Source: Bradymonadia bacterium (GTDB lineage Bacteria; Myxococcota_A; Bradymonadia; UBA7976; UBA1532). Taken from it: a DNA stretch of 64,000 nucleotides. Positions 1-64,000 of this stretch are shown in pieces. A program made the translations under genes and the position numbers. How positions within the stretch are numbered: the stretch's first letter is position 1; each line of letters starts with the position of its first letter. Location: assembly GCA_046290225.1 (NCBI GenBank), contig JBKAGE010000052.1, forward strand, positions 11,512-75,511. The letters are read 5' to 3'. The notes below the pieces were generated by a model that saw only the letters and a list, made by a program, of their open reading frames with translations, had not been told where the DNA came from and did no database searches.

Positions 1-1688
<1,688 letters not shown>

Positions 1689-1777
1689 CTGGTGTCTCCT
1701 TCGCGCTGGATTTTCCCCGGGAAAAGTACGCCGCATGGGGGTTGGGGACAAGGGGAGGCGCCCTTAAAGAGAGTTTT

Positions 1778-1807
1778 CGGGCACGGGCACGGGCACGGGC
1801 ACGGGCA
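1778..1807. repeat. Hexamer tandem repeat (CGGGCA)x5, intergenic
   Basis: Five perfect copies read directly. Confidence 0.95.
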
Positions 1808-1867
1808 CGAGTTGAGTCGTGCGTGGTCTGAGGGGGAATGTATTTGTTTTTGATGGTGTTTTGGGGG

Positions 1868-2449
1868 TTACCAGATGTCGGTGGTCATCCAGCCCTTTGG
1901 GGCTCGGGTGTATTGCGTGCGGGTGTGGGGTTGGGTTTGGAGATCGAGGCGGATGACGTGGGTGACGGTGAGCACGCCGATGCGGAAGTGCTCGGCGGGG
2001 GTGGAGAGATCGCTGGGTGGGGTAGGAGGGTATTGGGTTTTGGGGGATCTGGGTGCGCCCCAGAAGAAGCTCTGACGCATGTTGGGGCTGATGTTGGCCC
2101 AGGCCTGGTGCACGTCTTCGATGGTGCTGTCGGGGCCGTGGAGTTCGATGGTGCCTTGGAGCCGGAACTGTAGCCAGGGCTTGACGAAGTACCAGCAGAG
2201 CTCGGCTTGGGGGTTGACGAGCAGCTGTTGGGCTTTTTCGGTGCGGTTGTCGGTGTTGAAGAGCAGCTGCCCGCTCTCAGGGCGCACCTCACGGATCACC
2301 ATGGTGCGCACCTGAGGGCGCCCTTCCGGGGTGATGGTGGCGAGCTGGGTGAAGCGGGTGCTGGGATCGGCGGGGTCGAGGTGCGTGAGGAGCTCTTGGG
2401 CCCAGAGGGCGGGGGTCGGTGTGTTCATGTGGGGAGGATGCATGAGCAC
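1868..2449 (-). CDS. Pyridoxamine 5'-phosphate oxidase-like FMN-binding protein
   Basis: QLATITPEGRPQVRTMV, FNTDNRTEK, AELCWYF, QFRLQG motifs; true start may be ATG at 2428. Confidence 0.85.
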   Translation of the reverse strand: MLMHPPHMNTPTPALWAQELLTHLDPADPSTRFTQLATITPEGRPQVRTMVIREVRPESGQLLFNTDNRTEKAQQLLVNPQAELCWYFVKPWLQFRLQGTIELHGPDSTIEDVHQAWANISPNMRQSFFWGAPRSPKTQYPPTPPSDLSTPAEHFRIGVLTVTHVIRLDLQTQPHTRTQYTRAPKGWMTTDIW

Positions 2450-2470
2450 GGGCGGGGAAGTCAGCCCCTT

Positions 2471-3313
2471 TCAGCCGACCTCGAAGATGCGCGGCTGCCC
2501 CTGGCCTGAGACATTGATCAACGGGGCGTGCCATGTGGGGTCGAGGACGGTCTTGAAGCGGTGGGTGTGTCCACACAACCGTAGCTTGAGCGAGGGGGTG
2601 TGGGTCATCCAGTGGCCCTGGGCGCTGGGGAGGCTTGCATCCCAGCCCATATAGAAATTGAGGAAGTCGTATTTGGCCGAGTGCCCGTAGAGGCACATCC
2701 GCGCATCAGGGGCGGTGTGTGTCATGAGCACGACGTCGTCGACCTGATTCGAGATCTCATCGAACTGTGCCTTGAGCGTGGCCTGGCACAGATCGAAGAG
2801 GGCCTGTGAGCTGATGTCCATGCGCGCCTCGCCCAGCTCGCTTCGTGTCCACGCATCAGCCATCTCTCGTGCCTCAGCGAAGGTCCGCGGGGTGTCTCCG
2901 GAGGGGTCGGCCAGGATGGGGGTTTTGCCCCAGAGCGAGCCATCGAACCAGCCCAGGTTGCCGAGGAACGCCACGCCGTCGACGATGGCAGGTGCATGAT
3001 CCAAGACGTGGATGCCGAAGGGGGCCGCGAGCAACTGTGCTTCTGCGGCATACCCGCTGATGGGGCCCTCGAGATCTTCGAGATCGTTGTTGCCCACGAC
3101 CCAGAGTTTCTCTTTGACGGGGATCTCTGCGAGCAGGTTGAGCACCTCGTCCTGAAACCTGTGATCGGGTGAGGGCTCGGCGAGATCGCCTCCCAGTAAC
3201 AATACGTCAGGTGACTCTCTGTGTGCGGTCTCGATGGCCTGTTTGATGGTGTCTGCGGCCCACGTGCCCCACTTGCCATGGTGCAGATCGGAGAGGGTCA
3301 TGATGGTGGTCAT
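2471..3313 (-). CDS. Calcineurin-like metallophosphoesterase
   Basis: SDLH, GGD, VGNND, MTHTAP, CGHTH motifs. Confidence 0.88.
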   Translation of the reverse strand: MTTIMTLSDLHHGKWGTWAADTIKQAIETAHRESPDVLLLGGDLAEPSPDHRFQDEVLNLLAEIPVKEKLWVVGNNDLEDLEGPISGYAAEAQLLAAPFGIHVLDHAPAIVDGVAFLGNLGWFDGSLWGKTPILADPSGDTPRTFAEAREMADAWTRSELGEARMDISSQALFDLCQATLKAQFDEISNQVDDVVLMTHTAPDARMCLYGHSAKYDFLNFYMGWDASLPSAQGHWMTHTPSLKLRLCGHTHRFKTVLDPTWHAPLINVSGQGQPRIFEVG

Positions 3314-3975
3314 TGCGCATTGCCTGTCTTATGCCGATCAACACACTCTTTGTTGCTCAGCCATTGCCGATCGTGTGTGTAGTGATAGGCAAGCTGGTCA
3401 GGCGGGTACATATGATTCTGACCCACGGGGCAGGCCTGTCGGATCGCCGCCCAGCGGGGCCATTGGGCCTTGACGGCCTCTGCGGTGAGTGGGCAGTCAG
3501 CCATGACCTCTGCCAGAGCGGGTCTGCAGCCACCTTCGCACCCATGACAGGGCGGCGCTGGCTCGACGTGGGGTATGCCCTCGATGCCCTCGAATGTGAG
3601 TACTGCCCTCAGCCCGATCCACGGACCGTACTCCGGATGCACGATGAGGTGGGCTGGAGACTTCCACCCCAAACCCGCGTCGACGGCGAGGCGTTGAAGG
3701 GGTGGAGGGGTGGTGCTGTGCCCCCAGTCGACGTGAATCGGTGTCGCGCTGTCGTGGATCGCGCGCTCGATGACCGACTCTACATAGGCATCGAGCGGGT
3801 GCTCGGTGTGTTGGAGCGCTGGGGTTACTCGGAGCGCTGAGATGAAGGCTGGCCACAGCGCTCGGGTGTTGCCCACGAGCCAGCGCAGCTCGGGACCAGG
3901 GATGGGGGCGATGAGATCGAGGCCCCCACGAGCGAGGGTCTGCTCAAATTGGCCTAGAGCAAGCGCTTGATCCAC
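3310..3975 (-). CDS. MMACHC/QueG-like putative cobalamin-related Fe-S protein
   Basis: LVGNTRALW, HPLD, LQRLA..AGLG, VHPEYGPWIGLRA, CHGCEGGC, RQACPVG; overlaps both neighbours. Confidence 0.6.
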   Translation of the reverse strand: MDQALALGQFEQTLARGGLDLIAPIPGPELRWLVGNTRALWPAFISALRVTPALQHTEHPLDAYVESVIERAIHDSATPIHVDWGHSTTPPPLQRLAVDAGLGWKSPAHLIVHPEYGPWIGLRAVLTFEGIEGIPHVEPAPPCHGCEGGCRPALAEVMADCPLTAEAVKAQWPRWAAIRQACPVGQNHMYPPDQLAYHYTHDRQWLSNKECVDRHKTGNAQ

Positions 3976-5378
3976 TTCACCTTCTTCTCGTCGTAGGGCG
4001 GGTAGAGCAGCGACGGGTCGATGGCCGTGGGCTTGCTCAGCACCGAGCGGCGATGGCTGAAGACCTCGAACGAGGCCTTGCCGTGATAGGCCCCCATACC
4101 GCTCTCGCCGACGCCGCCGAAGGGCAGGCCCGGCACCGCCAGATGCATCATGCAGTGGTTGATGGCCCCACCGCCGGCGCTGGTGCGGTCGATCATCTGT
4201 TGGGAGATGCCCTTGTCAGAGGCGAAGACGTACATGGCCAGGGGCTTGGGCCGGGCGTTGATGAAGGCCACGGCCTCGTCAGGGCCGGGGACCGACATCG
4301 TGGGCAGCAGCGGGCCGAAGATCTCATCGGCCATGACCGCTGACTCCGGCGAGGTGTGCTTGAGCACTGTGGGGGCGATGAATCGATCTTCGGCGTCGGC
4401 ACTGTCGGGGCCACCAGTGACGATCTCGCCAGCCTTGTCGTCGAAGAGACCCATCAGCCGGGCATGGTGCCGCGTGTTGATGACCCGGCCATAGTCGGGG
4501 CTCTTCTGCGGGTCGTCGCCATAGAAGTCGTGCAGGGTCTGTTTGAGCTGGTCGATGAACCGATCGTAGATGGCCTCGTGCACGAGCAGGTAGTCCGGGG
4601 CGACGCAGGTCTGGCCTGAGTTGGAGAACTTGCCCCAGGCGATGCGCTTGGCTGCCACCTCGAGGTTGGCGCCCTTGTCGATGTAGACCGGGCTCTTGCC
4701 CCCGAGCTCGAGGGTGACAGGGGTGAGATGTTTGGCGGCAGCAGACATCACGATGCGGCCCACGGTGCCATTGCCCGTGTAGAAGATGTGGTCGAATCGC
4801 TCGGCGAGCAGCGCGGTGGTCTCGGGTACGGCGCCCTCGACGACGGCGATGGCGTCAGTGTCGAGGTACTTGGGCAGCAAATCGGCCATGAGGGTCGAGG
4901 TGGCCGGCGCAACCTCGGAGGGCTTCACCACTGCGCAGTTCCCCGCGGCGAGGGCGCCGAGCAGGGGGGCCATGGCGAGCTGGAAGGGGTAGTTCCAGGG
5001 GGCGATGACGAGCACCACACCCAGGGGCTCCCGATGGATCTTGCTGGTGCCGGGCTGGGCCACGAGGGGGGTGGAGACCTTCTCGGGCTTCATCCACTTC
5101 GACAGCCGTTTGGCGATGTAGTCGACCTCACCGACGACGTAATGGATCTCGGTGCTGAAGGCCTCGATGTAGGGCTTGCCGAGATCCTGGCCGAGGGCTT
5201 CGGCGATGGCACCCTCGTGATCCTGGCACATCTTCTTGAGGGCCTGCAGTTGCTCGAGCCGCCACTGCAAAGTCTTGGTCTTGCCGGTGTTGAAGGTGTC
5301 GCGCAGCCCGGCGACGAGGGCGGGGATGCGAGAGATGATCTCTTCGGGGGTGAGATCCCGGCTGACCTTGATGTTCAT
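3954..5378 (-). CDS. Aldehyde dehydrogenase (ALDH3-type)
   Basis: EPLGVVLVIAPWNYP, KPSE, FYTGNG, LELGGKSP, GQTCVAPDY, EIFGP, PFGGVGESGMG; ATG 5378 with AGGAG. Confidence 0.96.
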   Translation of the reverse strand: MNIKVSRDLTPEEIISRIPALVAGLRDTFNTGKTKTLQWRLEQLQALKKMCQDHEGAIAEALGQDLGKPYIEAFSTEIHYVVGEVDYIAKRLSKWMKPEKVSTPLVAQPGTSKIHREPLGVVLVIAPWNYPFQLAMAPLLGALAAGNCAVVKPSEVAPATSTLMADLLPKYLDTDAIAVVEGAVPETTALLAERFDHIFYTGNGTVGRIVMSAAAKHLTPVTLELGGKSPVYIDKGANLEVAAKRIAWGKFSNSGQTCVAPDYLLVHEAIYDRFIDQLKQTLHDFYGDDPQKSPDYGRVINTRHHARLMGLFDDKAGEIVTGGPDSADAEDRFIAPTVLKHTSPESAVMADEIFGPLLPTMSVPGPDEAVAFINARPKPLAMYVFASDKGISQQMIDRTSAGGGAINHCMMHLAVPGLPFGGVGESGMGAYHGKASFEVFSHRRSVLSKPTAIDPSLLYPPYDEKKVKWIKRLL

Positions 5379-5511
5379 GGCAGGGCTCCTGGGCAAGGCT
5401 CTCGTGGGGTGATGACCGAGAAGGTTAGCAGGTTACAGGCGCCTTCGCACTGTGGTGAGCTGTTGCGCACGCCGCTGCTGAAAGATCCGGAGAAAGATCT
5501 GGTGAGAGGTC

Positions 5512-5539
5512 TGCGGGTTTTCCCTACAGCCAACGCATC
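5512..5539 (+). promoter_or_regulatory. Bipartite motif copy 1 (TGCGGGTTT-N13-CGCATC), putative ECF-type promoter
   Basis: Same motif and spacing upstream of six genes in this window. Confidence 0.75.
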
Positions 5540-5595
5540 ACTTGCGAAACCGGGATTCTGATCTCGTCGATTTGATCTCAGCAAGGGAGCGCAGC

Positions 5596-6045
5596 GTGAA
5601 CGGACTCACTCGAACTCTTCAACTCTTCATCTTGATGTGCGCGGCTACGGCATGCAGCGACGATGGTGGTGGCAGCAGCGGCGGAGGCGGTGCAGGTGGG
5701 AGCGCTGGAAGCGGTGGGAGCGCTGGCGGTGAGCCGCCTGCTCCGGAGGATGCGATTCAGGTCACTGGCTCAGGCTTGCGCGGGTGCGATGTGTTGTTCG
5801 CGGAAGGTGAGACTGCAGTGCGCTCGGTGAGCTTTGCCGAGGGCGTCGTGGGCGAATGGATCAAACGCGATGGCGTGGTGGCGCTGTCATTTGTCGGAGC
5901 CAACGGTGCCGAAATGGGCAACGTGGGCGCGATCCGTCTGCAGAGCGGTGACATCGCGGGGGCGGGCGATTTGGAGACCCTCGAGCTCTCGTGTTTTGGT
6001 GAGAACGGCGCTGCTCTGAACGACGCGCAGATCGCGTTCAAATAA
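5596..6045 (+). CDS. Small lipoprotein, Gly/Ser linker plus beta-rich domain
   Basis: GTG after AAGGGAG; hydrophobic stretch ending ATAC; SGGGGAGGSAG linker (track ORF from 5542). Confidence 0.75.
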   Translation: MNGLTRTLQLFILMCAATACSDDGGGSSGGGGAGGSAGSGGSAGGEPPAPEDAIQVTGSGLRGCDVLFAEGETAVRSVSFAEGVVGEWIKRDGVVALSFVGANGAEMGNVGAIRLQSGDIAGAGDLETLELSCFGENGAALNDAQIAFK

Positions 6046-6059
6046 CCCGCATTTCTCGC

Positions 6060-6087
6060 TGCGGGTTTCCCGCCCTTCCATCGCATC
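6060..6087 (+). promoter_or_regulatory. Bipartite motif copy 2
   Basis: TGCGGGTTT-cccgcccttccat-CGCATC, 36 nt before ATG 6124. Confidence 0.75.
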
Positions 6088-6123
6088 TGCTCCTGACACC
6101 CTCTCGAATCAGGAGCCCCCACC

Positions 6124-12051
<5,928 letters not shown>

Positions 12052-12086
12052 TCATGCGCTGCGTGCGTACTGAGTTGGGGCCCGCT

Positions 12087-12608
12087 TCACTCTTCTCCTG
12101 ACAAGTAAGGCGCCCGCCAGTTCTTCCCCTTCTTCCGAGGCTGTTGCATCGCCACTTCGAGATGCTGCGTCAGTTGGGCATGGAAGAGTGCCTGATCTTC
12201 TGCGGCCAAGATGACTGCTTCGACGAACTCAGTCGGAGGGGCATAGTGATGTGCATATATATAGTGAAACACCAAATCAGGAGCAGCAAGTATCAGCCCG
12301 TTTGGATGAAACACCCGAATCTCACCAGACCCCAGGCCTTCTGTGTGGTCACCGTACCGCTCTCTCAGGATCGAAGCAGGGGGTGGCTGGCAGAGATCGC
12401 AGCAATGGAAGCCACGTGTGCGCATGAATCGACTGTAACGTCGATCGTGCAGTGTGGATGTCACCACCCACCAGAGCGCATCCAGGAACTCGACTGAAGG
12501 GGGGCGTGTCGGGCACGGTTTGTGGGCCGAGAGCCATCCGACGTTCTTCGCACCAAGGCCTGTCAAATGGCGTGCGTTGCAATATGGGGTCATGTCCGCG
12601 AAGTACAC
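12087..12608 (-). CDS. Conserved hypothetical protein
   Basis: MYFADMTPY, NVGWL, RGFHCCDLC, GSGEIRV, APDLVFHYI..HHYAPP pattern; visibly lower GC. Confidence 0.75.
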   Translation of the reverse strand: MYFADMTPYCNARHLTGLGAKNVGWLSAHKPCPTRPPSVEFLDALWWVVTSTLHDRRYSRFMRTRGFHCCDLCQPPPASILRERYGDHTEGLGSGEIRVFHPNGLILAAPDLVFHYIYAHHYAPPTEFVEAVILAAEDQALFHAQLTQHLEVAMQQPRKKGKNWRAPYLSGEE

Positions 12609-12678
12609 AGGCCCCTCCTGAGCTTTACCCTTCTATCTCGAGGATGAGTATCCGATCCGCTTGCGAGAAGGGCCACCC

Positions 12679-14154
12679 TCAAGACAAAAAAGGCAGAGCA
12701 GGCCACTCTCCCATCCGCTCCAGCTGCCCCGCAAGCGACAGCAGCCTGTCCTCCCGCCCCATCGGCGCGATGAAGTGTGCCGCCATAGGGAGCCCTTCCT
12801 TCTCAGTGATCGTCGACGGCACCGAGATCGCCGGCATCCCCGTACCATTGGCCACTGGCGTGAAGGGAATGTAACGGTTCAGCTGCAGCGCCACTGATTC
12901 GTTCGACCCTGTAGCGGTGAAGCTGCCTGTGGCCATGGGGGGCTGTCCGAGCACCGTCGTCAGCATCAGATCCCAACGCTCGAAGTAGGCCATCATGTGA
13001 TGGGCCGCCTCGTTCAGGGCGGCGTTGGCCAGCCACAAATCACTGGGAGAGAGCTGAGCGTCCATCTTCTCCAAACGTCGGGTCACTGGCTCGAGGCCCA
13101 CCTTTGGCGCCGACATGGCCAGACGGAACAGGGCAGGGCGCTTGAGCAGCTTCTGGGCTGTCGGTGACAGGTCGGATTTACCGAGGTTGGCCCGAGCGGC
13201 CTTGAAGAACACTCCAGCCCCTGCAGCCCAGAGCACCTGGAATGCCGCGGAGAAGCGATCACTGTCGATGGGGGACTCCACCTCTTCCACGTGGTGGCCC
13301 AGCGCTTCGAGGCGCTTCGCCGTGGCGAGCACCGCCCGCTCGGCTTCGGGGTGCAGAGGCTCACCGCGCAGGTTCTTCACCGTGAAGCCCACCCGCAGAG
13401 GCTCAGGATCTTCACGGCACACCTCTGCATAGGGTCGAGCTGGAGCAGGTTGAACCCAACGGCTCTGGTGCGGCGCGCTCACGCAATCGAGCAGCGTGGC
13501 GGTGTCGCGGACCGTGCGGCTGACGCAGAGGTGGTTCACGAAGCCGTCGGGATCATCGTCCCACGCTGTGGGGTGGCGGCCCCTGCTGGGCTTGAGCCCC
13601 ACGAGGCCACAGCACGCTGCGGGGATCCGGATCGAGCCGCCGCCGTCCACGGCGTGAGCCATGGGCACGATGCCTGCCGCGACTGCGGCAGCGGAGCCTC
13701 CACTCGAGCCGCCAGGGGAGTGCTTCGTGTTCCACGGATTTGCGGTAGACCCATAGGCCCGTGGTTCGCTGAACGGCACGAAGCCCACCTCGCTCATGTT
13801 GGTGCGCCCCAAGGCCACGAGGCCGCTGTCGACAAACCGCTGAGCCACGGGATGGGTGCGCTCGCAGACGTAGCCCTTGAGCAGGGCCGAGCCGAGGGTC
13901 ATGGGGGTGCCTTCGAGCTCGATCTGGTCTTTGAGCAGCCACGGCACACCATGGAACGGCCCCTTGGGCAGGCCGGCGCCGAGGGCCGTGTCCGCGTGGC
14001 GGGCGAGATCGTGAATCACAGCGTTGATCTCGGGGTTGAGCCGCGCGATCTCCCCTCGGGCGAGGTCAGCGAGCTCTTGTGGAGTGACTTCACCCCGAGC
14101 GACCAGCTCGGCGAGGCCCACGGCGTCATATTTGCGGTATTCTTCGGGGGTCAT
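12679..14154 (-). CDS. Amidase signature family protein
   Basis: GVPWLLKD, GRTNMSE, SPGGSSGGSAAAVAAG, DGGGSIRIPA..CGLVGLKPSRGR; start MTPEEY (track 14211). Confidence 0.95.
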   Translation of the reverse strand: MTPEEYRKYDAVGLAELVARGEVTPQELADLARGEIARLNPEINAVIHDLARHADTALGAGLPKGPFHGVPWLLKDQIELEGTPMTLGSALLKGYVCERTHPVAQRFVDSGLVALGRTNMSEVGFVPFSEPRAYGSTANPWNTKHSPGGSSGGSAAAVAAGIVPMAHAVDGGGSIRIPAACCGLVGLKPSRGRHPTAWDDDPDGFVNHLCVSRTVRDTATLLDCVSAPHQSRWVQPAPARPYAEVCREDPEPLRVGFTVKNLRGEPLHPEAERAVLATAKRLEALGHHVEEVESPIDSDRFSAAFQVLWAAGAGVFFKAARANLGKSDLSPTAQKLLKRPALFRLAMSAPKVGLEPVTRRLEKMDAQLSPSDLWLANAALNEAAHHMMAYFERWDLMLTTVLGQPPMATGSFTATGSNESVALQLNRYIPFTPVANGTGMPAISVPSTITEKEGLPMAAHFIAPMGREDRLLSLAGQLERMGEWPALPFLS

Positions 14155-14202
14155 GGCGTTGGCCTCTGGTGCTGGGTTGGCGTGAATCGGTCGCGTCAGG
14201 CG

Positions 14203-15006
14203 ATGCGCCACGATGGCGAGAAACGACGGAGGGGTAAAGTGGGAGAGCGAGATTGGGATGCTGCGGTGCCAGAGATACGGGTGGTGCGTGATCTCTGTAC
14301 CTTCGTCGATGGGTCTGCGCTGAAACCGGACTACCCTGTGGTGATCGAGGCGTCAGGGCTCGCGCGCCTCGATTTGGTGAACGCGGAGGGGGAGAAGCAG
14401 CTGCGGGTGATTGAGTCTGTGGTACGTGAAACCGACGGAGTTGAACGTCTGAGGGGCTGGGTAGGCAAATTTCGGGGAGGTATCCTACGACCTCATGCAA
14501 AAACCCCGATGGGGTGGCATCAACCAGACCAGCAATTGCAGCGGTTCAACTTTGGTAAGGCCACGGCCTATTGCATGAGTGTTGAGCGGTCAGCGCTGCT
14601 CGAAATGTTGGGGCCAGCACACTATGAGGAATACGATTCGCTACGAACTACTGGTGAACCTTGGTTTTATTGGGCTTTTGAAGGCTACGACTCCATGGCT
14701 TGTATGGTCGAGTCAGCTGAAGCACAGCCATACGCCCAGCTCTATTTCAATCCTGGGTGGCCCCCGGAGCCTTCGAGGTGGCTCAAACCTTTAAACCTGC
14801 ACGTCTTCGATTGGGTAGAAATGGAACACGAGGAGCGCCTGTGGGGTCATGGCCAGGCCGGTCGCTTCAATGTCATGCGCCAGGATGACAACGGCCAGAC
14901 CTTCGTCATGCGCACCTGCACCAACGACTATGAAGCCAAACGCTGGGTCGAGGTCTACGAAGCCCGAGGACACAAACAGGATTACTGGGTCGAGTCAGCT
15001 GACTGA
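14203..15006 (+). CDS. Hypothetical protein with C-terminal RQDDNG...RGHKQxYW domain
   Basis: 3' part of track ORF 13291..15006 lying outside the amidase; start uncertain. Confidence 0.6.
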   Translation: MRHDGEKRRRGKVGERDWDAAVPEIRVVRDLCTFVDGSALKPDYPVVIEASGLARLDLVNAEGEKQLRVIESVVRETDGVERLRGWVGKFRGGILRPHAKTPMGWHQPDQQLQRFNFGKATAYCMSVERSALLEMLGPAHYEEYDSLRTTGEPWFYWAFEGYDSMACMVESAEAQPYAQLYFNPGWPPEPSRWLKPLNLHVFDWVEMEHEERLWGHGQAGRFNVMRQDDNGQTFVMRTCTNDYEAKRWVEVYEARGHKQDYWVESAD

Positions 15007-15021
15007 ACGCCACCACAGTCG

Positions 15022-15456
15022 TCAGCTCAGCACCTCGTCAGGGGTGTTGGCGGTGAGGAGACGCTCGAGCGCTTGATCAAGTGTGTCGATGTCAGCGGCA
15101 TCGATGAATGCCTCATGATCTTGGGATATGTCCTGAAATTTGAGTTGCATGTGTCGCTTGAGCGTCTGCCTCGTCTTGTCGAGCAACCCTTGCCTCACCA
15201 TCTCGGAGGCCATCTCGGAGGCCATTTCGGAAGCCATTTCGGAAGCCATTTCGGATGCCATTTCGGATGCCATTTCAGAGGCCATCTCAGAGGCCATCTC
15301 AGAGGCCATCTCAGAGGCCATCTCAGAGGCCATCCCTTGTGCAATCGTCTGAGCCAGCTCTTTGGCCAGAGTGGGCGCCAGCTCGGCGGCTTTCTTGTCA
15401 ACGATGGCTTTGTATTCGTCCGAAAAGGGCTCCGTGAGCTTGATGTTGCGCAACAT
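15022..15456 (-). CDS. Putative internal in-frame small ORF (RpnS-like, 144 aa)
   Basis: AAGGAGG at 15474-15468, 11 nt before in-frame ATG (MLRNIKLTEPFS); same arrangement in paralog 2. Confidence 0.55.
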   Translation of the reverse strand: MLRNIKLTEPFSDEYKAIVDKKAAELAPTLAKELAQTIAQGMASEMASEMASEMASEMASEMASEMASEMASEMASEMASEMASEMVRQGLLDKTRQTLKRHMQLKFQDISQDHEAFIDAADIDTLDQALERLLTANTPDEVLS

Positions 15457-16080
15457 GGCGATGAATGCCTCCTTGGCCACCTGGGAGAGGTGGCGCAGTG
15501 TCAGATCAGTGTAGAGGTTGAAGTCATGTTCGTCGAGTGAGGAGACGAGGGCCACGGCGGGTTCCACCAAGGCCCTGCTGTGCGCACTCTTGCCGTGCAT
15601 CACGATGGACAGCAGAGCCAGCTCTGGCTGTGCGACTGCGGTTCGAGGATCTGTCACGATGGGGAGTTGAGCAGGGCCGAGGACTGCCGGTGTATAGGTG
15701 TTGCCTCCGCCGAGATCGATGGGCGCGCTGGCCCAGCGTGCAACAGATTGGTGTGGGGTTACTACCAGGACTGTTGCCGGGCAGCGTTTCCGAGCGCGGG
15801 CGCTGACGGCATAGTAGGGCCAGCGGTAGCGCTTCTCGGGGTCGATGCGAAGTTGCACCTCGATGACCAGGGCCATTTGTGGGGTCGAGCCCAGTGTCAG
15901 GAGAGCTGCTTCGTCGGCGTCGTAGGCCACAGGGGTCGACTGAGCCAGGTTGATTTTTCCGCTGGTGACGGTGTCGTACGAGGGCAATGGCGGCAGGCCG
16001 GCTGCCTGCCAGAGCTCGATGGCGAGCTCGGGTTTTTGGGTGAACATTTCGACGATGATCTCGTGCAGTGTACTGGGCAC
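15022..16080 (-). CDS. Rpn/YhgA-like PD-(D/E)XK protein, paralog 1
   Basis: HEIIVEMF..P.LA, DAD...VIEVQL..D..KRYRWPYY; C-terminal helical domain ...ADIDTLDQALERLLTA.T..EVL; GTG after GGAGGAG. Confidence 0.75.
   Translation of the reverse strand: MPSTLHEIIVEMFTQKPELAIELWQAAGLPPLPSYDTVTSGKINLAQSTPVAYDADEAALLTLGSTPQMALVIEVQLRIDPEKRYRWPYYAVSARARKRCPATVLVVTPHQSVARWASAPIDLGGGNTYTPAVLGPAQLPIVTDPRTAVAQPELALLSIVMHGKSAHSRALVEPAVALVSSLDEHDFNLYTDLTLRHLSQVAKEAFIAMLRNIKLTEPFSDEYKAIVDKKAAELAPTLAKELAQTIAQGMASEMASEMASEMASEMASEMASEMASEMASEMASEMASEMASEMVRQGLLDKTRQTLKRHMQLKFQDISQDHEAFIDAADIDTLDQALERLLTANTPDEVLS
15199..15333 (-). repeat. 12-bp coding tandem repeat, (MASE)x11 + M
   Basis: Eleven CAT(C/T)TC(G/A)GA(G/A/T)GC units counted on + strand. 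Confidence 0.97.
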
Positions 16081-16161
16081 GTCTCCTCCGTAATCGTGGG
16101 CTCACCCCACAAGCACACCCGAGGTCTTTGACGTATTCCGTGTTTTTGACGCGAAGATCTT

Positions 16162-16189
16162 TGCGGGTTTCTCGAGCAACCCGCGCATC
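16162..16189 (+). promoter_or_regulatory. Bipartite motif copy 3
   Basis: TGCGGGTTT-ctcgagcaacccg-CGCATC before GTG 16223. Confidence 0.75.
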
Positions 16190-16222
16190 CCCTCCCAAAC
16201 ACCCTTTACTTGGGAGGACCAC

Positions 16223-19200
16223 GTGCGCATCAACCGACTGCTGCTCGCTCTGCTTTGCCTTGCCCTTGCCGCGTGTGACGACAGCGGTGGGGACGCCACC
16301 GAAACGCCGACCCCTGATGCCTCGGTCACCCCCGATGCTGTTGTGGACACCGCCGATCAAGATGTGCCCGAGCCGGATCCGGATCAAGGCGTGTGCATGG
16401 AAGGCGAAGAGGGCTGCGCCTGTGGCCTCAACGACTTCTGCGAGTTTGGCCTCACGTGTGAAGAGGGCGTCTGTGTTGCCCCTTGCTCTGATGGCGCTGC
16501 TGGGTGTCCGTGCGACGTGGAGGCTGATCCCATCGGGTGTGGTGAAGACCTCATCTGCGACGCTGACGAGTCCACCTGTCGTGATCCTGAGAGCTGCGAA
16601 GAGCTGGAGTGCGCCGAGCACGAGCTGTGCGCTGAGCCCGAGCTCGCCGGTGATCTGCCCCGGTGCCTCGGCGAGTGCGAGCCTGGCTACGAGTGGATCG
16701 CCGGCGAAGAGGAGGGTGAGGGCACATGCCAGATGATCGAAGGCCTCACCTGTGATCAGCTCGACTGCGCAGCCAGCGGTCGTGAGTGTGACGAGATGGA
16801 GAATGGTGCCACCTGTGGCGAGTGCCTCGGCGGCTACATCAACGACGCCGGTAGCTGCCGCCTCGCTGTGACCTGTGAGGCTGCGGGGTGTGCTGCGGCC
16901 AACCGCGCCTGCGTCGAGGTTGTCGATGCCGACGCCACCTGCGGTGACTGCCTCGACGGGTTCATCGATCAGGGCGGTGTGTGCATTTCTAGCATGCAGG
17001 CCAACTGTGATGCCGACGCCGACGGCAGCATCGCCGCGGCCTGTGCCGAGGAAGGCCGTACCTGCGTAGAAGACGACAACGGCGCCCAGTGTGGCGCATG
17101 CGTCGAAGGTCTGGTCCAGAACGAGGCCGGCCTCTGCGCTACCCCGAGCTACTGCGATGATCTGAACTGTGGCGCCCTGGGCCGTACTTGCGCCGGCGAC
17201 CCCTTCGCCGCCTGTGGTGAATGTGAGAACGGCACTGAGCCCATCGACCCCGAAGACCCCCTGAGCGCCTGTGTGGCTCCCCTGACCTGCGCCGACATCG
17301 TGTGCAACGCGGGAGAGTTCTGCCTCGAAGGCAATGGTGGTGACGCGGAGTGCTTGATGGAGCCCTGCGGTGAAGGTGAGGCGTTCCGCGCCGACCAGAA
17401 CCGCTGCCTCGTGTGTGAATTGAACTGTGGCGAAGAGGGCGAGACCGGTGATGTGTGGCCCTTCACCATGGAGTTCAGTGATGACTGCCTCTGTGAGACG
17501 CAGACGGGCTACTACGCTGATATCTCTGGTGCTGTGCGCGCCAAGGCCTGTGACGCCGATGGTGACGGCTGGGTCCGCGTGAGCGCCCAGAGCAGCATCG
17601 AGTCCAGCGACGAGGCCATCAGTGACAACGCCCGCTGCGCCCTGCGAGAGGTCGATGAGGTGCACCTCGAGAATGAGCTGGGGCAGCGCTACACACTGCG
17701 GGCCTGCGAAGATGGCTGGGCCGAGCCCGGTGAGGACCTGGATTGCGACCTGCGCCCTGTGGGCCTCTACGAGACCGTGCGCAACGACGATGTGGTGGAG
17801 CTCGGCCGCAGCGCAGATGTGCCCACGTTTGCTGCCGGTGGGGTGGGCCGTGACCTGCGCCCCGAAGAGCTCAACACCCTCACCAAGGCGTGTGTATCTA
17901 CCATTGCTGATTACAACGACAATGAGATCGCCGATGTGAACGAGCACCACGACACCGCGCCGCCGGCGGCCCTCGACAGCGCCCTGCAGCCGTTCCTGGA
18001 GCTGAGCTACTTCGTGGAGCTGCACACCAGCTACTACGAGGCGCCAGGCAACAATGAGGTCTACGGTGCCTACGTCATCTCAGAGCGCTCCCGGTGCTCC
18101 GCTGGCTTCCCTGTGGGCTACGCCGAGAGTGAAGGCTCGTACTGGCGCAGCTGCATGCGCAATCGCGACGTGGACTACACCGAAGATGGTGATGCCCTGA
18201 CGCCCGTGGGCTACGATTTTGCCCGCTTCAGCTGTGACAGCGCCGAGGGCAGCTGCGACACGCCGACGCCCGTGACCGGTGATGGCCCCGACGACGAGGT
18301 GGTGCCTCACGACCTGTGCTCGGTGCCTGCGCCCGCCGATGGCATCTGGCGCGGCATGAACCACGCCAGCCAGTTCCGCTGTGCAGTCATCACCGCCGAA
18401 GCCGAGCTGCCCGAGAACCGCGGTGACTCGCCTCAGGCGCTCACCCCAGCGGAGCTCTTCAACGGTGTGCAGACGACTCGGGCATGGCAGATGAACGTCT
18501 GCCATGTGGATTGCCCTGCGGGCGACGACAGCTGTGAGGCGGACTGTGGTGACGACGGCTGCGCCACCAGCAGCGCCGCCCCTGGCGGCCTGGAGAACCC
18601 CAGCGATCCCAGCCTGACGTGTACTGCCGTGGCCCAGGGGGATGCTGATGATGTCTTCACCGCAGGCAGCGTGGGCTTCGTCTCTGCTCGCTACGTCGAC
18701 ACCGCCGGTGCCTACGTGCGCGGCTGCATCAACGAGTGGGCCCCGGGCTCTGCCGACGATGCCTGGAAGAACCTCTGCCCTGGGTACGCCCAGAACCCCG
18801 CTGGTGTGGTGGGTGACGCCAACGCCGCGAACTTCGGCAAGCTGCTCTGTGGCTGTGGCTTCGGCTACGGCGGGGCCACCTGCGAGCTGGGCTGCCCTGA
18901 GCTGGCCATCGACACCACGGGCGACGGCCGCACCGACACGGATGTGGGCCCACTGCACTACGGCGGAGATCTCGACGACGAGGCCTGCGACAACGGCTAC
19001 TGCCCCAATGATCCGACCTCGGATGACGGCGGTCGCCGCGGCTGGTGGATGTGCGGCAGCTTCGCCATCACCGAGACCGTGGAGAGTAACGCCGCCGACC
19101 CCCGAGCCCTCGAGGGTGGCAGCTTCAGCGTCATCGGTGGGGTGAACAACATGGGCTTCTCAGGCGAGAGCTGCGAGAACGACGACTGCAACGTGGGCTG

Positions 19201-19234
19201 GAGTACTCGCCCCACCACCGCCGCTGACCGCTGA
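16223..19234 (+). CDS. Cys-rich acidic lipoprotein with EGF-like repeats
   Basis: Lipobox LAAC; CGECLGGY/CGDCLDGF repeats; DADGDG Ca-binding-like motif; GGGAGG RBS. Confidence 0.85.
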   Translation: MRINRLLLALLCLALAACDDSGGDATETPTPDASVTPDAVVDTADQDVPEPDPDQGVCMEGEEGCACGLNDFCEFGLTCEEGVCVAPCSDGAAGCPCDVEADPIGCGEDLICDADESTCRDPESCEELECAEHELCAEPELAGDLPRCLGECEPGYEWIAGEEEGEGTCQMIEGLTCDQLDCAASGRECDEMENGATCGECLGGYINDAGSCRLAVTCEAAGCAAANRACVEVVDADATCGDCLDGFIDQGGVCISSMQANCDADADGSIAAACAEEGRTCVEDDNGAQCGACVEGLVQNEAGLCATPSYCDDLNCGALGRTCAGDPFAACGECENGTEPIDPEDPLSACVAPLTCADIVCNAGEFCLEGNGGDAECLMEPCGEGEAFRADQNRCLVCELNCGEEGETGDVWPFTMEFSDDCLCETQTGYYADISGAVRAKACDADGDGWVRVSAQSSIESSDEAISDNARCALREVDEVHLENELGQRYTLRACEDGWAEPGEDLDCDLRPVGLYETVRNDDVVELGRSADVPTFAAGGVGRDLRPEELNTLTKACVSTIADYNDNEIADVNEHHDTAPPAALDSALQPFLELSYFVELHTSYYEAPGNNEVYGAYVISERSRCSAGFPVGYAESEGSYWRSCMRNRDVDYTEDGDALTPVGYDFARFSCDSAEGSCDTPTPVTGDGPDDEVVPHDLCSVPAPADGIWRGMNHASQFRCAVITAEAELPENRGDSPQALTPAELFNGVQTTRAWQMNVCHVDCPAGDDSCEADCGDDGCATSSAAPGGLENPSDPSLTCTAVAQGDADDVFTAGSVGFVSARYVDTAGAYVRGCINEWAPGSADDAWKNLCPGYAQNPAGVVGDANAANFGKLLCGCGFGYGGATCELGCPELAIDTTGDGRTDTDVGPLHYGGDLDDEACDNGYCPNDPTSDDGGRRGWWMCGSFAITETVESNAADPRALEGGSFSVIGGVNNMGFSGESCENDDCNVGWSTRPTTAADR

Positions 19235-19235
19235 A

Positions 19236-20654
19236 TCACTCCTCGGCCTGAGGCAACCAGAGGCGCCTGTCGAGCTCACCCACGGTGTCGTTCCAGAAGT
19301 CGACTGTACGGGTGAGGTCATCCAGTCGGACCCTCAACATCGTAGACATCAACACCTCGCCCTCGCGCCTCGACGCAGTCAAATCGCCCGCCACCGAGAC
19401 GCGCCACTCACCAATGAAGCGGCTGGTCAGGATCGTCCGCAGGTTTATGTCTCTCGAGAACATGTCGGCGTCTTCCAAGAAGAAGTGTTGGCCACCAGAG
19501 GCACAGGCCAGCTCTGCGAGGGCCGTGTCCCGCCCTTGCCTTTGGGCACCTGCGGCGACGGGCGGTTGCACCTGCAGGACGAAGAGCGGGATCTGTCCAT
19601 CGATGAATGGTTGCACGGCGTCGCCCCATGAGGTGGCTGATTGATCGCCCGCCTCGACACCATCCGTGAAGAGTACCACCATGGGAGAAAGTCCTTCCGC
19701 AGCAGGGCTGGAGACGATCTGTGCGTGCACTGCTACGAGCGCATCACGCAGGTTGGTGGGGCCATCCTCGCCCCTGCTGTATCTGTCGAAACACTCTGTG
19801 GCGATTTCGCGATCGAGGGTGGGTGAAGCACACTCCGCGTCGATTTCGGGCAGCGCGTCGAACTTCATGATCGAGATCCACGTGGGTGTGTTTCCACGCA
19901 GCGTGCCTGCTGCTGTAGGCAGGTCTTCGATCAGCTCTCTCATGAATGTAATCCGCCTACGGTTGGGGTCTGTGGCGCGATCGGTGTCGATCTCGGGCGA
20001 GCCCACATCGCCTCCGAGCAAGCTGACGGAGTTGTCCATCATGAAGATGACGAGGCGATCGTTGCCGACATGGTCTGTACCTGCTGTCCAGCGAAATTCG
20101 ACCTCTTCGACGTCGAGGTGTGTATTGGTTCGGGCGCCGTTTACATCCTCGATGTTGATGTTCGCCTCTTCATCTATGCAGGCATCTTCCTCGAAGCAGC
20201 TGAATTGGAAGGCCTCGGGGCTCAGCGCCTCACCGGCGCCCAGTGTGGGCCGGTTGAATCGATCGTCTGGTGTGATGAGGCGAGAAGGAAATGGGCCGCC
20301 ATACGGGAGCACTGAGAGCGTAAATGCGTCAGGGGAGCTGGGCGAGGGGCACGCACCAGCGGCGAGTAGTCTGATAAAATCTACGTCTTCTCCGTACACT
20401 GCACCATCAACCATGGTGTTGTCACCCATGCCCATGTCGGCAGCAGGCGGGCGCCCTTCGTCCGGATCTGACATCGAAGACTCTGTGTCACATGCGCCGA
20501 AGATGAAGGCGCTGATGAGGCCGAGTCCGATGAGCGTGGAGTGGTGTTGGCCGCCGAGGTGGTCGTCGAATTGCAAAATCTCTCCTGTGAATGCCAGTGT
20601 TCCTGGCCCGTCAAAGCCAGGTTTTCTCGAAACGGCTGTGGGATAGAGCACCAA
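19236..20654 (-). CDS. VWA domain-containing lipoprotein
   Basis: FMMDNSVSL (MIDAS DxSxS), TNLRDAL, LFTDG; lipobox-like FGAC; start uncertain. Confidence 0.75.
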   Translation of the reverse strand: MVLYPTAVSRKPGFDGPGTLAFTGEILQFDDHLGGQHHSTLIGLGLISAFIFGACDTESSMSDPDEGRPPAADMGMGDNTMVDGAVYGEDVDFIRLLAAGACPSPSSPDAFTLSVLPYGGPFPSRLITPDDRFNRPTLGAGEALSPEAFQFSCFEEDACIDEEANINIEDVNGARTNTHLDVEEVEFRWTAGTDHVGNDRLVIFMMDNSVSLLGGDVGSPEIDTDRATDPNRRRITFMRELIEDLPTAAGTLRGNTPTWISIMKFDALPEIDAECASPTLDREIATECFDRYSRGEDGPTNLRDALVAVHAQIVSSPAAEGLSPMVVLFTDGVEAGDQSATSWGDAVQPFIDGQIPLFVLQVQPPVAAGAQRQGRDTALAELACASGGQHFFLEDADMFSRDINLRTILTSRFIGEWRVSVAGDLTASRREGEVLMSTMLRVRLDDLTRTVDFWNDTVGELDRRLWLPQAEE

Positions 20655-20781
20655 GCATGCCAGGCGAGCACGACGGCTCAGCGCCCATGATTTGGGGTGT
20701 TACGAGAGACTTCGCTGTGAGTTGTGTGCACTGAGTGTGACTGCTGCTCACAACTCAGAGAGTGAGCTGGAGAAGTTTGTT

Positions 20782-20809
20782 TGCGGGTTTCGCTCAGGCG
20801 CAACGCATC
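20782..20809 (+). promoter_or_regulatory. Bipartite motif copy 4
   Basis: TGCGGGTTT-cgctcaggcgcaa-CGCATC before ATG 20848. Confidence 0.75.
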
Positions 20810-20847
20810 CCTCCGTAACAACGACTTTCAATGCCCGGAGCCTTCAC

Positions 20848-22038
20848 ATGGCCATCTCACCCTTCATCAAAAGTGTTCTACGAAACTTGGCCCTCGGGGC
20901 GCTGGTCACCGTGCCTGCCATCGCCGCCATCGACGACGCCGCCCAGGTCGACGCCGTGCCTCGGGTGGTGCCCTACGATGGGTACTTGAACCTCAATGGA
21001 GCGGTGTACAACGGCACCGTCGATGTCATCTTCACGCTCTACGACGCCGCGAGCGGAGGCAGTGATGTTTGGAGCGAGGAGTGGAGCACGGCGGAGGGTC
21101 GCCCGGTGGCCGTCACCGGAGGCCGCTTCAACGTGGCCTTGGGCAGTTTCGACAGCATCGAGGCGGTCATCGCCGACACCGGCTCTGTGTATTACCTGGG
21201 TATGGAGGTCAAAGAGCCCGATTCGAACAACTACACCGCTCTCGGGGGTCGGCAGCGCATCAATCCCGTGCCTTACTCCATGTGGAGCGGTCAGACCACC
21301 AACCTCGCCGTGGCGGGCACCCTCAACGTCGAGGGGGTGGTCAACATCAACAACCACCTCAATGTCACCGGCGCCGTCAACGCGGCGAGCGGGGCGTTCA
21401 CTGGCGCAGTCAGCGGGGCCAGCCTCACGGCCACCACCGGTGATGTCAACGCAGCAGGCAACATCACCGCGTCGGACTCGGATAGCTCGTTCATCACCAG
21501 CAACTATCGTATCCGTTCGAGGGACGGCTACCTGACTCAGGTGAATGGTGCGGGCAACTGGGTTCAGGCGATGAGGTCTTCAGGGAGTTATCTGTACCTC
21601 GACCCCTCTGACAGCTTTGCCAACGGCGTCAGAGTCGGCAGCACATTGACTGTGGATGAAGGCCTCAGCAACACAGGCACCTTGAGCAACACAGGCACCT
21701 TCAGCAACACGGGCAACACCGTGAACAGCGGCAACCTCATCAATGGCGGCAACATGGTTAACGGCGGCACCCTCGGCAATGTCGGTGTGGCAACTTTCAG
21801 CAGCACTGTGAACATGAATGGTGCCGTGAACATGAGTCAGTGCAGGCTGTGCATGAACATCGGCAATAACAACCGACGGGCCTCGACCTGCGTGCGCATG
21901 GAGAGCGGTCAGTTCAGTGGGTGGCGGAGGTTTACCAACAACGACGTGAACGACGATGACTACTTCAGCATGTATTTCCTCTGTGACGATGGTGACAACT
22001 CCAATGCTCAAGAGTGGGTCGCGCCCAACACCCCGTAG
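20848..22038 (+). CDS. Secreted fibre-like protein, paralog 1
   Basis: Signal peptide; VPRVVPYDGYL...FTLY...GG..VW.E...GRF.V.LG...YLG...GRQRINPVPY N-domain; beta-rich G/N/T repeats; Cys-containing C-terminal tip (track ORF from 20692). Confidence 0.75.
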   Translation: MAISPFIKSVLRNLALGALVTVPAIAAIDDAAQVDAVPRVVPYDGYLNLNGAVYNGTVDVIFTLYDAASGGSDVWSEEWSTAEGRPVAVTGGRFNVALGSFDSIEAVIADTGSVYYLGMEVKEPDSNNYTALGGRQRINPVPYSMWSGQTTNLAVAGTLNVEGVVNINNHLNVTGAVNAASGAFTGAVSGASLTATTGDVNAAGNITASDSDSSFITSNYRIRSRDGYLTQVNGAGNWVQAMRSSGSYLYLDPSDSFANGVRVGSTLTVDEGLSNTGTLSNTGTFSNTGNTVNSGNLINGGNMVNGGTLGNVGVATFSSTVNMNGAVNMSQCRLCMNIGNNNRRASTCVRMESGQFSGWRRFTNNDVNDDDYFSMYFLCDDGDNSNAQEWVAPNTP

Positions 22039-22142
22039 ACTGTCGTCCTGGTTGGCTGCATTACTGTTTTAGAAGCCTTCAGGTCTATTGCTGTCCTTGC
22101 CATTGAGTCGCAGGGCGTAACGCATTTTGAACACCCTGCACG

Positions 22143-23327
22143 ATGTTTCTCGGAATGGAGCCAATCATGTACGCTCAATCTCTATTCACCAAAGTCACCC
22201 GAGGTTTGGTATTGGCCGGTTGCATGGTGATCCCTGCCATCGGCGGTCAGGCCATGGCAGAGCTCGGCCAGGCAAATTTTGAGGACGCTGTACCCAGAGT
22301 AGTGCCATATGATGGCTACTTGAACCTGGATGGGGCGCCTTACGATGGCACTGTCGACGTCATCTTCAGCCTCTATACTGCGGCAAGCGGTGGCGAGACC
22401 GTCTGGACCGAGACGTGGAGCACGGAGGAGGGTCGCCCGGTGAGCGTCACCTCTGGGCGCTTCGCCGTTGCGCTGGGCAGCTTCGAGCGGATCGAAGCCG
22501 CCATCGCAGACACCAGCGCGACGTACTATTTGGGCATGGAGATCAAGCTACCAGAGGGCGACGCCTACACCACCCTCGGGGGCAGACAGCGCATCAACCC
22601 CGTCCCCTACGCCGTGTGGTCAGCGCAGAGCAGCAATTTGACCGTTGAAGGTGTGTTGCACGTAGAAGGTGAAGCCACCATCAACAACAACCTCAACGTC
22701 ACCGGCGCGGTCAATGCTGGCAGCGGCGCGTTCACCGGGGTGCTCACCGCAGGCAGCGGCACTTTCTCGGGGGCCCTGTCGGTGGGCAGCCTCGACGCGG
22801 GTGCCTTGAACGCCACCAGCCTCACCACGACTGGAGACGTCACCGCTGGAGATGATGTCATCGTCGCGGACGACATCACCGCGTCGAGCTCGGACAGCTC
22901 GTTCATCACCAGCAACTATCGCATTCGGTCGCGCGACGGGTACGTGACACAGGTGAATGGTGAGGGCAACTGGGTCTTCGCCATGCGAGGGGCTGACGAC
23001 TATCTCGGCCTGGACCTGTACGACAGCTTCCCCAACGGCGTCAGGGTGGGTAGCACCCTGCTGGTCGACGAAGGCCTGACCAGCAGCTCGACGACCAATC
23101 TGAACGGCACCGTGAACATGAGCCAGTGCCGCATCTGCCTGAACACCTCTCGCAACGCAGATCGCGACAACCAGGACCAGGAGCGATACGCATGTGTGGA
23201 GATGACGTCGAACAGCGTCTCGCCGTGGGTGGAGTGGGGCAACAACATCGATGAGGACGACTGGTTCCGCCTCGTGTTTCGGTGTGATGGTGGCGGCAGC
23301 ACGGCAGGGGGCAATGGCTCCTGGTAG
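22143..23327 (+). CDS. Secreted fibre-like protein, paralog 2
   Basis: Same N-domain; start may be ATG 22167. Confidence 0.75.
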   Translation: MFLGMEPIMYAQSLFTKVTRGLVLAGCMVIPAIGGQAMAELGQANFEDAVPRVVPYDGYLNLDGAPYDGTVDVIFSLYTAASGGETVWTETWSTEEGRPVSVTSGRFAVALGSFERIEAAIADTSATYYLGMEIKLPEGDAYTTLGGRQRINPVPYAVWSAQSSNLTVEGVLHVEGEATINNNLNVTGAVNAGSGAFTGVLTAGSGTFSGALSVGSLDAGALNATSLTTTGDVTAGDDVIVADDITASSSDSSFITSNYRIRSRDGYVTQVNGEGNWVFAMRGADDYLGLDLYDSFPNGVRVGSTLLVDEGLTSSSTTNLNGTVNMSQCRICLNTSRNADRDNQDQERYACVEMTSNSVSPWVEWGNNIDEDDWFRLVFRCDGGGSTAGGNGSW

Positions 23328-23362
23328 GGGGGCGACACCCCCTTGAAGGTTTTTTCGCTTTT
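23326..23362 (+). terminator. Possible intrinsic terminator after fibre gene 2
   Basis: AGGGGG-gcgaca-CCCCCT stem followed by a T-rich tract. Confidence 0.4.
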
Positions 23363-23365
23363 CCC

Positions 23366-23393
23366 TGCGGGTTTCTCCTGACCCCGGCGCATC
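23366..23393 (+). promoter_or_regulatory. Bipartite motif copy 5
   Basis: TGCGGGTTT-ctcctgaccccgg-CGCATC before ATG 23439. Confidence 0.75.
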
Positions 23394-23438
23394 ACCTGCC
23401 AAGACACGTATTCAAGCCTTCAGTTAGGAGAATCACAG

Positions 23439-24557
23439 ATGGCCACCACCCGCTCCTTCGCTCGCACGTTCACGAAAGCCGCCGCCGGCCTCGCCCTCGC
23501 CAGCGCGCTGCTCGCCCCTGCGCTGAGCGGCACCGCCTTTGCCGACAATGATGGCGACACGTCGACGGAGTCCATCACCCGGGTGGTGCCCTACGATGGG
23601 TATCTGAACTTCGACGGCGTGGTCTTCAATGGCACCGTCGACGTGATCTTCACGCTCTACGACTCGGCGAGCGGAGGCGACGATGTCTGGAGCGAAGAGT
23701 GGAGCACCGCAGAGGGTCGCCCGGTCACCGTCACCGCCGGCCGCTTCAACGTGGCCCTGGGCAGCTTCGACGACATCGAGCCCATCATCGCTGACGCCGG
23801 CACCGTTTACCTGGGTATGGAGGTGAAGCTTCCTGAGGGGAACAACTACGTGGCTCTTGGTGGCCGACAAAGGCTCAACCCCGTGCCCTACGCCATGTGG
23901 ACCGCCCAAGCCTCAGATTTCGCCGTGGGTGGGAACCTGAATGTGAGCGACAACCTCGACGTGGGCGGCAACCTTGCCGTGGGCCAGGCCCTGTCCACGG
24001 TCTCCAGTGCGATGATCGGCACCAGCTTGACCGTGGGCTCCAACGCCACCTTCGGCGGCGCGCTCTTCGTCAATGGTGACATCGAGGCCGACGACATGGT
24101 GGTGGACTCTGTCTACACCCGATCACTCGTGTCGGACGGCGACACTGTCATCACTGGCCCAATCACCGCCACCAGTGGCGCGGAGATCTCGGGCGACATC
24201 ATTCAGGATGGCGACATCGAGAGCACTGGGCTCATCTACGCCGAGAGCTCCATCAACAGCAACCGGGGCTTCAGTACTTCGGGTTACGGCATCTTCCAGG
24301 GCAACGTCGCGGTTGACGGGAGCCTGACCGTGGGCGGGAACGTCAACCTCAGCGATTGCCGTATCTGCCTCAATACCGGTCGAGATCTCGACGATGATGA
24401 TCCCGATCAGCTGCGGTATGCTTGCGTGGAGCTGACGTCGAACAGTGTGTCGCCTTGGGTGAGGTACGGCGACAACCAGGACGATGATAATTGGTACCGT
24501 CTCGTGTTCCGCTGCGATGGTGGTGGTGATGAGTCCGGGAGCGATGGCTACTGGTGA
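23439..24557 (+). CDS. Secreted fibre-like protein, paralog 3
   Basis: Signal peptide ending AFA; same N-domain; AGGAG RBS. Confidence 0.78.
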   Translation: MATTRSFARTFTKAAAGLALASALLAPALSGTAFADNDGDTSTESITRVVPYDGYLNFDGVVFNGTVDVIFTLYDSASGGDDVWSEEWSTAEGRPVTVTAGRFNVALGSFDDIEPIIADAGTVYLGMEVKLPEGNNYVALGGRQRLNPVPYAMWTAQASDFAVGGNLNVSDNLDVGGNLAVGQALSTVSSAMIGTSLTVGSNATFGGALFVNGDIEADDMVVDSVYTRSLVSDGDTVITGPITATSGAEISGDIIQDGDIESTGLIYAESSINSNRGFSTSGYGIFQGNVAVDGSLTVGGNVNLSDCRICLNTGRDLDDDDPDQLRYACVELTSNSVSPWVRYGDNQDDDNWYRLVFRCDGGGDESGSDGYW

Positions 24558-24572
24558 GCCGTATGATGTTGA

Positions 24573-25694
24573 TCACCAGCGCCAGACCGCCGCGCCGCCT
24601 TCGGGCGTGATGGTCAAGCTCGGCGGTAGAGCCGGGTCGTCGAAGATGTAGAGCAGCACCCCACCCACCAGCGCCGCAGCGGCGCCTATCCCCAACAACG
24701 TCGTGGCGTCCCGGTACGTGTCCCGGTCATTTCGGAGCGTGCTGTAACGGTTGAACTCGGCGTCGGTGATGCCGCTGCCCAGTCGCGCTTCGAGGTCTTG
24801 TGCTTGGGACTCGGCGTCCAGGGCCTCGGTCCCTGTCCAGATGGCAAAGCCCGCCAGCACAGCCGAGCCACCGAGCAGGCTCCATGACACCACGCGCTGC
24901 GTCGTCACCTCGAGCTCGACGTTCATCTCGGCCTGTTGAGCGGGTTCGAGGGTGAGCTGCTGGGCGTGAGGTGTGCGTCCGCGGGCCTTCACGACGAGCT
25001 GGTGTGGTCCTGGCGTCACCGACAGTGGCCCAGTGAGGGGGGCCTGGCCCACCTCACGGCGATCGATGAGCACCTGGGCGCCGGGGGTGGCGTTGAGCGT
25101 GAGCTTCGCGGGCTCGGGCACAGGGTCGATGACCAGGGCGATCGTGGATCCCTCCACGGCGACCGCTTGCTGGCTGGCGGTCTGGAAGCCCTTGGCGAAG
25201 AGCTTCACGGTGTGGGGCCCGGGATCGACATCGAAGGTGCTGGGTACGGGCTGAGGGAATCCGTCGTCGATCTGGGCGTTGGCCTGGGGCGCCGACGAGG
25301 TGATGATCAGCCGTGTGAACGTGCGAGCGCTCGCAGCTTGCCCTCCTTCACCTTTGGCTTCGAGCAAGGGCACCAGAGTCGAGAGGTGCTGTGTGGCGTG
25401 GCCCTTTCGTGGGCCCTCGGGGGCGATCTCGAGGTAGCGCTGGTAGGCCTCGATGGCCGCCTCGAGGTCCGACACGTCGTTGTCGGAGAAGTACCGGAGC
25501 CGGTAGGCCTGGGCGAGTGAGAAGATCACCACAGGGCGCTCGGAGATGGCCCTCGTGGCCTCGAAGGCGTCGATGGCCACGGTGTAGTTGCCCGCCTGAT
25601 AAGCAGCACTTCCGGCGGTGTAGAGCGTTTTGGCCTGCTCCAATTGAGCGGGGGTAGCGCTGAGGAATGCGATGCACAAGCAGCTCAGGAGCAC
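24573..25694 (-). CDS. TPR + PEGA domain protein
   Basis: AKTLYTAGSAAYQAGNY..A...F TPR-like helices; two PEGA-like repeats (GAQVLID...G.APL...V.PGPH); C-terminal hydrophobic helices. Confidence 0.82.
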   Translation of the reverse strand: MLLSCLCIAFLSATPAQLEQAKTLYTAGSAAYQAGNYTVAIDAFEATRAISERPVVIFSLAQAYRLRYFSDNDVSDLEAAIEAYQRYLEIAPEGPRKGHATQHLSTLVPLLEAKGEGGQAASARTFTRLIITSSAPQANAQIDDGFPQPVPSTFDVDPGPHTVKLFAKGFQTASQQAVAVEGSTIALVIDPVPEPAKLTLNATPGAQVLIDRREVGQAPLTGPLSVTPGPHQLVVKARGRTPHAQQLTLEPAQQAEMNVELEVTTQRVVSWSLLGGSAVLAGFAIWTGTEALDAESQAQDLEARLGSGITDAEFNRYSTLRNDRDTYRDATTLLGIGAAAALVGGVLLYIFDDPALPPSLTITPEGGAAVWRW

Positions 25695-25800
25695 GGTGAG
25701 GCCTCGGGGGAACGTTGAACCGGATCAGGACACATGATTATGATCAGTAGCAATCTGTCGCAAGTGCTGGCACCCTCCGCGGTGCTCTGGAACCCCCCTG

Positions 25801-27366
25801 GTGAACATGCCTGCTGGCAGCCCCATCCCACCACCCCCACCTGATCCGCACTCGGAGACGATGCCCACCCCTGTGCCGGGTCAAGAAGGTGTGCCCCCTC
25901 CGCCCGAGCTGTCGGAGCAGCTGCCGCCAGGCACCCGCGTGGGGGAGTATGCCATCGAGGGTCCCCTGGGCAGTGGTGCTTTCGGGGCGGTCTATGCTGC
26001 CACTCACCCGGTGATCGACAAGCCCGCAGCGGTGAAGGTGCTGGCCTGGCGGTACTCCTCTGATCCCGAGATGGTGACCCGCTTCATCGACGAAGCCCGG
26101 GCGGTGAACCAGATCCAGCACCCCAACATCATCGACATCTTCAACTTCGGTCGCTTGCCCAATGGTCAGCGCTATCACGTGATGGAGCGGCTCTTCGGTG
26201 AAGGGCTCGACACGGTTCTCGCCCGGGAGGGCAAGCTCGAGCCGGAGCGCGTGGCTGAGCTGATGCGGCCCATCGCCGGGGCGGTGAAGGCGGCCCACGA
26301 TGTGGGGGTGATCCACCGCGACATCAAGCCCGCGAATGTCTACGTGTGTGAAGATGGTGAGCCAAAGCTGCTCGACTTCGGCGTAGCCAAGTTGATCCAC
26401 CGTCGCTCGGCCCATCGCTCGGCGACAGGAGTGGCTGTGGGCACGCCCGCGTATATGTCACCGGAGCAATGCCTCGGCGAGAAGATGGGTCCCACGGTGG
26501 ACATCTACGCTTTGGGCGTGCTGGCGTTCAAGCTGCTCTCGGGTCGGTTGCCCTATGAGGCAGAGTCTTCATTCGAGGTGATGAGCGCCCATGTGAACGA
26601 TCCGGTGCCGTCGCTGCATCGCATCGACGGGCGGTTTTCGCCGGCTGTCTCTGCGGCGCTGAAGTCGATGATGGCCAAAGAGCCTGAGGACCGGCCGCAG
26701 TCGCCCATCGAAGCCGTGGAGACTCTGTGCGAGGCGTTGCTCAGCGGCGGGCGGTCTGCCGCTCGGCCGTGGCCGCTGATCGCGGCAGGTGCCGTCGCAG
26801 CAGTGGGCGCGCTCACATGGGCGCTGTGGCCCGGTGAACCCACTGCGGATCCGGCCGGAGCCACCCAGGTTGCGCCCACGGAGGTCACGACTACAGACCC
26901 TGCGGTTACACCTGCGTCAGGCGATGTATCCACACCTGTTGAGAAACCTGTTGAGACTGTTGCCGAGGTGCCCGTTCGAGAGCCGGTGGAGACGCCCACT
27001 GAGCGTGTGGTCGAGCCTGGTCCTGAAGCGGCTCCTGACACTCGACCTGAGCCTGCGGTTGAACCTCCGAAACCACAGCCGATACAGCTGACCTTCACCG
27101 ATCTGCCCAAAGACGCACAGATCACATGGAATGGTGAGGCGCACCTGCTCGACGAGAGCGGGGCCCTGGCGGTGCCACAGGGTGAAGAAGAGATCAGGCT
27201 GGTGATCTCGGCGCCGGGTCACAAACCCCGAAGCCTCAAGGTCGTACCCAAGGCCGATGCCACCCTCGACGGCACACTCAAGCGCATCGTGATCAAGCGC
27301 GGCCGACGCCGCAGCGGCTCCCGGGGCGGCGCCGCCGGAGACATCCATTCCATCGATCCGTGGTGA
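25801..27366 (+). CDS. Hanks-type Ser/Thr kinase with TM and Pro-rich extracellular tail
   Basis: LGSGAFGAVY, AVK, HRDIKPAN, DFG, GTPAYMSPEQ. Confidence 0.95.
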   Translation: MNMPAGSPIPPPPPDPHSETMPTPVPGQEGVPPPPELSEQLPPGTRVGEYAIEGPLGSGAFGAVYAATHPVIDKPAAVKVLAWRYSSDPEMVTRFIDEARAVNQIQHPNIIDIFNFGRLPNGQRYHVMERLFGEGLDTVLAREGKLEPERVAELMRPIAGAVKAAHDVGVIHRDIKPANVYVCEDGEPKLLDFGVAKLIHRRSAHRSATGVAVGTPAYMSPEQCLGEKMGPTVDIYALGVLAFKLLSGRLPYEAESSFEVMSAHVNDPVPSLHRIDGRFSPAVSAALKSMMAKEPEDRPQSPIEAVETLCEALLSGGRSAARPWPLIAAGAVAAVGALTWALWPGEPTADPAGATQVAPTEVTTTDPAVTPASGDVSTPVEKPVETVAEVPVREPVETPTERVVEPGPEAAPDTRPEPAVEPPKPQPIQLTFTDLPKDAQITWNGEAHLLDESGALAVPQGEEEIRLVISAPGHKPRSLKVVPKADATLDGTLKRIVIKRGRRRSGSRGGAAGDIHSIDPW

Positions 27367-27375
27367 GCCCGCCGC

Positions 27376-28503
27376 TCAGTCGTCTCGACGCAGCAATTTA
27401 GACCAGAGGCTGCGTTTCTTGATCGGCACTGGGGTGGCTCGGGCTTGCTGAAGCAGCGCCCAGAGCTCGCCAGCATCTTCCGGTCGCAGCGCAGGGTCGA
27501 CAGAGAGTGCTGCGTCGAAGACCTTCTCGACGGTGGTGGGCAGATCGACACCAAGCGACGCGGGCGTGGGGCGCCGGTTGGGATCGAGGGCCTGGAACAT
27601 CACCGAGCGGGTGGTCTTGCCCTGATAGGGTCGACGGCCTGCGAGCATCTCGACGCACACCAGAGCCAGGGCATAGACATCGGTCCGTGGTCCCGTGGGA
27701 CCATGCTGGCGAGACATCTGCTCAGGCGCTGCGTAGCTCACCGTGAAGGGGGACATGGTGCTCGATGTGGCTTCGAAGCCCTGTGAGTGCAGCGCCGCCA
27801 CTTTGGCCACGCCGAAGTCGAGCAGCTTCACCGAGCGCTCGGAGCCCTCGCCGATGACAAAGAGATTGTCGGGTTTCACATCACGGTGAGCGATGCCCTC
27901 GCGGTGCGCCACTGCCAGCGCTTCTGCCGCCCCTTCGAGGAGCTCGAGTACCTCGCCGAGGCGCCAGTGCTTACGATCGGCCTCGAGCAATTCAGAGAGC
28001 GGTTGACCCTCGAGCCACTCGATCACTGTGTACATGATCTCGTCACCCCGGGGTGTGCTCCAGGTGCTCAGATCGAAGCTCTGCACCACCGAGGTGGTTT
28101 GTCGCGAGAGCTTCGCCAGCAACGCGCCCTCTCGGCGGAAGCTCTCGAGCAAATCGGCACGGACCTCCGGGGTGAGTGGGCGCTTGAAGAGCTTGATGGC
28201 CACCGGCAGGTTCCAGGCGAGGTGCCAGCCTTTGTAGACATGGCTGAAACCACCCTCGGCGATGAACGCGTCCACGCGATAGCGGCCGTCGAGCTCTTGC
28301 CCCACCAATCTCAGCGGATCAGCCTTATCGAGGGTCTCGAAGGGATCCGGCTCTCCCATCTGTGCCAGCAACGCTTCGACCTGAGCGCGGACCTCGGGCT
28401 CGCCGGCGCAGGCCTGGTCAAGGAAGGGCTCCAGCTCACCAGGGACGAGCCCCTGCGCTTCCATGAACACCGCATAGACGCGGTCGTAGAGCGCTTGATC
28501 CAT
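27376..28503 (-). CDS. Ser/Thr kinase of ECF-associated type
   Basis: N-terminal ..F.EA.....E...FL..ACAG...VRA.VE.LL segment; VAIK, HRDVKPDN, DFG, YAAPEQ; 4 nt downstream of the sigma gene. Confidence 0.92.
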   Translation of the reverse strand: MDQALYDRVYAVFMEAQGLVPGELEPFLDQACAGEPEVRAQVEALLAQMGEPDPFETLDKADPLRLVGQELDGRYRVDAFIAEGGFSHVYKGWHLAWNLPVAIKLFKRPLTPEVRADLLESFRREGALLAKLSRQTTSVVQSFDLSTWSTPRGDEIMYTVIEWLEGQPLSELLEADRKHWRLGEVLELLEGAAEALAVAHREGIAHRDVKPDNLFVIGEGSERSVKLLDFGVAKVAALHSQGFEATSSTMSPFTVSYAAPEQMSRQHGPTGPRTDVYALALVCVEMLAGRRPYQGKTTRSVMFQALDPNRRPTPASLGVDLPTTVEKVFDAALSVDPALRPEDAGELWALLQQARATPVPIKKRSLWSKLLRRDD

Positions 28504-28507
28504 GGGA

Positions 28508-29071
28508 TCAGCCCTGGGTCAGCTGATGGCGCAGCCAGGCCTTGGCCATCGTCCACTCAGCCTCGACGGTGCGCTTCGAGACCTCGAGCTCTTCCGCGAC
28601 CTCGGCGACAGAGAGGCCGCCGAAGAAACGCAGGATCACCACCCGGGCCTGCCTGGGGTTCACCTTGGCCAGGCCGTCGATGACATCATTGAGGGCCAGC
28701 ACATCAGGATCATGGCTGATGGAGAGCTGCAGTCCGACGTCGAGAGAGACCTTGGCCACGTCGCCACCCCGCTTCTTGCGAGAGCGGGCTCGGGCGTGGT
28801 CGACGAGCACGCGCCGCATGACGTCGGCGCAGACTGCGAGAAAATGCGTGCGATTCTGCCATTTGGGCATATCGCTGCCGATGAGGCGGACATATGCCTC
28901 GTGTACCAGAGCTGTGGGCTGGAGTGTGTGACCCGCCGATTCACGGCTCATCATGGCCATGGCGCGGTTGCGCAGCTGGTCGTACAGCAAAGGGAGAAGC
29001 TGCTCTTCAGCCTTGCGATCTCCGTCGCGGGCGTGGAGCAGCAGCTGGGTCAACTCGGCGGCATCACTCAT
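28508..29071 (-). CDS. ECF sigma factor, TIGR02999/ECF43-like
   Basis: LLPLLYDQLR..A, HTLQPTALVHEAY.RL, MRRVLVDHARAR...KRGG, LRFFGGLS..E.A..L.VS.RTV..EW..AKAWL. Confidence 0.92.
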   Translation of the reverse strand: MSDAAELTQLLLHARDGDRKAEEQLLPLLYDQLRNRAMAMMSRESAGHTLQPTALVHEAYVRLIGSDMPKWQNRTHFLAVCADVMRRVLVDHARARSRKKRGGDVAKVSLDVGLQLSISHDPDVLALNDVIDGLAKVNPRQARVVILRFFGGLSVAEVAEELEVSKRTVEAEWTMAKAWLRHQLTQG

Positions 29072-29135
29072 GCGGCAGATGATGCCGAAAGGTGCCGTCG
29101 AGATCGAGAAGACTCTATGAACGCCTTGAATACCC

Positions 29136-31646
29136 TCAGAAAGGCGACGGCCGTCTGCACGCCCCCGCGGCGACGTCGCGGGCCTCGCAAGGGCGCTGCA
29201 AATAAATCAGCGCCGAGTCCTCGGCCTTCACCACCAGGTCGTCTACACCATCGAGGTTCAGGTCGGCGGTGTGCAGGCTCTCGATGAGGGTGTTGGTGAC
29301 CGGGAACAGGTCGTCAAAGCCCACTGCGCCACCGACGAAGCGCATCCGCGTGAGCACGCCGCCCTGGCTGGTGAGCAGGCTGGGGCCTTCGTCGCCGAGG
29401 TTCAGAGAGGTGAGACCATCGCTGGCGGGGATGACGAGCTGTCGGGGCTCTGGGGGCAGCAGCGGGCGCTCCGGGTTGAGGGGCCAGATCGACAGAGACC
29501 AGACCTGCTCTACATCTGTGGTGGAGCCGATGGGCCGATAGAGGGTCATCAACTCGCGGGTGCCGTCGAGATCGAAGTCACCCGCCACTGAAGCGGCCGC
29601 CACCTGAGCCTCGGCGAGCCGGCTGAACGCCGAGTCGCATCGCAGCTGGCCGTCGAGGATGCGAAACACTTGGATCTGCGCCTGCGCCGTCATGCCCTGG
29701 CCTGGCTCACGGCGACTGGTGAGTATGATCTCGTCGGTGCCGTCGCCATCGAGATCGATGCGGGTCACAGGTGCCGAAGGGCTGTCGATGAAGGCGTCAC
29801 AGTCGTTGCGCTCGACGGGCGTCTCGCTGAGGGTCTCGCCGTCGAGGTACACGACGTTCGTGGGCAGGTTCTGGTTCGCGACGAGGGTGAAGGCCAGGAC
29901 GCCGGGGTCGAAGTCCGGGAAGTCGTTGGCGAAGAGGGCCTGAATACGGTCCTCGGGGGGGGCCAGGACTCTGGGGAGGCGGCCGGGATCTCCGAGCAAT
30001 GTGTATTGCCGGTTGTCCACGATGATGATCAACTCGTCGGCGATGTCGAGCTGCCCGTTGTCGGTGATGGGGCGTTGGGCGGCGAGGAGAGAGATGGTCT
30101 CTCCGAAGACATCATCGATGTGTCCCACGAAGACACGCTCGTCCGGCAGACCCTCTGCGCTGCCGAACAGGATCTCCACATCGCCGCTCCCCTGCATGAT
30201 CGCCACGTCTGTCCGATGATCTCCGTCGAAATCGCCAGCGATGTAGTTGGCCCCAGCGGGGGCCCGGGGGCTGACCGAGGTGACGAACCCTTCGGGGCCG
30301 CCGAACAAGAACACGATGGAGTCAGGCCGGTTGCCGTAGAAGTCTTCGAAGCCGTCGTTGTTGAGATCTGCGGTGTTGGCGCCCTGGAGTGGCCCTCCGA
30401 GCTGGTAGACCTGCTCGAACGTCAGCGGGTCGCCACCTCGGCTCATCTCGACGTTGCCCGCGCTGAGCACGTCGGCGAAGCCGTCGCCATTGAGATCGCC
30501 CACAGCAGAGGGGTCGAAGTCCCTCAAGGCGCAGTTTTCACACATCATGTCGCGGTTCAATGGCTCGAAGAGCTGCAAGTCATCGAAGCGGCCGTTCCCG
30601 TTATTGAAGGCCACAATGGGCACCGCTGCGTCTCCGGCTCGAGCTGCCGAGGCGATCAGATCGAGATCACCGTCGGCGTCGAGGTCGCCCAGAAAGGTGC
30701 CCGAGCGGGTCAACCTGAGCATCTGGGGCAATTGCAGAGTCTGTCGCACCGTGGCGGTGCACTCACCATCATCTGCAGGACAGTCGAAGGCGAGGACCCA
30801 GATCGAGCCGGTGTTGCTGGCCCCAAAGATCAGCTCGTCGGCCGTCGGGACGTCGTCGGCGGCGGTGCGATCGAGATCACCGACCGCCAGGCGCTCGAGC
30901 TGCCTGTTTCTGAGAGAGAGTTGCTCCTGGATCCCCGAGACATCCAGTGTGCTGGGTCCCACTCGGTTCCACGGTGAGTCAGGGCCGACGAGCATCAGCT
31001 GCTCGGTGAGGGTAAAGGGGGCACGGACCCGGAGCGACTCCGCGATGCGCGGCGTGTCACCCACCATGAGGTCAGACACCACTTTTGGAGTCAGGAGTCG
31101 CTCCCGAGAGCCCTGTAAAATCAGCAGCCCGATCTCGGTGTCCATGAAGACGTCGGCGAGCCCATCACCTGTGGCGTCGCCCACCACGACGTCGGAGAGA
31201 GGCGGCGGGGTCAGGGTGTGCACCGGTGTGGTGATGAAGCCCTGGGGGCTGCCATAGGCCACCTGCACCTCGCCGAGCTCCTGAGCCACAAGATCGATGT
31301 ACGTGTCACCGTCCATGTCTTCGAGGTACAGCGGCCGGCCATCGATGCCCACCAAGGTGGGTGAGTCGAACCGGCCAGAAGGCGCACGGCACACGCCATC
31401 TGAACCACAAGCCCACCCGTCGGGGCATATGGGCTCGCCGTCGATGTCGGTGCACACGAGTTTGCAGGCGGCCTCGCTCCCCGGCGCCCCACAGGCGTAG
31501 GGGCTCCCCTCGGGCAGGCCGTCGCAGTCTTCGTTGGCGCTGGGCTCGACGAGGCCGTTGCCACATCGAAGCCGGTCGACGCCTTCGAGGGTGTCACAGC
31601 CCGTGAAGAGGGGCAGGAGGAGGGGCAGGAGGGGCAGGAGACGCAC
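29136..31646 (-). CDS. FG-GAP/VCBS repeat lipoprotein
   Basis: Lipobox FTGC; CGNG..E...EDCD; many GD(L/F)(N/D)GDG..D repeats. Confidence 0.85.
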   Translation of the reverse strand: MRLLPLLPLLLPLFTGCDTLEGVDRLRCGNGLVEPSANEDCDGLPEGSPYACGAPGSEAACKLVCTDIDGEPICPDGWACGSDGVCRAPSGRFDSPTLVGIDGRPLYLEDMDGDTYIDLVAQELGEVQVAYGSPQGFITTPVHTLTPPPLSDVVVGDATGDGLADVFMDTEIGLLILQGSRERLLTPKVVSDLMVGDTPRIAESLRVRAPFTLTEQLMLVGPDSPWNRVGPSTLDVSGIQEQLSLRNRQLERLAVGDLDRTAADDVPTADELIFGASNTGSIWVLAFDCPADDGECTATVRQTLQLPQMLRLTRSGTFLGDLDADGDLDLIASAARAGDAAVPIVAFNNGNGRFDDLQLFEPLNRDMMCENCALRDFDPSAVGDLNGDGFADVLSAGNVEMSRGGDPLTFEQVYQLGGPLQGANTADLNNDGFEDFYGNRPDSIVFLFGGPEGFVTSVSPRAPAGANYIAGDFDGDHRTDVAIMQGSGDVEILFGSAEGLPDERVFVGHIDDVFGETISLLAAQRPITDNGQLDIADELIIIVDNRQYTLLGDPGRLPRVLAPPEDRIQALFANDFPDFDPGVLAFTLVANQNLPTNVVYLDGETLSETPVERNDCDAFIDSPSAPVTRIDLDGDGTDEIILTSRREPGQGMTAQAQIQVFRILDGQLRCDSAFSRLAEAQVAAASVAGDFDLDGTRELMTLYRPIGSTTDVEQVWSLSIWPLNPERPLLPPEPRQLVIPASDGLTSLNLGDEGPSLLTSQGGVLTRMRFVGGAVGFDDLFPVTNTLIESLHTADLNLDGVDDLVVKAEDSALIYLQRPCEARDVAAGACRRPSPF

Positions 31647-31708
31647 TGGGCACTCCGGGGGTGGGGGTGATGGGCGGGACTATATCAGCTCCAGGCAAGC
31701 GATGAGCA

Positions 31709-34700
31709 TCAGCCGTTGACGTTGTTCGCGCGGGCGCGGCCTTGGGGCGCGGCGCCGGGCTGGGCTGCGGCGCCGCCGCCGTTGTTGCCGTTGTTGCCGC
31801 CGTTGTTGCGGGGCGGCGGCGGGGGGGGCGCCGCGGCGCCGGGACCTGCCGGTGCGTTGCGGCCGGCGGCGTAGTGACGACGGGGCGGCGGAGGCACGCG
31901 GCGGTTGGCGGCGACGTTCCGAGCGGCGCCGGGCTGGGCCACAACCCCACCGTTGGCGGCGCCGGGCTGACCCCGGGGGGGTGCTTGAACCCGGTTACGC
32001 TGGCGGTTCTGCGCGTTGCGAGCCACCTGAGCGCGGCGGCGCAGCTCGGCGATGGTGTTCCGGGCGTCTCTGATCTGCGTGGCGAGGTTGGTCTCCGCCT
32101 GGCTGGGGTTGGCGGCGGCGTTGAGGGTCCGCTGGTACTCAGCGCGCAGCTGGGTCGCCTCTTCGCCCACGGCGCCCATCTGGTCGAGGTTGTTCAGCCC
32201 GTTCTGCGCCGCCTCGGCGTCGAAGGCTCGGGACTGCTGCATGCGGGACAGCTGCCTCACCGACTCGTCGAGGCCAGTCTCGGTCTCGGTGACCGCGTCT
32301 TCGAAGGTCTGGATGTCGCCGTCGTGATCACCGGTCCAGTCCATGTCGTTGATCTCTTGGTCGGTGAGATTGTCGCGGGCGAGCTCTGCAGGCTGACCCC
32401 CCAGCTCGTGTACACCGAGCAGGCCGGTGGGATCTTGGAACTGCACGGGGTTGTTCAGGTTGAACATGTAGGGGTTGCTGGCTTCCATGGGGCGGCTCAT
32501 GGCCACGGCGCCGGGCTCACCCTTGAACAAGGGGTCGGGGCTGGTCCAGCGGCCCAGGGCGGTGTCGGCGTAGCGCATACCCATCTGGGTCAGGCCGGTG
32601 CTGCTGTCGCGCTGGAACCCGTCGACGGCCTTGCGGGCGTCGCTGTTGTCGTCGCCGCTGCGCAGCACGCCGTGGGGGTCGAAGGCGAAGCGATCCACCA
32701 CCTCGCCGGCGGCATCGGTGGTGAGCACAGTGTTCCCCGTGTGATCGTGGTGGGTGAAGATGACGCGGGCTTCGCCTTGCAGGGTCTTCGCCCGGGCGCT
32801 GGCCATGAGCAGGCGGCGGGTGGCCTCGTCGTCGGCGCCGCCGAGGGCGATGGCGTCGCCGGCGTTGAGGGCGTCGTCGGCGGCGGGGTCGCCGAAGATG
32901 GCCGTGGCCAGGGCGTCGGTCTCGTGGGAGGCCACGTGACGGCTGCCCAGGTACACGTGGGTCACGGCCATGCCGTCCTCGATCTCGAAGTGGCGGCTCA
33001 CGGCGTAGCGCAGGTGGGCCCCCTCTTCAGCGATCACGCGGTCGGTCTCGATGGCGTACCAGAACCGGCTCTCGCCCTCGGGGGTTTGCACCGCCTTGAG
33101 GCGGCCGTTGTGATCCCAGGTCAGGCTGTTGTCGCCGCTTTGGGTCATCATGCCCGCGGCGTCGTACTCGAAGGTGCGATCCCCGGCGCTGATGACGGCG
33201 TGGGGCTTGTCGGCGCCGTAGGTGAGGGCGCCGAGGTGGCTGGCGCTCTCGGTGTTGGTCGAGGCGCGCTGCACGAGGTTCTGCCGGTTGTCGTAGCCGT
33301 AGGTGATGGTTTCCTCGAAGGCCTCGCGGGCGGGGTCGAGGGTGGCAGAGGCCAGGCGGTTGAGGGCGTCGTAGGTGTAGAGGGCCCCTTGACCCGCGAG
33401 GCCGTCGACGGGCTGCAGGTCGTCGATGCCGGTGACGTAGCCGAAGCGGTTCCGGGTGTAGCCCAGGTCGAGCAGGGCGCCCTCGGCGCCGGTGACGCGC
33501 TGGCTGTCGAGCAGGTCGGCGGCGTTGTAGCCCATCTCCACGGTGACGCCGTTGCTCAGGCGCATGGTGTCGAGCAGGCTGCTCCGGGTGAAGGTGGCCG
33601 AGTCGACGAAACCCTCGATGGCGGTGACGCGATCGATGCCGTCGCGGGTGAACTCGAGGCGGGTGCCGTCGGGCATCACCATGGCGGTCTCGCGGTCGAG
33701 GTTGCTGAACTCGACGCGCAGCTCGAAGGGCACCCCGTCGATGACGGTGCGGGTGTTCACCAGACGGCCACGGTCGTCATGGGTGAACCAGCGGGCCCCC
33801 TCACCGGCGTGGGTGGGGAACAGGGTGCCCACGCGGTGACCGGAGGCGTTGGGGCACAGGTCGTCGGGGCAGGCGCTGGGCAGGTCGTAGAGGGCCTGCA
33901 CCAGGGTGCCTTCGGGATCGGCGGCGTCCCAGACGCCGGTGAGGCGGCCTCGGGCATCGTAGCTGCGCTCCACGGTGCGGCCTGTGGCGTCGGTCTCCGA
34001 CACCAGCTGGCTGGCCTCGTTGTAGACGAAGGTCTGGGTGCCGCGGTCCACGCTGGCGCTCTCGACGACGCGGCCGAGGCGATCGCGGGTGTAGGTGGTG
34101 CGCTCGCCGGCGGGACTCACCACGGCGGCGAGGCGGCCGCGCACGTCGTACTCAAAGCTGTAGACCAGTGACTCGCCGCCAGAGGTGAGGGTGTACTCCA
34201 CCGACACGTCGCGGCCCAGGCCGTCTTGAACGCGGATGGTGGGGGTGTCGGCGAAGGGGCTCGCGGCGTCGGTGTCCGACACGTCGTGGAAGGCCACCGA
34301 CAGGGGCAGGTACTCGCGGCGACTGAACGAGGCTTCGCCGAAGATCGAGGCGTCGGTGCGCACCACCGAGATCTCACGGCCCAGGGCGTCGAAGGTGGTC
34401 CGGAGCGGGGTGAGCTCCGGGGGGGTGTTGGGGCAGGCGCCGTCGGCGACGGTGTGGGTGCGGTACTTCGCCGTCAGGGCCCCCTGGTTGTTGAAGATGG
34501 CGTAGTCGGAGGCCTCGTACATGCCGCTGGCCACTCGAGCGAGCGAGGCGATCTCGCGGCCCTGGCCATCGAGGCAGCTGACCACCTGGCGATCGGGCAG
34601 GGCGGCCCCCTGCTCGCTGCGGAACTGTTGGGTCAGGGCGCTCACGGGATCACCATATTCGTAGGTGTACTCCACCGTGGGGCGGCCGTCGGGGTCTCCG

Positions 34701-37700
34701 TGGCGGTACCGGGCAGCCACGCGGCCGAGGTTGTCGTAGACCACCTGGCTCCAGGTGGCCTCGGTGACGGCGCTGCCGTCGACGATGGTGATCTCGCTGC
34801 TGGCGCCGGTGACGGTGCCCCAGATGTCGTCGTAGGTGAACTCGCGCATCAGGCTGTAGGGCTGCCCCTCGGGATCGAGCAGCACCTGCTCGCTGGCGGT
34901 GACCAGCAGGCCCTCTTCGTCGAAGCTCTCGCGGATCCGGTAGGCGCCGTTGCCTTCGGTGGCCTGGGGGCCCCAAGTCTCCACCACGTTGCCGTCGCTG
35001 TCGTGGCGGAAGCGGCCGGTGGAGATCCACTCGCCGTCGCTCAGCTGAGAGCGGGCGTGCTTGCGCAGGCCGATGGTGGCCTGGCCCACGGGCAGGCCCG
35101 CGTAGTCGTCGCCGTCGTACAAGAACTCGGTGACCTGGGCCTCGCCCCCAAAAGAGGCAGCACTGTTGCGCTCAGCGGCGGTGGAGACGCGGGCGGGCAG
35201 GTTGAGCAGCCAGTCGTCGCTCGTGGCGTACTCGGTGGTGATGTACATCTCGTCGCCCTCGCAGTTCTCACCGCTCGGGGCGCCGTAGCCCTGGCCCGTC
35301 TTCGCTGGACAGGCGCCGTCGCCGATGCCGATGACGCCGAGCTGGGCGGTCTCGGTGACCTGGCCGTAGCCGTCGTAGCTGTACTCCACCCGGGTCTTCA
35401 CCCACGCGCTGGCGCTCTGGCGCTCCTGCATGGTGTTCTCCCGGGCGACGACGCACATGTAGCGTACGGGCCAGCTGGTGTCCGCGGGTACCTCGTCGAC
35501 GTCACAGTCGTCGTAGGCGAGCTCGGTGGTCATCAAGGGCACGGCCTCGCCGTTGCTGATGGCGTAATCCTCGGTGGCCATGAGGGCCCCGGCGAGGTAG
35601 CGGTTGGTGTCGCCCACGTCGTAGCGCTGCACCCGCATGCCGCCCTCTTGGGCGTCGTCGGCCTCAGTGGTCAAGGAGACCTCGGCGAAGCCCCGGAACT
35701 GCTTCTCCACGGTGTCGTAGAAAGCATCCCGGTAGGTGTAGCTCACCCGCTTGTGCTCGCCGTTGTAGTTGTCATAGGTGTCGATGCTGTCGGCCATGAT
35801 CATGGCGAAGGGCAGGGTGTAGGCCCACTTCTCCTCGCCGGCGGCCTCGGCGGCGGCCATCTGCTGCACGCTGGTGGCGTAGGTGACCTCGGTGACGAGG
35901 CCCAGGCCGTTGGTGATCTCGGTGAGCAGGTTGGGTCGGGTGGGGAACAGCTCGAGGTAGGTCACGTCGCCGTCGGCGGTGACCCAAACCACATCGTCGC
36001 TGCCGCTGCCGTTCATGTCGGCGAAGAGCACCGTGGTGTTGTCGATGCGCTGGGGCAGCGCCTGGCCACCCACACTGTTGATGACCGTGGCGTCGTCGAA
36101 GTGATCGCCGGCGCGGTTGAGGGCGAAGCTGAGCTGATCCGACAGCACGATGACGAGATCGTCGAGGCTGTCGCCGTTGATGTCCTGCAGCTCGACGAAC
36201 TCGATCTGGGCCTCGTTGAAGGGCAAGTCGTTGATGACCCGTTCGCTGGACCACCGACCGTAGCCGAGGTTGAGGCGGTAGGTGAGCTGCCCGGGGGCGA
36301 GGATGACAGGGTCCTGCAGGCCGTCGCCGTTCATGTCGGCCATCTCGAGCCGGCTGTCGGCGAAGCCCGAGCCGATGGCCTCGACGCCGTCGGCGATTGC
36401 GAAGCCGCTCTCGCCCTGGTTTTCGTACACCTGGGTGGTGTCGAAGGTGCTGCTGATGACGTCGATGAGGCGGTCGTTGTTGTAGTCGAGAAACCTGATG
36501 TTCGACAGCTCGGCGTCGCCGCCGGCGAAGTCGTCGCCGAAGTCGGGCAGGCTGGCGGTGCCGCCGAGGCTCTCGACGGTGGACCAGTCACCCTCGCCGA
36601 GGTTGTACAGAATCTCGCCAGTGCGCACGTTGATCATGTCAGCGCGGCCGTCGCCGTTGGCGTCGAGGACCTGCACATAGGCGCTGCTCAGCTGGTGACC
36701 GTTCTGATCGCCAGTGGCGCTCTCGATGGCGGCGCTGAAGCTGTGGCTGTCGGTGGTGTACTGGTTCTTGTAGATGCGGTGGGCGCCAGAGCGCGAGGTG
36801 TCGACGATATCGGGCAGGGCGTCGCCGTCGAGATCGACGAGGGTGGCGGCGCCGGTGCTCAGGCCCACGCCGATGCTGCCCATGTCCACGAGGTAGGGGT
36901 CTTCGCAGCCTACGCCACCGTCGGTGTCGCACTGGGCGCCGAGGGTCTTCGAGTAGCCGAAGTTGTAGCTGACGGGGTGGGGCTCGTCGTTGAGCCCGAA
37001 GCGCTGCAGGCTGGCCAGCCGGGAGAGGCCACCGGAGATGGCCTCGTCCTCGTAACCGAGGTCGTAGCGCCACATGCGGGTCTCTTTGCTGTAGACGTTC
37101 ACCGCGGCGAGGCGCTGGCTGATGAGCTCGTTGGCCCCGCTCCGGGCATCGGACAAGGGGTCGGGGCGATCTTCGTACTCGAAGGTGACCTTCGAGCGGG
37201 CCTCGCCGTTGACGAAGGTGTACTCGATGCTGTCGAGGTAGGGCAGACCGTCCCGCAGCTGGTAGCTGTAGTGGGCCCGGTGATCGAAGCTGTCGACGAT
37301 CTCTACGAGCTGATAACGGAAGGTGGCGCCGTCGCGGCCAGAGACCCGGGCGTTGTCGACGAGATCACCATCGGCGGTGGCGCCGAAGTACATCTTGATG
37401 CCGTCGGGCTGCTCGGCCACCCAGTAGCCCTGGGTGCCGTCCCCGCGATCGATCCACAGGTAGCGCACGAACCCGCCTTCGATGCGGGCCCGATACACAC
37501 CCTCGCCCACGTGCACGAGCTGGTCACCGCCGTTGGCGACGAAGTCATCGTCGGCGGTGTACTTGGGCAGCCCCCACTGGGTCATGCGCTCCATGAAGGG
37601 CACGGACATGTCCCAGCCGATGCCCATGATGCCCGCGGAGCCGCCGCTGTTATAGGCGATGCTCAAGTTGGGGGTGATACCGGGGAAGCCCGCGGGCACG

Positions 37701-37879
37701 TCGATGCCCACGGCGAAGTTCATGGCGCCACGACTGGCGCTGATGCCGGCGTTGTCGCCGATGCCCTCGAGGGAGCCGGGGCCCTCGGGCAAGCTGACGC
37801 GGTCGTCGCTGACGCCGGTCTGGGCCAGCACCGGGGTGCTGCTGATCAGGGTGAAAGCGATGGGGCGTAGCCAGCGCAT
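31709..37879 (-). CDS. SpvB + FG-GAP + TcdB-mid + YD/RHS core protein (TcB-TcC-like fusion) with signal peptide
   Basis: Signal ending VLA-Q; SLPEGPGSLEG, P.LSI.YNS..S.G..GIGW (SpvB); DMNGDG repeats; PNLL..ITNGLG, FRGF (TcdB mid); YD repeats; RY...LGRW.SPDP and NPVQFQDPTGL; ATG 37879 after GGAG (track 37891). Confidence 0.9.
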   Translation of the reverse strand: MRWLRPIAFTLISSTPVLAQTGVSDDRVSLPEGPGSLEGIGDNAGISASRGAMNFAVGIDVPAGFPGITPNLSIAYNSGGSAGIMGIGWDMSVPFMERMTQWGLPKYTADDDFVANGGDQLVHVGEGVYRARIEGGFVRYLWIDRGDGTQGYWVAEQPDGIKMYFGATADGDLVDNARVSGRDGATFRYQLVEIVDSFDHRAHYSYQLRDGLPYLDSIEYTFVNGEARSKVTFEYEDRPDPLSDARSGANELISQRLAAVNVYSKETRMWRYDLGYEDEAISGGLSRLASLQRFGLNDEPHPVSYNFGYSKTLGAQCDTDGGVGCEDPYLVDMGSIGVGLSTGAATLVDLDGDALPDIVDTSRSGAHRIYKNQYTTDSHSFSAAIESATGDQNGHQLSSAYVQVLDANGDGRADMINVRTGEILYNLGEGDWSTVESLGGTASLPDFGDDFAGGDAELSNIRFLDYNNDRLIDVISSTFDTTQVYENQGESGFAIADGVEAIGSGFADSRLEMADMNGDGLQDPVILAPGQLTYRLNLGYGRWSSERVINDLPFNEAQIEFVELQDINGDSLDDLVIVLSDQLSFALNRAGDHFDDATVINSVGGQALPQRIDNTTVLFADMNGSGSDDVVWVTADGDVTYLELFPTRPNLLTEITNGLGLVTEVTYATSVQQMAAAEAAGEEKWAYTLPFAMIMADSIDTYDNYNGEHKRVSYTYRDAFYDTVEKQFRGFAEVSLTTEADDAQEGGMRVQRYDVGDTNRYLAGALMATEDYAISNGEAVPLMTTELAYDDCDVDEVPADTSWPVRYMCVVARENTMQERQSASAWVKTRVEYSYDGYGQVTETAQLGVIGIGDGACPAKTGQGYGAPSGENCEGDEMYITTEYATSDDWLLNLPARVSTAAERNSAASFGGEAQVTEFLYDGDDYAGLPVGQATIGLRKHARSQLSDGEWISTGRFRHDSDGNVVETWGPQATEGNGAYRIRESFDEEGLLVTASEQVLLDPEGQPYSLMREFTYDDIWGTVTGASSEITIVDGSAVTEATWSQVVYDNLGRVAARYRHGDPDGRPTVEYTYEYGDPVSALTQQFRSEQGAALPDRQVVSCLDGQGREIASLARVASGMYEASDYAIFNNQGALTAKYRTHTVADGACPNTPPELTPLRTTFDALGREISVVRTDASIFGEASFSRREYLPLSVAFHDVSDTDAASPFADTPTIRVQDGLGRDVSVEYTLTSGGESLVYSFEYDVRGRLAAVVSPAGERTTYTRDRLGRVVESASVDRGTQTFVYNEASQLVSETDATGRTVERSYDARGRLTGVWDAADPEGTLVQALYDLPSACPDDLCPNASGHRVGTLFPTHAGEGARWFTHDDRGRLVNTRTVIDGVPFELRVEFSNLDRETAMVMPDGTRLEFTRDGIDRVTAIEGFVDSATFTRSSLLDTMRLSNGVTVEMGYNAADLLDSQRVTGAEGALLDLGYTRNRFGYVTGIDDLQPVDGLAGQGALYTYDALNRLASATLDPAREAFEETITYGYDNRQNLVQRASTNTESASHLGALTYGADKPHAVISAGDRTFEYDAAGMMTQSGDNSLTWDHNGRLKAVQTPEGESRFWYAIETDRVIAEEGAHLRYAVSRHFEIEDGMAVTHVYLGSRHVASHETDALATAIFGDPAADDALNAGDAIALGGADDEATRRLLMASARAKTLQGEARVIFTHHDHTGNTVLTTDAAGEVVDRFAFDPHGVLRSGDDNSDARKAVDGFQRDSSTGLTQMGMRYADTALGRWTSPDPLFKGEPGAVAMSRPMEASNPYMFNLNNPVQFQDPTGLLGVHELGGQPAELARDNLTDQEINDMDWTGDHDGDIQTFEDAVTETETGLDESVRQLSRMQQSRAFDAEAAQNGLNNLDQMGAVGEEATQLRAEYQRTLNAAANPSQAETNLATQIRDARNTIAELRRRAQVARNAQNRQRNRVQAPPRGQPGAANGGVVAQPGAARNVAANRRVPPPPRRHYAAGRNAPAGPGAAAPPPPPPRNNGGNNGNNGGGAAAQPGAAPQGRARANNVNG

Positions 37880-37911
37880 GTGCCTCTCCAATTGATGGTC
37901 GATTCACCGCT

Positions 37912-37939
37912 GATGCGCCACGGGTGGGGGATTCCCGCA
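37912..37939 (-). promoter_or_regulatory. Bipartite motif copy 6 (TGCGGGAAT-N13-CGCATC)
   Basis: Minus strand TGCGGGAAT-cccccacccgtgg-CGCATC, 32 nt before ATG 37879. Confidence 0.7.
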
Positions 37940-38022
37940 GAAAAAAAGTGCTTCGCACCTTTGCGATGCCGAATCACATGTGGCTTGGGGGGAGTGTGCG
38001 CTGACTTGGGGAGAGGGCCGGC

Positions 38023-38277
38023 TCAGCTCAGAACTGCACCGGGGGTTTCGGCGACGAGGATGCGCTCGAGGGCTCGATCGAGGGTGGTGAGCTCTGCGGC
38101 GTCGATGAAGGCTTCGTGATCTGCCGAGAGTGATTGGAACTTGAGACGCATGAGTTTCTTGAGGGTCTCTCTGGCTTTACGAAGCTCGGCCTCTCGTGCG
38201 GCTTGGAGCTTGGCAGCTTCGAAAGCCTGCTTGTACTCCTCGGAGAAGGGTTCAGTGATTTTGAGATTGCGCAACAT
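38023..38277 (-). CDS. Putative internal in-frame small ORF (RpnS-like, 84 aa)
   Basis: AAGGAGGT at 38295-38288, 10 nt before in-frame ATG. Confidence 0.55.
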   Translation of the reverse strand: MLRNLKITEPFSEEYKQAFEAAKLQAAREAELRKARETLKKLMRLKFQSLSADHEAFIDAAELTTLDRALERILVAETPGAVLS

Positions 38278-38901
38278 GTGAGAAAACACCTCCTTGGCAA
38301 TTCGGGAGAGGCGCGCGAGCACCATGTCAGTGTAGAGATCGTATTTGTCTTCGTCGAGTGTGCGCACGACGGCGGCCGCGGCACCGGCGATCTCGCTGCC
38401 GTGGGCACCTTTGCCGTGCACGATGGTCGACAACAACATCAATTCGGGGTTGTGCACCGCGAGTTCTGGGTCGGTGACGATGGGGGTCTGTTCCGGTCCG
38501 ATCACAATTGGGTGGAACATGTTCCCACCACCCATGTGGATGGGCTGTCGAGCCCACCGGGCGACTCTGTCGGTCAGTGCGATGACCAGAACGGCCGCTT
38601 CACAGCGCTTTTTGAAACGTGCAGAGGCTACATAGCTGGGCCAACTGAACAGTTTGTCGTCGTCCGTGTCGAGTTGCACCTCGACGATGAGGGCCATCTG
38701 AGGCTCGCCATCGAGGGTGAGCGTCGTCGCCTCGTCTGCGTCGTAAGCCGCTGTCGTGGCCTGGGCCAAGTTGAGCTTGCCTCCTTGCAAGCCATCGTAC
38801 TTGGGCAGCGGCGGTTGCCCCGAGGCATGCCACAGCTCGACGGCGAGCTGTGGCCGTGTGGTGAAAAGCGATACGATGATCTCGTGCAGTACGCCGGGCA
38901 T
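38023..38901 (-). CDS. Rpn/YhgA-like PD-(D/E)XK protein, paralog 2
   Basis: Colinear with 15022..16080 (MPGVLHEIIV, YDADEA, IVEVQL, WPSY, MLRNLKITEPFSEEY); track ORF extends to 39009. Confidence 0.75.
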   Translation of the reverse strand: MPGVLHEIIVSLFTTRPQLAVELWHASGQPPLPKYDGLQGGKLNLAQATTAAYDADEATTLTLDGEPQMALIVEVQLDTDDDKLFSWPSYVASARFKKRCEAAVLVIALTDRVARWARQPIHMGGGNMFHPIVIGPEQTPIVTDPELAVHNPELMLLSTIVHGKGAHGSEIAGAAAAVVRTLDEDKYDLYTDMVLARLSRIAKEVFSHMLRNLKITEPFSEEYKQAFEAAKLQAAREAELRKARETLKKLMRLKFQSLSADHEAFIDAAELTTLDRALERILVAETPGAVLS

Positions 38902-39010
38902 GCCTCTTCCGATGTGGTGGTTCTGCCCCTGCGTACAGTTGGGGGTGCTGGATGATTCCGAGATTTTGCTCTGCGGAGCGACGTCTCCATGAAAAGGGGG
39001 TGGGCGCACG

Positions 39011-40081
39011 ATGGAGGATAAGCGCGAGCGAGGTCAGTGGGTCAGGCTCCTGTGCATGTTCATGTGCACGTTGAGCATGTCATGCGATGACAGTACGGAG
39101 CAGATGGAGTTTTCACCTCTCGAGATGTTGGTGGGTGAGTTCAAGGCGATGGTGCATCGCCCTTACCCCGAGTCTTACCTGGCTCGACTGCGACAGGCCG
39201 TACAGCAAGAGCAGATGAGAGCGGCCAACCTGCGACTTGGGGCGCACCAGTATCTCTATCAGCAAGTACACCTCCCAGACAGGCCATGTCAGCCCATCTA
39301 TTGGTCGGAACTCTATACTGATGGGTTCCAGCCCAATAACATTGACTGGAGCGGGTTGGTCGCGCCCTGCCTACATGGCGCTCACCTGGACTTCTCGTTC
39401 TCTGATCTACGTGGGGCAGATCTGCGTGGAGCGAAGCTTTTTCACGCGAGCTTTGAAGGCGCCAACCTCGAAGGGGCCGATTTGAGGGGCGTTGTTCTGT
39501 ATCACAGTGACTTGAGCCACTCGAACCTGCAGGGCGCGCGGATCGGCGCTGGCTATGAGTGGGTCTGCGTGGGGTCGGGCGGTTGTATCATCGGGGATGA
39601 GCGCTGTGTGTCTCGAACACAGGCGACATGGCTCTATGGTGTAGATCTCTCGGGCGCGAGGGTGGGTGATGCGCTCAACACTGTGCCCCAGGGCAACATC
39701 CCATGGGCCCGATTCGTCGGTACGGATCTGCGAGGCGCACAATTGGAGTGGTCAGATCTTCAAGGTATGGCGTTCGACGAGGCCGACTTGACCGGCGCGT
39801 CGCTGTATCACTCCGATCTCAACCGTGCCTCGTTTCGTAATGCTGTCTTGCATCGAGCCAACTTGAGTGGCGCTCACCTGAAGGGGGCTGACTTGGCGGG
39901 GGCGGATATGAGAGAGGCGGAGTTGCTGTGGGTCGACTTCGAGGGGATGGTTCTCACTGATACCAACTTGAACGGTGCCATCGTACGGAGAGAGCAACAC
40001 ATTCCGGACAGCATCACGAGCAGATACACACTGCAGGCTCACCCTGAGTTCACTGCTGTGTGGGTGTTGAATGCCAGGTGA
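39011..40081 (+). CDS. Pentapeptide repeat protein, probably exported
   Basis: ADLRG/ANLEG repeats; N-terminal hydrophobic segment ending SMSC. Confidence 0.85.
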   Translation: MEDKRERGQWVRLLCMFMCTLSMSCDDSTEQMEFSPLEMLVGEFKAMVHRPYPESYLARLRQAVQQEQMRAANLRLGAHQYLYQQVHLPDRPCQPIYWSELYTDGFQPNNIDWSGLVAPCLHGAHLDFSFSDLRGADLRGAKLFHASFEGANLEGADLRGVVLYHSDLSHSNLQGARIGAGYEWVCVGSGGCIIGDERCVSRTQATWLYGVDLSGARVGDALNTVPQGNIPWARFVGTDLRGAQLEWSDLQGMAFDEADLTGASLYHSDLNRASFRNAVLHRANLSGAHLKGADLAGADMREAELLWVDFEGMVLTDTNLNGAIVRREQHIPDSITSRYTLQAHPEFTAVWVLNAR

Positions 40082-40100
40082 GCGCAAAGCGGGGTTGGGG

Positions 40101-42140
40101 CTACTCCACCCGCGTCGAGTCACCGTCCACCACCGTCATGCGGTAGCCGTCGGCGAGGCGCCAGTAGCGCTCGAAGGCCTTCGTCTCGGGCAGATCCACC
40201 GCGAACATCTCTGCGGCAAAGCGGCTGCCCAGCGTTTGGTAGATCAGCTCGGCGGTGACCGTGTAGCCCAGGCCGAGGTTGGGCAGGCGTACCCGGTACT
40301 CGACCTCGTCGCCGCCGCCAACGAAGTTGTCGTCGCCCTGCACGCCACGTGGCCGGATCTCTTCAGGCACGTTGTTGTCGGACCAGCCCATGGGCAACAG
40401 GCGGTTGTCCTTCACATAGGCGTCGGCGAGCAGCAGGCGGTATGTGGGGTTGCCCTCGATGTCCACCATGGCAGGCTCGTAGATCTGCACCTGATCTTCA
40501 GCGCTGATGACATTGTGATGAGGGCTCGTCGGGCCACCTGCCCGCTCAGTATCGAGAATTCGGCCCGAGCCGTCGACGATGCGGCCGTAGCTGTCAGTGT
40601 CGCCTGAGGCGAACATCACCGTGCCGTCGGGCAACGTGATGATGACCTTCAAGAACGCACGGCGTGCGGGGAAGCCCGTGGGGAACTTGTGCCCTGCCTT
40701 GTTGGTCACCTGCACCTTCACCACTACGTCGGCGCCGTCCCACGTCGCAGAGGTGATCTCCACATCAGCGGTGTCGTTTTGCAGCTTGGCCCGAGCCAGC
40801 TCGATGGTGCGATCGAAGGCTTCACGGCTCGCCAGGGGCTGCAAATCGTCGGCGTGATCTCGCAAAATCGAAGGCACCAGCACGTTGCCGCCGATGAAGA
40901 CGTGTCGGCTCACCGGGCTGCGCTCTGGCAGGTTGGGGTAGGGCTCGCCGCTCGGCGCCCGGGCCAGGGTGGTGCGGACCGGAGATCCATCCCGCTCCAG
41001 ATCGGGCATGTGGCAGTCCTGGCAGGTGCGTGTGTCAGGGCCCTCGGCGCCTTCGTCGTTGTATTTGGAGTTACGCCACTCAAGGTAGGGCATCTGCTCG
41101 GGGAACTTCCGCTCGGTGAGCTCACCGCCGAGGTCGAAGGTGGGGGTCTCCAGGGTGTGGCAAGTCGAGCAGAAGCTCGACTCGCTCATATGCAGGCCCT
41201 GAACCGGGTTGAAGGCGCTGCGCTGGGCCATGGGGGCGCCTACCTGATCGTCGTAGGGTCCGTAGATGCGTCGCTGATCGTTGAGCGAGTAGTTGCCGCT
41301 GAAGCGAGCAGATGTGCCCAGACCATCGGCCTCGATCTGGTGGCAGACCGTACACGACACGCCATCGAGGCCTAGACTCGCGGCGTCACCCTCGGACCAG
41401 AGAGAGGCGACACGCTGTGGATCGCCTGCGCTGGGCACCGGGTCGTACATGACCATGGGGGCGTGGCAGGTCATGCATGTGCCTTCGATGAGAGCTGCAA
41501 ACGCGGGCAGGGCGTTGGTTTCGACGGCGAGCTCGGCGCGCCAGAAGGGGTCCCGGGCGGCGTTGGCCATCATGGAGGCTTGCCACAGGTCATAAGGGGC
41601 CACGGTTTCACCGCCAGCGGTGCGCAAGGCGTCAATGCCATCTGCGCTGGCGTGACACTCGGCGCACGCATCAGAGGTCACCACCCGGCCAGTCTCTGCC
41701 TCACCTGCTTCGGGGAGAGGTGCCAGGGCCGGGGGCAGCGGGCCCATGTCCTCTTCGGGGAACCGGGTGCGGGCATCGGGCATCTCGACGCCCATGTCGA
41801 GCATGTCGCCACCCATGCCACCCTCGGCACCTGAGCCCCCCATACCGGCCTCACCGCCAGCGCCGCCCATACCGGCCTCGCCGCCGGCGCCGCCAGGGCC
41901 ACCTTCGGCGCCTGCGCCGCCCATGCCGGCTTCGCCCCCCGTGCCGCCCTCACCACCATCACCGCTCATGCCGGCTTCGCCGCCAGCGCCGCCCATGCCC
42001 GCGTCTTCATCGAAGAGGCCTGTCGCGCAGCCTGAGAGGCCCCAGGACGCCACCAGGCAGACCATGATCAAAGTGGAAGCTCGGTGCAGTCGTTTGGAGC
42101 GTCGATCAGGGCGCATCACGGATCCGGTGGCGGAGGTCAT
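40101..42140 (-). CDS. Pentaheme cytochrome c lipoprotein
   Basis: CAECH, CMTCH, CTVCH, CSTCH, CQDCH; lipobox LSGC; GGAGGEAGM linker; N.AGHKFPTG..RR. Confidence 0.88.
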   Translation of the reverse strand: MTSATGSVMRPDRRSKRLHRASTLIMVCLVASWGLSGCATGLFDEDAGMGGAGGEAGMSGDGGEGGTGGEAGMGGAGAEGGPGGAGGEAGMGGAGGEAGMGGSGAEGGMGGDMLDMGVEMPDARTRFPEEDMGPLPPALAPLPEAGEAETGRVVTSDACAECHASADGIDALRTAGGETVAPYDLWQASMMANAARDPFWRAELAVETNALPAFAALIEGTCMTCHAPMVMYDPVPSAGDPQRVASLWSEGDAASLGLDGVSCTVCHQIEADGLGTSARFSGNYSLNDQRRIYGPYDDQVGAPMAQRSAFNPVQGLHMSESSFCSTCHTLETPTFDLGGELTERKFPEQMPYLEWRNSKYNDEGAEGPDTRTCQDCHMPDLERDGSPVRTTLARAPSGEPYPNLPERSPVSRHVFIGGNVLVPSILRDHADDLQPLASREAFDRTIELARAKLQNDTADVEITSATWDGADVVVKVQVTNKAGHKFPTGFPARRAFLKVIITLPDGTVMFASGDTDSYGRIVDGSGRILDTERAGGPTSPHHNVISAEDQVQIYEPAMVDIEGNPTYRLLLADAYVKDNRLLPMGWSDNNVPEEIRPRGVQGDDNFVGGGDEVEYRVRLPNLGLGYTVTAELIYQTLGSRFAAEMFAVDLPETKAFERYWRLADGYRMTVVDGDSTRVE

Positions 42141-42304
42141 CAGGGGTACCCAGGACAGTGGGAACTACACCATACAGCAATGCAGGTGCCGAACCTACCG
42201 CCGCCATGGTACGCAATTCTGACACAGCTTGGGAGGGGTCGGTTGTCACCAAAAAGTGATCCGCCCTCCAGAGCAATGTCCTCGAAACGGATCACGGAGC
42301 GCTC

Positions 42305-43144
42305 ATGTCCAGGCCCGCAGAGATTCTCTTCATCGACGTCGATGGCACCATCCACGGTGAAGGGGGGATTCACCCTCGAGTCTGGGGGGCGGTGGCGCAG
42401 GCCCAGGCGGCGGGGCTCCACCTCGTGCTGTGCACGGGGCGCCCGTCCTTCGGCGTGGCCAGGGCGTATGCCGGGCGGTTGAGCCCTGACGGGCCGCACA
42501 TCTTCGAAGCAGGTGCGTGCATCGCTGACGCCACGGGCCGGGTGATCCACGCTGAGCCTCTGGGGCCTGACTACGCAGAGATCATCGCCCTCGCCGAAAC
42601 GCATGACGTCATCGCAGAGGTCTTCACCGCCGACGGTCGCTATGTGGTGTCCCGACGCAGCGCCGAGGTGCAGGCTCACGAGGCCCTGTTGGAGACCGAG
42701 GCTGAGGTGGTGGCTGATTTGAGGGCCCTCGATGCCCCAGGCGCACCGCCCATCATCCGGGTGCAGTGGTTGCTCACCGAGTCTCACCCTCGAGATGTGT
42801 TCATCAGCTACGTCAACAACACCCCCGCTCTGGGACTGCATCTCGGGCGCTCGCCGTCGGTGCCCCACCTTCTGTTCACGGGGGTGACCCGGGCCGGAGT
42901 GTCCAAGGCCTCGGCGGCTCGGCGTGTGGCCGAGCGCCTGGGCTGCGCCACAGATCTGAGCACCTGCGCCATGGTGGGTGATGGGCTCAACGATCTCGAA
43001 CTGCTCGATGTGGTGGGGATGCCGATGACGCTGACCAATGGAGAGGCCGAGGTCATCGAGCGGGTGAAGGCCCGCGGGGGGCACGTGGTGCCCTCGGTGG
43101 ACGAGGGTGGGGCTGCGGAGGCCATCGCGCTGGCCTTGGGGTGA
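42305..43144 (+). CDS. Cof-type HAD-IIB hydrolase
   Basis: DVDGT, CTGRP, GVSKA, GDGLNDLE. Confidence 0.92.
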   Translation: MSRPAEILFIDVDGTIHGEGGIHPRVWGAVAQAQAAGLHLVLCTGRPSFGVARAYAGRLSPDGPHIFEAGACIADATGRVIHAEPLGPDYAEIIALAETHDVIAEVFTADGRYVVSRRSAEVQAHEALLETEAEVVADLRALDAPGAPPIIRVQWLLTESHPRDVFISYVNNTPALGLHLGRSPSVPHLLFTGVTRAGVSKASAARRVAERLGCATDLSTCAMVGDGLNDLELLDVVGMPMTLTNGEAEVIERVKARGGHVVPSVDEGGAAEAIALALG

Positions 43145-43166
43145 GCGGACGGCCGTCCGCTACAGA

Positions 43167-43604
43167 TCAGTGACGCTTCTTCATCTCGCGGTAGTCGGCC
43201 ATCAACTCGTCGAAGGCACGGAGCAGATCGAGGGCCGACAAGATGCCCACCAGCTGGTTCTCTTTGTTGAGCACCGGCAGGGCGCCGTACTTGTGCTCCA
43301 GGAACAGCTTGATGGCCTTGTGGATCGAGTCGTACGTGTGCACCACCTGCACCCGCTCGGTCATCACGTCGCCCACGCGCATGTCGTCGTCGAGGTTGTA
43401 GATGTGGGTGACGTCGGGGGCCTCATCCACCCAGTTCGGGCGGCGCAGATCACGGTCGCTGATGAGGCCGATGAGCGAGCCGTCGACGTCGACCACGGGC
43501 ATGTGCCTGATCTCGCTGCGGCGCATGGTGAAGAAGGTGGACCGAAGGCCGTCGGTGGCCCGGGCGGTGATGACTTTGTCGGTCATGTACTGGCTGATGC
43601 GCAT
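43167..43604 (-). CDS. CBS domain pair protein
   Basis: IRHMPVVD...GLISDRDL; YGALPVL...GILS..DLL; ATG after GAGGAG (track 43634). Confidence 0.92.
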   Translation of the reverse strand: MRISQYMTDKVITARATDGLRSTFFTMRRSEIRHMPVVDVDGSLIGLISDRDLRRPNWVDEAPDVTHIYNLDDDMRVGDVMTERVQVVHTYDSIHKAIKLFLEHKYGALPVLNKENQLVGILSALDLLRAFDELMADYREMKKRH

Positions 43605-43676
43605 GGTGACTCCTCTGTGTGTGTCCTGCTGCATGGCTGCGCAAAACCAGAGGCAATCGCCGTGCCAGAGTGATGC

Positions 43677-45608
43677 TCACTGGCGGGTGGCGCTGGCTTT
43701 CATGAACTTGGTGATGGAGGTGAGGGCGCCGTCGACGGCGGGGGCGTCGAAGTAGAACTGCATCTGGCCATAGTCGTTGAGCCAGACCGAGGTCTTGGGG
43801 CCCTTCAGCGCGCTGAGGAACCGCTTCGTGCCGTCGGGCACTGCGCCTTGCTCACTGTGCACCACGTGCACCGGTTGCTCGATGCTTTCTGCTGCGGAGA
43901 TGCCGTCGAAGGTGATCCACGGCTCCCAGCTGGCCACGGCGAAGCGGTTGTCGTAGCTCGGGCCGGCGCCGAGGGCGGGGTTCAGGTAGTAGTCGAAGAT
44001 GTTCCCCGGCACGTACATGGCGCTCAGAGGATCGAGCTCGCTGGCGGCGAGCACATAGGTCATCTCCTTGTCGTCCGACCAGCGGCGATCCGCCTCTCGG
44101 GAGGCGGCGATGAGGCCGTCGGAGCCTCCAGGGCGCATATCGTAGATGCCTCGAGCCATGGCCTCGTCGTGCAGCCACGGGGCCACGAGCATCAAGCTGC
44201 TGAAGCGGGGCTCTTTGGCCACGGCGTGGGCCATGTAGCCTGCGCCGGCGCAGATGCCGAGCCCCGAGATGTCGCCGATGCCCTCTCGGCTCGAGAGAAA
44301 CTCGAAGGCTGCCTGGATGTCGGCGATCTTCTGAGCAGGGCGCTCGAGCTGTCGGGGGGCACCTTCGCTGTCACCGAAGCCCGTGAAGTCGAAGGTCAGC
44401 GCTACGTAGCCTTCCGCGGCGAGGCGGCTGGCGTACACGTCGGGCATCTGGCCCTTCACGCTCGTCCAGCTGCCGGCGACGATCACGGCGGAGACGTCGC
44501 CGGTGCCGTCGAAGCCCTTGGGGGTGAAGAGGTGCCCCTCGAGGGTGTTGTCACCGCTCTTGAAGCGCACAGGGGTCATGGTGGCGCGCTCGATGGCTGC
44601 GCCGGAGGCGTGCACCGAGTGATGGGGCGCGCTCAGGCCGGGCCAGGACGCCAGCAGGATCCGCGGGTTGAAGTGCTCGACGATACGCTCGATGCGGCCA
44701 CTGTCATTGAGGTGGATCACGTTGACGTAGTGGTTTCGATAGGGCCCGTCGGGCAGCTGCACCTCGCCGGTCATGCGCACGAGCACCACCAAGTCATCGC
44801 CCGTGGCGTGATACGTGCGGGTGTAGCGCTGGGGGTGGTCGATGATGTTGCCGAAGAGGGCGGTGAGGTTGTCCTTGCCCTCCACCGTTTTGGGGAAGCC
44901 CTTGGGGGCAAGGGGCATCTGTTGGACGACGTCGTCGGCGAAGGTGGCCCCGAGGGCGGTGAGATCTTGCTGCTCCAGGGCCTTGAAGAAGGCTTCGACG
45001 GTGGGGTGGGGCGCCGCAGTGGTCAGGGCCTGCGGCGTGGCCTTCATGGCGAGGGCAGGGAGATCGGTGCGGCCACTCTGATCCCTCAGGGCGAGGTCGA
45101 TGCGGGCGAGCTTCCAGACGCCGCCGACGCGCTCGAATTCCGTGTCGTAGCCAGCGAAGACCGTCCAGTGCTCCATCTCTCCGTCGACGGGGAGCATGTG
45201 CACGGCGACACCGTCGAAGGTGGCCGTGGCGCGCTCCCCAGCGATGTGGACTGACACATCCGAGAGCTGATGTGCAGTGCGGGTGAAGCGGGGCAAGAAC
45301 CCGGACCAGCCGCCGACGAGCTCTTTCGCAGCCACGGCACCTGAGGGTCCACCCAGATCGGCGTAGTTCACGTGCACTGTGGGCTGCATCGCCCCCTCGA
45401 CAGCAGCCCAGCGGTGCTGGTCGACGCCGTGAAAGATGGTGTCGAGGGTGTCTTCGATGGCGCGGGTGTGGGTCATGGCGGTGGTCTCTTCATCTGTGGT
45501 GGAGGGTGCGTTGGCGGCTTTGGCGTCGTTGTCTTGAACTTGAGCGGTGGAGCTGTGAGCGCAGCCGTCGAGGGTGAGGCCGAGGCACATCAAAAGGGTG
45601 CGGTTCAT
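43677..45608 (-). CDS. Exported SnoaL/NTF2 x2 + alpha/beta hydrolase fusion
   Basis: Two NTF2-like segments, then GSWTSVK, FDFTGFGDSEG, GICAGAGY; start MNRTLL (track 45869 overlaps LysR). Confidence 0.8.
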   Translation of the reverse strand: MNRTLLMCLGLTLDGCAHSSTAQVQDNDAKAANAPSTTDEETTAMTHTRAIEDTLDTIFHGVDQHRWAAVEGAMQPTVHVNYADLGGPSGAVAAKELVGGWSGFLPRFTRTAHQLSDVSVHIAGERATATFDGVAVHMLPVDGEMEHWTVFAGYDTEFERVGGVWKLARIDLALRDQSGRTDLPALAMKATPQALTTAAPHPTVEAFFKALEQQDLTALGATFADDVVQQMPLAPKGFPKTVEGKDNLTALFGNIIDHPQRYTRTYHATGDDLVVLVRMTGEVQLPDGPYRNHYVNVIHLNDSGRIERIVEHFNPRILLASWPGLSAPHHSVHASGAAIERATMTPVRFKSGDNTLEGHLFTPKGFDGTGDVSAVIVAGSWTSVKGQMPDVYASRLAAEGYVALTFDFTGFGDSEGAPRQLERPAQKIADIQAAFEFLSSREGIGDISGLGICAGAGYMAHAVAKEPRFSSLMLVAPWLHDEAMARGIYDMRPGGSDGLIAASREADRRWSDDKEMTYVLAASELDPLSAMYVPGNIFDYYLNPALGAGPSYDNRFAVASWEPWITFDGISAAESIEQPVHVVHSEQGAVPDGTKRFLSALKGPKTSVWLNDYGQMQFYFDAPAVDGALTSITKFMKASATRQ

Positions 45609-45711
45609 AGGGCATCTCCTGTGGTCTTGCCCCTTCACCATCGCCACTGCGATGAACTGTTTGAAGAACAAATGGTGGACATGATTTGTCTGTAAATGCA
45701 CAAATTGGTGC

Positions 45712-46623
45712 ATGGACGACATCGAGCATCTACTGGCCTTCAGAGACGTGGTGGAGTGTGGTGGTTTTGCCCGGGCGGCTCGGCGCCGTGGCACCGCACA
45801 CTCCACCATCAGCAGGCAGGTCCGCGAGCTGGAAGCCCGCCTCGGGGTGCCGCTCATGACCCGCACCACGCGGAGCAGGCATCTGACCGCAGCGGGAGAG
45901 CTGGTCTTTCGTCACAGCAAGGCCATCGGTGATCAGCTCTCGGAGATGCTCAACGCCCTGGAGCAGACAGAGCAGAACATCGAAGGGGTGCTGCGGGTGA
46001 GCGCCCTGGTGCACGTGGGCGCCGCACTGGTGATGCCTGCGGTGGAACGCTTCACCGCGGCCCACGAGCGGGTGGAGGTGCAGCTCGAGTTCCACGATGG
46101 CCCCTTGGAGTTTCACAAACGGGGCCTCGATCTGGCGCTCACGGTGGGGCTGCCTCAGTCATCTCAGCTGGTCGTGAAGAAGCTCTGCGACAATCCGGTG
46201 GTGCTGGTGGCTGCGCCCTCCCTCGTGAGACGTGCCGAGGCTGCTCTGGGGGCCCTGCAACATCCGTCGGGGCTGCACGACTGGCCCCTGGTGGCGTACC
46301 GAAACGGCGAAGTGCAGGTGGTGGAATGGCCCTATGTCGACGGTGATGAGATTCGTACGCTCACGGTGAAGCCTGGGGTGACCGTGAGCGATGGGGTGTC
46401 GCTGCTCGACGCGGTCCGCCGAGGGGTAGGGGTTGGATACCTCTCCCGCTTCTCGGTCATCGATGCGCTGTCCAGCGGCGCCCTGGTGCAGCTGCTGCCC
46501 GAGGTGGCGTTGCCGGACTATGCCCCGGTCTATGTGGCCAGGGCAGATCTCGGGGTGGTCAGCCCCCGCGTGCGGGCATTCGAAGCATGCTTAGCCGAGG
46601 TGGCTGCCTCTCTCGAGGGCTGA
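45712..46623 (+). CDS. LysR family transcriptional regulator
   Basis: F..VVE.GGFARAA...STISRQVRELE.RLG..L..RTTR; divergent from the hydrolase. Confidence 0.95.
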   Translation: MDDIEHLLAFRDVVECGGFARAARRRGTAHSTISRQVRELEARLGVPLMTRTTRSRHLTAAGELVFRHSKAIGDQLSEMLNALEQTEQNIEGVLRVSALVHVGAALVMPAVERFTAAHERVEVQLEFHDGPLEFHKRGLDLALTVGLPQSSQLVVKKLCDNPVVLVAAPSLVRRAEAALGALQHPSGLHDWPLVAYRNGEVQVVEWPYVDGDEIRTLTVKPGVTVSDGVSLLDAVRRGVGVGYLSRFSVIDALSSGALVQLLPEVALPDYAPVYVARADLGVVSPRVRAFEACLAEVAASLEG

Positions 46624-46652
46624 GCACAGCGAGTGTGCCCTGTGGCCAGGTT

Positions 46653-49600
46653 TCAGACGTTCAAGATCACCCGTAAGTCCGCCCAGGCCTCGCACCACAC
46701 CCCTGGAGGCACTGCTGCGAGGTCCTGATCTGCAGGGGCCAGCTCGGCCCGGTGTACTGCGCAGCCTTCCAAGTGAGACTGACGCCCGTGCACCGAGCGG
46801 CCGTCGGTGGGGTGGAACCCGTCATGGCTGAAGGTGATGCGCCAGTGGTGACCGATGGGCCGCCAGGCCTCGTGGATCCAGCCTCCTGCTCGTGGGGTGC
46901 CGCGCAGGTAGCCCAGATCATCGAAGGCATTGAGCATCTCTCGTGTCTTGAGCGTGATGGTGGCCTGCACGGTGATGGCGGCGAGGGCCCCGCGGGCCCG
47001 GTCGAGGGTGGGGCGCTCCGGGAGCCCCCTCAAGCGGTTGAGCTGATCGAAGGCCGGCTTGATCTTGCTCGCCGCCAGGGCCCGCCGCCAGCGCGGCCGA
47101 TCAGAGGGGTTGAAGGCGATGGGGTGGGGCAGCCCGATCTCCGCCGCTGTGGTGAGGCGTTCAGGATCGACGCGCCGACCCGCGACGTCGGTGGGCAGCC
47201 CGTCGGACCAGCGAAAATAGAGCGTGTCGTCGAGGCCGTGGGTGCAGAAAATGAGCCCCTCGACCACATCGCGCAGGGGGCCACCGGCGCCAAAGAGCGC
47301 CCAGGCCCGGGTAGGGGTCCAGCGGTGATCTGTGCACATCGCCTCTCTCAGGCGATCCACCGTGTCGCTGGCCTGTCCAGCAGGGATGTGCCCACCCTCG
47401 ACGAGAGCGCGCTCACCGGGCTCTTCGAGGCTCAGGCTGGGGCTGGCCAGCTCGATCATCGCCTGTCGAGTGCGGACCCGGAGGCTACCTCGGCCGTGGC
47501 GGGCCCAGTGATCGAGCCAGAGCACCGCTGAGGGGGTGGGGTTCACTTGTAGAGCTTCGATGGCTCGAGCGGCGAAGTCGGCACTCTCTTCGTGGAGCAA
47601 GGTGTCGAGCTGGGCCCCAAGGGTTCCCTGGTGATCGTCGGTGCCCAGCATGCCGTGGAGCGCCAGGGTCCAGCGATGCTGGATGGAGGGTGGATAGGCC
47701 TGGAGTAATCCATGGCACATCGCTTGGAGAGCCGTCGGGTGCAGGTGAGGCGTCAGCGCCGTCAGCTCCCGGCTCAGAGACATGGGGTGCTCTTGTCGGG
47801 AGAGGGTGTGCAGCCACCAGCGCTGAGCATCCGGTGAGAGGGGGGTGTCGTCGATCCAGCACAACTGCGTGCCTTCTGGCGGCAGAGGCAGATCGACCGA
47901 CGCCGCTGGGGCGCGCTCGGCGAGGGCGACGTCGAGGTGCTCTGGGGCCACGTCTTCGGGCCAGCCGCGGAGGAGGCGGCAGGCCATGAGGGCCGAAGCC
48001 GTGGCCTCTCGCCGGCGGGGATGGGTCTCCCGGGCGAGGGCGGCGGCGAGGGGATCGATCGACTCGGCGTCGGGCACTGCCCGCAGCACCTCTGCGGCGA
48101 CCTCGCGGGCGTCGGCGGCTTCCGAGAGCAGCGCGCGCACCTGGGGGAGTCCCGCCTCGCCCCAGGCGATGAGGCCTCGACGGGCCACCTCTCGGATGCC
48201 CACCGCTTTGTCCTGGGCCCCTTCGAGCAGGGCCATGGCGCCCTGGGCTGGGTATCGATCGGCGAGCCAGGCCAGCAGGCGCTTCTTGTCTGCAGGTGGA
48301 TCACGGGTGAGCCACCATGTGAGGGCTTCGGCGAGGGCTTCTCCACCCACCCGAGGGGCCAGATCGTCCAACGTCTGCCCGACGGGCCAGCGGCGCCCGG
48401 GCAGGCGCACCGCGAGCTCGGCGGCGAGCCAGGGCGCCTCAGGGGCGTTCAGCTCACCGAGGCGGGCGCACAGCGCCGGCACCCCCACGGTGGGCGGCCA
48501 CTGGATCGAGACCCCCTTCACCGTGACTCCTTGCCCGGAGGCTTGCTCCACGACGCGATCGAGCACCCAGGGCAGCGCCTGAAGGGCGTCGGCGGGCGCC
48601 GTGCCCGCGAGCAGCGCTTCGATGTGCTCGGTGCGCTCGTCCGGGGGCATCCGAGACAGTCCCCCGAGCCATCGGGCCCAACGATCGAAGTCGAGGTGAG
48701 CGCGGGCAGATCTCAGGGCGAGCAAACCCACGGGCTGCCGGTGTGGATCTGCGACCTCCTCGAGCAGAGAGGCGACCTCGCCATGATCTTCGCGGCTGAG
48801 GCGGCGCTCGGCCATTCGGGCGACCTCTGGGCTCCAGGGCAGGGCGCCGAGGGTCCGGGCCGCGGCGAGGCGTGTCTTCACCCGGCGGCTGTGCAGCAAC
48901 GGGATCAGCGGGTCGAGGGCGTCGTCACCGAGGGCGATGAGGCCGCGACGGGCCACCTGCCTCACCCGATCAGAGGGGTCGAGCAATCGACCCGCGAGGG
49001 CCCGGCCGCCCTCTTTAGTCTCGGCCTCAGCGAGGGCCTTCACCAGCAGCTGGCGATGAGGTGACTGCACCGCTCGACCACCGCGGCCCAGAGCTTCAGT
49101 GAGCGTGTCCACGGCTTTGGGCGCCAGCCGGGCCCAGGTACGGGTCACCGCTTTGGCGAGGCTCGGAGCGCCGTTGAGTGCCTCTCGGGGCCAGGAGAGG
49201 GTCTCGTCCAGCGCCGCGGAGATCACCGCCCCCGTGGGGCAGGTCCAGGTGTAGGGCCACATGAGTCGGGGCTGGCCGGTGACGAGGGCGCCGAAGTGAG
49301 CGCCGAGGACGAGGGGCTGACGGCGCTCGACGGGCAGGCTGGTGAGCAGGCGCTCCAGGGCCTCGATCACTCTGCCCATGCCCTCGGAGAGTCGATCGAA
49401 CTGGGCGAGGGCTCGCTGCACGAGAGGATCGAACTTCGGATCGAGGGTCTCTGCGGAGAGGCGCCACAGACACAACACCGCCACCGCCGCGAGGCGGCCA
49501 CCCTGGCCACCGTTGAGCCGCTCCGGATCGACGAGCAGCGCCTCTGCCTGGGCGTACATCAGTGGGGCGGCGGCCTCTGGCGACGCCATGAGTGGCTCGT

Positions 49601-50267
49601 GAGCCCGGGTGATCTGGTCGTACCAGGCGGTCATGGCCAGGGCCACGGCGAGCTCTGGCTTGGGGTGCAGCAGATCTTTCTCTTTGAGCGCAGCCAGGGC
49701 GTGAAACAGTCGCCCCTCGGCGACTTCGGCCATCTTCTGAGCTTTACGGGCCACCTCGGGCTCTGGCCGATACCACACCGCCAGCACGGGGTGAGCGCCC
49801 ACCCGACGGACCACCCGGCCCTGCTCGTAGATGACCTCCTCCGGGGGGCCGCCTTGAGGGTAGGCCGTCCAGCGGCCATTGGGGGTCCACTGGTGGCCGC
49901 CGCCTTCAGAGACCAGCGTACAAGGGCCTTCCTCCATGACTCGCAAGCCGTCCGGGGCAAAGCGGCGGCGGTGTAGCGTACCGTCTGCTTGATGGATCTC
50001 CTCGCTCTCCCGGCGCCCGCTGGGTCGGTAGCGCACCCACGTGCCCGAGGGTCGGTTCGCCGTGAAGTGCCCTTCGACAGTGAGTCGACCCTCGGCGTCC
50101 CAGGCCTTACACGGGCCGTCCTTCACTGGAGGGCTCTCTGGCAGGATCACGCACCCGAGGGCCGGGTGACGTTGCCCCGAGTCGTGCCACCGCCACGCGA
50201 TCTCCCGGCCGCCTGTGCAGGCCGCCTGAAGTTCATGGATTGCATTTCTTTGGTATTTTGTGCTCAT
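46653..50267 (-). CDS. HEAT-repeat protein with MORN-like N-terminus and DUF4132-like C-terminus
   Basis: DG....W...G....EG.F....P.G.W..Y; VREVAR..L repeats; RL.EAM...RW, IGLPHP, PAFDQLNR. Confidence 0.65.
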   Translation of the reverse strand: MSTKYQRNAIHELQAACTGGREIAWRWHDSGQRHPALGCVILPESPPVKDGPCKAWDAEGRLTVEGHFTANRPSGTWVRYRPSGRRESEEIHQADGTLHRRRFAPDGLRVMEEGPCTLVSEGGGHQWTPNGRWTAYPQGGPPEEVIYEQGRVVRRVGAHPVLAVWYRPEPEVARKAQKMAEVAEGRLFHALAALKEKDLLHPKPELAVALAMTAWYDQITRAHEPLMASPEAAAPLMYAQAEALLVDPERLNGGQGGRLAAVAVLCLWRLSAETLDPKFDPLVQRALAQFDRLSEGMGRVIEALERLLTSLPVERRQPLVLGAHFGALVTGQPRLMWPYTWTCPTGAVISAALDETLSWPREALNGAPSLAKAVTRTWARLAPKAVDTLTEALGRGGRAVQSPHRQLLVKALAEAETKEGGRALAGRLLDPSDRVRQVARRGLIALGDDALDPLIPLLHSRRVKTRLAAARTLGALPWSPEVARMAERRLSREDHGEVASLLEEVADPHRQPVGLLALRSARAHLDFDRWARWLGGLSRMPPDERTEHIEALLAGTAPADALQALPWVLDRVVEQASGQGVTVKGVSIQWPPTVGVPALCARLGELNAPEAPWLAAELAVRLPGRRWPVGQTLDDLAPRVGGEALAEALTWWLTRDPPADKKRLLAWLADRYPAQGAMALLEGAQDKAVGIREVARRGLIAWGEAGLPQVRALLSEAADAREVAAEVLRAVPDAESIDPLAAALARETHPRRREATASALMACRLLRGWPEDVAPEHLDVALAERAPAASVDLPLPPEGTQLCWIDDTPLSPDAQRWWLHTLSRQEHPMSLSRELTALTPHLHPTALQAMCHGLLQAYPPSIQHRWTLALHGMLGTDDHQGTLGAQLDTLLHEESADFAARAIEALQVNPTPSAVLWLDHWARHGRGSLRVRTRQAMIELASPSLSLEEPGERALVEGGHIPAGQASDTVDRLREAMCTDHRWTPTRAWALFGAGGPLRDVVEGLIFCTHGLDDTLYFRWSDGLPTDVAGRRVDPERLTTAAEIGLPHPIAFNPSDRPRWRRALAASKIKPAFDQLNRLRGLPERPTLDRARGALAAITVQATITLKTREMLNAFDDLGYLRGTPRAGGWIHEAWRPIGHHWRITFSHDGFHPTDGRSVHGRQSHLEGCAVHRAELAPADQDLAAVPPGVWCEAWADLRVILNV

Positions 50268-50337
50268 CTCCCGCGCTCGCTGACGCCGGCGAGGCTCATT
50301 GGAGAGAGCCGCGGCGTAGCTTGGGAGGAGGCATCAG

Positions 50338-52824
50338 ATGTTCACCAGAGTAAAGCGTTCATTGAGCGTGCTGTGTGTTGGCGCCCTGATCACAGGCTGC
50401 GCCAGCTCTGACGACGAAGGCATCGCGCCGTCACCCGACGCCCGCGTACCGGTGCAGGATCGGGGGCTGCCGCCGCCTCCTCTGGCCGACGCCATGCCGG
50501 TGATGCCCGACGCCGAGGCCCTCGACACCGAGATGCCCGACGCCGCGCTCCCCGACATGGAGATCCCCACGGGCTGCGCCGACGGGGAGACACGGCCGTG
50601 CTACGAGGGCCCTGAGGGCACTGAAGGCGTGGGCGCTTGCGCTGCGGGCGTAGAGACGTGCGCGGACGGCGAGTGGGGTCGATGTGAAGGTCAGGTGCGA
50701 CCTGCGCAGGTAGATGCCTGTGACGGCACCGATGAAGATTGCAACGGCCTGGTAGACGACAGCCCCGGTGTGGGCGCGGCGTGCAGCCTCGGCCAGGGCG
50801 CTTGCGCTGCCGAGGGCGCGCGCGCCTGTGATCCCGAGACTGGCGGTCTGCGCTGCGACGCCGGCGAGCCCGGCGAGCCCGCCGCGGAGACCTGCAACGA
50901 CATCGATGACGACTGCGACGGCACCGCCGACGAAGGCTTCGGCCTCGGCGCCCCCTGCATGCGCGGGGTGGGGGCCTGCGCCCGCGAAGGCGAGGTCGTG
51001 TGCGGGCCCGACGGTCTGCCAGTCTGTGGTGTAGATGTCGGGAACGAGGCCGAGGAGCTGTGCAACGGCCTGGACGATGACTGTGACGGCACCATCGACG
51101 AAGAGCCCGACGACGTGGGCGAGGCCTGCGACGTGCCCGGCGCTCAGGGGCTCTGCGTCACTGGCGAGACCACCTGCAGCGAGGGCAACCTGATCTGTGA
51201 AGGCGCTGCTGCCATCGCGGAGGACTGCAATGGCCTCGACGATGACTGTGATGGTCGCGTCGATGAAGGCGTTGGCGGTGGCGCCCTGACTGGTGATTGC
51301 TACGACGGCCCAGAAGGCACCCTCTGGGTCGGCGCGTGTCAGGGTGGCACCCGCACCTGCAATGGCGGCGTGTGGGGCCAGTGCAATGGCCAGCAGCTGC
51401 CCGCAGACGAGGTGTGTAACCGCATCGACGACGACTGTGATGGCGTGGTCGACGTGTTGCCCAACGACGAAGCCTGCGCCTGCCAGCCTGGCGAGGAGCG
51501 GGCCTGCTACTCCGGCCCCCAGGGCACTGCCGGCTGGGGCCAGTGTCGTCTCGGGGTGCAGCAGTGTCAGGGCGATGGCCGTGGCTTCGGCCCCTGCGAG
51601 GGCGAGGTCACCCCCGACGAGGAGACCTGCGGCAACGGCGACGAGGACTGCGACGGCAACATCGACGAGGTCGCGGGTGTCGGCGAGCCCTGTGAAGACG
51701 GTGTGGGCGCCTGTCGGCAGGAGGGCACGCAGATCTGTGGCCCCGGTGGCGCGCTCGTGTGCAGCGCCGAGGCCAACTCCGCCATGGGGGAGACCTGCAA
51801 CAACATCGACGACGACTGTGATGGCCTCACCGACGAAGACACCCTCGACGCCGGTGCGGCCTGCACCGTCGGTGAGGGCGTGTGTGCTGCAGAGGGCGCC
51901 TTCATTTGCGTCGAGGGTGGTTTGCTGTGCACAGCTGTACCCGGTGAGCCCGGCGAGGAGACCTGCCAGGACGGCCTCGATGGTGACTGTGATGGTCAGG
52001 TGGACGAGGGTTGCCCCGATGAGCCCGGCCCCGATCCGGAGCCCGGCCCGGTCTGCGAAGATCCCACGATCCTCCCCGGCACTGTGGGCCTGCACGTCGC
52101 TGCAGGGACCAACACCGAGGCCACCGATGATCATCGGGGCAGCTGCAGCCGACAGGTGGGCGGCCGAGATCAGATCTTCGAGTTCAGCCTCGATCGTCTC
52201 CGGACGGTGCGCCTGCAGACCCGCCCGCAGGTTCAGGATCAGTACGACACGGTGATGTACCTGCGCTCGGACTGCGCCGACACCGAGACCGAGATCGCCT
52301 GCAACGACGACGGTGGCGAGGGGCTGCTCTCCCTCGTGCAGGAGACCCTGGAGCCCGGTAGCTACACCGTGGTGGTGGACGGCTACCGCGAGACCTCCAC
52401 CGGGGCCTTCACTCTGCAACTCGAGGTCGACCCCCATGACACCTGCGACGGCGCCATCGAGCTGGGGCCCCTCGGCGCCAACCCCATAGAGGTCGCCGGT
52501 GACACCGTGGGCGCCAGCAACGAGGGTGGGGGCTCGTGTGGCCTCGGCTCCACTTCCCCCGATCACGTCTACACCTTCACGGTGGCCAACGCCGGTCAGG
52601 TGGTGATCGAGGCCCTCGCCACGGCGGGCCAGTACGACACGGTGATGCACCTGCGAAGCGACTGTGGCGACGCCGCCACCCAGGTCATCTGCAACGACGA
52701 TGGCGGCGCGGGCACCTTGTCGCGCATCGACACCAACCTCGAGGCAGGTCGCTACTACCTGTTCATCGACGGCTACAGCAACAACCGCAGCGGCGCCTAC
52801 CGGTTGTCCTTCAGCGCCCCGTGA
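50338..52824 (+). CDS. Lipoprotein with eight MopE-like CNGxDDDCDG repeats and two PPC-like domains
   Basis: Lipobox ITGC; repeated C-N/D-x-x-D-D/E-D-C-D-G; two YDTVM.LR.DC....CNDD...L.PG.Y...DGY units. Confidence 0.85.
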   Translation: MFTRVKRSLSVLCVGALITGCASSDDEGIAPSPDARVPVQDRGLPPPPLADAMPVMPDAEALDTEMPDAALPDMEIPTGCADGETRPCYEGPEGTEGVGACAAGVETCADGEWGRCEGQVRPAQVDACDGTDEDCNGLVDDSPGVGAACSLGQGACAAEGARACDPETGGLRCDAGEPGEPAAETCNDIDDDCDGTADEGFGLGAPCMRGVGACAREGEVVCGPDGLPVCGVDVGNEAEELCNGLDDDCDGTIDEEPDDVGEACDVPGAQGLCVTGETTCSEGNLICEGAAAIAEDCNGLDDDCDGRVDEGVGGGALTGDCYDGPEGTLWVGACQGGTRTCNGGVWGQCNGQQLPADEVCNRIDDDCDGVVDVLPNDEACACQPGEERACYSGPQGTAGWGQCRLGVQQCQGDGRGFGPCEGEVTPDEETCGNGDEDCDGNIDEVAGVGEPCEDGVGACRQEGTQICGPGGALVCSAEANSAMGETCNNIDDDCDGLTDEDTLDAGAACTVGEGVCAAEGAFICVEGGLLCTAVPGEPGEETCQDGLDGDCDGQVDEGCPDEPGPDPEPGPVCEDPTILPGTVGLHVAAGTNTEATDDHRGSCSRQVGGRDQIFEFSLDRLRTVRLQTRPQVQDQYDTVMYLRSDCADTETEIACNDDGGEGLLSLVQETLEPGSYTVVVDGYRETSTGAFTLQLEVDPHDTCDGAIELGPLGANPIEVAGDTVGASNEGGGSCGLGSTSPDHVYTFTVANAGQVVIEALATAGQYDTVMHLRSDCGDAATQVICNDDGGAGTLSRIDTNLEAGRYYLFIDGYSNNRSGAYRLSFSAP

Positions 52825-52858
52825 GCGACCTCCCCCTGCGCAGCATCGTCATATCTGC

Positions 52859-54067
52859 ATGACCGACGTCCTCATCGCCGGCGCTGGCCCTGCGGCGCTG
52901 ATCCTGGGTCACGCCTGCGCCGCCCGCGGCCTCTCAGTGTTGTGCGTGGATCCCCGCCCTGATCGCCCCTGGCCCAATAACTATGGCCTCTGGCTCGACG
53001 AGCTGCAGCCCCTGGGCCTCGACCGTTTCGCCGAGATCGTCTGGCCGCAGGCCCGCTTCACGATGGACGCCGAGCGGGTGCACCTCATCGATCGACCCTA
53101 CGCCCGGCTGAACAAAGACGCGCTGCGGGATCACGTGTCTGGTGGGGTGCAAATCGAAGCGGGAGAGGTCACCTCGCTCATGGTGGAGTCGGGCCGCGCG
53201 GTGATGCGCCTGGCCGACGGTCGCACCTTCGAAGGGGGCCTGGGCGTCGACGCCGCGGGCCACCGCGGGCACTTCACCGCCCGAGTGGATGAGCGCGAGC
53301 CCGGGTTTCAGGCGGCCTACGGCGTAGTCGCCGATCTCGCAGCTCCCCTCGAGACCCGTGTGGCTGATCTCATGGACTTCTCTCCGATCCCCGGGGCCCT
53401 CGACGACGCGCCGCTCACCTTCCTCTATACGTTGCCTCTGTCGTCCACGCGGGTCTTCTTCGAAGAGACCGTGCTCGTGGGTCGGCCGCCCACCGACTTC
53501 GCTGTGCTCAAGTCTCTGCTGAAGCTGCGTCTCGCCGCACGGGGCATCACCTTGGGCCAGGTGCACGAGGTGGAGCATTGCTTGATCCCCATGGGCGTCT
53601 CACCGCCCCACCATGGCGCGATCCTGGCCTTCGGTGGTGCCGCCTCCATGGTGCATCCAGCCACGGGCTACATGATCCATCACGTGCTCCGCTCGGCCCC
53701 CGACGTCGCCGACGCAATCGCCGCCTCCTTCGCCGCCGGCGCCGACGCTGCGACGGTGGCTGCTGCTGGTTGGTCGGCCCTCTGGCCCCGCCAGAAACGT
53801 CGCCTCTGGCAGATGTTCGGCTTTGGCATGGAGGTCTTACTGAGCCTGGAGCCCGAAGGGGTGCGGTCGTTTTTCGATGGCTTCTTCAAGGTGCCCCCCG
53901 CACGATGGCAGGCCTATATGGCGGGCACCGGCACCATGGGTCAGCTCTCGGGCACCATGCTGCAGGTGTTCAACAAGGTCCCGGTGGGTCTCAAGGGTCG
54001 CTTGATGAGCCAGAGCCTCACCGGTCACGGCGCCCGCATGTGGGGCGCGCTGATGGGTCTGGGGTGA
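52859..54067 (+). CDS. Lycopene cyclase (CrtY/CrtL-type)
   Basis: DVLIAGAGPA, WPNNYGLWLDE, Q.AYG, FLY.LP, FFEET, IPMG, FGGAASMVHPATGY. Confidence 0.88.
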   Translation: MTDVLIAGAGPAALILGHACAARGLSVLCVDPRPDRPWPNNYGLWLDELQPLGLDRFAEIVWPQARFTMDAERVHLIDRPYARLNKDALRDHVSGGVQIEAGEVTSLMVESGRAVMRLADGRTFEGGLGVDAAGHRGHFTARVDEREPGFQAAYGVVADLAAPLETRVADLMDFSPIPGALDDAPLTFLYTLPLSSTRVFFEETVLVGRPPTDFAVLKSLLKLRLAARGITLGQVHEVEHCLIPMGVSPPHHGAILAFGGAASMVHPATGYMIHHVLRSAPDVADAIAASFAAGADAATVAAAGWSALWPRQKRRLWQMFGFGMEVLLSLEPEGVRSFFDGFFKVPPARWQAYMAGTGTMGQLSGTMLQVFNKVPVGLKGRLMSQSLTGHGARMWGALMGLG

Positions 54068-54071
54068 GCTG

Positions 54072-54926
54072 GTGTTGATCTGGTCGATGATCGCGGCGCT
54101 GTGTGCGCCTTCTTTCGAGGTACAGGGCCACCGCGGGGCCCGGGCGGTGTTGCCCGAGAACACGATCCCCGCCTTTGACTATGCGCTGAAGGTCGGGGTG
54201 GACGTGCTCGAGCTCGACCTCGCCGTCACCGCCGACGATCACCTCGTGGTGATCCACGATCCGGTGATTTCTCCTGAGCGCTGTCTCGATGTCGGTGGCA
54301 AGCCCCTGAGCGCAGGCATTCCGGTGCGCAGTGTTACGCTGGCCCGTGTGAAACAGCTCGACTGCGGCACGCTGCCCCACACACGCTTCCCGAAGCAGCA
54401 GGCGCAGCCCGGTACCCGCATCCCCACCCTCGATGAGGTCTTCGCCCACGTGAAGGCTTCGAAGCACCCAGCGGCGAAGGCGGTGCGGTTCAACATCGAG
54501 ACCAAGGGCGTGCCCGGCCTGCCCGAGCTGACGCCCACCGCTGAGAAGTTCGCCGAGCTGCTGGTGCAAGCCATCGACCGCGCTGGGGTGCGAGAGCGCG
54601 TGATCGTGCAGTCCTTCGATCAGCGCACCCTGCTGGCCATGGCTGATCGGGCACCTGAGATCACACGGGCGCTGCTCACGGCAGAGAACCTCATCGACCA
54701 TGTGGCGGCAGCGAAGGCGGCGAAGGCGCAGATCATCTCACCTCACCATCTCTGGATTACGGCAGATGATGTGAAGCGTATGCACGCCGCGGGGCTGAAG
54801 GTGGTGCCGTGGACGGCGAACACGCCTTCGGCATGGGCACGGCTGAAGCGTTTGGGGGTGGATGGGATCATCAGCGATGATCCAGAAGCGCTGATGAAAT
54901 GGCGAACCAGAGAAGGCTCTGATTGA
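54072..54926 (+). CDS. Glycerophosphodiester phosphodiesterase
   Basis: GHRGA...PENT, ELD...T.D...V.HD, NIETK, QSFD, WT.N, GVDGIISD.P. Confidence 0.93.
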   Translation: MLIWSMIAALCAPSFEVQGHRGARAVLPENTIPAFDYALKVGVDVLELDLAVTADDHLVVIHDPVISPERCLDVGGKPLSAGIPVRSVTLARVKQLDCGTLPHTRFPKQQAQPGTRIPTLDEVFAHVKASKHPAAKAVRFNIETKGVPGLPELTPTAEKFAELLVQAIDRAGVRERVIVQSFDQRTLLAMADRAPEITRALLTAENLIDHVAAAKAAKAQIISPHHLWITADDVKRMHAAGLKVVPWTANTPSAWARLKRLGVDGIISDDPEALMKWRTREGSD

Positions 54927-54929
54927 TGG

Positions 54930-56096
54930 TCAGTATCCCACAATGAGCGTACGGGGCTTCGTGGGATCGGGCAGCAACCGGTAGCGAGCATAGACCTCTT
55001 CTGGAATCGCATCACTTACGAAGAAGCGCGCACCTTCCAAGTCTGCGCCATCGAATCGAGCTCCAGCAAGACGAGCACCCCCAAAATGAGCCCATCGTAA
55101 GTCTGCTTGAGTAAAGTCAGCATCGCGGAGATTGGCTTTGCGCAAGTCTGCGCCTTCAAGGTGGGTGCCTCGAAACGAGGCATTCACTGCTTTTGCTTCG
55201 TATAAAGATGTGTGTGTCATGTGCGCTGCATCGAACCGGGTATGTACTGCTGACAGGGCATGGAAGTAGGCGCCTTCCAAGAAGGCCCCATTCAGGTTTG
55301 CATGATCCAGGATGGTGCTGAAGTGAATGCCTTTTTCTGGGCGGCATGTGTTGGTGCTCGCCGAGAAATGTGCTCCTGAGAGGTTTGTCCCCGTAAAATC
55401 AGTGGAGTCGATGACCGCATATGAGAGCTCTACACCTGACAAGTCACTGTCACGGACACGAGCACCACTCAAGTTTGCATTGCTCAAGTTTGCTCCTCTC
55501 ATATCTGCCATATGTATCTCTAAGCAATACAAGTCGGCGGCTTCAAGATTGGCTGACGCCATCATGGCATGGTGAGCTGTCAGTGAGTTCAGGCGTGTGT
55601 CGTCGAGTTGTGCTGCGAGGTGTGGGCTAAAGAGTGGTCGCCATGAAGACTTGAGGTAGGACATGCATTCGAGCATTCAAGAGACTGTGCCATAGAACAG
55701 ATGTGTGTCCGTGTATATGTATTGTGGACGCATCGAATTGTATTGAACCGGCTCACCTCGGCGCTTTTTTCGTCGAATGATGTCAGCAAACTTCAGTGTG
55801 CGTTTCTCCGGGCGGCGGGCACGGTAGATCAACTTCTCAAGATGCTGCTGTATGATGATGGGTCGATGATATGCATGTGGTGGTTTCACACCACACGGAT
55901 CGATTGAAGCCTCGCGTAGACGTGCTTGCTCCTCTTCGTAGGCTTGGGCCTGCTTCCGACTCATGTGTACCATTGCCTGAGACCCGCTGGGTGTCGTGAT
56001 GCACATCACCACACCTTTGTCTGTGCTCTTCGGGGCGCCATGGGCAGACAAAATCTCAAATGCCATTAAGGGCACTATCCACCATTGTCTTCGCAT
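54930..56096 (-). pseudogene. Pentapeptide repeat gene split by an in-frame TGA (track ORFs 55677..56096 and 54930..55676)
   Basis: Same frame, TGA at 55679-55677 immediately followed by ATG; joined product resembles the layout of 39011..40081. Could be two real coupled genes. Confidence 0.55.
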
Positions 56097-56212
56097 TCTT
56101 TCCCCCTGAAGCTCAGCGTTATTGAAGTGTAGAGAGTAGGCTTCTCTTCGTCGATGACCTCATTCAAACACCCCTTTTTAGAAAGTTGATCGAGAGGCGA
56201 ATTGGGTAGCAA

Positions 56213-56402
56213 CGGATGCTGCGGCTGGGCCCTTGTAGGCAGTCATCGCTGCGCTCTGCCTGCGTAGGCGCCGGGCCTTCGGCACATCTTCGATGCGCCT
56301 CGTCTGGCGCGTACACGTTCAGGCACCTGCTGACGCAGGCAACTTCCCGGGTAGGCAGGGTCGCTCAAGGCTTCGCCTTGTTTGCTCGCTCCCCTGCGTA
56401 AA
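56213..56402 (+). repeat. ~190-bp structured repeat, copy A
   Basis: Matches reverse complement of 56540..56726 at both ends; internal hairpins. Confidence 0.9.
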
Positions 56403-56539
56403 GAGCTTCTTCTGTATCTTGTTGCTGAAATCCACCGGGACTCGACCTGCCGCGAACGTGTAAGCTTCTGAACATCAAACGCTCGGCGAAAGCCCCAACA
56501 GCGTTGGGGATACCTTCAAAGCCACACCAGAACTGACTT

Positions 56540-56726
56540 TTTACGCAGGGGAGCGAGCGAATAGGGCGAAGCCCTGAGCGACCCTGCCTACCCGGAGGCC
56601 TGCTCGCGCCAGCGAGTGTGCCGACGTGTACGCAGCTCCAAGGCGGGCCGAAGGCCGGCCGACAAAGCTGCCTACGCAGGCAGAGCGAAGCGATGACTGC
56701 CTACAAGGGCCCAGCCGCAGCATCCG
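56540..56726 (-). repeat. ~190-bp structured repeat, copy B (inverted)
   Basis: Reverse complement begins CGGATGCTGCGGCTGGGCCCTTGTAGGCAGTCATCGC and ends GCTCGCTCCCCTGCGTAAA, as copy A does. Confidence 0.9.
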
Positions 56727-56807
56727 CAAGGTTGATGCTCTTTTTCGGTCACAGCCCCATCGCCCGCCCGTCGAACACCGTGAGCATCCACCACAAAGGA
56801 GTTCACG

Positions 56808-57458
56808 ATGTTCACGTATCTCGCCCTCTCCATCCTCGCCAGCACGGTCACTGAGCCCACTCCGGTACTTGAGATCGCCATCTACACCGTGCACACGCCC
56901 GACGCCTTCGCCGAGATTCAGAAGAGAGCACATCGCGATCTGAAGAACGTAGATGGCTATCAAAGCAGCCTCGCGCTGCGATCAGCCAACCAGAAAGACC
57001 ACTTCGCCGACGTCGTCTTGTGGCGCAGCCTCGCTGAAGCCAAAGCTGCTGCTGCGGCCATGGAGAAGCACCCGAAGATGGCCAGCTTCATGGCAGGCAT
57101 CAAGACGCTCGAGGTCATGACTCACGTACACCCTCAAGGCACAGATGCCACCCTGCCCGAAGCTCTCGTGAACGGTCAGGTGTTGGAGATGGCGGTGAGC
57201 AAGGTGCCCTCTGCAGAGACCTTTATGCCGCTTCAGAAGGAGATTCACAGTCATCTGCGGACGCTGAAGCCCGTCGTCGCGGCCACCCCACTTGTGCCCG
57301 CAGAGTCCGGGGTGTTCATCGACATGATCACGTGGTCAGATCAGCCCAGCGCCCATCAAGTCGGAGAGAAGATGATGGCCGATCCGAAGTTCAAGTCGTT
57401 CTTCGCTGCTGCCCCCGAGCCCCCCGTGGTCTTCGACTTCTTCGTGCACACCCCATGA
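56808..57458 (+). CDS. Exported protein with two ABM-like (dimeric alpha/beta barrel) repeats
   Basis: Internal duplication VLE.A...D...W.....A......M...P....F; AAGGAG RBS. Confidence 0.65.
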   Translation: MFTYLALSILASTVTEPTPVLEIAIYTVHTPDAFAEIQKRAHRDLKNVDGYQSSLALRSANQKDHFADVVLWRSLAEAKAAAAAMEKHPKMASFMAGIKTLEVMTHVHPQGTDATLPEALVNGQVLEMAVSKVPSAETFMPLQKEIHSHLRTLKPVVAATPLVPAESGVFIDMITWSDQPSAHQVGEKMMADPKFKSFFAAAPEPPVVFDFFVHTP

Positions 57459-58345
57459 GTCACCCCTTCGACATCGACGAGCAGTCTCCGAGCGATGCGA
57501 CGCTCATCGAGCAGGCCACCGCCGGTGACCGAGAGGCGCTGAGCACGCTGATTCAGCGTCATCGGCCCTGGATCTATGCGCTCTCTCAGCGTCTGGTGCT
57601 CAGCCCCGTAGATGCAGAAGATCTCACCCAAGAGGCCCTGGTGCGCATCATCACCCGCTTGGGGCAGTTCGAAGGTCGCTCACGGTTCACCACCTGGGCG
57701 TGGCGCATCGTGGTGAACCGGTTCCGCGATCTCAGCCGGCGGCCCATGGAGCAGGCCATCACCACCTTCGAGGCCTATGGGGAAGAGCTCGACGCCATGC
57801 CCCTCGAGCCTCTCGCCTGGCGTGGCGGTGATCCTGAGAAGGCCCTCATCGTCGAGGAGGCGAAGCTCGGGTGCATGCTGGGCATGTTGTTGTGTCTGGA
57901 TCGCGAGCAGCGCCTGGCCTTCGTGCTCGGCGAGGTGTTCGAAGCCCCCGCTGCTGTGGCCGCAGAGATTCTCGAAGTGAGCCCGGCGACGTTTCGCAAG
58001 CGCCTGCAGCGCGCCCGTAGAGATCTGCACGCCTTCATGCAGAGCAAGTGCGGGCTCGTGAAGGCGGCGAACCCATGTCGGTGCAGCCACAAGGCCAACG
58101 CCTTCATGCGGGCAGGCTGGCTCGACCCGGAGTCGCTGAAGTTCACCGGGGCTCACGTGGACCGGATACGAACCGAGGCGCAGAGGCAGTGCGCGGATGT
58201 CGACGCCCTCACCGAGGCGGCGTATAGCGTGCTGTTTCGGGCGCACCCGCTGGGGCGCCCTCAGGCCCTGGTGGTGGAAGATCTCACCGCGTTGCTGTCT
58301 ACACCCGCGGCAGTGAGGCTGCTCGCCGGGGGGTCGAAGGGCTGA
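57455..58345 (+). CDS. ECF sigma factor with Cys-containing C-terminal extension
   Basis: A..GDREAL..L, DAEDLTQE, F.TW.WRI..N, CGLVKAANPCRC; ATGA overlap with upstream gene. Confidence 0.9.
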   Translation: MSHPFDIDEQSPSDATLIEQATAGDREALSTLIQRHRPWIYALSQRLVLSPVDAEDLTQEALVRIITRLGQFEGRSRFTTWAWRIVVNRFRDLSRRPMEQAITTFEAYGEELDAMPLEPLAWRGGDPEKALIVEEAKLGCMLGMLLCLDREQRLAFVLGEVFEAPAAVAAEILEVSPATFRKRLQRARRDLHAFMQSKCGLVKAANPCRCSHKANAFMRAGWLDPESLKFTGAHVDRIRTEAQRQCADVDALTEAAYSVLFRAHPLGRPQALVVEDLTALLSTPAAVRLLAGGSKG

Positions 58346-58462
58346 ACTTCCTCAGCAGGCTGAGGGAATGAGATAGTTTTGCTGAACGGATGTTCAATGT
58401 TTGGTTGACGCAGTGCGACCAGATATGGAACTGATCCCTTCAGTGATGCCTACGAGTCCCAG

Positions 58463-59455
58463 ATGAGTACACCCTCACACGACGAAACCACCCATCATCT
58501 GCTGCTCGCTGCTCTGGGTATCTCTCCAGAGTGCACGGGTGGTCGGTTCAGACTCTCGAAGGCCCAGCTCAAAGGGGCAGACCTCCAAGCTGCAAATCTC
58601 AAAGAGGCCGATCTCACAGGTGCTGTATTGGAGGGGGCGAACCTCAAAGGGGCGATCCTACAGTGGGCTCAGTGCGAACACGCCAGCTTCGAGGGGGCGA
58701 ACCTCGAAGGCGCCGATCTTCGAGAGGCCTACCTCAAATCGGCCGATCTGAGGCAGGCGAATTTGGAGAAGGCAGATCTGCGGGGAGCGGTTTTATATCG
58801 CGCGATCTTGGAGGGTGCACACCTCGCGGGTGCATCTCTTCAAGGGGCTGATCTTCTGCTCGGCAACTTGCAGCGGACAAACTTGAGAGGCGCCGATCTT
58901 GAAGGTGCGCTTCTCTCGTTTGCGCACCTGGAGCAGGCAAATCTCGTAGGCGCGAACCTTCAACGCGCTCAGCTCGTCGAAGCCAACTTGGAAGGGGCAA
59001 ACCTTGAAGACGCTGATCTTCGGGAGGTTTACCTCGCCGAGGTGAGATTGGAGGGGGCTCGGTTCGGCGGGGAGCACGTACCGGGATGGATCAGGGCAGC
59101 TTTGGACGACGACGGCCGGTTTTCGCAGGTTGCCCTGATCTCGAACATCAAAGGTGGCCACAGAGAGCTGGCCAGCGCTGACCTCAGGGGCGCCAGATTG
59201 GAGGGCACGCATCTCGAAGGCGCAGACCTTACGGGCGCCGACCTCAGAGATGCACATCTCGAAGAGGCGCATCTTCAGGGGGCGAGCTTGCGGAAGGTCG
59301 ACTTGCGCGGTGCCAGCTTGCGTGGAGCGGACCTTGAAGGGGCTGATCTTGAGGGGGCCAATCTCAAGGACACATGTCTGGAGGGCGCACATCTCGAAGG
59401 CGCAAACCTGCAGGGTGTAAGCTATACCGGGATCGTCGTCCCCCAGGGGGGTTGA
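58463..59455 (+). CDS. Pentapeptide repeat protein
   Basis: Two long blocks of A(D/N)L(E/R)G repeats. Confidence 0.93.
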   Translation: MSTPSHDETTHHLLLAALGISPECTGGRFRLSKAQLKGADLQAANLKEADLTGAVLEGANLKGAILQWAQCEHASFEGANLEGADLREAYLKSADLRQANLEKADLRGAVLYRAILEGAHLAGASLQGADLLLGNLQRTNLRGADLEGALLSFAHLEQANLVGANLQRAQLVEANLEGANLEDADLREVYLAEVRLEGARFGGEHVPGWIRAALDDDGRFSQVALISNIKGGHRELASADLRGARLEGTHLEGADLTGADLRDAHLEEAHLQGASLRKVDLRGASLRGADLEGADLEGANLKDTCLEGAHLEGANLQGVSYTGIVVPQGG

Positions 59456-62400
59456 TGCTTTCCGATTCCAGCGAGGCGCAGGGGCTCTCTGCCTGCTTGA
59501 CGGCGGCCCCTTGGGGGCGCACCCTCACCCCCATGAATGCCGCCGACCATTCGAGGATCAGCCCTCGCTACTGGCTGAGCCCGTCACAGGTGGGCCGCTA
59601 CTTCTTCCACGAGTGCGATCGGCACCTGCGTTACCTCGCCACCCCCGAGAGCCGGGCCCTCGACGAGGGCATCCCGCTCATCGAGACCGCCTCGATGGCC
59701 TCCGAAGCCCTCGTGCAAGGTGGCTACACCTGGGAACACCGCGTGCTCACCGAGCGCCTCGGTGATCGCGTGCACATCGCCGACGGGGATGGCCCCCTGC
59801 ACGACCGGCGCTACGGCTTCAAAGAGACGCTGAAGAAGCTCGCCGAGCTCGATCGCAACGAGTACCTGTTTCAGCCGACGCTCATCCCGCCGGCGGGCTT
59901 CCTCACCCGTTATGGCCTGCCCACCGAGCTCGTGGGGCTGCGGGTGTGCAGGCCCGATCTCATCGGCCGCGACGAGTCTGGCCGCCTGCGCCTCGTGGAC
60001 ATCAAAGCCAGCGAGATGCTCAAGGCCAGCCACCGCGTGCAGATCGCCATCTACGCGCTGCTGCTGCAGGCCATCTGCGACGCCCACGACATCGATCGAG
60101 AGGTCGATCTGCAAGAAGGCTCGGTCTGGCTCTATGGCGCCGTGGCGCCGGAGACCTTCGATCTCGCCATGACCATCGCCACCGTGGAGGACTTCCTCGG
60201 TGGCAGCCTCGCCGAGCTGCTGCAGACGCCCGCCCCCGACTCCCGATGGCACCTCGACTATCGCTGCGAGTGGTGCCCGTACTACGCCAACTGCCGTCAG
60301 CAGGCCGAAGAGGGCGCCAGCGTGTCGCTGCTGCCCTATCTCTCCACTGGGGCACGGCAGTTCTTGTGGGACGGCGCCTGGGAGGGCGGCACGCCGGTGC
60401 ACACCCTCGACGAGCTGCACGATGTGCTCGCCGATCGCAAGAACACCCCCACCCTCGAGCGTTTCAGCGCCTTCAAGGGGCGCCTGGGGCAGCTGAGGCG
60501 GGCGGTGCACGCCCTGAGGGCTGGCCAGGTGGTGCTCCAAGCCCGGAGTACCCCCATCATGCCCCGGGGCGAGAACGTGCGGGTGGTGCTCACGCTGCAA
60601 CGTGATCCGCTGAGCGGGCGCATCTTCGCCGCCGGCGTGCGGCGCATGTTCGGCTACAAGGTCTATGGCAATCACAGCGCCGATCATCTCGAGGTGGCCG
60701 CTTCGGAAGAGCAGTGCGACGCCGTGCGCCACGGCTTCATCCAGGCCCTGCACCGAGAGCTCGAGGGGCTGCACGATTACAACCATGGCCGCGAGTGGCG
60801 CGATCAGCTCGGGCTACAGACCTACGTCTACGACAGCTATGAGCAGTCGCTGCTCTTCGAGTGCCTGATGGAGGCCCTGGAGCACGATCCTCCGGACATC
60901 AGGCGCAAGGCCCTCGACCTGTTGCTGCTCTATCAGTCTGCCCGATGCGCACAGGCCGAAGAGCACCCACAAGACGTCGTGGCGTTCCCCGTGGTGGTGC
61001 TCACCACGGTCATTCGCTCGATCTTCGCGTTGCCGATCCCCGTGGCGCTACCCCTCGGGCCTGTCTCCGAGGTGTTGCAGCCCAACCGGTACCCTTCGGT
61101 CTACGCGGGCCACCCTACGCTGTGCTTCGAGCTGTCGAATGCCATGCGAACCGACGCCCTCATCGAGGCGTGGCGGGATCCCGAGACCGGGGCGCCCATG
61201 CTCGCCGACGAGGCCCTCATCGACGAGATCAGGGGTGATCTGCACGCCCGGCTGCGGGCCGCCGGCAGCCTCGTCGACGGCATCCGAGATCGAGCCCGCG
61301 CGCAGCTCTTTGCCTGGCCGCCGAAGTTCTCCCTGCCATCGCCCTCACCCTTCAGGGACGAGCTGCTCAGCCGGATCGCCTTTGTGGTGCGGTACGAGAG
61401 CTTCATCGGGGCGCTGGAGGTGCGCCAAAGCCGCACCGCGCCACTCAAGGAGCGCCTGAGAGCCGGCGAGAGCCTCGCCCTCGAATACCTCGGAGATCAG
61501 CGTTACCGGCTGCTCTACCCCGTAGAGCTGGCGCTGTTCTCCATCAGCGACTTCCCCGATCGTCTGCTCGTCGTCGAAGGCGAGGCTGGCGAGCGGGCGC
61601 AGATGGCCTACGATGACTATGACTGTCGCTCGAGGATGGGCAGCCCCAAGGGGGGCATGATCTGGCTCGCCGCGGCAGTGCAGGTCCTCGACGAGCAGGG
61701 TGGCTATGTCCGGGAGATCAAGGTGCGACCCAACCGCATCAAAGACGATCCGCGGCTGCCAGAAGAAGGCCAACGCTACCTGCTGCATCACCGGTACACC
61801 GACTTCACCAGCGACAAGCTCATCAATCACCTGATGGATCTCGACACGACGCCCGAGGCACCCTTCAACGCGCTGATTCGGGATCCCCAGGCATTCGCCG
61901 GTGATGTGGTGATGCCCAAGGCGGTTCGGGAGACCCTCAAGGACGAGCTGAGCGGCGACGCCGCTGGGGCCCTGACCCCGAGCCAGCAGGCGGCCTTCGA
62001 GCAGGTGGCCCACCGTCGGCTGTCGCTGATCTGGGGCCCGCCGGGTACAGGCAAGACCTACTTCCTCGCCCGAGCGATCTTGTCTTTGGTGAGCGCGTAT
62101 CGTCGCGCGGGCTTCACCCTGAGGGTGGGGGTCACCGCCTTCACCCACACCGCCGTGGAGAACCTGCTCGCCGAGATCAGAGCGCTGTCTCAGGATGATC
62201 CCGATGCCCCCGAGGTGCTCAAGCTCAAGGCCATCACCTCACCCCGAGGCTGTGGGCTCAAGGTGCTCCCGGAGAACCGGACCATCAAGGTCGAAGGCCC
62301 GGCGGTCTTTGGTGGCACGGTCTATTCGCTCTACAAAGCGGCGAAGAAGAACCTGCCCCCCCTCGACGTGTTGGTGGTGGACGAGGGCTCGCAGCTGAAG

Positions 62401-63396
62401 CTCGCAGAGACGGCGCTGTCCCTCGAGTCGCTCAGCGAGGCCCTGAAGCTCAGCGCAGGTCGCCTGGTGATCGCCGGTGATCACTTGCAGTTGCCGCCGA
62501 TCATCAAGGGCAGCTACCCGCCCCCAGAGGAAGAGGAGTCGGGCCTCGAAGATTCGGTCTTCAGCTACCTGTATCACCGCGACTCGGAAGAGGCGCCCTA
62601 CACCCGCCAGCTCTATGAGAACTGGCGCATGAACGATGTGTTGTCGCAGTTCTCCGCCCAGACGCTCTATGGTGATGCCTACCAGCCCGCTCGGGCGGAG
62701 ATCGCCGAGCGGCGGCTCGAGCTGTTGCCCGCAGCACCTTCTGCTCCAGAAGGCCCCGAAGGGCTCATGGCTGATCTCGCCACGTGGTTGCTCGATCCCG
62801 AGTATCCAATGGCGCTGTGCGTGCTGGAGGGGGTGCTCGCCGCTGCAGAGAACCCCGTGGAGGCGGCGCTCGTGGCGGCGGTCTCCGACGCGCTGCGCCG
62901 CCGGTTGATCCTCGACGGCGACGGTCCGCTCCCCGACACTCCGCAAGGGGACGAGCACTTCTGGCGCAAGGGCCTCTTCGTGGTGAGTCCTCACCATGTG
63001 CAGATCCGCGCCATCTACAAGGCGCTGCAAGAGCGTCGTGAGTGGTTGGCGAACCCTTTTGTCGACACTGTTGACAAGATGCAGGGCCAGCAGGCGGAGG
63101 CGGTCATCGTGAGCTATGGGGTGAGCGATGTGGAGACTGCTGCGCAAGAGGCGGCCTTTATCTACAGCCTCAATCGCCTGAACGTGTCGGTGACCCGTGC
63201 ACGGGCGAAGTGCGTGGTGTGTCTGCCGCGTCCGTTGCTCAAGCCGACCTTGCCCGTGCTGACACACCCTGATGCGGCCGAGGGGCTCGGGCACATGCAT
63301 CAGCTGACGCGATTCGTCTCCGAAGGGGAGCAGCGGCGGATTGCGTTGTCCGATTTGGGGCTGGGGCAGGGCGCGTTGATGGCCTGGCGGTTGTAG
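59455..63396 (+). CDS. RecB-type PD-(D/E)XK nuclease fused to SF1 (Dna2/Upf1-like) helicase
   Basis: RPDLI...VDIK...H..QIAIY; CEWCPYYANC; GPPGTGKT, DEGSQ, GDHLQLPP, TVDKMQGQ, NRLNVSVTRAR; start 59455 (TGATG overlap) or 59533. Confidence 0.9.
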   Translation: MLSDSSEAQGLSACLTAAPWGRTLTPMNAADHSRISPRYWLSPSQVGRYFFHECDRHLRYLATPESRALDEGIPLIETASMASEALVQGGYTWEHRVLTERLGDRVHIADGDGPLHDRRYGFKETLKKLAELDRNEYLFQPTLIPPAGFLTRYGLPTELVGLRVCRPDLIGRDESGRLRLVDIKASEMLKASHRVQIAIYALLLQAICDAHDIDREVDLQEGSVWLYGAVAPETFDLAMTIATVEDFLGGSLAELLQTPAPDSRWHLDYRCEWCPYYANCRQQAEEGASVSLLPYLSTGARQFLWDGAWEGGTPVHTLDELHDVLADRKNTPTLERFSAFKGRLGQLRRAVHALRAGQVVLQARSTPIMPRGENVRVVLTLQRDPLSGRIFAAGVRRMFGYKVYGNHSADHLEVAASEEQCDAVRHGFIQALHRELEGLHDYNHGREWRDQLGLQTYVYDSYEQSLLFECLMEALEHDPPDIRRKALDLLLLYQSARCAQAEEHPQDVVAFPVVVLTTVIRSIFALPIPVALPLGPVSEVLQPNRYPSVYAGHPTLCFELSNAMRTDALIEAWRDPETGAPMLADEALIDEIRGDLHARLRAAGSLVDGIRDRARAQLFAWPPKFSLPSPSPFRDELLSRIAFVVRYESFIGALEVRQSRTAPLKERLRAGESLALEYLGDQRYRLLYPVELALFSISDFPDRLLVVEGEAGERAQMAYDDYDCRSRMGSPKGGMIWLAAAVQVLDEQGGYVREIKVRPNRIKDDPRLPEEGQRYLLHHRYTDFTSDKLINHLMDLDTTPEAPFNALIRDPQAFAGDVVMPKAVRETLKDELSGDAAGALTPSQQAAFEQVAHRRLSLIWGPPGTGKTYFLARAILSLVSAYRRAGFTLRVGVTAFTHTAVENLLAEIRALSQDDPDAPEVLKLKAITSPRGCGLKVLPENRTIKVEGPAVFGGTVYSLYKAAKKNLPPLDVLVVDEGSQLKLAETALSLESLSEALKLSAGRLVIAGDHLQLPPIIKGSYPPPEEEESGLEDSVFSYLYHRDSEEAPYTRQLYENWRMNDVLSQFSAQTLYGDAYQPARAEIAERRLELLPAAPSAPEGPEGLMADLATWLLDPEYPMALCVLEGVLAAAENPVEAALVAAVSDALRRRLILDGDGPLPDTPQGDEHFWRKGLFVVSPHHVQIRAIYKALQERREWLANPFVDTVDKMQGQQAEAVIVSYGVSDVETAAQEAAFIYSLNRLNVSVTRARAKCVVCLPRPLLKPTLPVLTHPDAAEGLGHMHQLTRFVSEGEQRRIALSDLGLGQGALMAWRL

Positions 63397-63431
63397 CGCG
63401 AGCCTTGATGAATTGAGCTGGAGGGCAGCAA

Positions 63432-63905
63432 GTGGAACATCGACCTAGCATCAAAGCAGAGACTCTGCACGTCGACGAGCTCGTAAACCGGGCGTTCAGT
63501 GGCCATATTCGAGTGCCGCGTTTTCAGCGTGGTTTGAAGTGGCGCGACACAGACGTACAAAAGCTCTTCGACAGCATTCATCGAGGGTTTCCCGTCGGCA
63601 CCCTTCTGATGTGGAGTCGGCGTGCAGAGAGCGAGATGGTCCAATTTGGGCAGACTCGGATCGACGCCCCCGCAACCGATGATGCATGGTGGGTCGTTGA
63701 TGGCCAGCAAAGGCTGACAAGCCTTGTCGCGGGTCTAAAACATCCCAACCCCGAAGACCGCGAAGATCAATTTGTGGTGTATTACGATCTACAACCAGAA
63801 GAGGGGAAGCCTCGATTTTTCAGGCCCAACCGCCTTAGGGAGGCGACGCCTTTTTGCTTGCCCATCGCTAAGTGTTTGGACCCTGCTGGCTTTCAGGAGT
63901 GGTGA
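63432..63905 (+). pseudogene. DUF262 (GmrS/ParB-like) domain gene, apparently truncated by IS insertion
   Basis: VPRFQR...W, LFDSI.RGFPVGTLLMW, VDGQQRLTSL; stop codon coincides with the first bases of an IS-like end. Confidence 0.72.
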
Positions 63906-64000
63906 GGTGGACCCCATTGGTTGGACAGTAAATCAGCGATCCTTATGTGACAACTGGAGTTGCCACCCGTCGCCGAAATATGCGCTCGCGGGCGTGGCGT
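63903..64000 (-). mobile_element. Right end of a probable IS3-family insertion sequence (continues past window)
   Basis: TGAGGTGGACCCCATTGGTTGGACAG resembles IS3 terminal IRs; minus strand encodes ...ATPASAYFGDGWQLQLSHKDR* like an IS3 transposase C-terminus (TP...Y). Confidence 0.7.

Follow-up and report, generated by a model that had tools for sequence, protein, structure and literature searches.

A putative ECF-type promoter motif with a fixed spacer precedes scattered genes for exported proteins in a Bradymonadia bacterium

Gene content of the locus

The window analyzed here, a whole stretch of 64,000 nt from a Bradymonadia contig, contains six copies of a two-box motif with a fixed spacer, the genes that these copies precede, and a sigma-kinase gene module (Table 1).

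Table 1. Motif copies and genes of the window, in order of position
Feature	Position	Strand	Remarks
Motif copy 1 (site 1)	5512-5539	+	Predicted +1 at 5547; 56 nt upstream of the 149-aa lipoprotein start
149-aa lipoprotein	5596..6045	+	No family; paralogues on contigs C2 and C50 likewise carry a site
Motif copy 2 (site 2)	6060-6087	+	Predicted +1 at 6095; start codon 36 nt on
1975-aa lipoprotein	6124..12051	+	Cys-rich N-terminus; C-terminal ~800 aa conserved; large unannotated family
Motif copy 3 (site 3)	16162-16189	+	Predicted +1 at 16197; start codon 33 nt on
1003-aa Cys-rich lipoprotein	16223..19234	+	No family; adjoins the 1975-aa homologue in most relatives' loci
Motif copy 4 (site 4)	20782-20809	+	Predicted +1 at 20817; start codon 38 nt on
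Secreted fibre-like protein 1, 396 aa	20848..22038	+	Behind site 4
Half-site CGCATT	22121..22126	+	Upstream box absent; precedes fibre-like gene 2 (22143)
Secreted fibre-like protein 2	22143..23327	+	Start 22143 or 22167; full site absent
Motif copy 5 (site 5)	23366-23393	+	Predicted +1 at 23401; start codon 45 nt on
Secreted fibre-like protein 3, 372 aa	23439..24557	+	Behind site 5
Secreted TPR/PEGA protein of the sigma-kinase module	24573..25694	-	No site
Ser/Thr kinase STK1	25861..27366	+	A single hydrophobic stretch that probably spans the membrane; start codon uncertain; lacks a site
Soluble Ser/Thr kinase STK2	27376..28503	-	4 nt downstream of the sigma gene
ECF43-like sigma	28508..29071	-	TIGR02999, PF07638; QPTA with Thr53 in region 2.2; proposed motif reader
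FG-GAP lipoprotein of the module	29136..31646	-	No site of its own
2056-aa secreted SpvB/TcdB-midN/RHS protein	31709..37879	-	TcB+TcC-like architecture; behind site 6
Motif copy 6 (site 6)	37939-37912	-	Predicted +1 at 37904; start codon 32 nt on; heads the sigma-containing run

The 2056-aa protein combines SpvB and TcdB-midN domains with RHS repeats and an RHS core, the combination that defines a TcB/TcC shell. Past the core it continues for about 240 aa in a partly low-complexity tail that has no family match and varies among homologues. The locus thus resembles Tc (ABC) toxins in the TcB+TcC architecture, in the variable C-terminal tail, and in a partner of about 2000 aa encoded alongside. 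It differs in that all parts here begin with a signal peptide or lipobox (judged by eye), whereas the available part of the source describes release of a Yersinia Tc toxin by lysis, and in that extra lipoprotein and fibre-like genes are present and no toxin domain was identified.

Similarity of the 1975-aa lipoprotein to TcA is weak at the sequence level. Neither a Pfam match, to TcA_TcB_BD or otherwise, nor a PDB sequence match was found for this protein, PF18276 has no match in the whole genome, and the PDB profile matches are to coiled coils only. Direct comparison with the TcA_TcB_BD profile gave E values of 0.005-0.009 over the last 29 columns (0.04-0.45 for reversed controls), and a language-model comparison placed the protein close to TcA (0.89), which serves as a lead only; the single-sequence structure model has a mean pLDDT of 37.8. 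The protein belongs to a family with 511 members among 7999 proteins scored (330 clusters at E up to 1e-30); the names of its homologues indicate Myxococcota. The fibre-like proteins have structural look-alikes at TM 0.5 or less. Because the TcA and fibre likenesses are both weak, "Tc-like" is used here as a working label. For the 1003-aa protein, no relative turned up in a metagenome search.

Fixed-spacer motif in the window and the genome

The initial annotation had described six intergenic, sense-oriented copies of TGCGGG(T/A)(T/A)T-N13-CGCATC, each ending some 30-60 nt before a start codon. All six were recovered with the exact 13-nt spacer, all in non-coding DNA and in sense orientation, at a measured 32-56 nt from the start codon (6/6). 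Its remark that other genes lack the motif also held, as no copy lies directly before either ECF gene, STK1, or the VWA and MopE genes. In the genome-wide background check that it had proposed (8.58 Mb, 64% GC), spacer 13 gave 7 matches to the strict pattern and each of 11 other spacers gave 0; none of 100 dinucleotide shuffles of the window has a match. The bare hexamer pair TGCGGG..CGCATC is not enriched genome-wide (11 at spacer 13, 0-15 at others), so the signal is carried by the W-W-T bases and the non-coding position. With a matrix built from the six sites and a threshold of 20 bits, the genome has 12 matches at spacer 13, all but one in non-coding DNA, and 0-4 at six other spacers; the match at C47:2067 is classed as coding. 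Spacers and flanks are unrelated among the copies (mean identity 0.39 and 0.30, respectively), and therefore the motif is not a repeat.

The genome-wide scan suggested earlier did yield further members. The pattern used for it was widened after matches were known and is partly circular; at spacer 13 it has 59 matches, of which 22 are non-coding and 14 are followed by a ribosome-binding site and a start codon 23-81 nt on, compared with 0-3 such promoter-like sites at each of nine other spacers. Eight of the 14 lie on other contigs; in general form the motif reads TGCGGRNWN-N13-CGCATC. Five of these eight precede paralogues of window genes: on C2 an RHS gene, a fibre gene, and a small lipoprotein gene, on C71 another RHS gene, and on C50 another small lipoprotein gene; the other three targets are unrelated lipoproteins, one of them with TSP3 and C-type lectin domains. 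A full site is missing before the RHS paralogue on C50 and before the middle fibre gene of the window, which is probably transcribed by read-through from site 4. Eight further non-coding matches have no nearby start (C37:46057, C37:29791, C41:21848, and five weaker ones).

All 14 site-bearing genes begin with a signal peptide or lipobox, as judged by eye; in the window these encode the small, 1975-aa, and 1003-aa lipoproteins, two fibre-like proteins, and the RHS protein. A one-directional element with a fixed spacer stands before 14 genes for exported proteins, and in other genomes it co-occurs with the same type of sigma factor (see below). The presence of sites before paralogues elsewhere in the genome is in line with the earlier proposal that the scattered genes form a single regulon, and the motif would unite these unannotated genes as one functional unit. 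ECF regulons with repeated promoters are ordinary.

Promoter geometry and predicted transcription start

The spacer, direction, non-coding position, distance to the start codon, and a downstream purine agree with the interpretation, already offered in the initial annotation, of the two boxes as a -35/-10 pair for an ECF sigma factor. A purine stands 8 nt beyond the final C in 14/14 own sites (2-9/14 at other positions), in 17/20 sites of relatives, and in 45/50 sites of the Verrucomicrobiota type described below. Taken alone this is a weak indicator, since own and relatives' sites together give 31/34 and a control of 18 coding or sigma-less matches gives 13/18; a pyrimidine-purine step at the same place separates the two sets better (19/34 sites vs 3/18 controls). 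We infer that transcription starts 8 nt after the last C, which would place TGCGG at -35..-31 and CGCATC at -13..-8. The motif would then be an ECF-type promoter, an ordinary kind of element.

The DdvS promoter of Myxococcus xanthus, given as GTAA-n16-CGT in the available part of PMC6061681, has a geometry identical to that of the core observed here, CGGR-n16-CGC, with different bases. In both cases the locus of an ECF sigma factor contains several of its promoters, and a start codon follows each of them at a distance of up to about 50 bp. DdvS differs in being held by an anti-sigma factor and in controlling CRISPR-Cas, whereas the sigma factor here has kinase neighbours.

The motif also contains a dyad, TGCG-N18-CGCA, and it could be read as the operator of a dimeric transcription factor rather than as a -35/-10 pair. 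Both the 4-bp inverted repeat and the fixed spacing fit an operator, but the symmetry stops there: base 22 complements base 5 in 0/14 own sites, complementarity of the outer flanks is at chance level, the GR-N-WT arm has no mirror image, and the purine at +8 is one-sided. Moreover, all 14 own sites face their genes, and a divergent gene pair on C2 has one site for each direction. We consider an operator quite improbable and retain the promoter interpretation.

A still less credible explanation is that the boxes form a short RNA hairpin or are the relic of a dispersed repeat. GCG and CGC can pair in all three site sets, and 14 of 50 Verrucomicrobiota-type sites pair with a probability above 0.5; the median pairing probability, however, is 0.014 for own sites and 0.0 for those of relatives. 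The unrelated spacers and flanks, the invariant spacer length, and an Rfam search of the window that returned no match also speak against this explanation, and we give it almost no weight relative to a promoter.

Candidate sigma factor

The sigma factor encoded in the window matches PF07638 at E 9e-60 and TIGR02999 at 212 bits (cut-off 126). In its region 2.2, QPTA replaces DAED, and Thr53 is invariant in 10 aligned relatives. An S/T motif in place of DAED (consensus QTTA) is described as the mark of kinase-activated ECF43 sigma factors in the accessible parts of PMC13147305 and PMC8999054. The kinase STK2 occupies the +1 position, 4 nt downstream of the sigma gene, and this order is kept on C2. 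STK2 shows no sign of a membrane helix (maximum 19-residue hydropathy 0.97), and its Pfam matches are to kinase-type families only. By comparison, the ECF43 description, in the part available, gives the +1 kinase a transmembrane helix and outer TPR repeats in 87.8% of members; in the window, the probable membrane kinase and the TPR protein each have a gene of their own. The target promoter predicted for ECF43 is GTC (-35) and CAG (-10) in the portion of the classification supplement consulted (PMC7826278). The motif differs from it, and for this reason we call the sigma factor ECF43-like and do not file it as ECF43.

Among characterized systems, the closest likeness is to the ECF43 pairs EcfP-PknT of Vibrio and EcfK-PknS of Xanthomonas, which, as far as the sources at hand describe them, share the Sigma70_ECF domain, the S/T replacement of DAED, and a kinase gene directly downstream. 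As in ECF43 systems, no anti-sigma factor was seen. EcfK likewise controls a secretion weapon, the T6SS, according to the same parts of PMC13147305 and PMC8999054. Unlike ECF43 systems, the present one has a soluble +1 kinase, another target motif, and Tc-like and fibre-like exported targets.

The genome has only two sigma factors of the TIGR02999 type, and both lie within site-bearing loci. The window copy is the third gene of the run behind site 6; its C2 paralogue, 70% identical, is second behind a site, 106 nt after a site-bearing fibre gene. Neither gene has a site directly upstream, so autoregulation would need read-through. In the window, the RHS, FG-GAP, sigma, and STK2 genes are co-oriented with gaps of 62, 64, and 4 nt. 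A sigma-70 consensus scan of positions 26000-39000 found one promoter-like and four terminator-like sites, no more than in shuffles, and none of the four terminator-like sites falls inside the gaps of this run. The naming of a candidate sigma factor and the extension of the regulon past the window are additions to the initial annotation. The second ECF gene (57455) was also considered as a source of the motif reader and rejected, as no site is nearby.

Alternatively, the promoter could belong to some other member of the sigma70 family, which has roughly 50 proteins in this genome; the TIGR02999 gene would then be just a neighbour or a target. The genome indeed has 51 sigma70-family matches, no site immediately precedes the TIGR02999 gene, and the published ECF43 motif is different. 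Against this, among all 51 matches a TGCGG box within 3 kb was found only for the C2 paralogue and for no other sigma factor. Comparison with other genomes bears further on the choice.

Motif distribution in relatives

Homologues of the 1975-aa protein were found in 17 of the 61 genomes searched, the own genome included. Among 20 loci around these homologues, strong sites occur solely in that of genome G013, where the sigma-kinase module is adjacent. Conversely, sites of the form TGCGGRNTY-N13-CGCGTS lie inside the modules of G005, G014, G019 (twice), G021, and L103 in the absence of Tc-like neighbours. A site stands upstream of the STK1 homologue in G014 and of the FG-GAP homologue in G005, G019, and L103. 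A held-out locus fetched later, L276, has a matching site in a module of sigma, kinase, PEGA, and FG-GAP genes. In relatives, the motif thus appears to accompany the sigma-kinase module rather than the Tc-like genes. With the untuned six-site matrix, spacer 13 scored best in 4/5 modules, with just 8.3 bits in G019 and G021; in the G021 module, spacer 15 outscored spacer 13.

Genome-wide, the five module-bearing genomes have 18 pattern matches, 17 of them non-coding, as judged by a coding model whose training loci had 73% GC and whose calls are less certain in genomes of lower GC. The raw count of 18 is only modestly above background, as two other spacers give 8 and 6 and reversed patterns give 2-12. 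All 12 matches that were unseen before the pattern was written are non-coding, and 9 of them have a called start; among the newly seen are sites of RHS homologues in G005 and G013. Spacers 12 and 14 gave 14 matches in the same genomes, 3 of them non-coding. Five genomes with other or fragmentary TIGR02999 copies have 12 matches (6 non-coding, including an orthologous site in G026), and five genomes without a TIGR02999 sigma factor also have 12 (8 coding, 4 non-coding). The few non-coding matches in the latter group could be taken in favor of a different reader; the fact that six further genomes or contigs have the motif within their sigma module argues against it. G026 retains its site, although no sigma factor of the clade was found in its 75%-complete assembly.

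The strict site precedes 3 of 18 Tc-like genes in G005, G013, and G021 and 0 of 35 elsewhere (53 gene calls in 19 loci, with L040 left out), and most Tc-like loci of sigma-bearing relatives have no site. Among 113 genomes of the class, no additional carrier was detected beyond the own family. A pattern restricted to CGCATC gave 31 matches in 34 relatives vs 7 for its reverse, mostly coding or unrelated, missed the CGCGTS variant, and was abandoned. The six-site matrix revealed no clear enrichment when applied to 93 sigma loci; a signal at these loci, near the sigma start, emerged only with a 28-site matrix.

Related boxes in Verrucomicrobiota

A related element was observed in a second phylum. 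Of 80 loci of related sigma factors, 77 had sufficient upstream DNA; 39 of these sigma factors have a loop type in common and come mostly from records titled Verrucomicrobiota. The box GGCGGGTTY-N13-CGC(T/A)T lies about 100 nt upstream, on the opposite strand, in 38 of the 39. It has no match at six other spacers and is absent from the 38 other sigma loci (0/38). These loci are close kin and represent approximately one independent event, with boxes that persist at a flank identity of 26-44%; the boxes precede varied, mostly secreted proteins. In a held-out metagenome set with 67 of 80 loci usable, the box accompanies 14 of 21 sigma factors with Arg in the region-4 helix and none of 33 without it. 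All 14 are of the Verrucomicrobiota loop type. Among 13 unparsed sigma factors of this set one has a box (L293, TGCGGATTC-N13-CGCGTT). The proximity of the motif to related sigma factors in a second phylum is a further point against recognition by another sigma factor.

Covariation of the predicted -10 base with sigma subclades

Base 4 of the downstream box corresponds to -10 in the inferred register. The own genome and G013 have A at this position, the module sites of G005, G014, G019, G021, and L103 have G, and sites of the Verrucomicrobiota type mostly have T. The sigma factors of the own genome and G013 cluster together (support 97/88) and share the type of the region-2.3 loop. G013 and G021 belong to one genus and differ in this base (A vs G inside the module). 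Thus, the predicted -10 base seems to change with the sigma subclade, even inside one genus. Exceptions are L351 and the sites with A that G005, G014, and G021 have elsewhere than in their modules. The site-bearing sigma factors do not form one supported clade, and four changes are mapped on the tree. The part of PMC8103513 available assigns recognition of the -10 base to loop L3, and the consulted part of PMC7776599 states that few residues set ECF specificity. The A/G/T change at this position provides a natural test of the loop-3 specificity rule.

Tracking of the sigma subclade by the -10 base is also difficult to reconcile with a reader from elsewhere in the sigma70 family, which we regard as unlikely. 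On this comparative evidence, it is most likely that the motif is the promoter recognized by the TIGR02999 sigma factor of the window, by its C2 paralogue, or by both.

Proposed regulation and relation to known systems

Kinase-activated ECF sigma factors are common in genomes of Myxococcota, Verrucomicrobiota, and Acidobacteriota. By analogy with EcfP and EcfK, the sigma factor of the window may be inactive until a neighbouring Ser/Thr kinase phosphorylates it, with Thr53 of QPTA as the candidate residue. In its active form it would transcribe the dispersed genes that encode the RHS protein, the 1975-aa, 1003-aa, and small lipoproteins, and the fibre-like proteins. Transcription that starts at site 6, or at the fibre site on C2, could run on into the sigma genes themselves and provide positive feedback; in the window this would require co-transcription over 8.8 kb, which the gaps of 62 and 64 nt suggest. 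The FG-GAP and kinase genes of the module itself look like its older targets, and the Tc-like genes may have been drawn into the regulon in the own genome and G013.

A search of the literature on ECF43, EcfK, and EcfP promoters and on Tc-like systems in Myxococcota found no description of this motif or system, and none of a target promoter for the kinase-linked sigma branch. Neither GCGGG nor CGCAT occurs in the portion of the PMC7826278 supplement that was examined, and its remainder may bear on the motif. The main text of the Tc survey PMC7861908 contains no word beginning with "Myxo", and PMC13018210, in the part available, covers a different, teneurin-like family. The ECF-type motif, with a target sequence unlike the published ECF43 one, probably defines a regulon of uncharacterized exported proteins. 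It points to a large Tc-like exported protein family for which no description was found in the literature searched, and with a defined motif the regulons of kinase-linked ECF sigma factors become predictable and testable by a simple reporter.

A more far-reaching scenario, which we put forward tentatively and hold to be rather less likely than its opposite, is that a phospho-switched sigma factor, with a motif that extends from Myxococcota to Verrucomicrobiota and varies at the -10 base along with the loop of the sigma factor, drives a Tc-like delivery machine that is exported by Sec, anchored by lipoproteins, and targeted by the fibre-like proteins. If so, Myxococcota would possess a weapon that is tethered to the cell surface and triggered by contact, unlike the lysis-released Tc toxins. 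Relatives from which several Tc-like genes were recovered at one locus mostly have them in compact operons, whereas those of the own genome are separated by insertions and every piece has its own site; under the same scenario, an ancestral operon would have been broken into separately promoted genes in this lineage.

Copies of the system and motif sites elsewhere in the genome

The genome contains a smaller second copy of the system with three motif sites, each a predicted promoter of the ECF43-like sigma factor. Among the four lipoprotein paralogues in tandem on contig C62, the one scanned for domains contains a C-type lectin domain as well as TSP3 repeats, and bears a motif site; two others that were checked have none. 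A perfect copy of the motif on contig C37 lies at least 175 nt from the closest start, that of a helix-turn-helix regulator-like gene, and may be the promoter of a short RNA or of a transcript with a long leader. The fourth RHS paralogue is opposite a gene for an 880-aa protein whose N-terminus, compared by eye, is like those of the fibre-like proteins.

Sigma loci of other lineages

A conserved sigma gene is flanked by a divergent predicted promoter box in loci L105-L174, fetched around related sigmas, and in metagenome loci such as L286 and L290; these records are mostly from Verrucomicrobiota. The gene downstream of the box is highly variable, its products being mostly secreted, and the position behind the box looks like an exchangeable cargo slot.

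Genes among and beside the Tc-like set

In the window, the Tc-like genes (a working label) are separated by the DUF7919, amidase and VWA-like lipoprotein genes; in relatives, the Tc-like genes mostly form compact operons. One member of a paralogous gene pair also interrupts the Tc-like genes. The pair has no Pfam match, one member contains tandem ASEM repeats, and both presumably resemble Rpn/YhgA transposase-like genes. The multiheme cytochrome, pentapeptide-repeat and nuclease-helicase genes are unrelated to the motif.

Table. Features of the window and of other contigs of the genome (G000)
Feature	Location	Strand	Remarks
DUF7919 gene, amidase, VWA-like lipoprotein	window 12087-15006, 19236-20576	opposite	
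Paralogous gene pair	window 15022-16080, 38023-38901	both (-)	~10 further relatives in genome
Multiheme cytochrome lipoprotein	window 40101-42065	(-)	
Three pentapeptide-repeat genes	window 39011-40081, 54930-55676, 58463-59455		
Nuclease-helicase gene	window 59590-63396		
Smaller second system copy	C2:80582-91860		RHS gene, two kinases, sigma, fibre-like gene, small lipoprotein
Motif, perfect copy	C37:46057-46084	(-)	
Fourth RHS paralogue	C50:28236-38605		without motif site
Four ~1700-aa lipoprotein paralogues	C62:4570-25518
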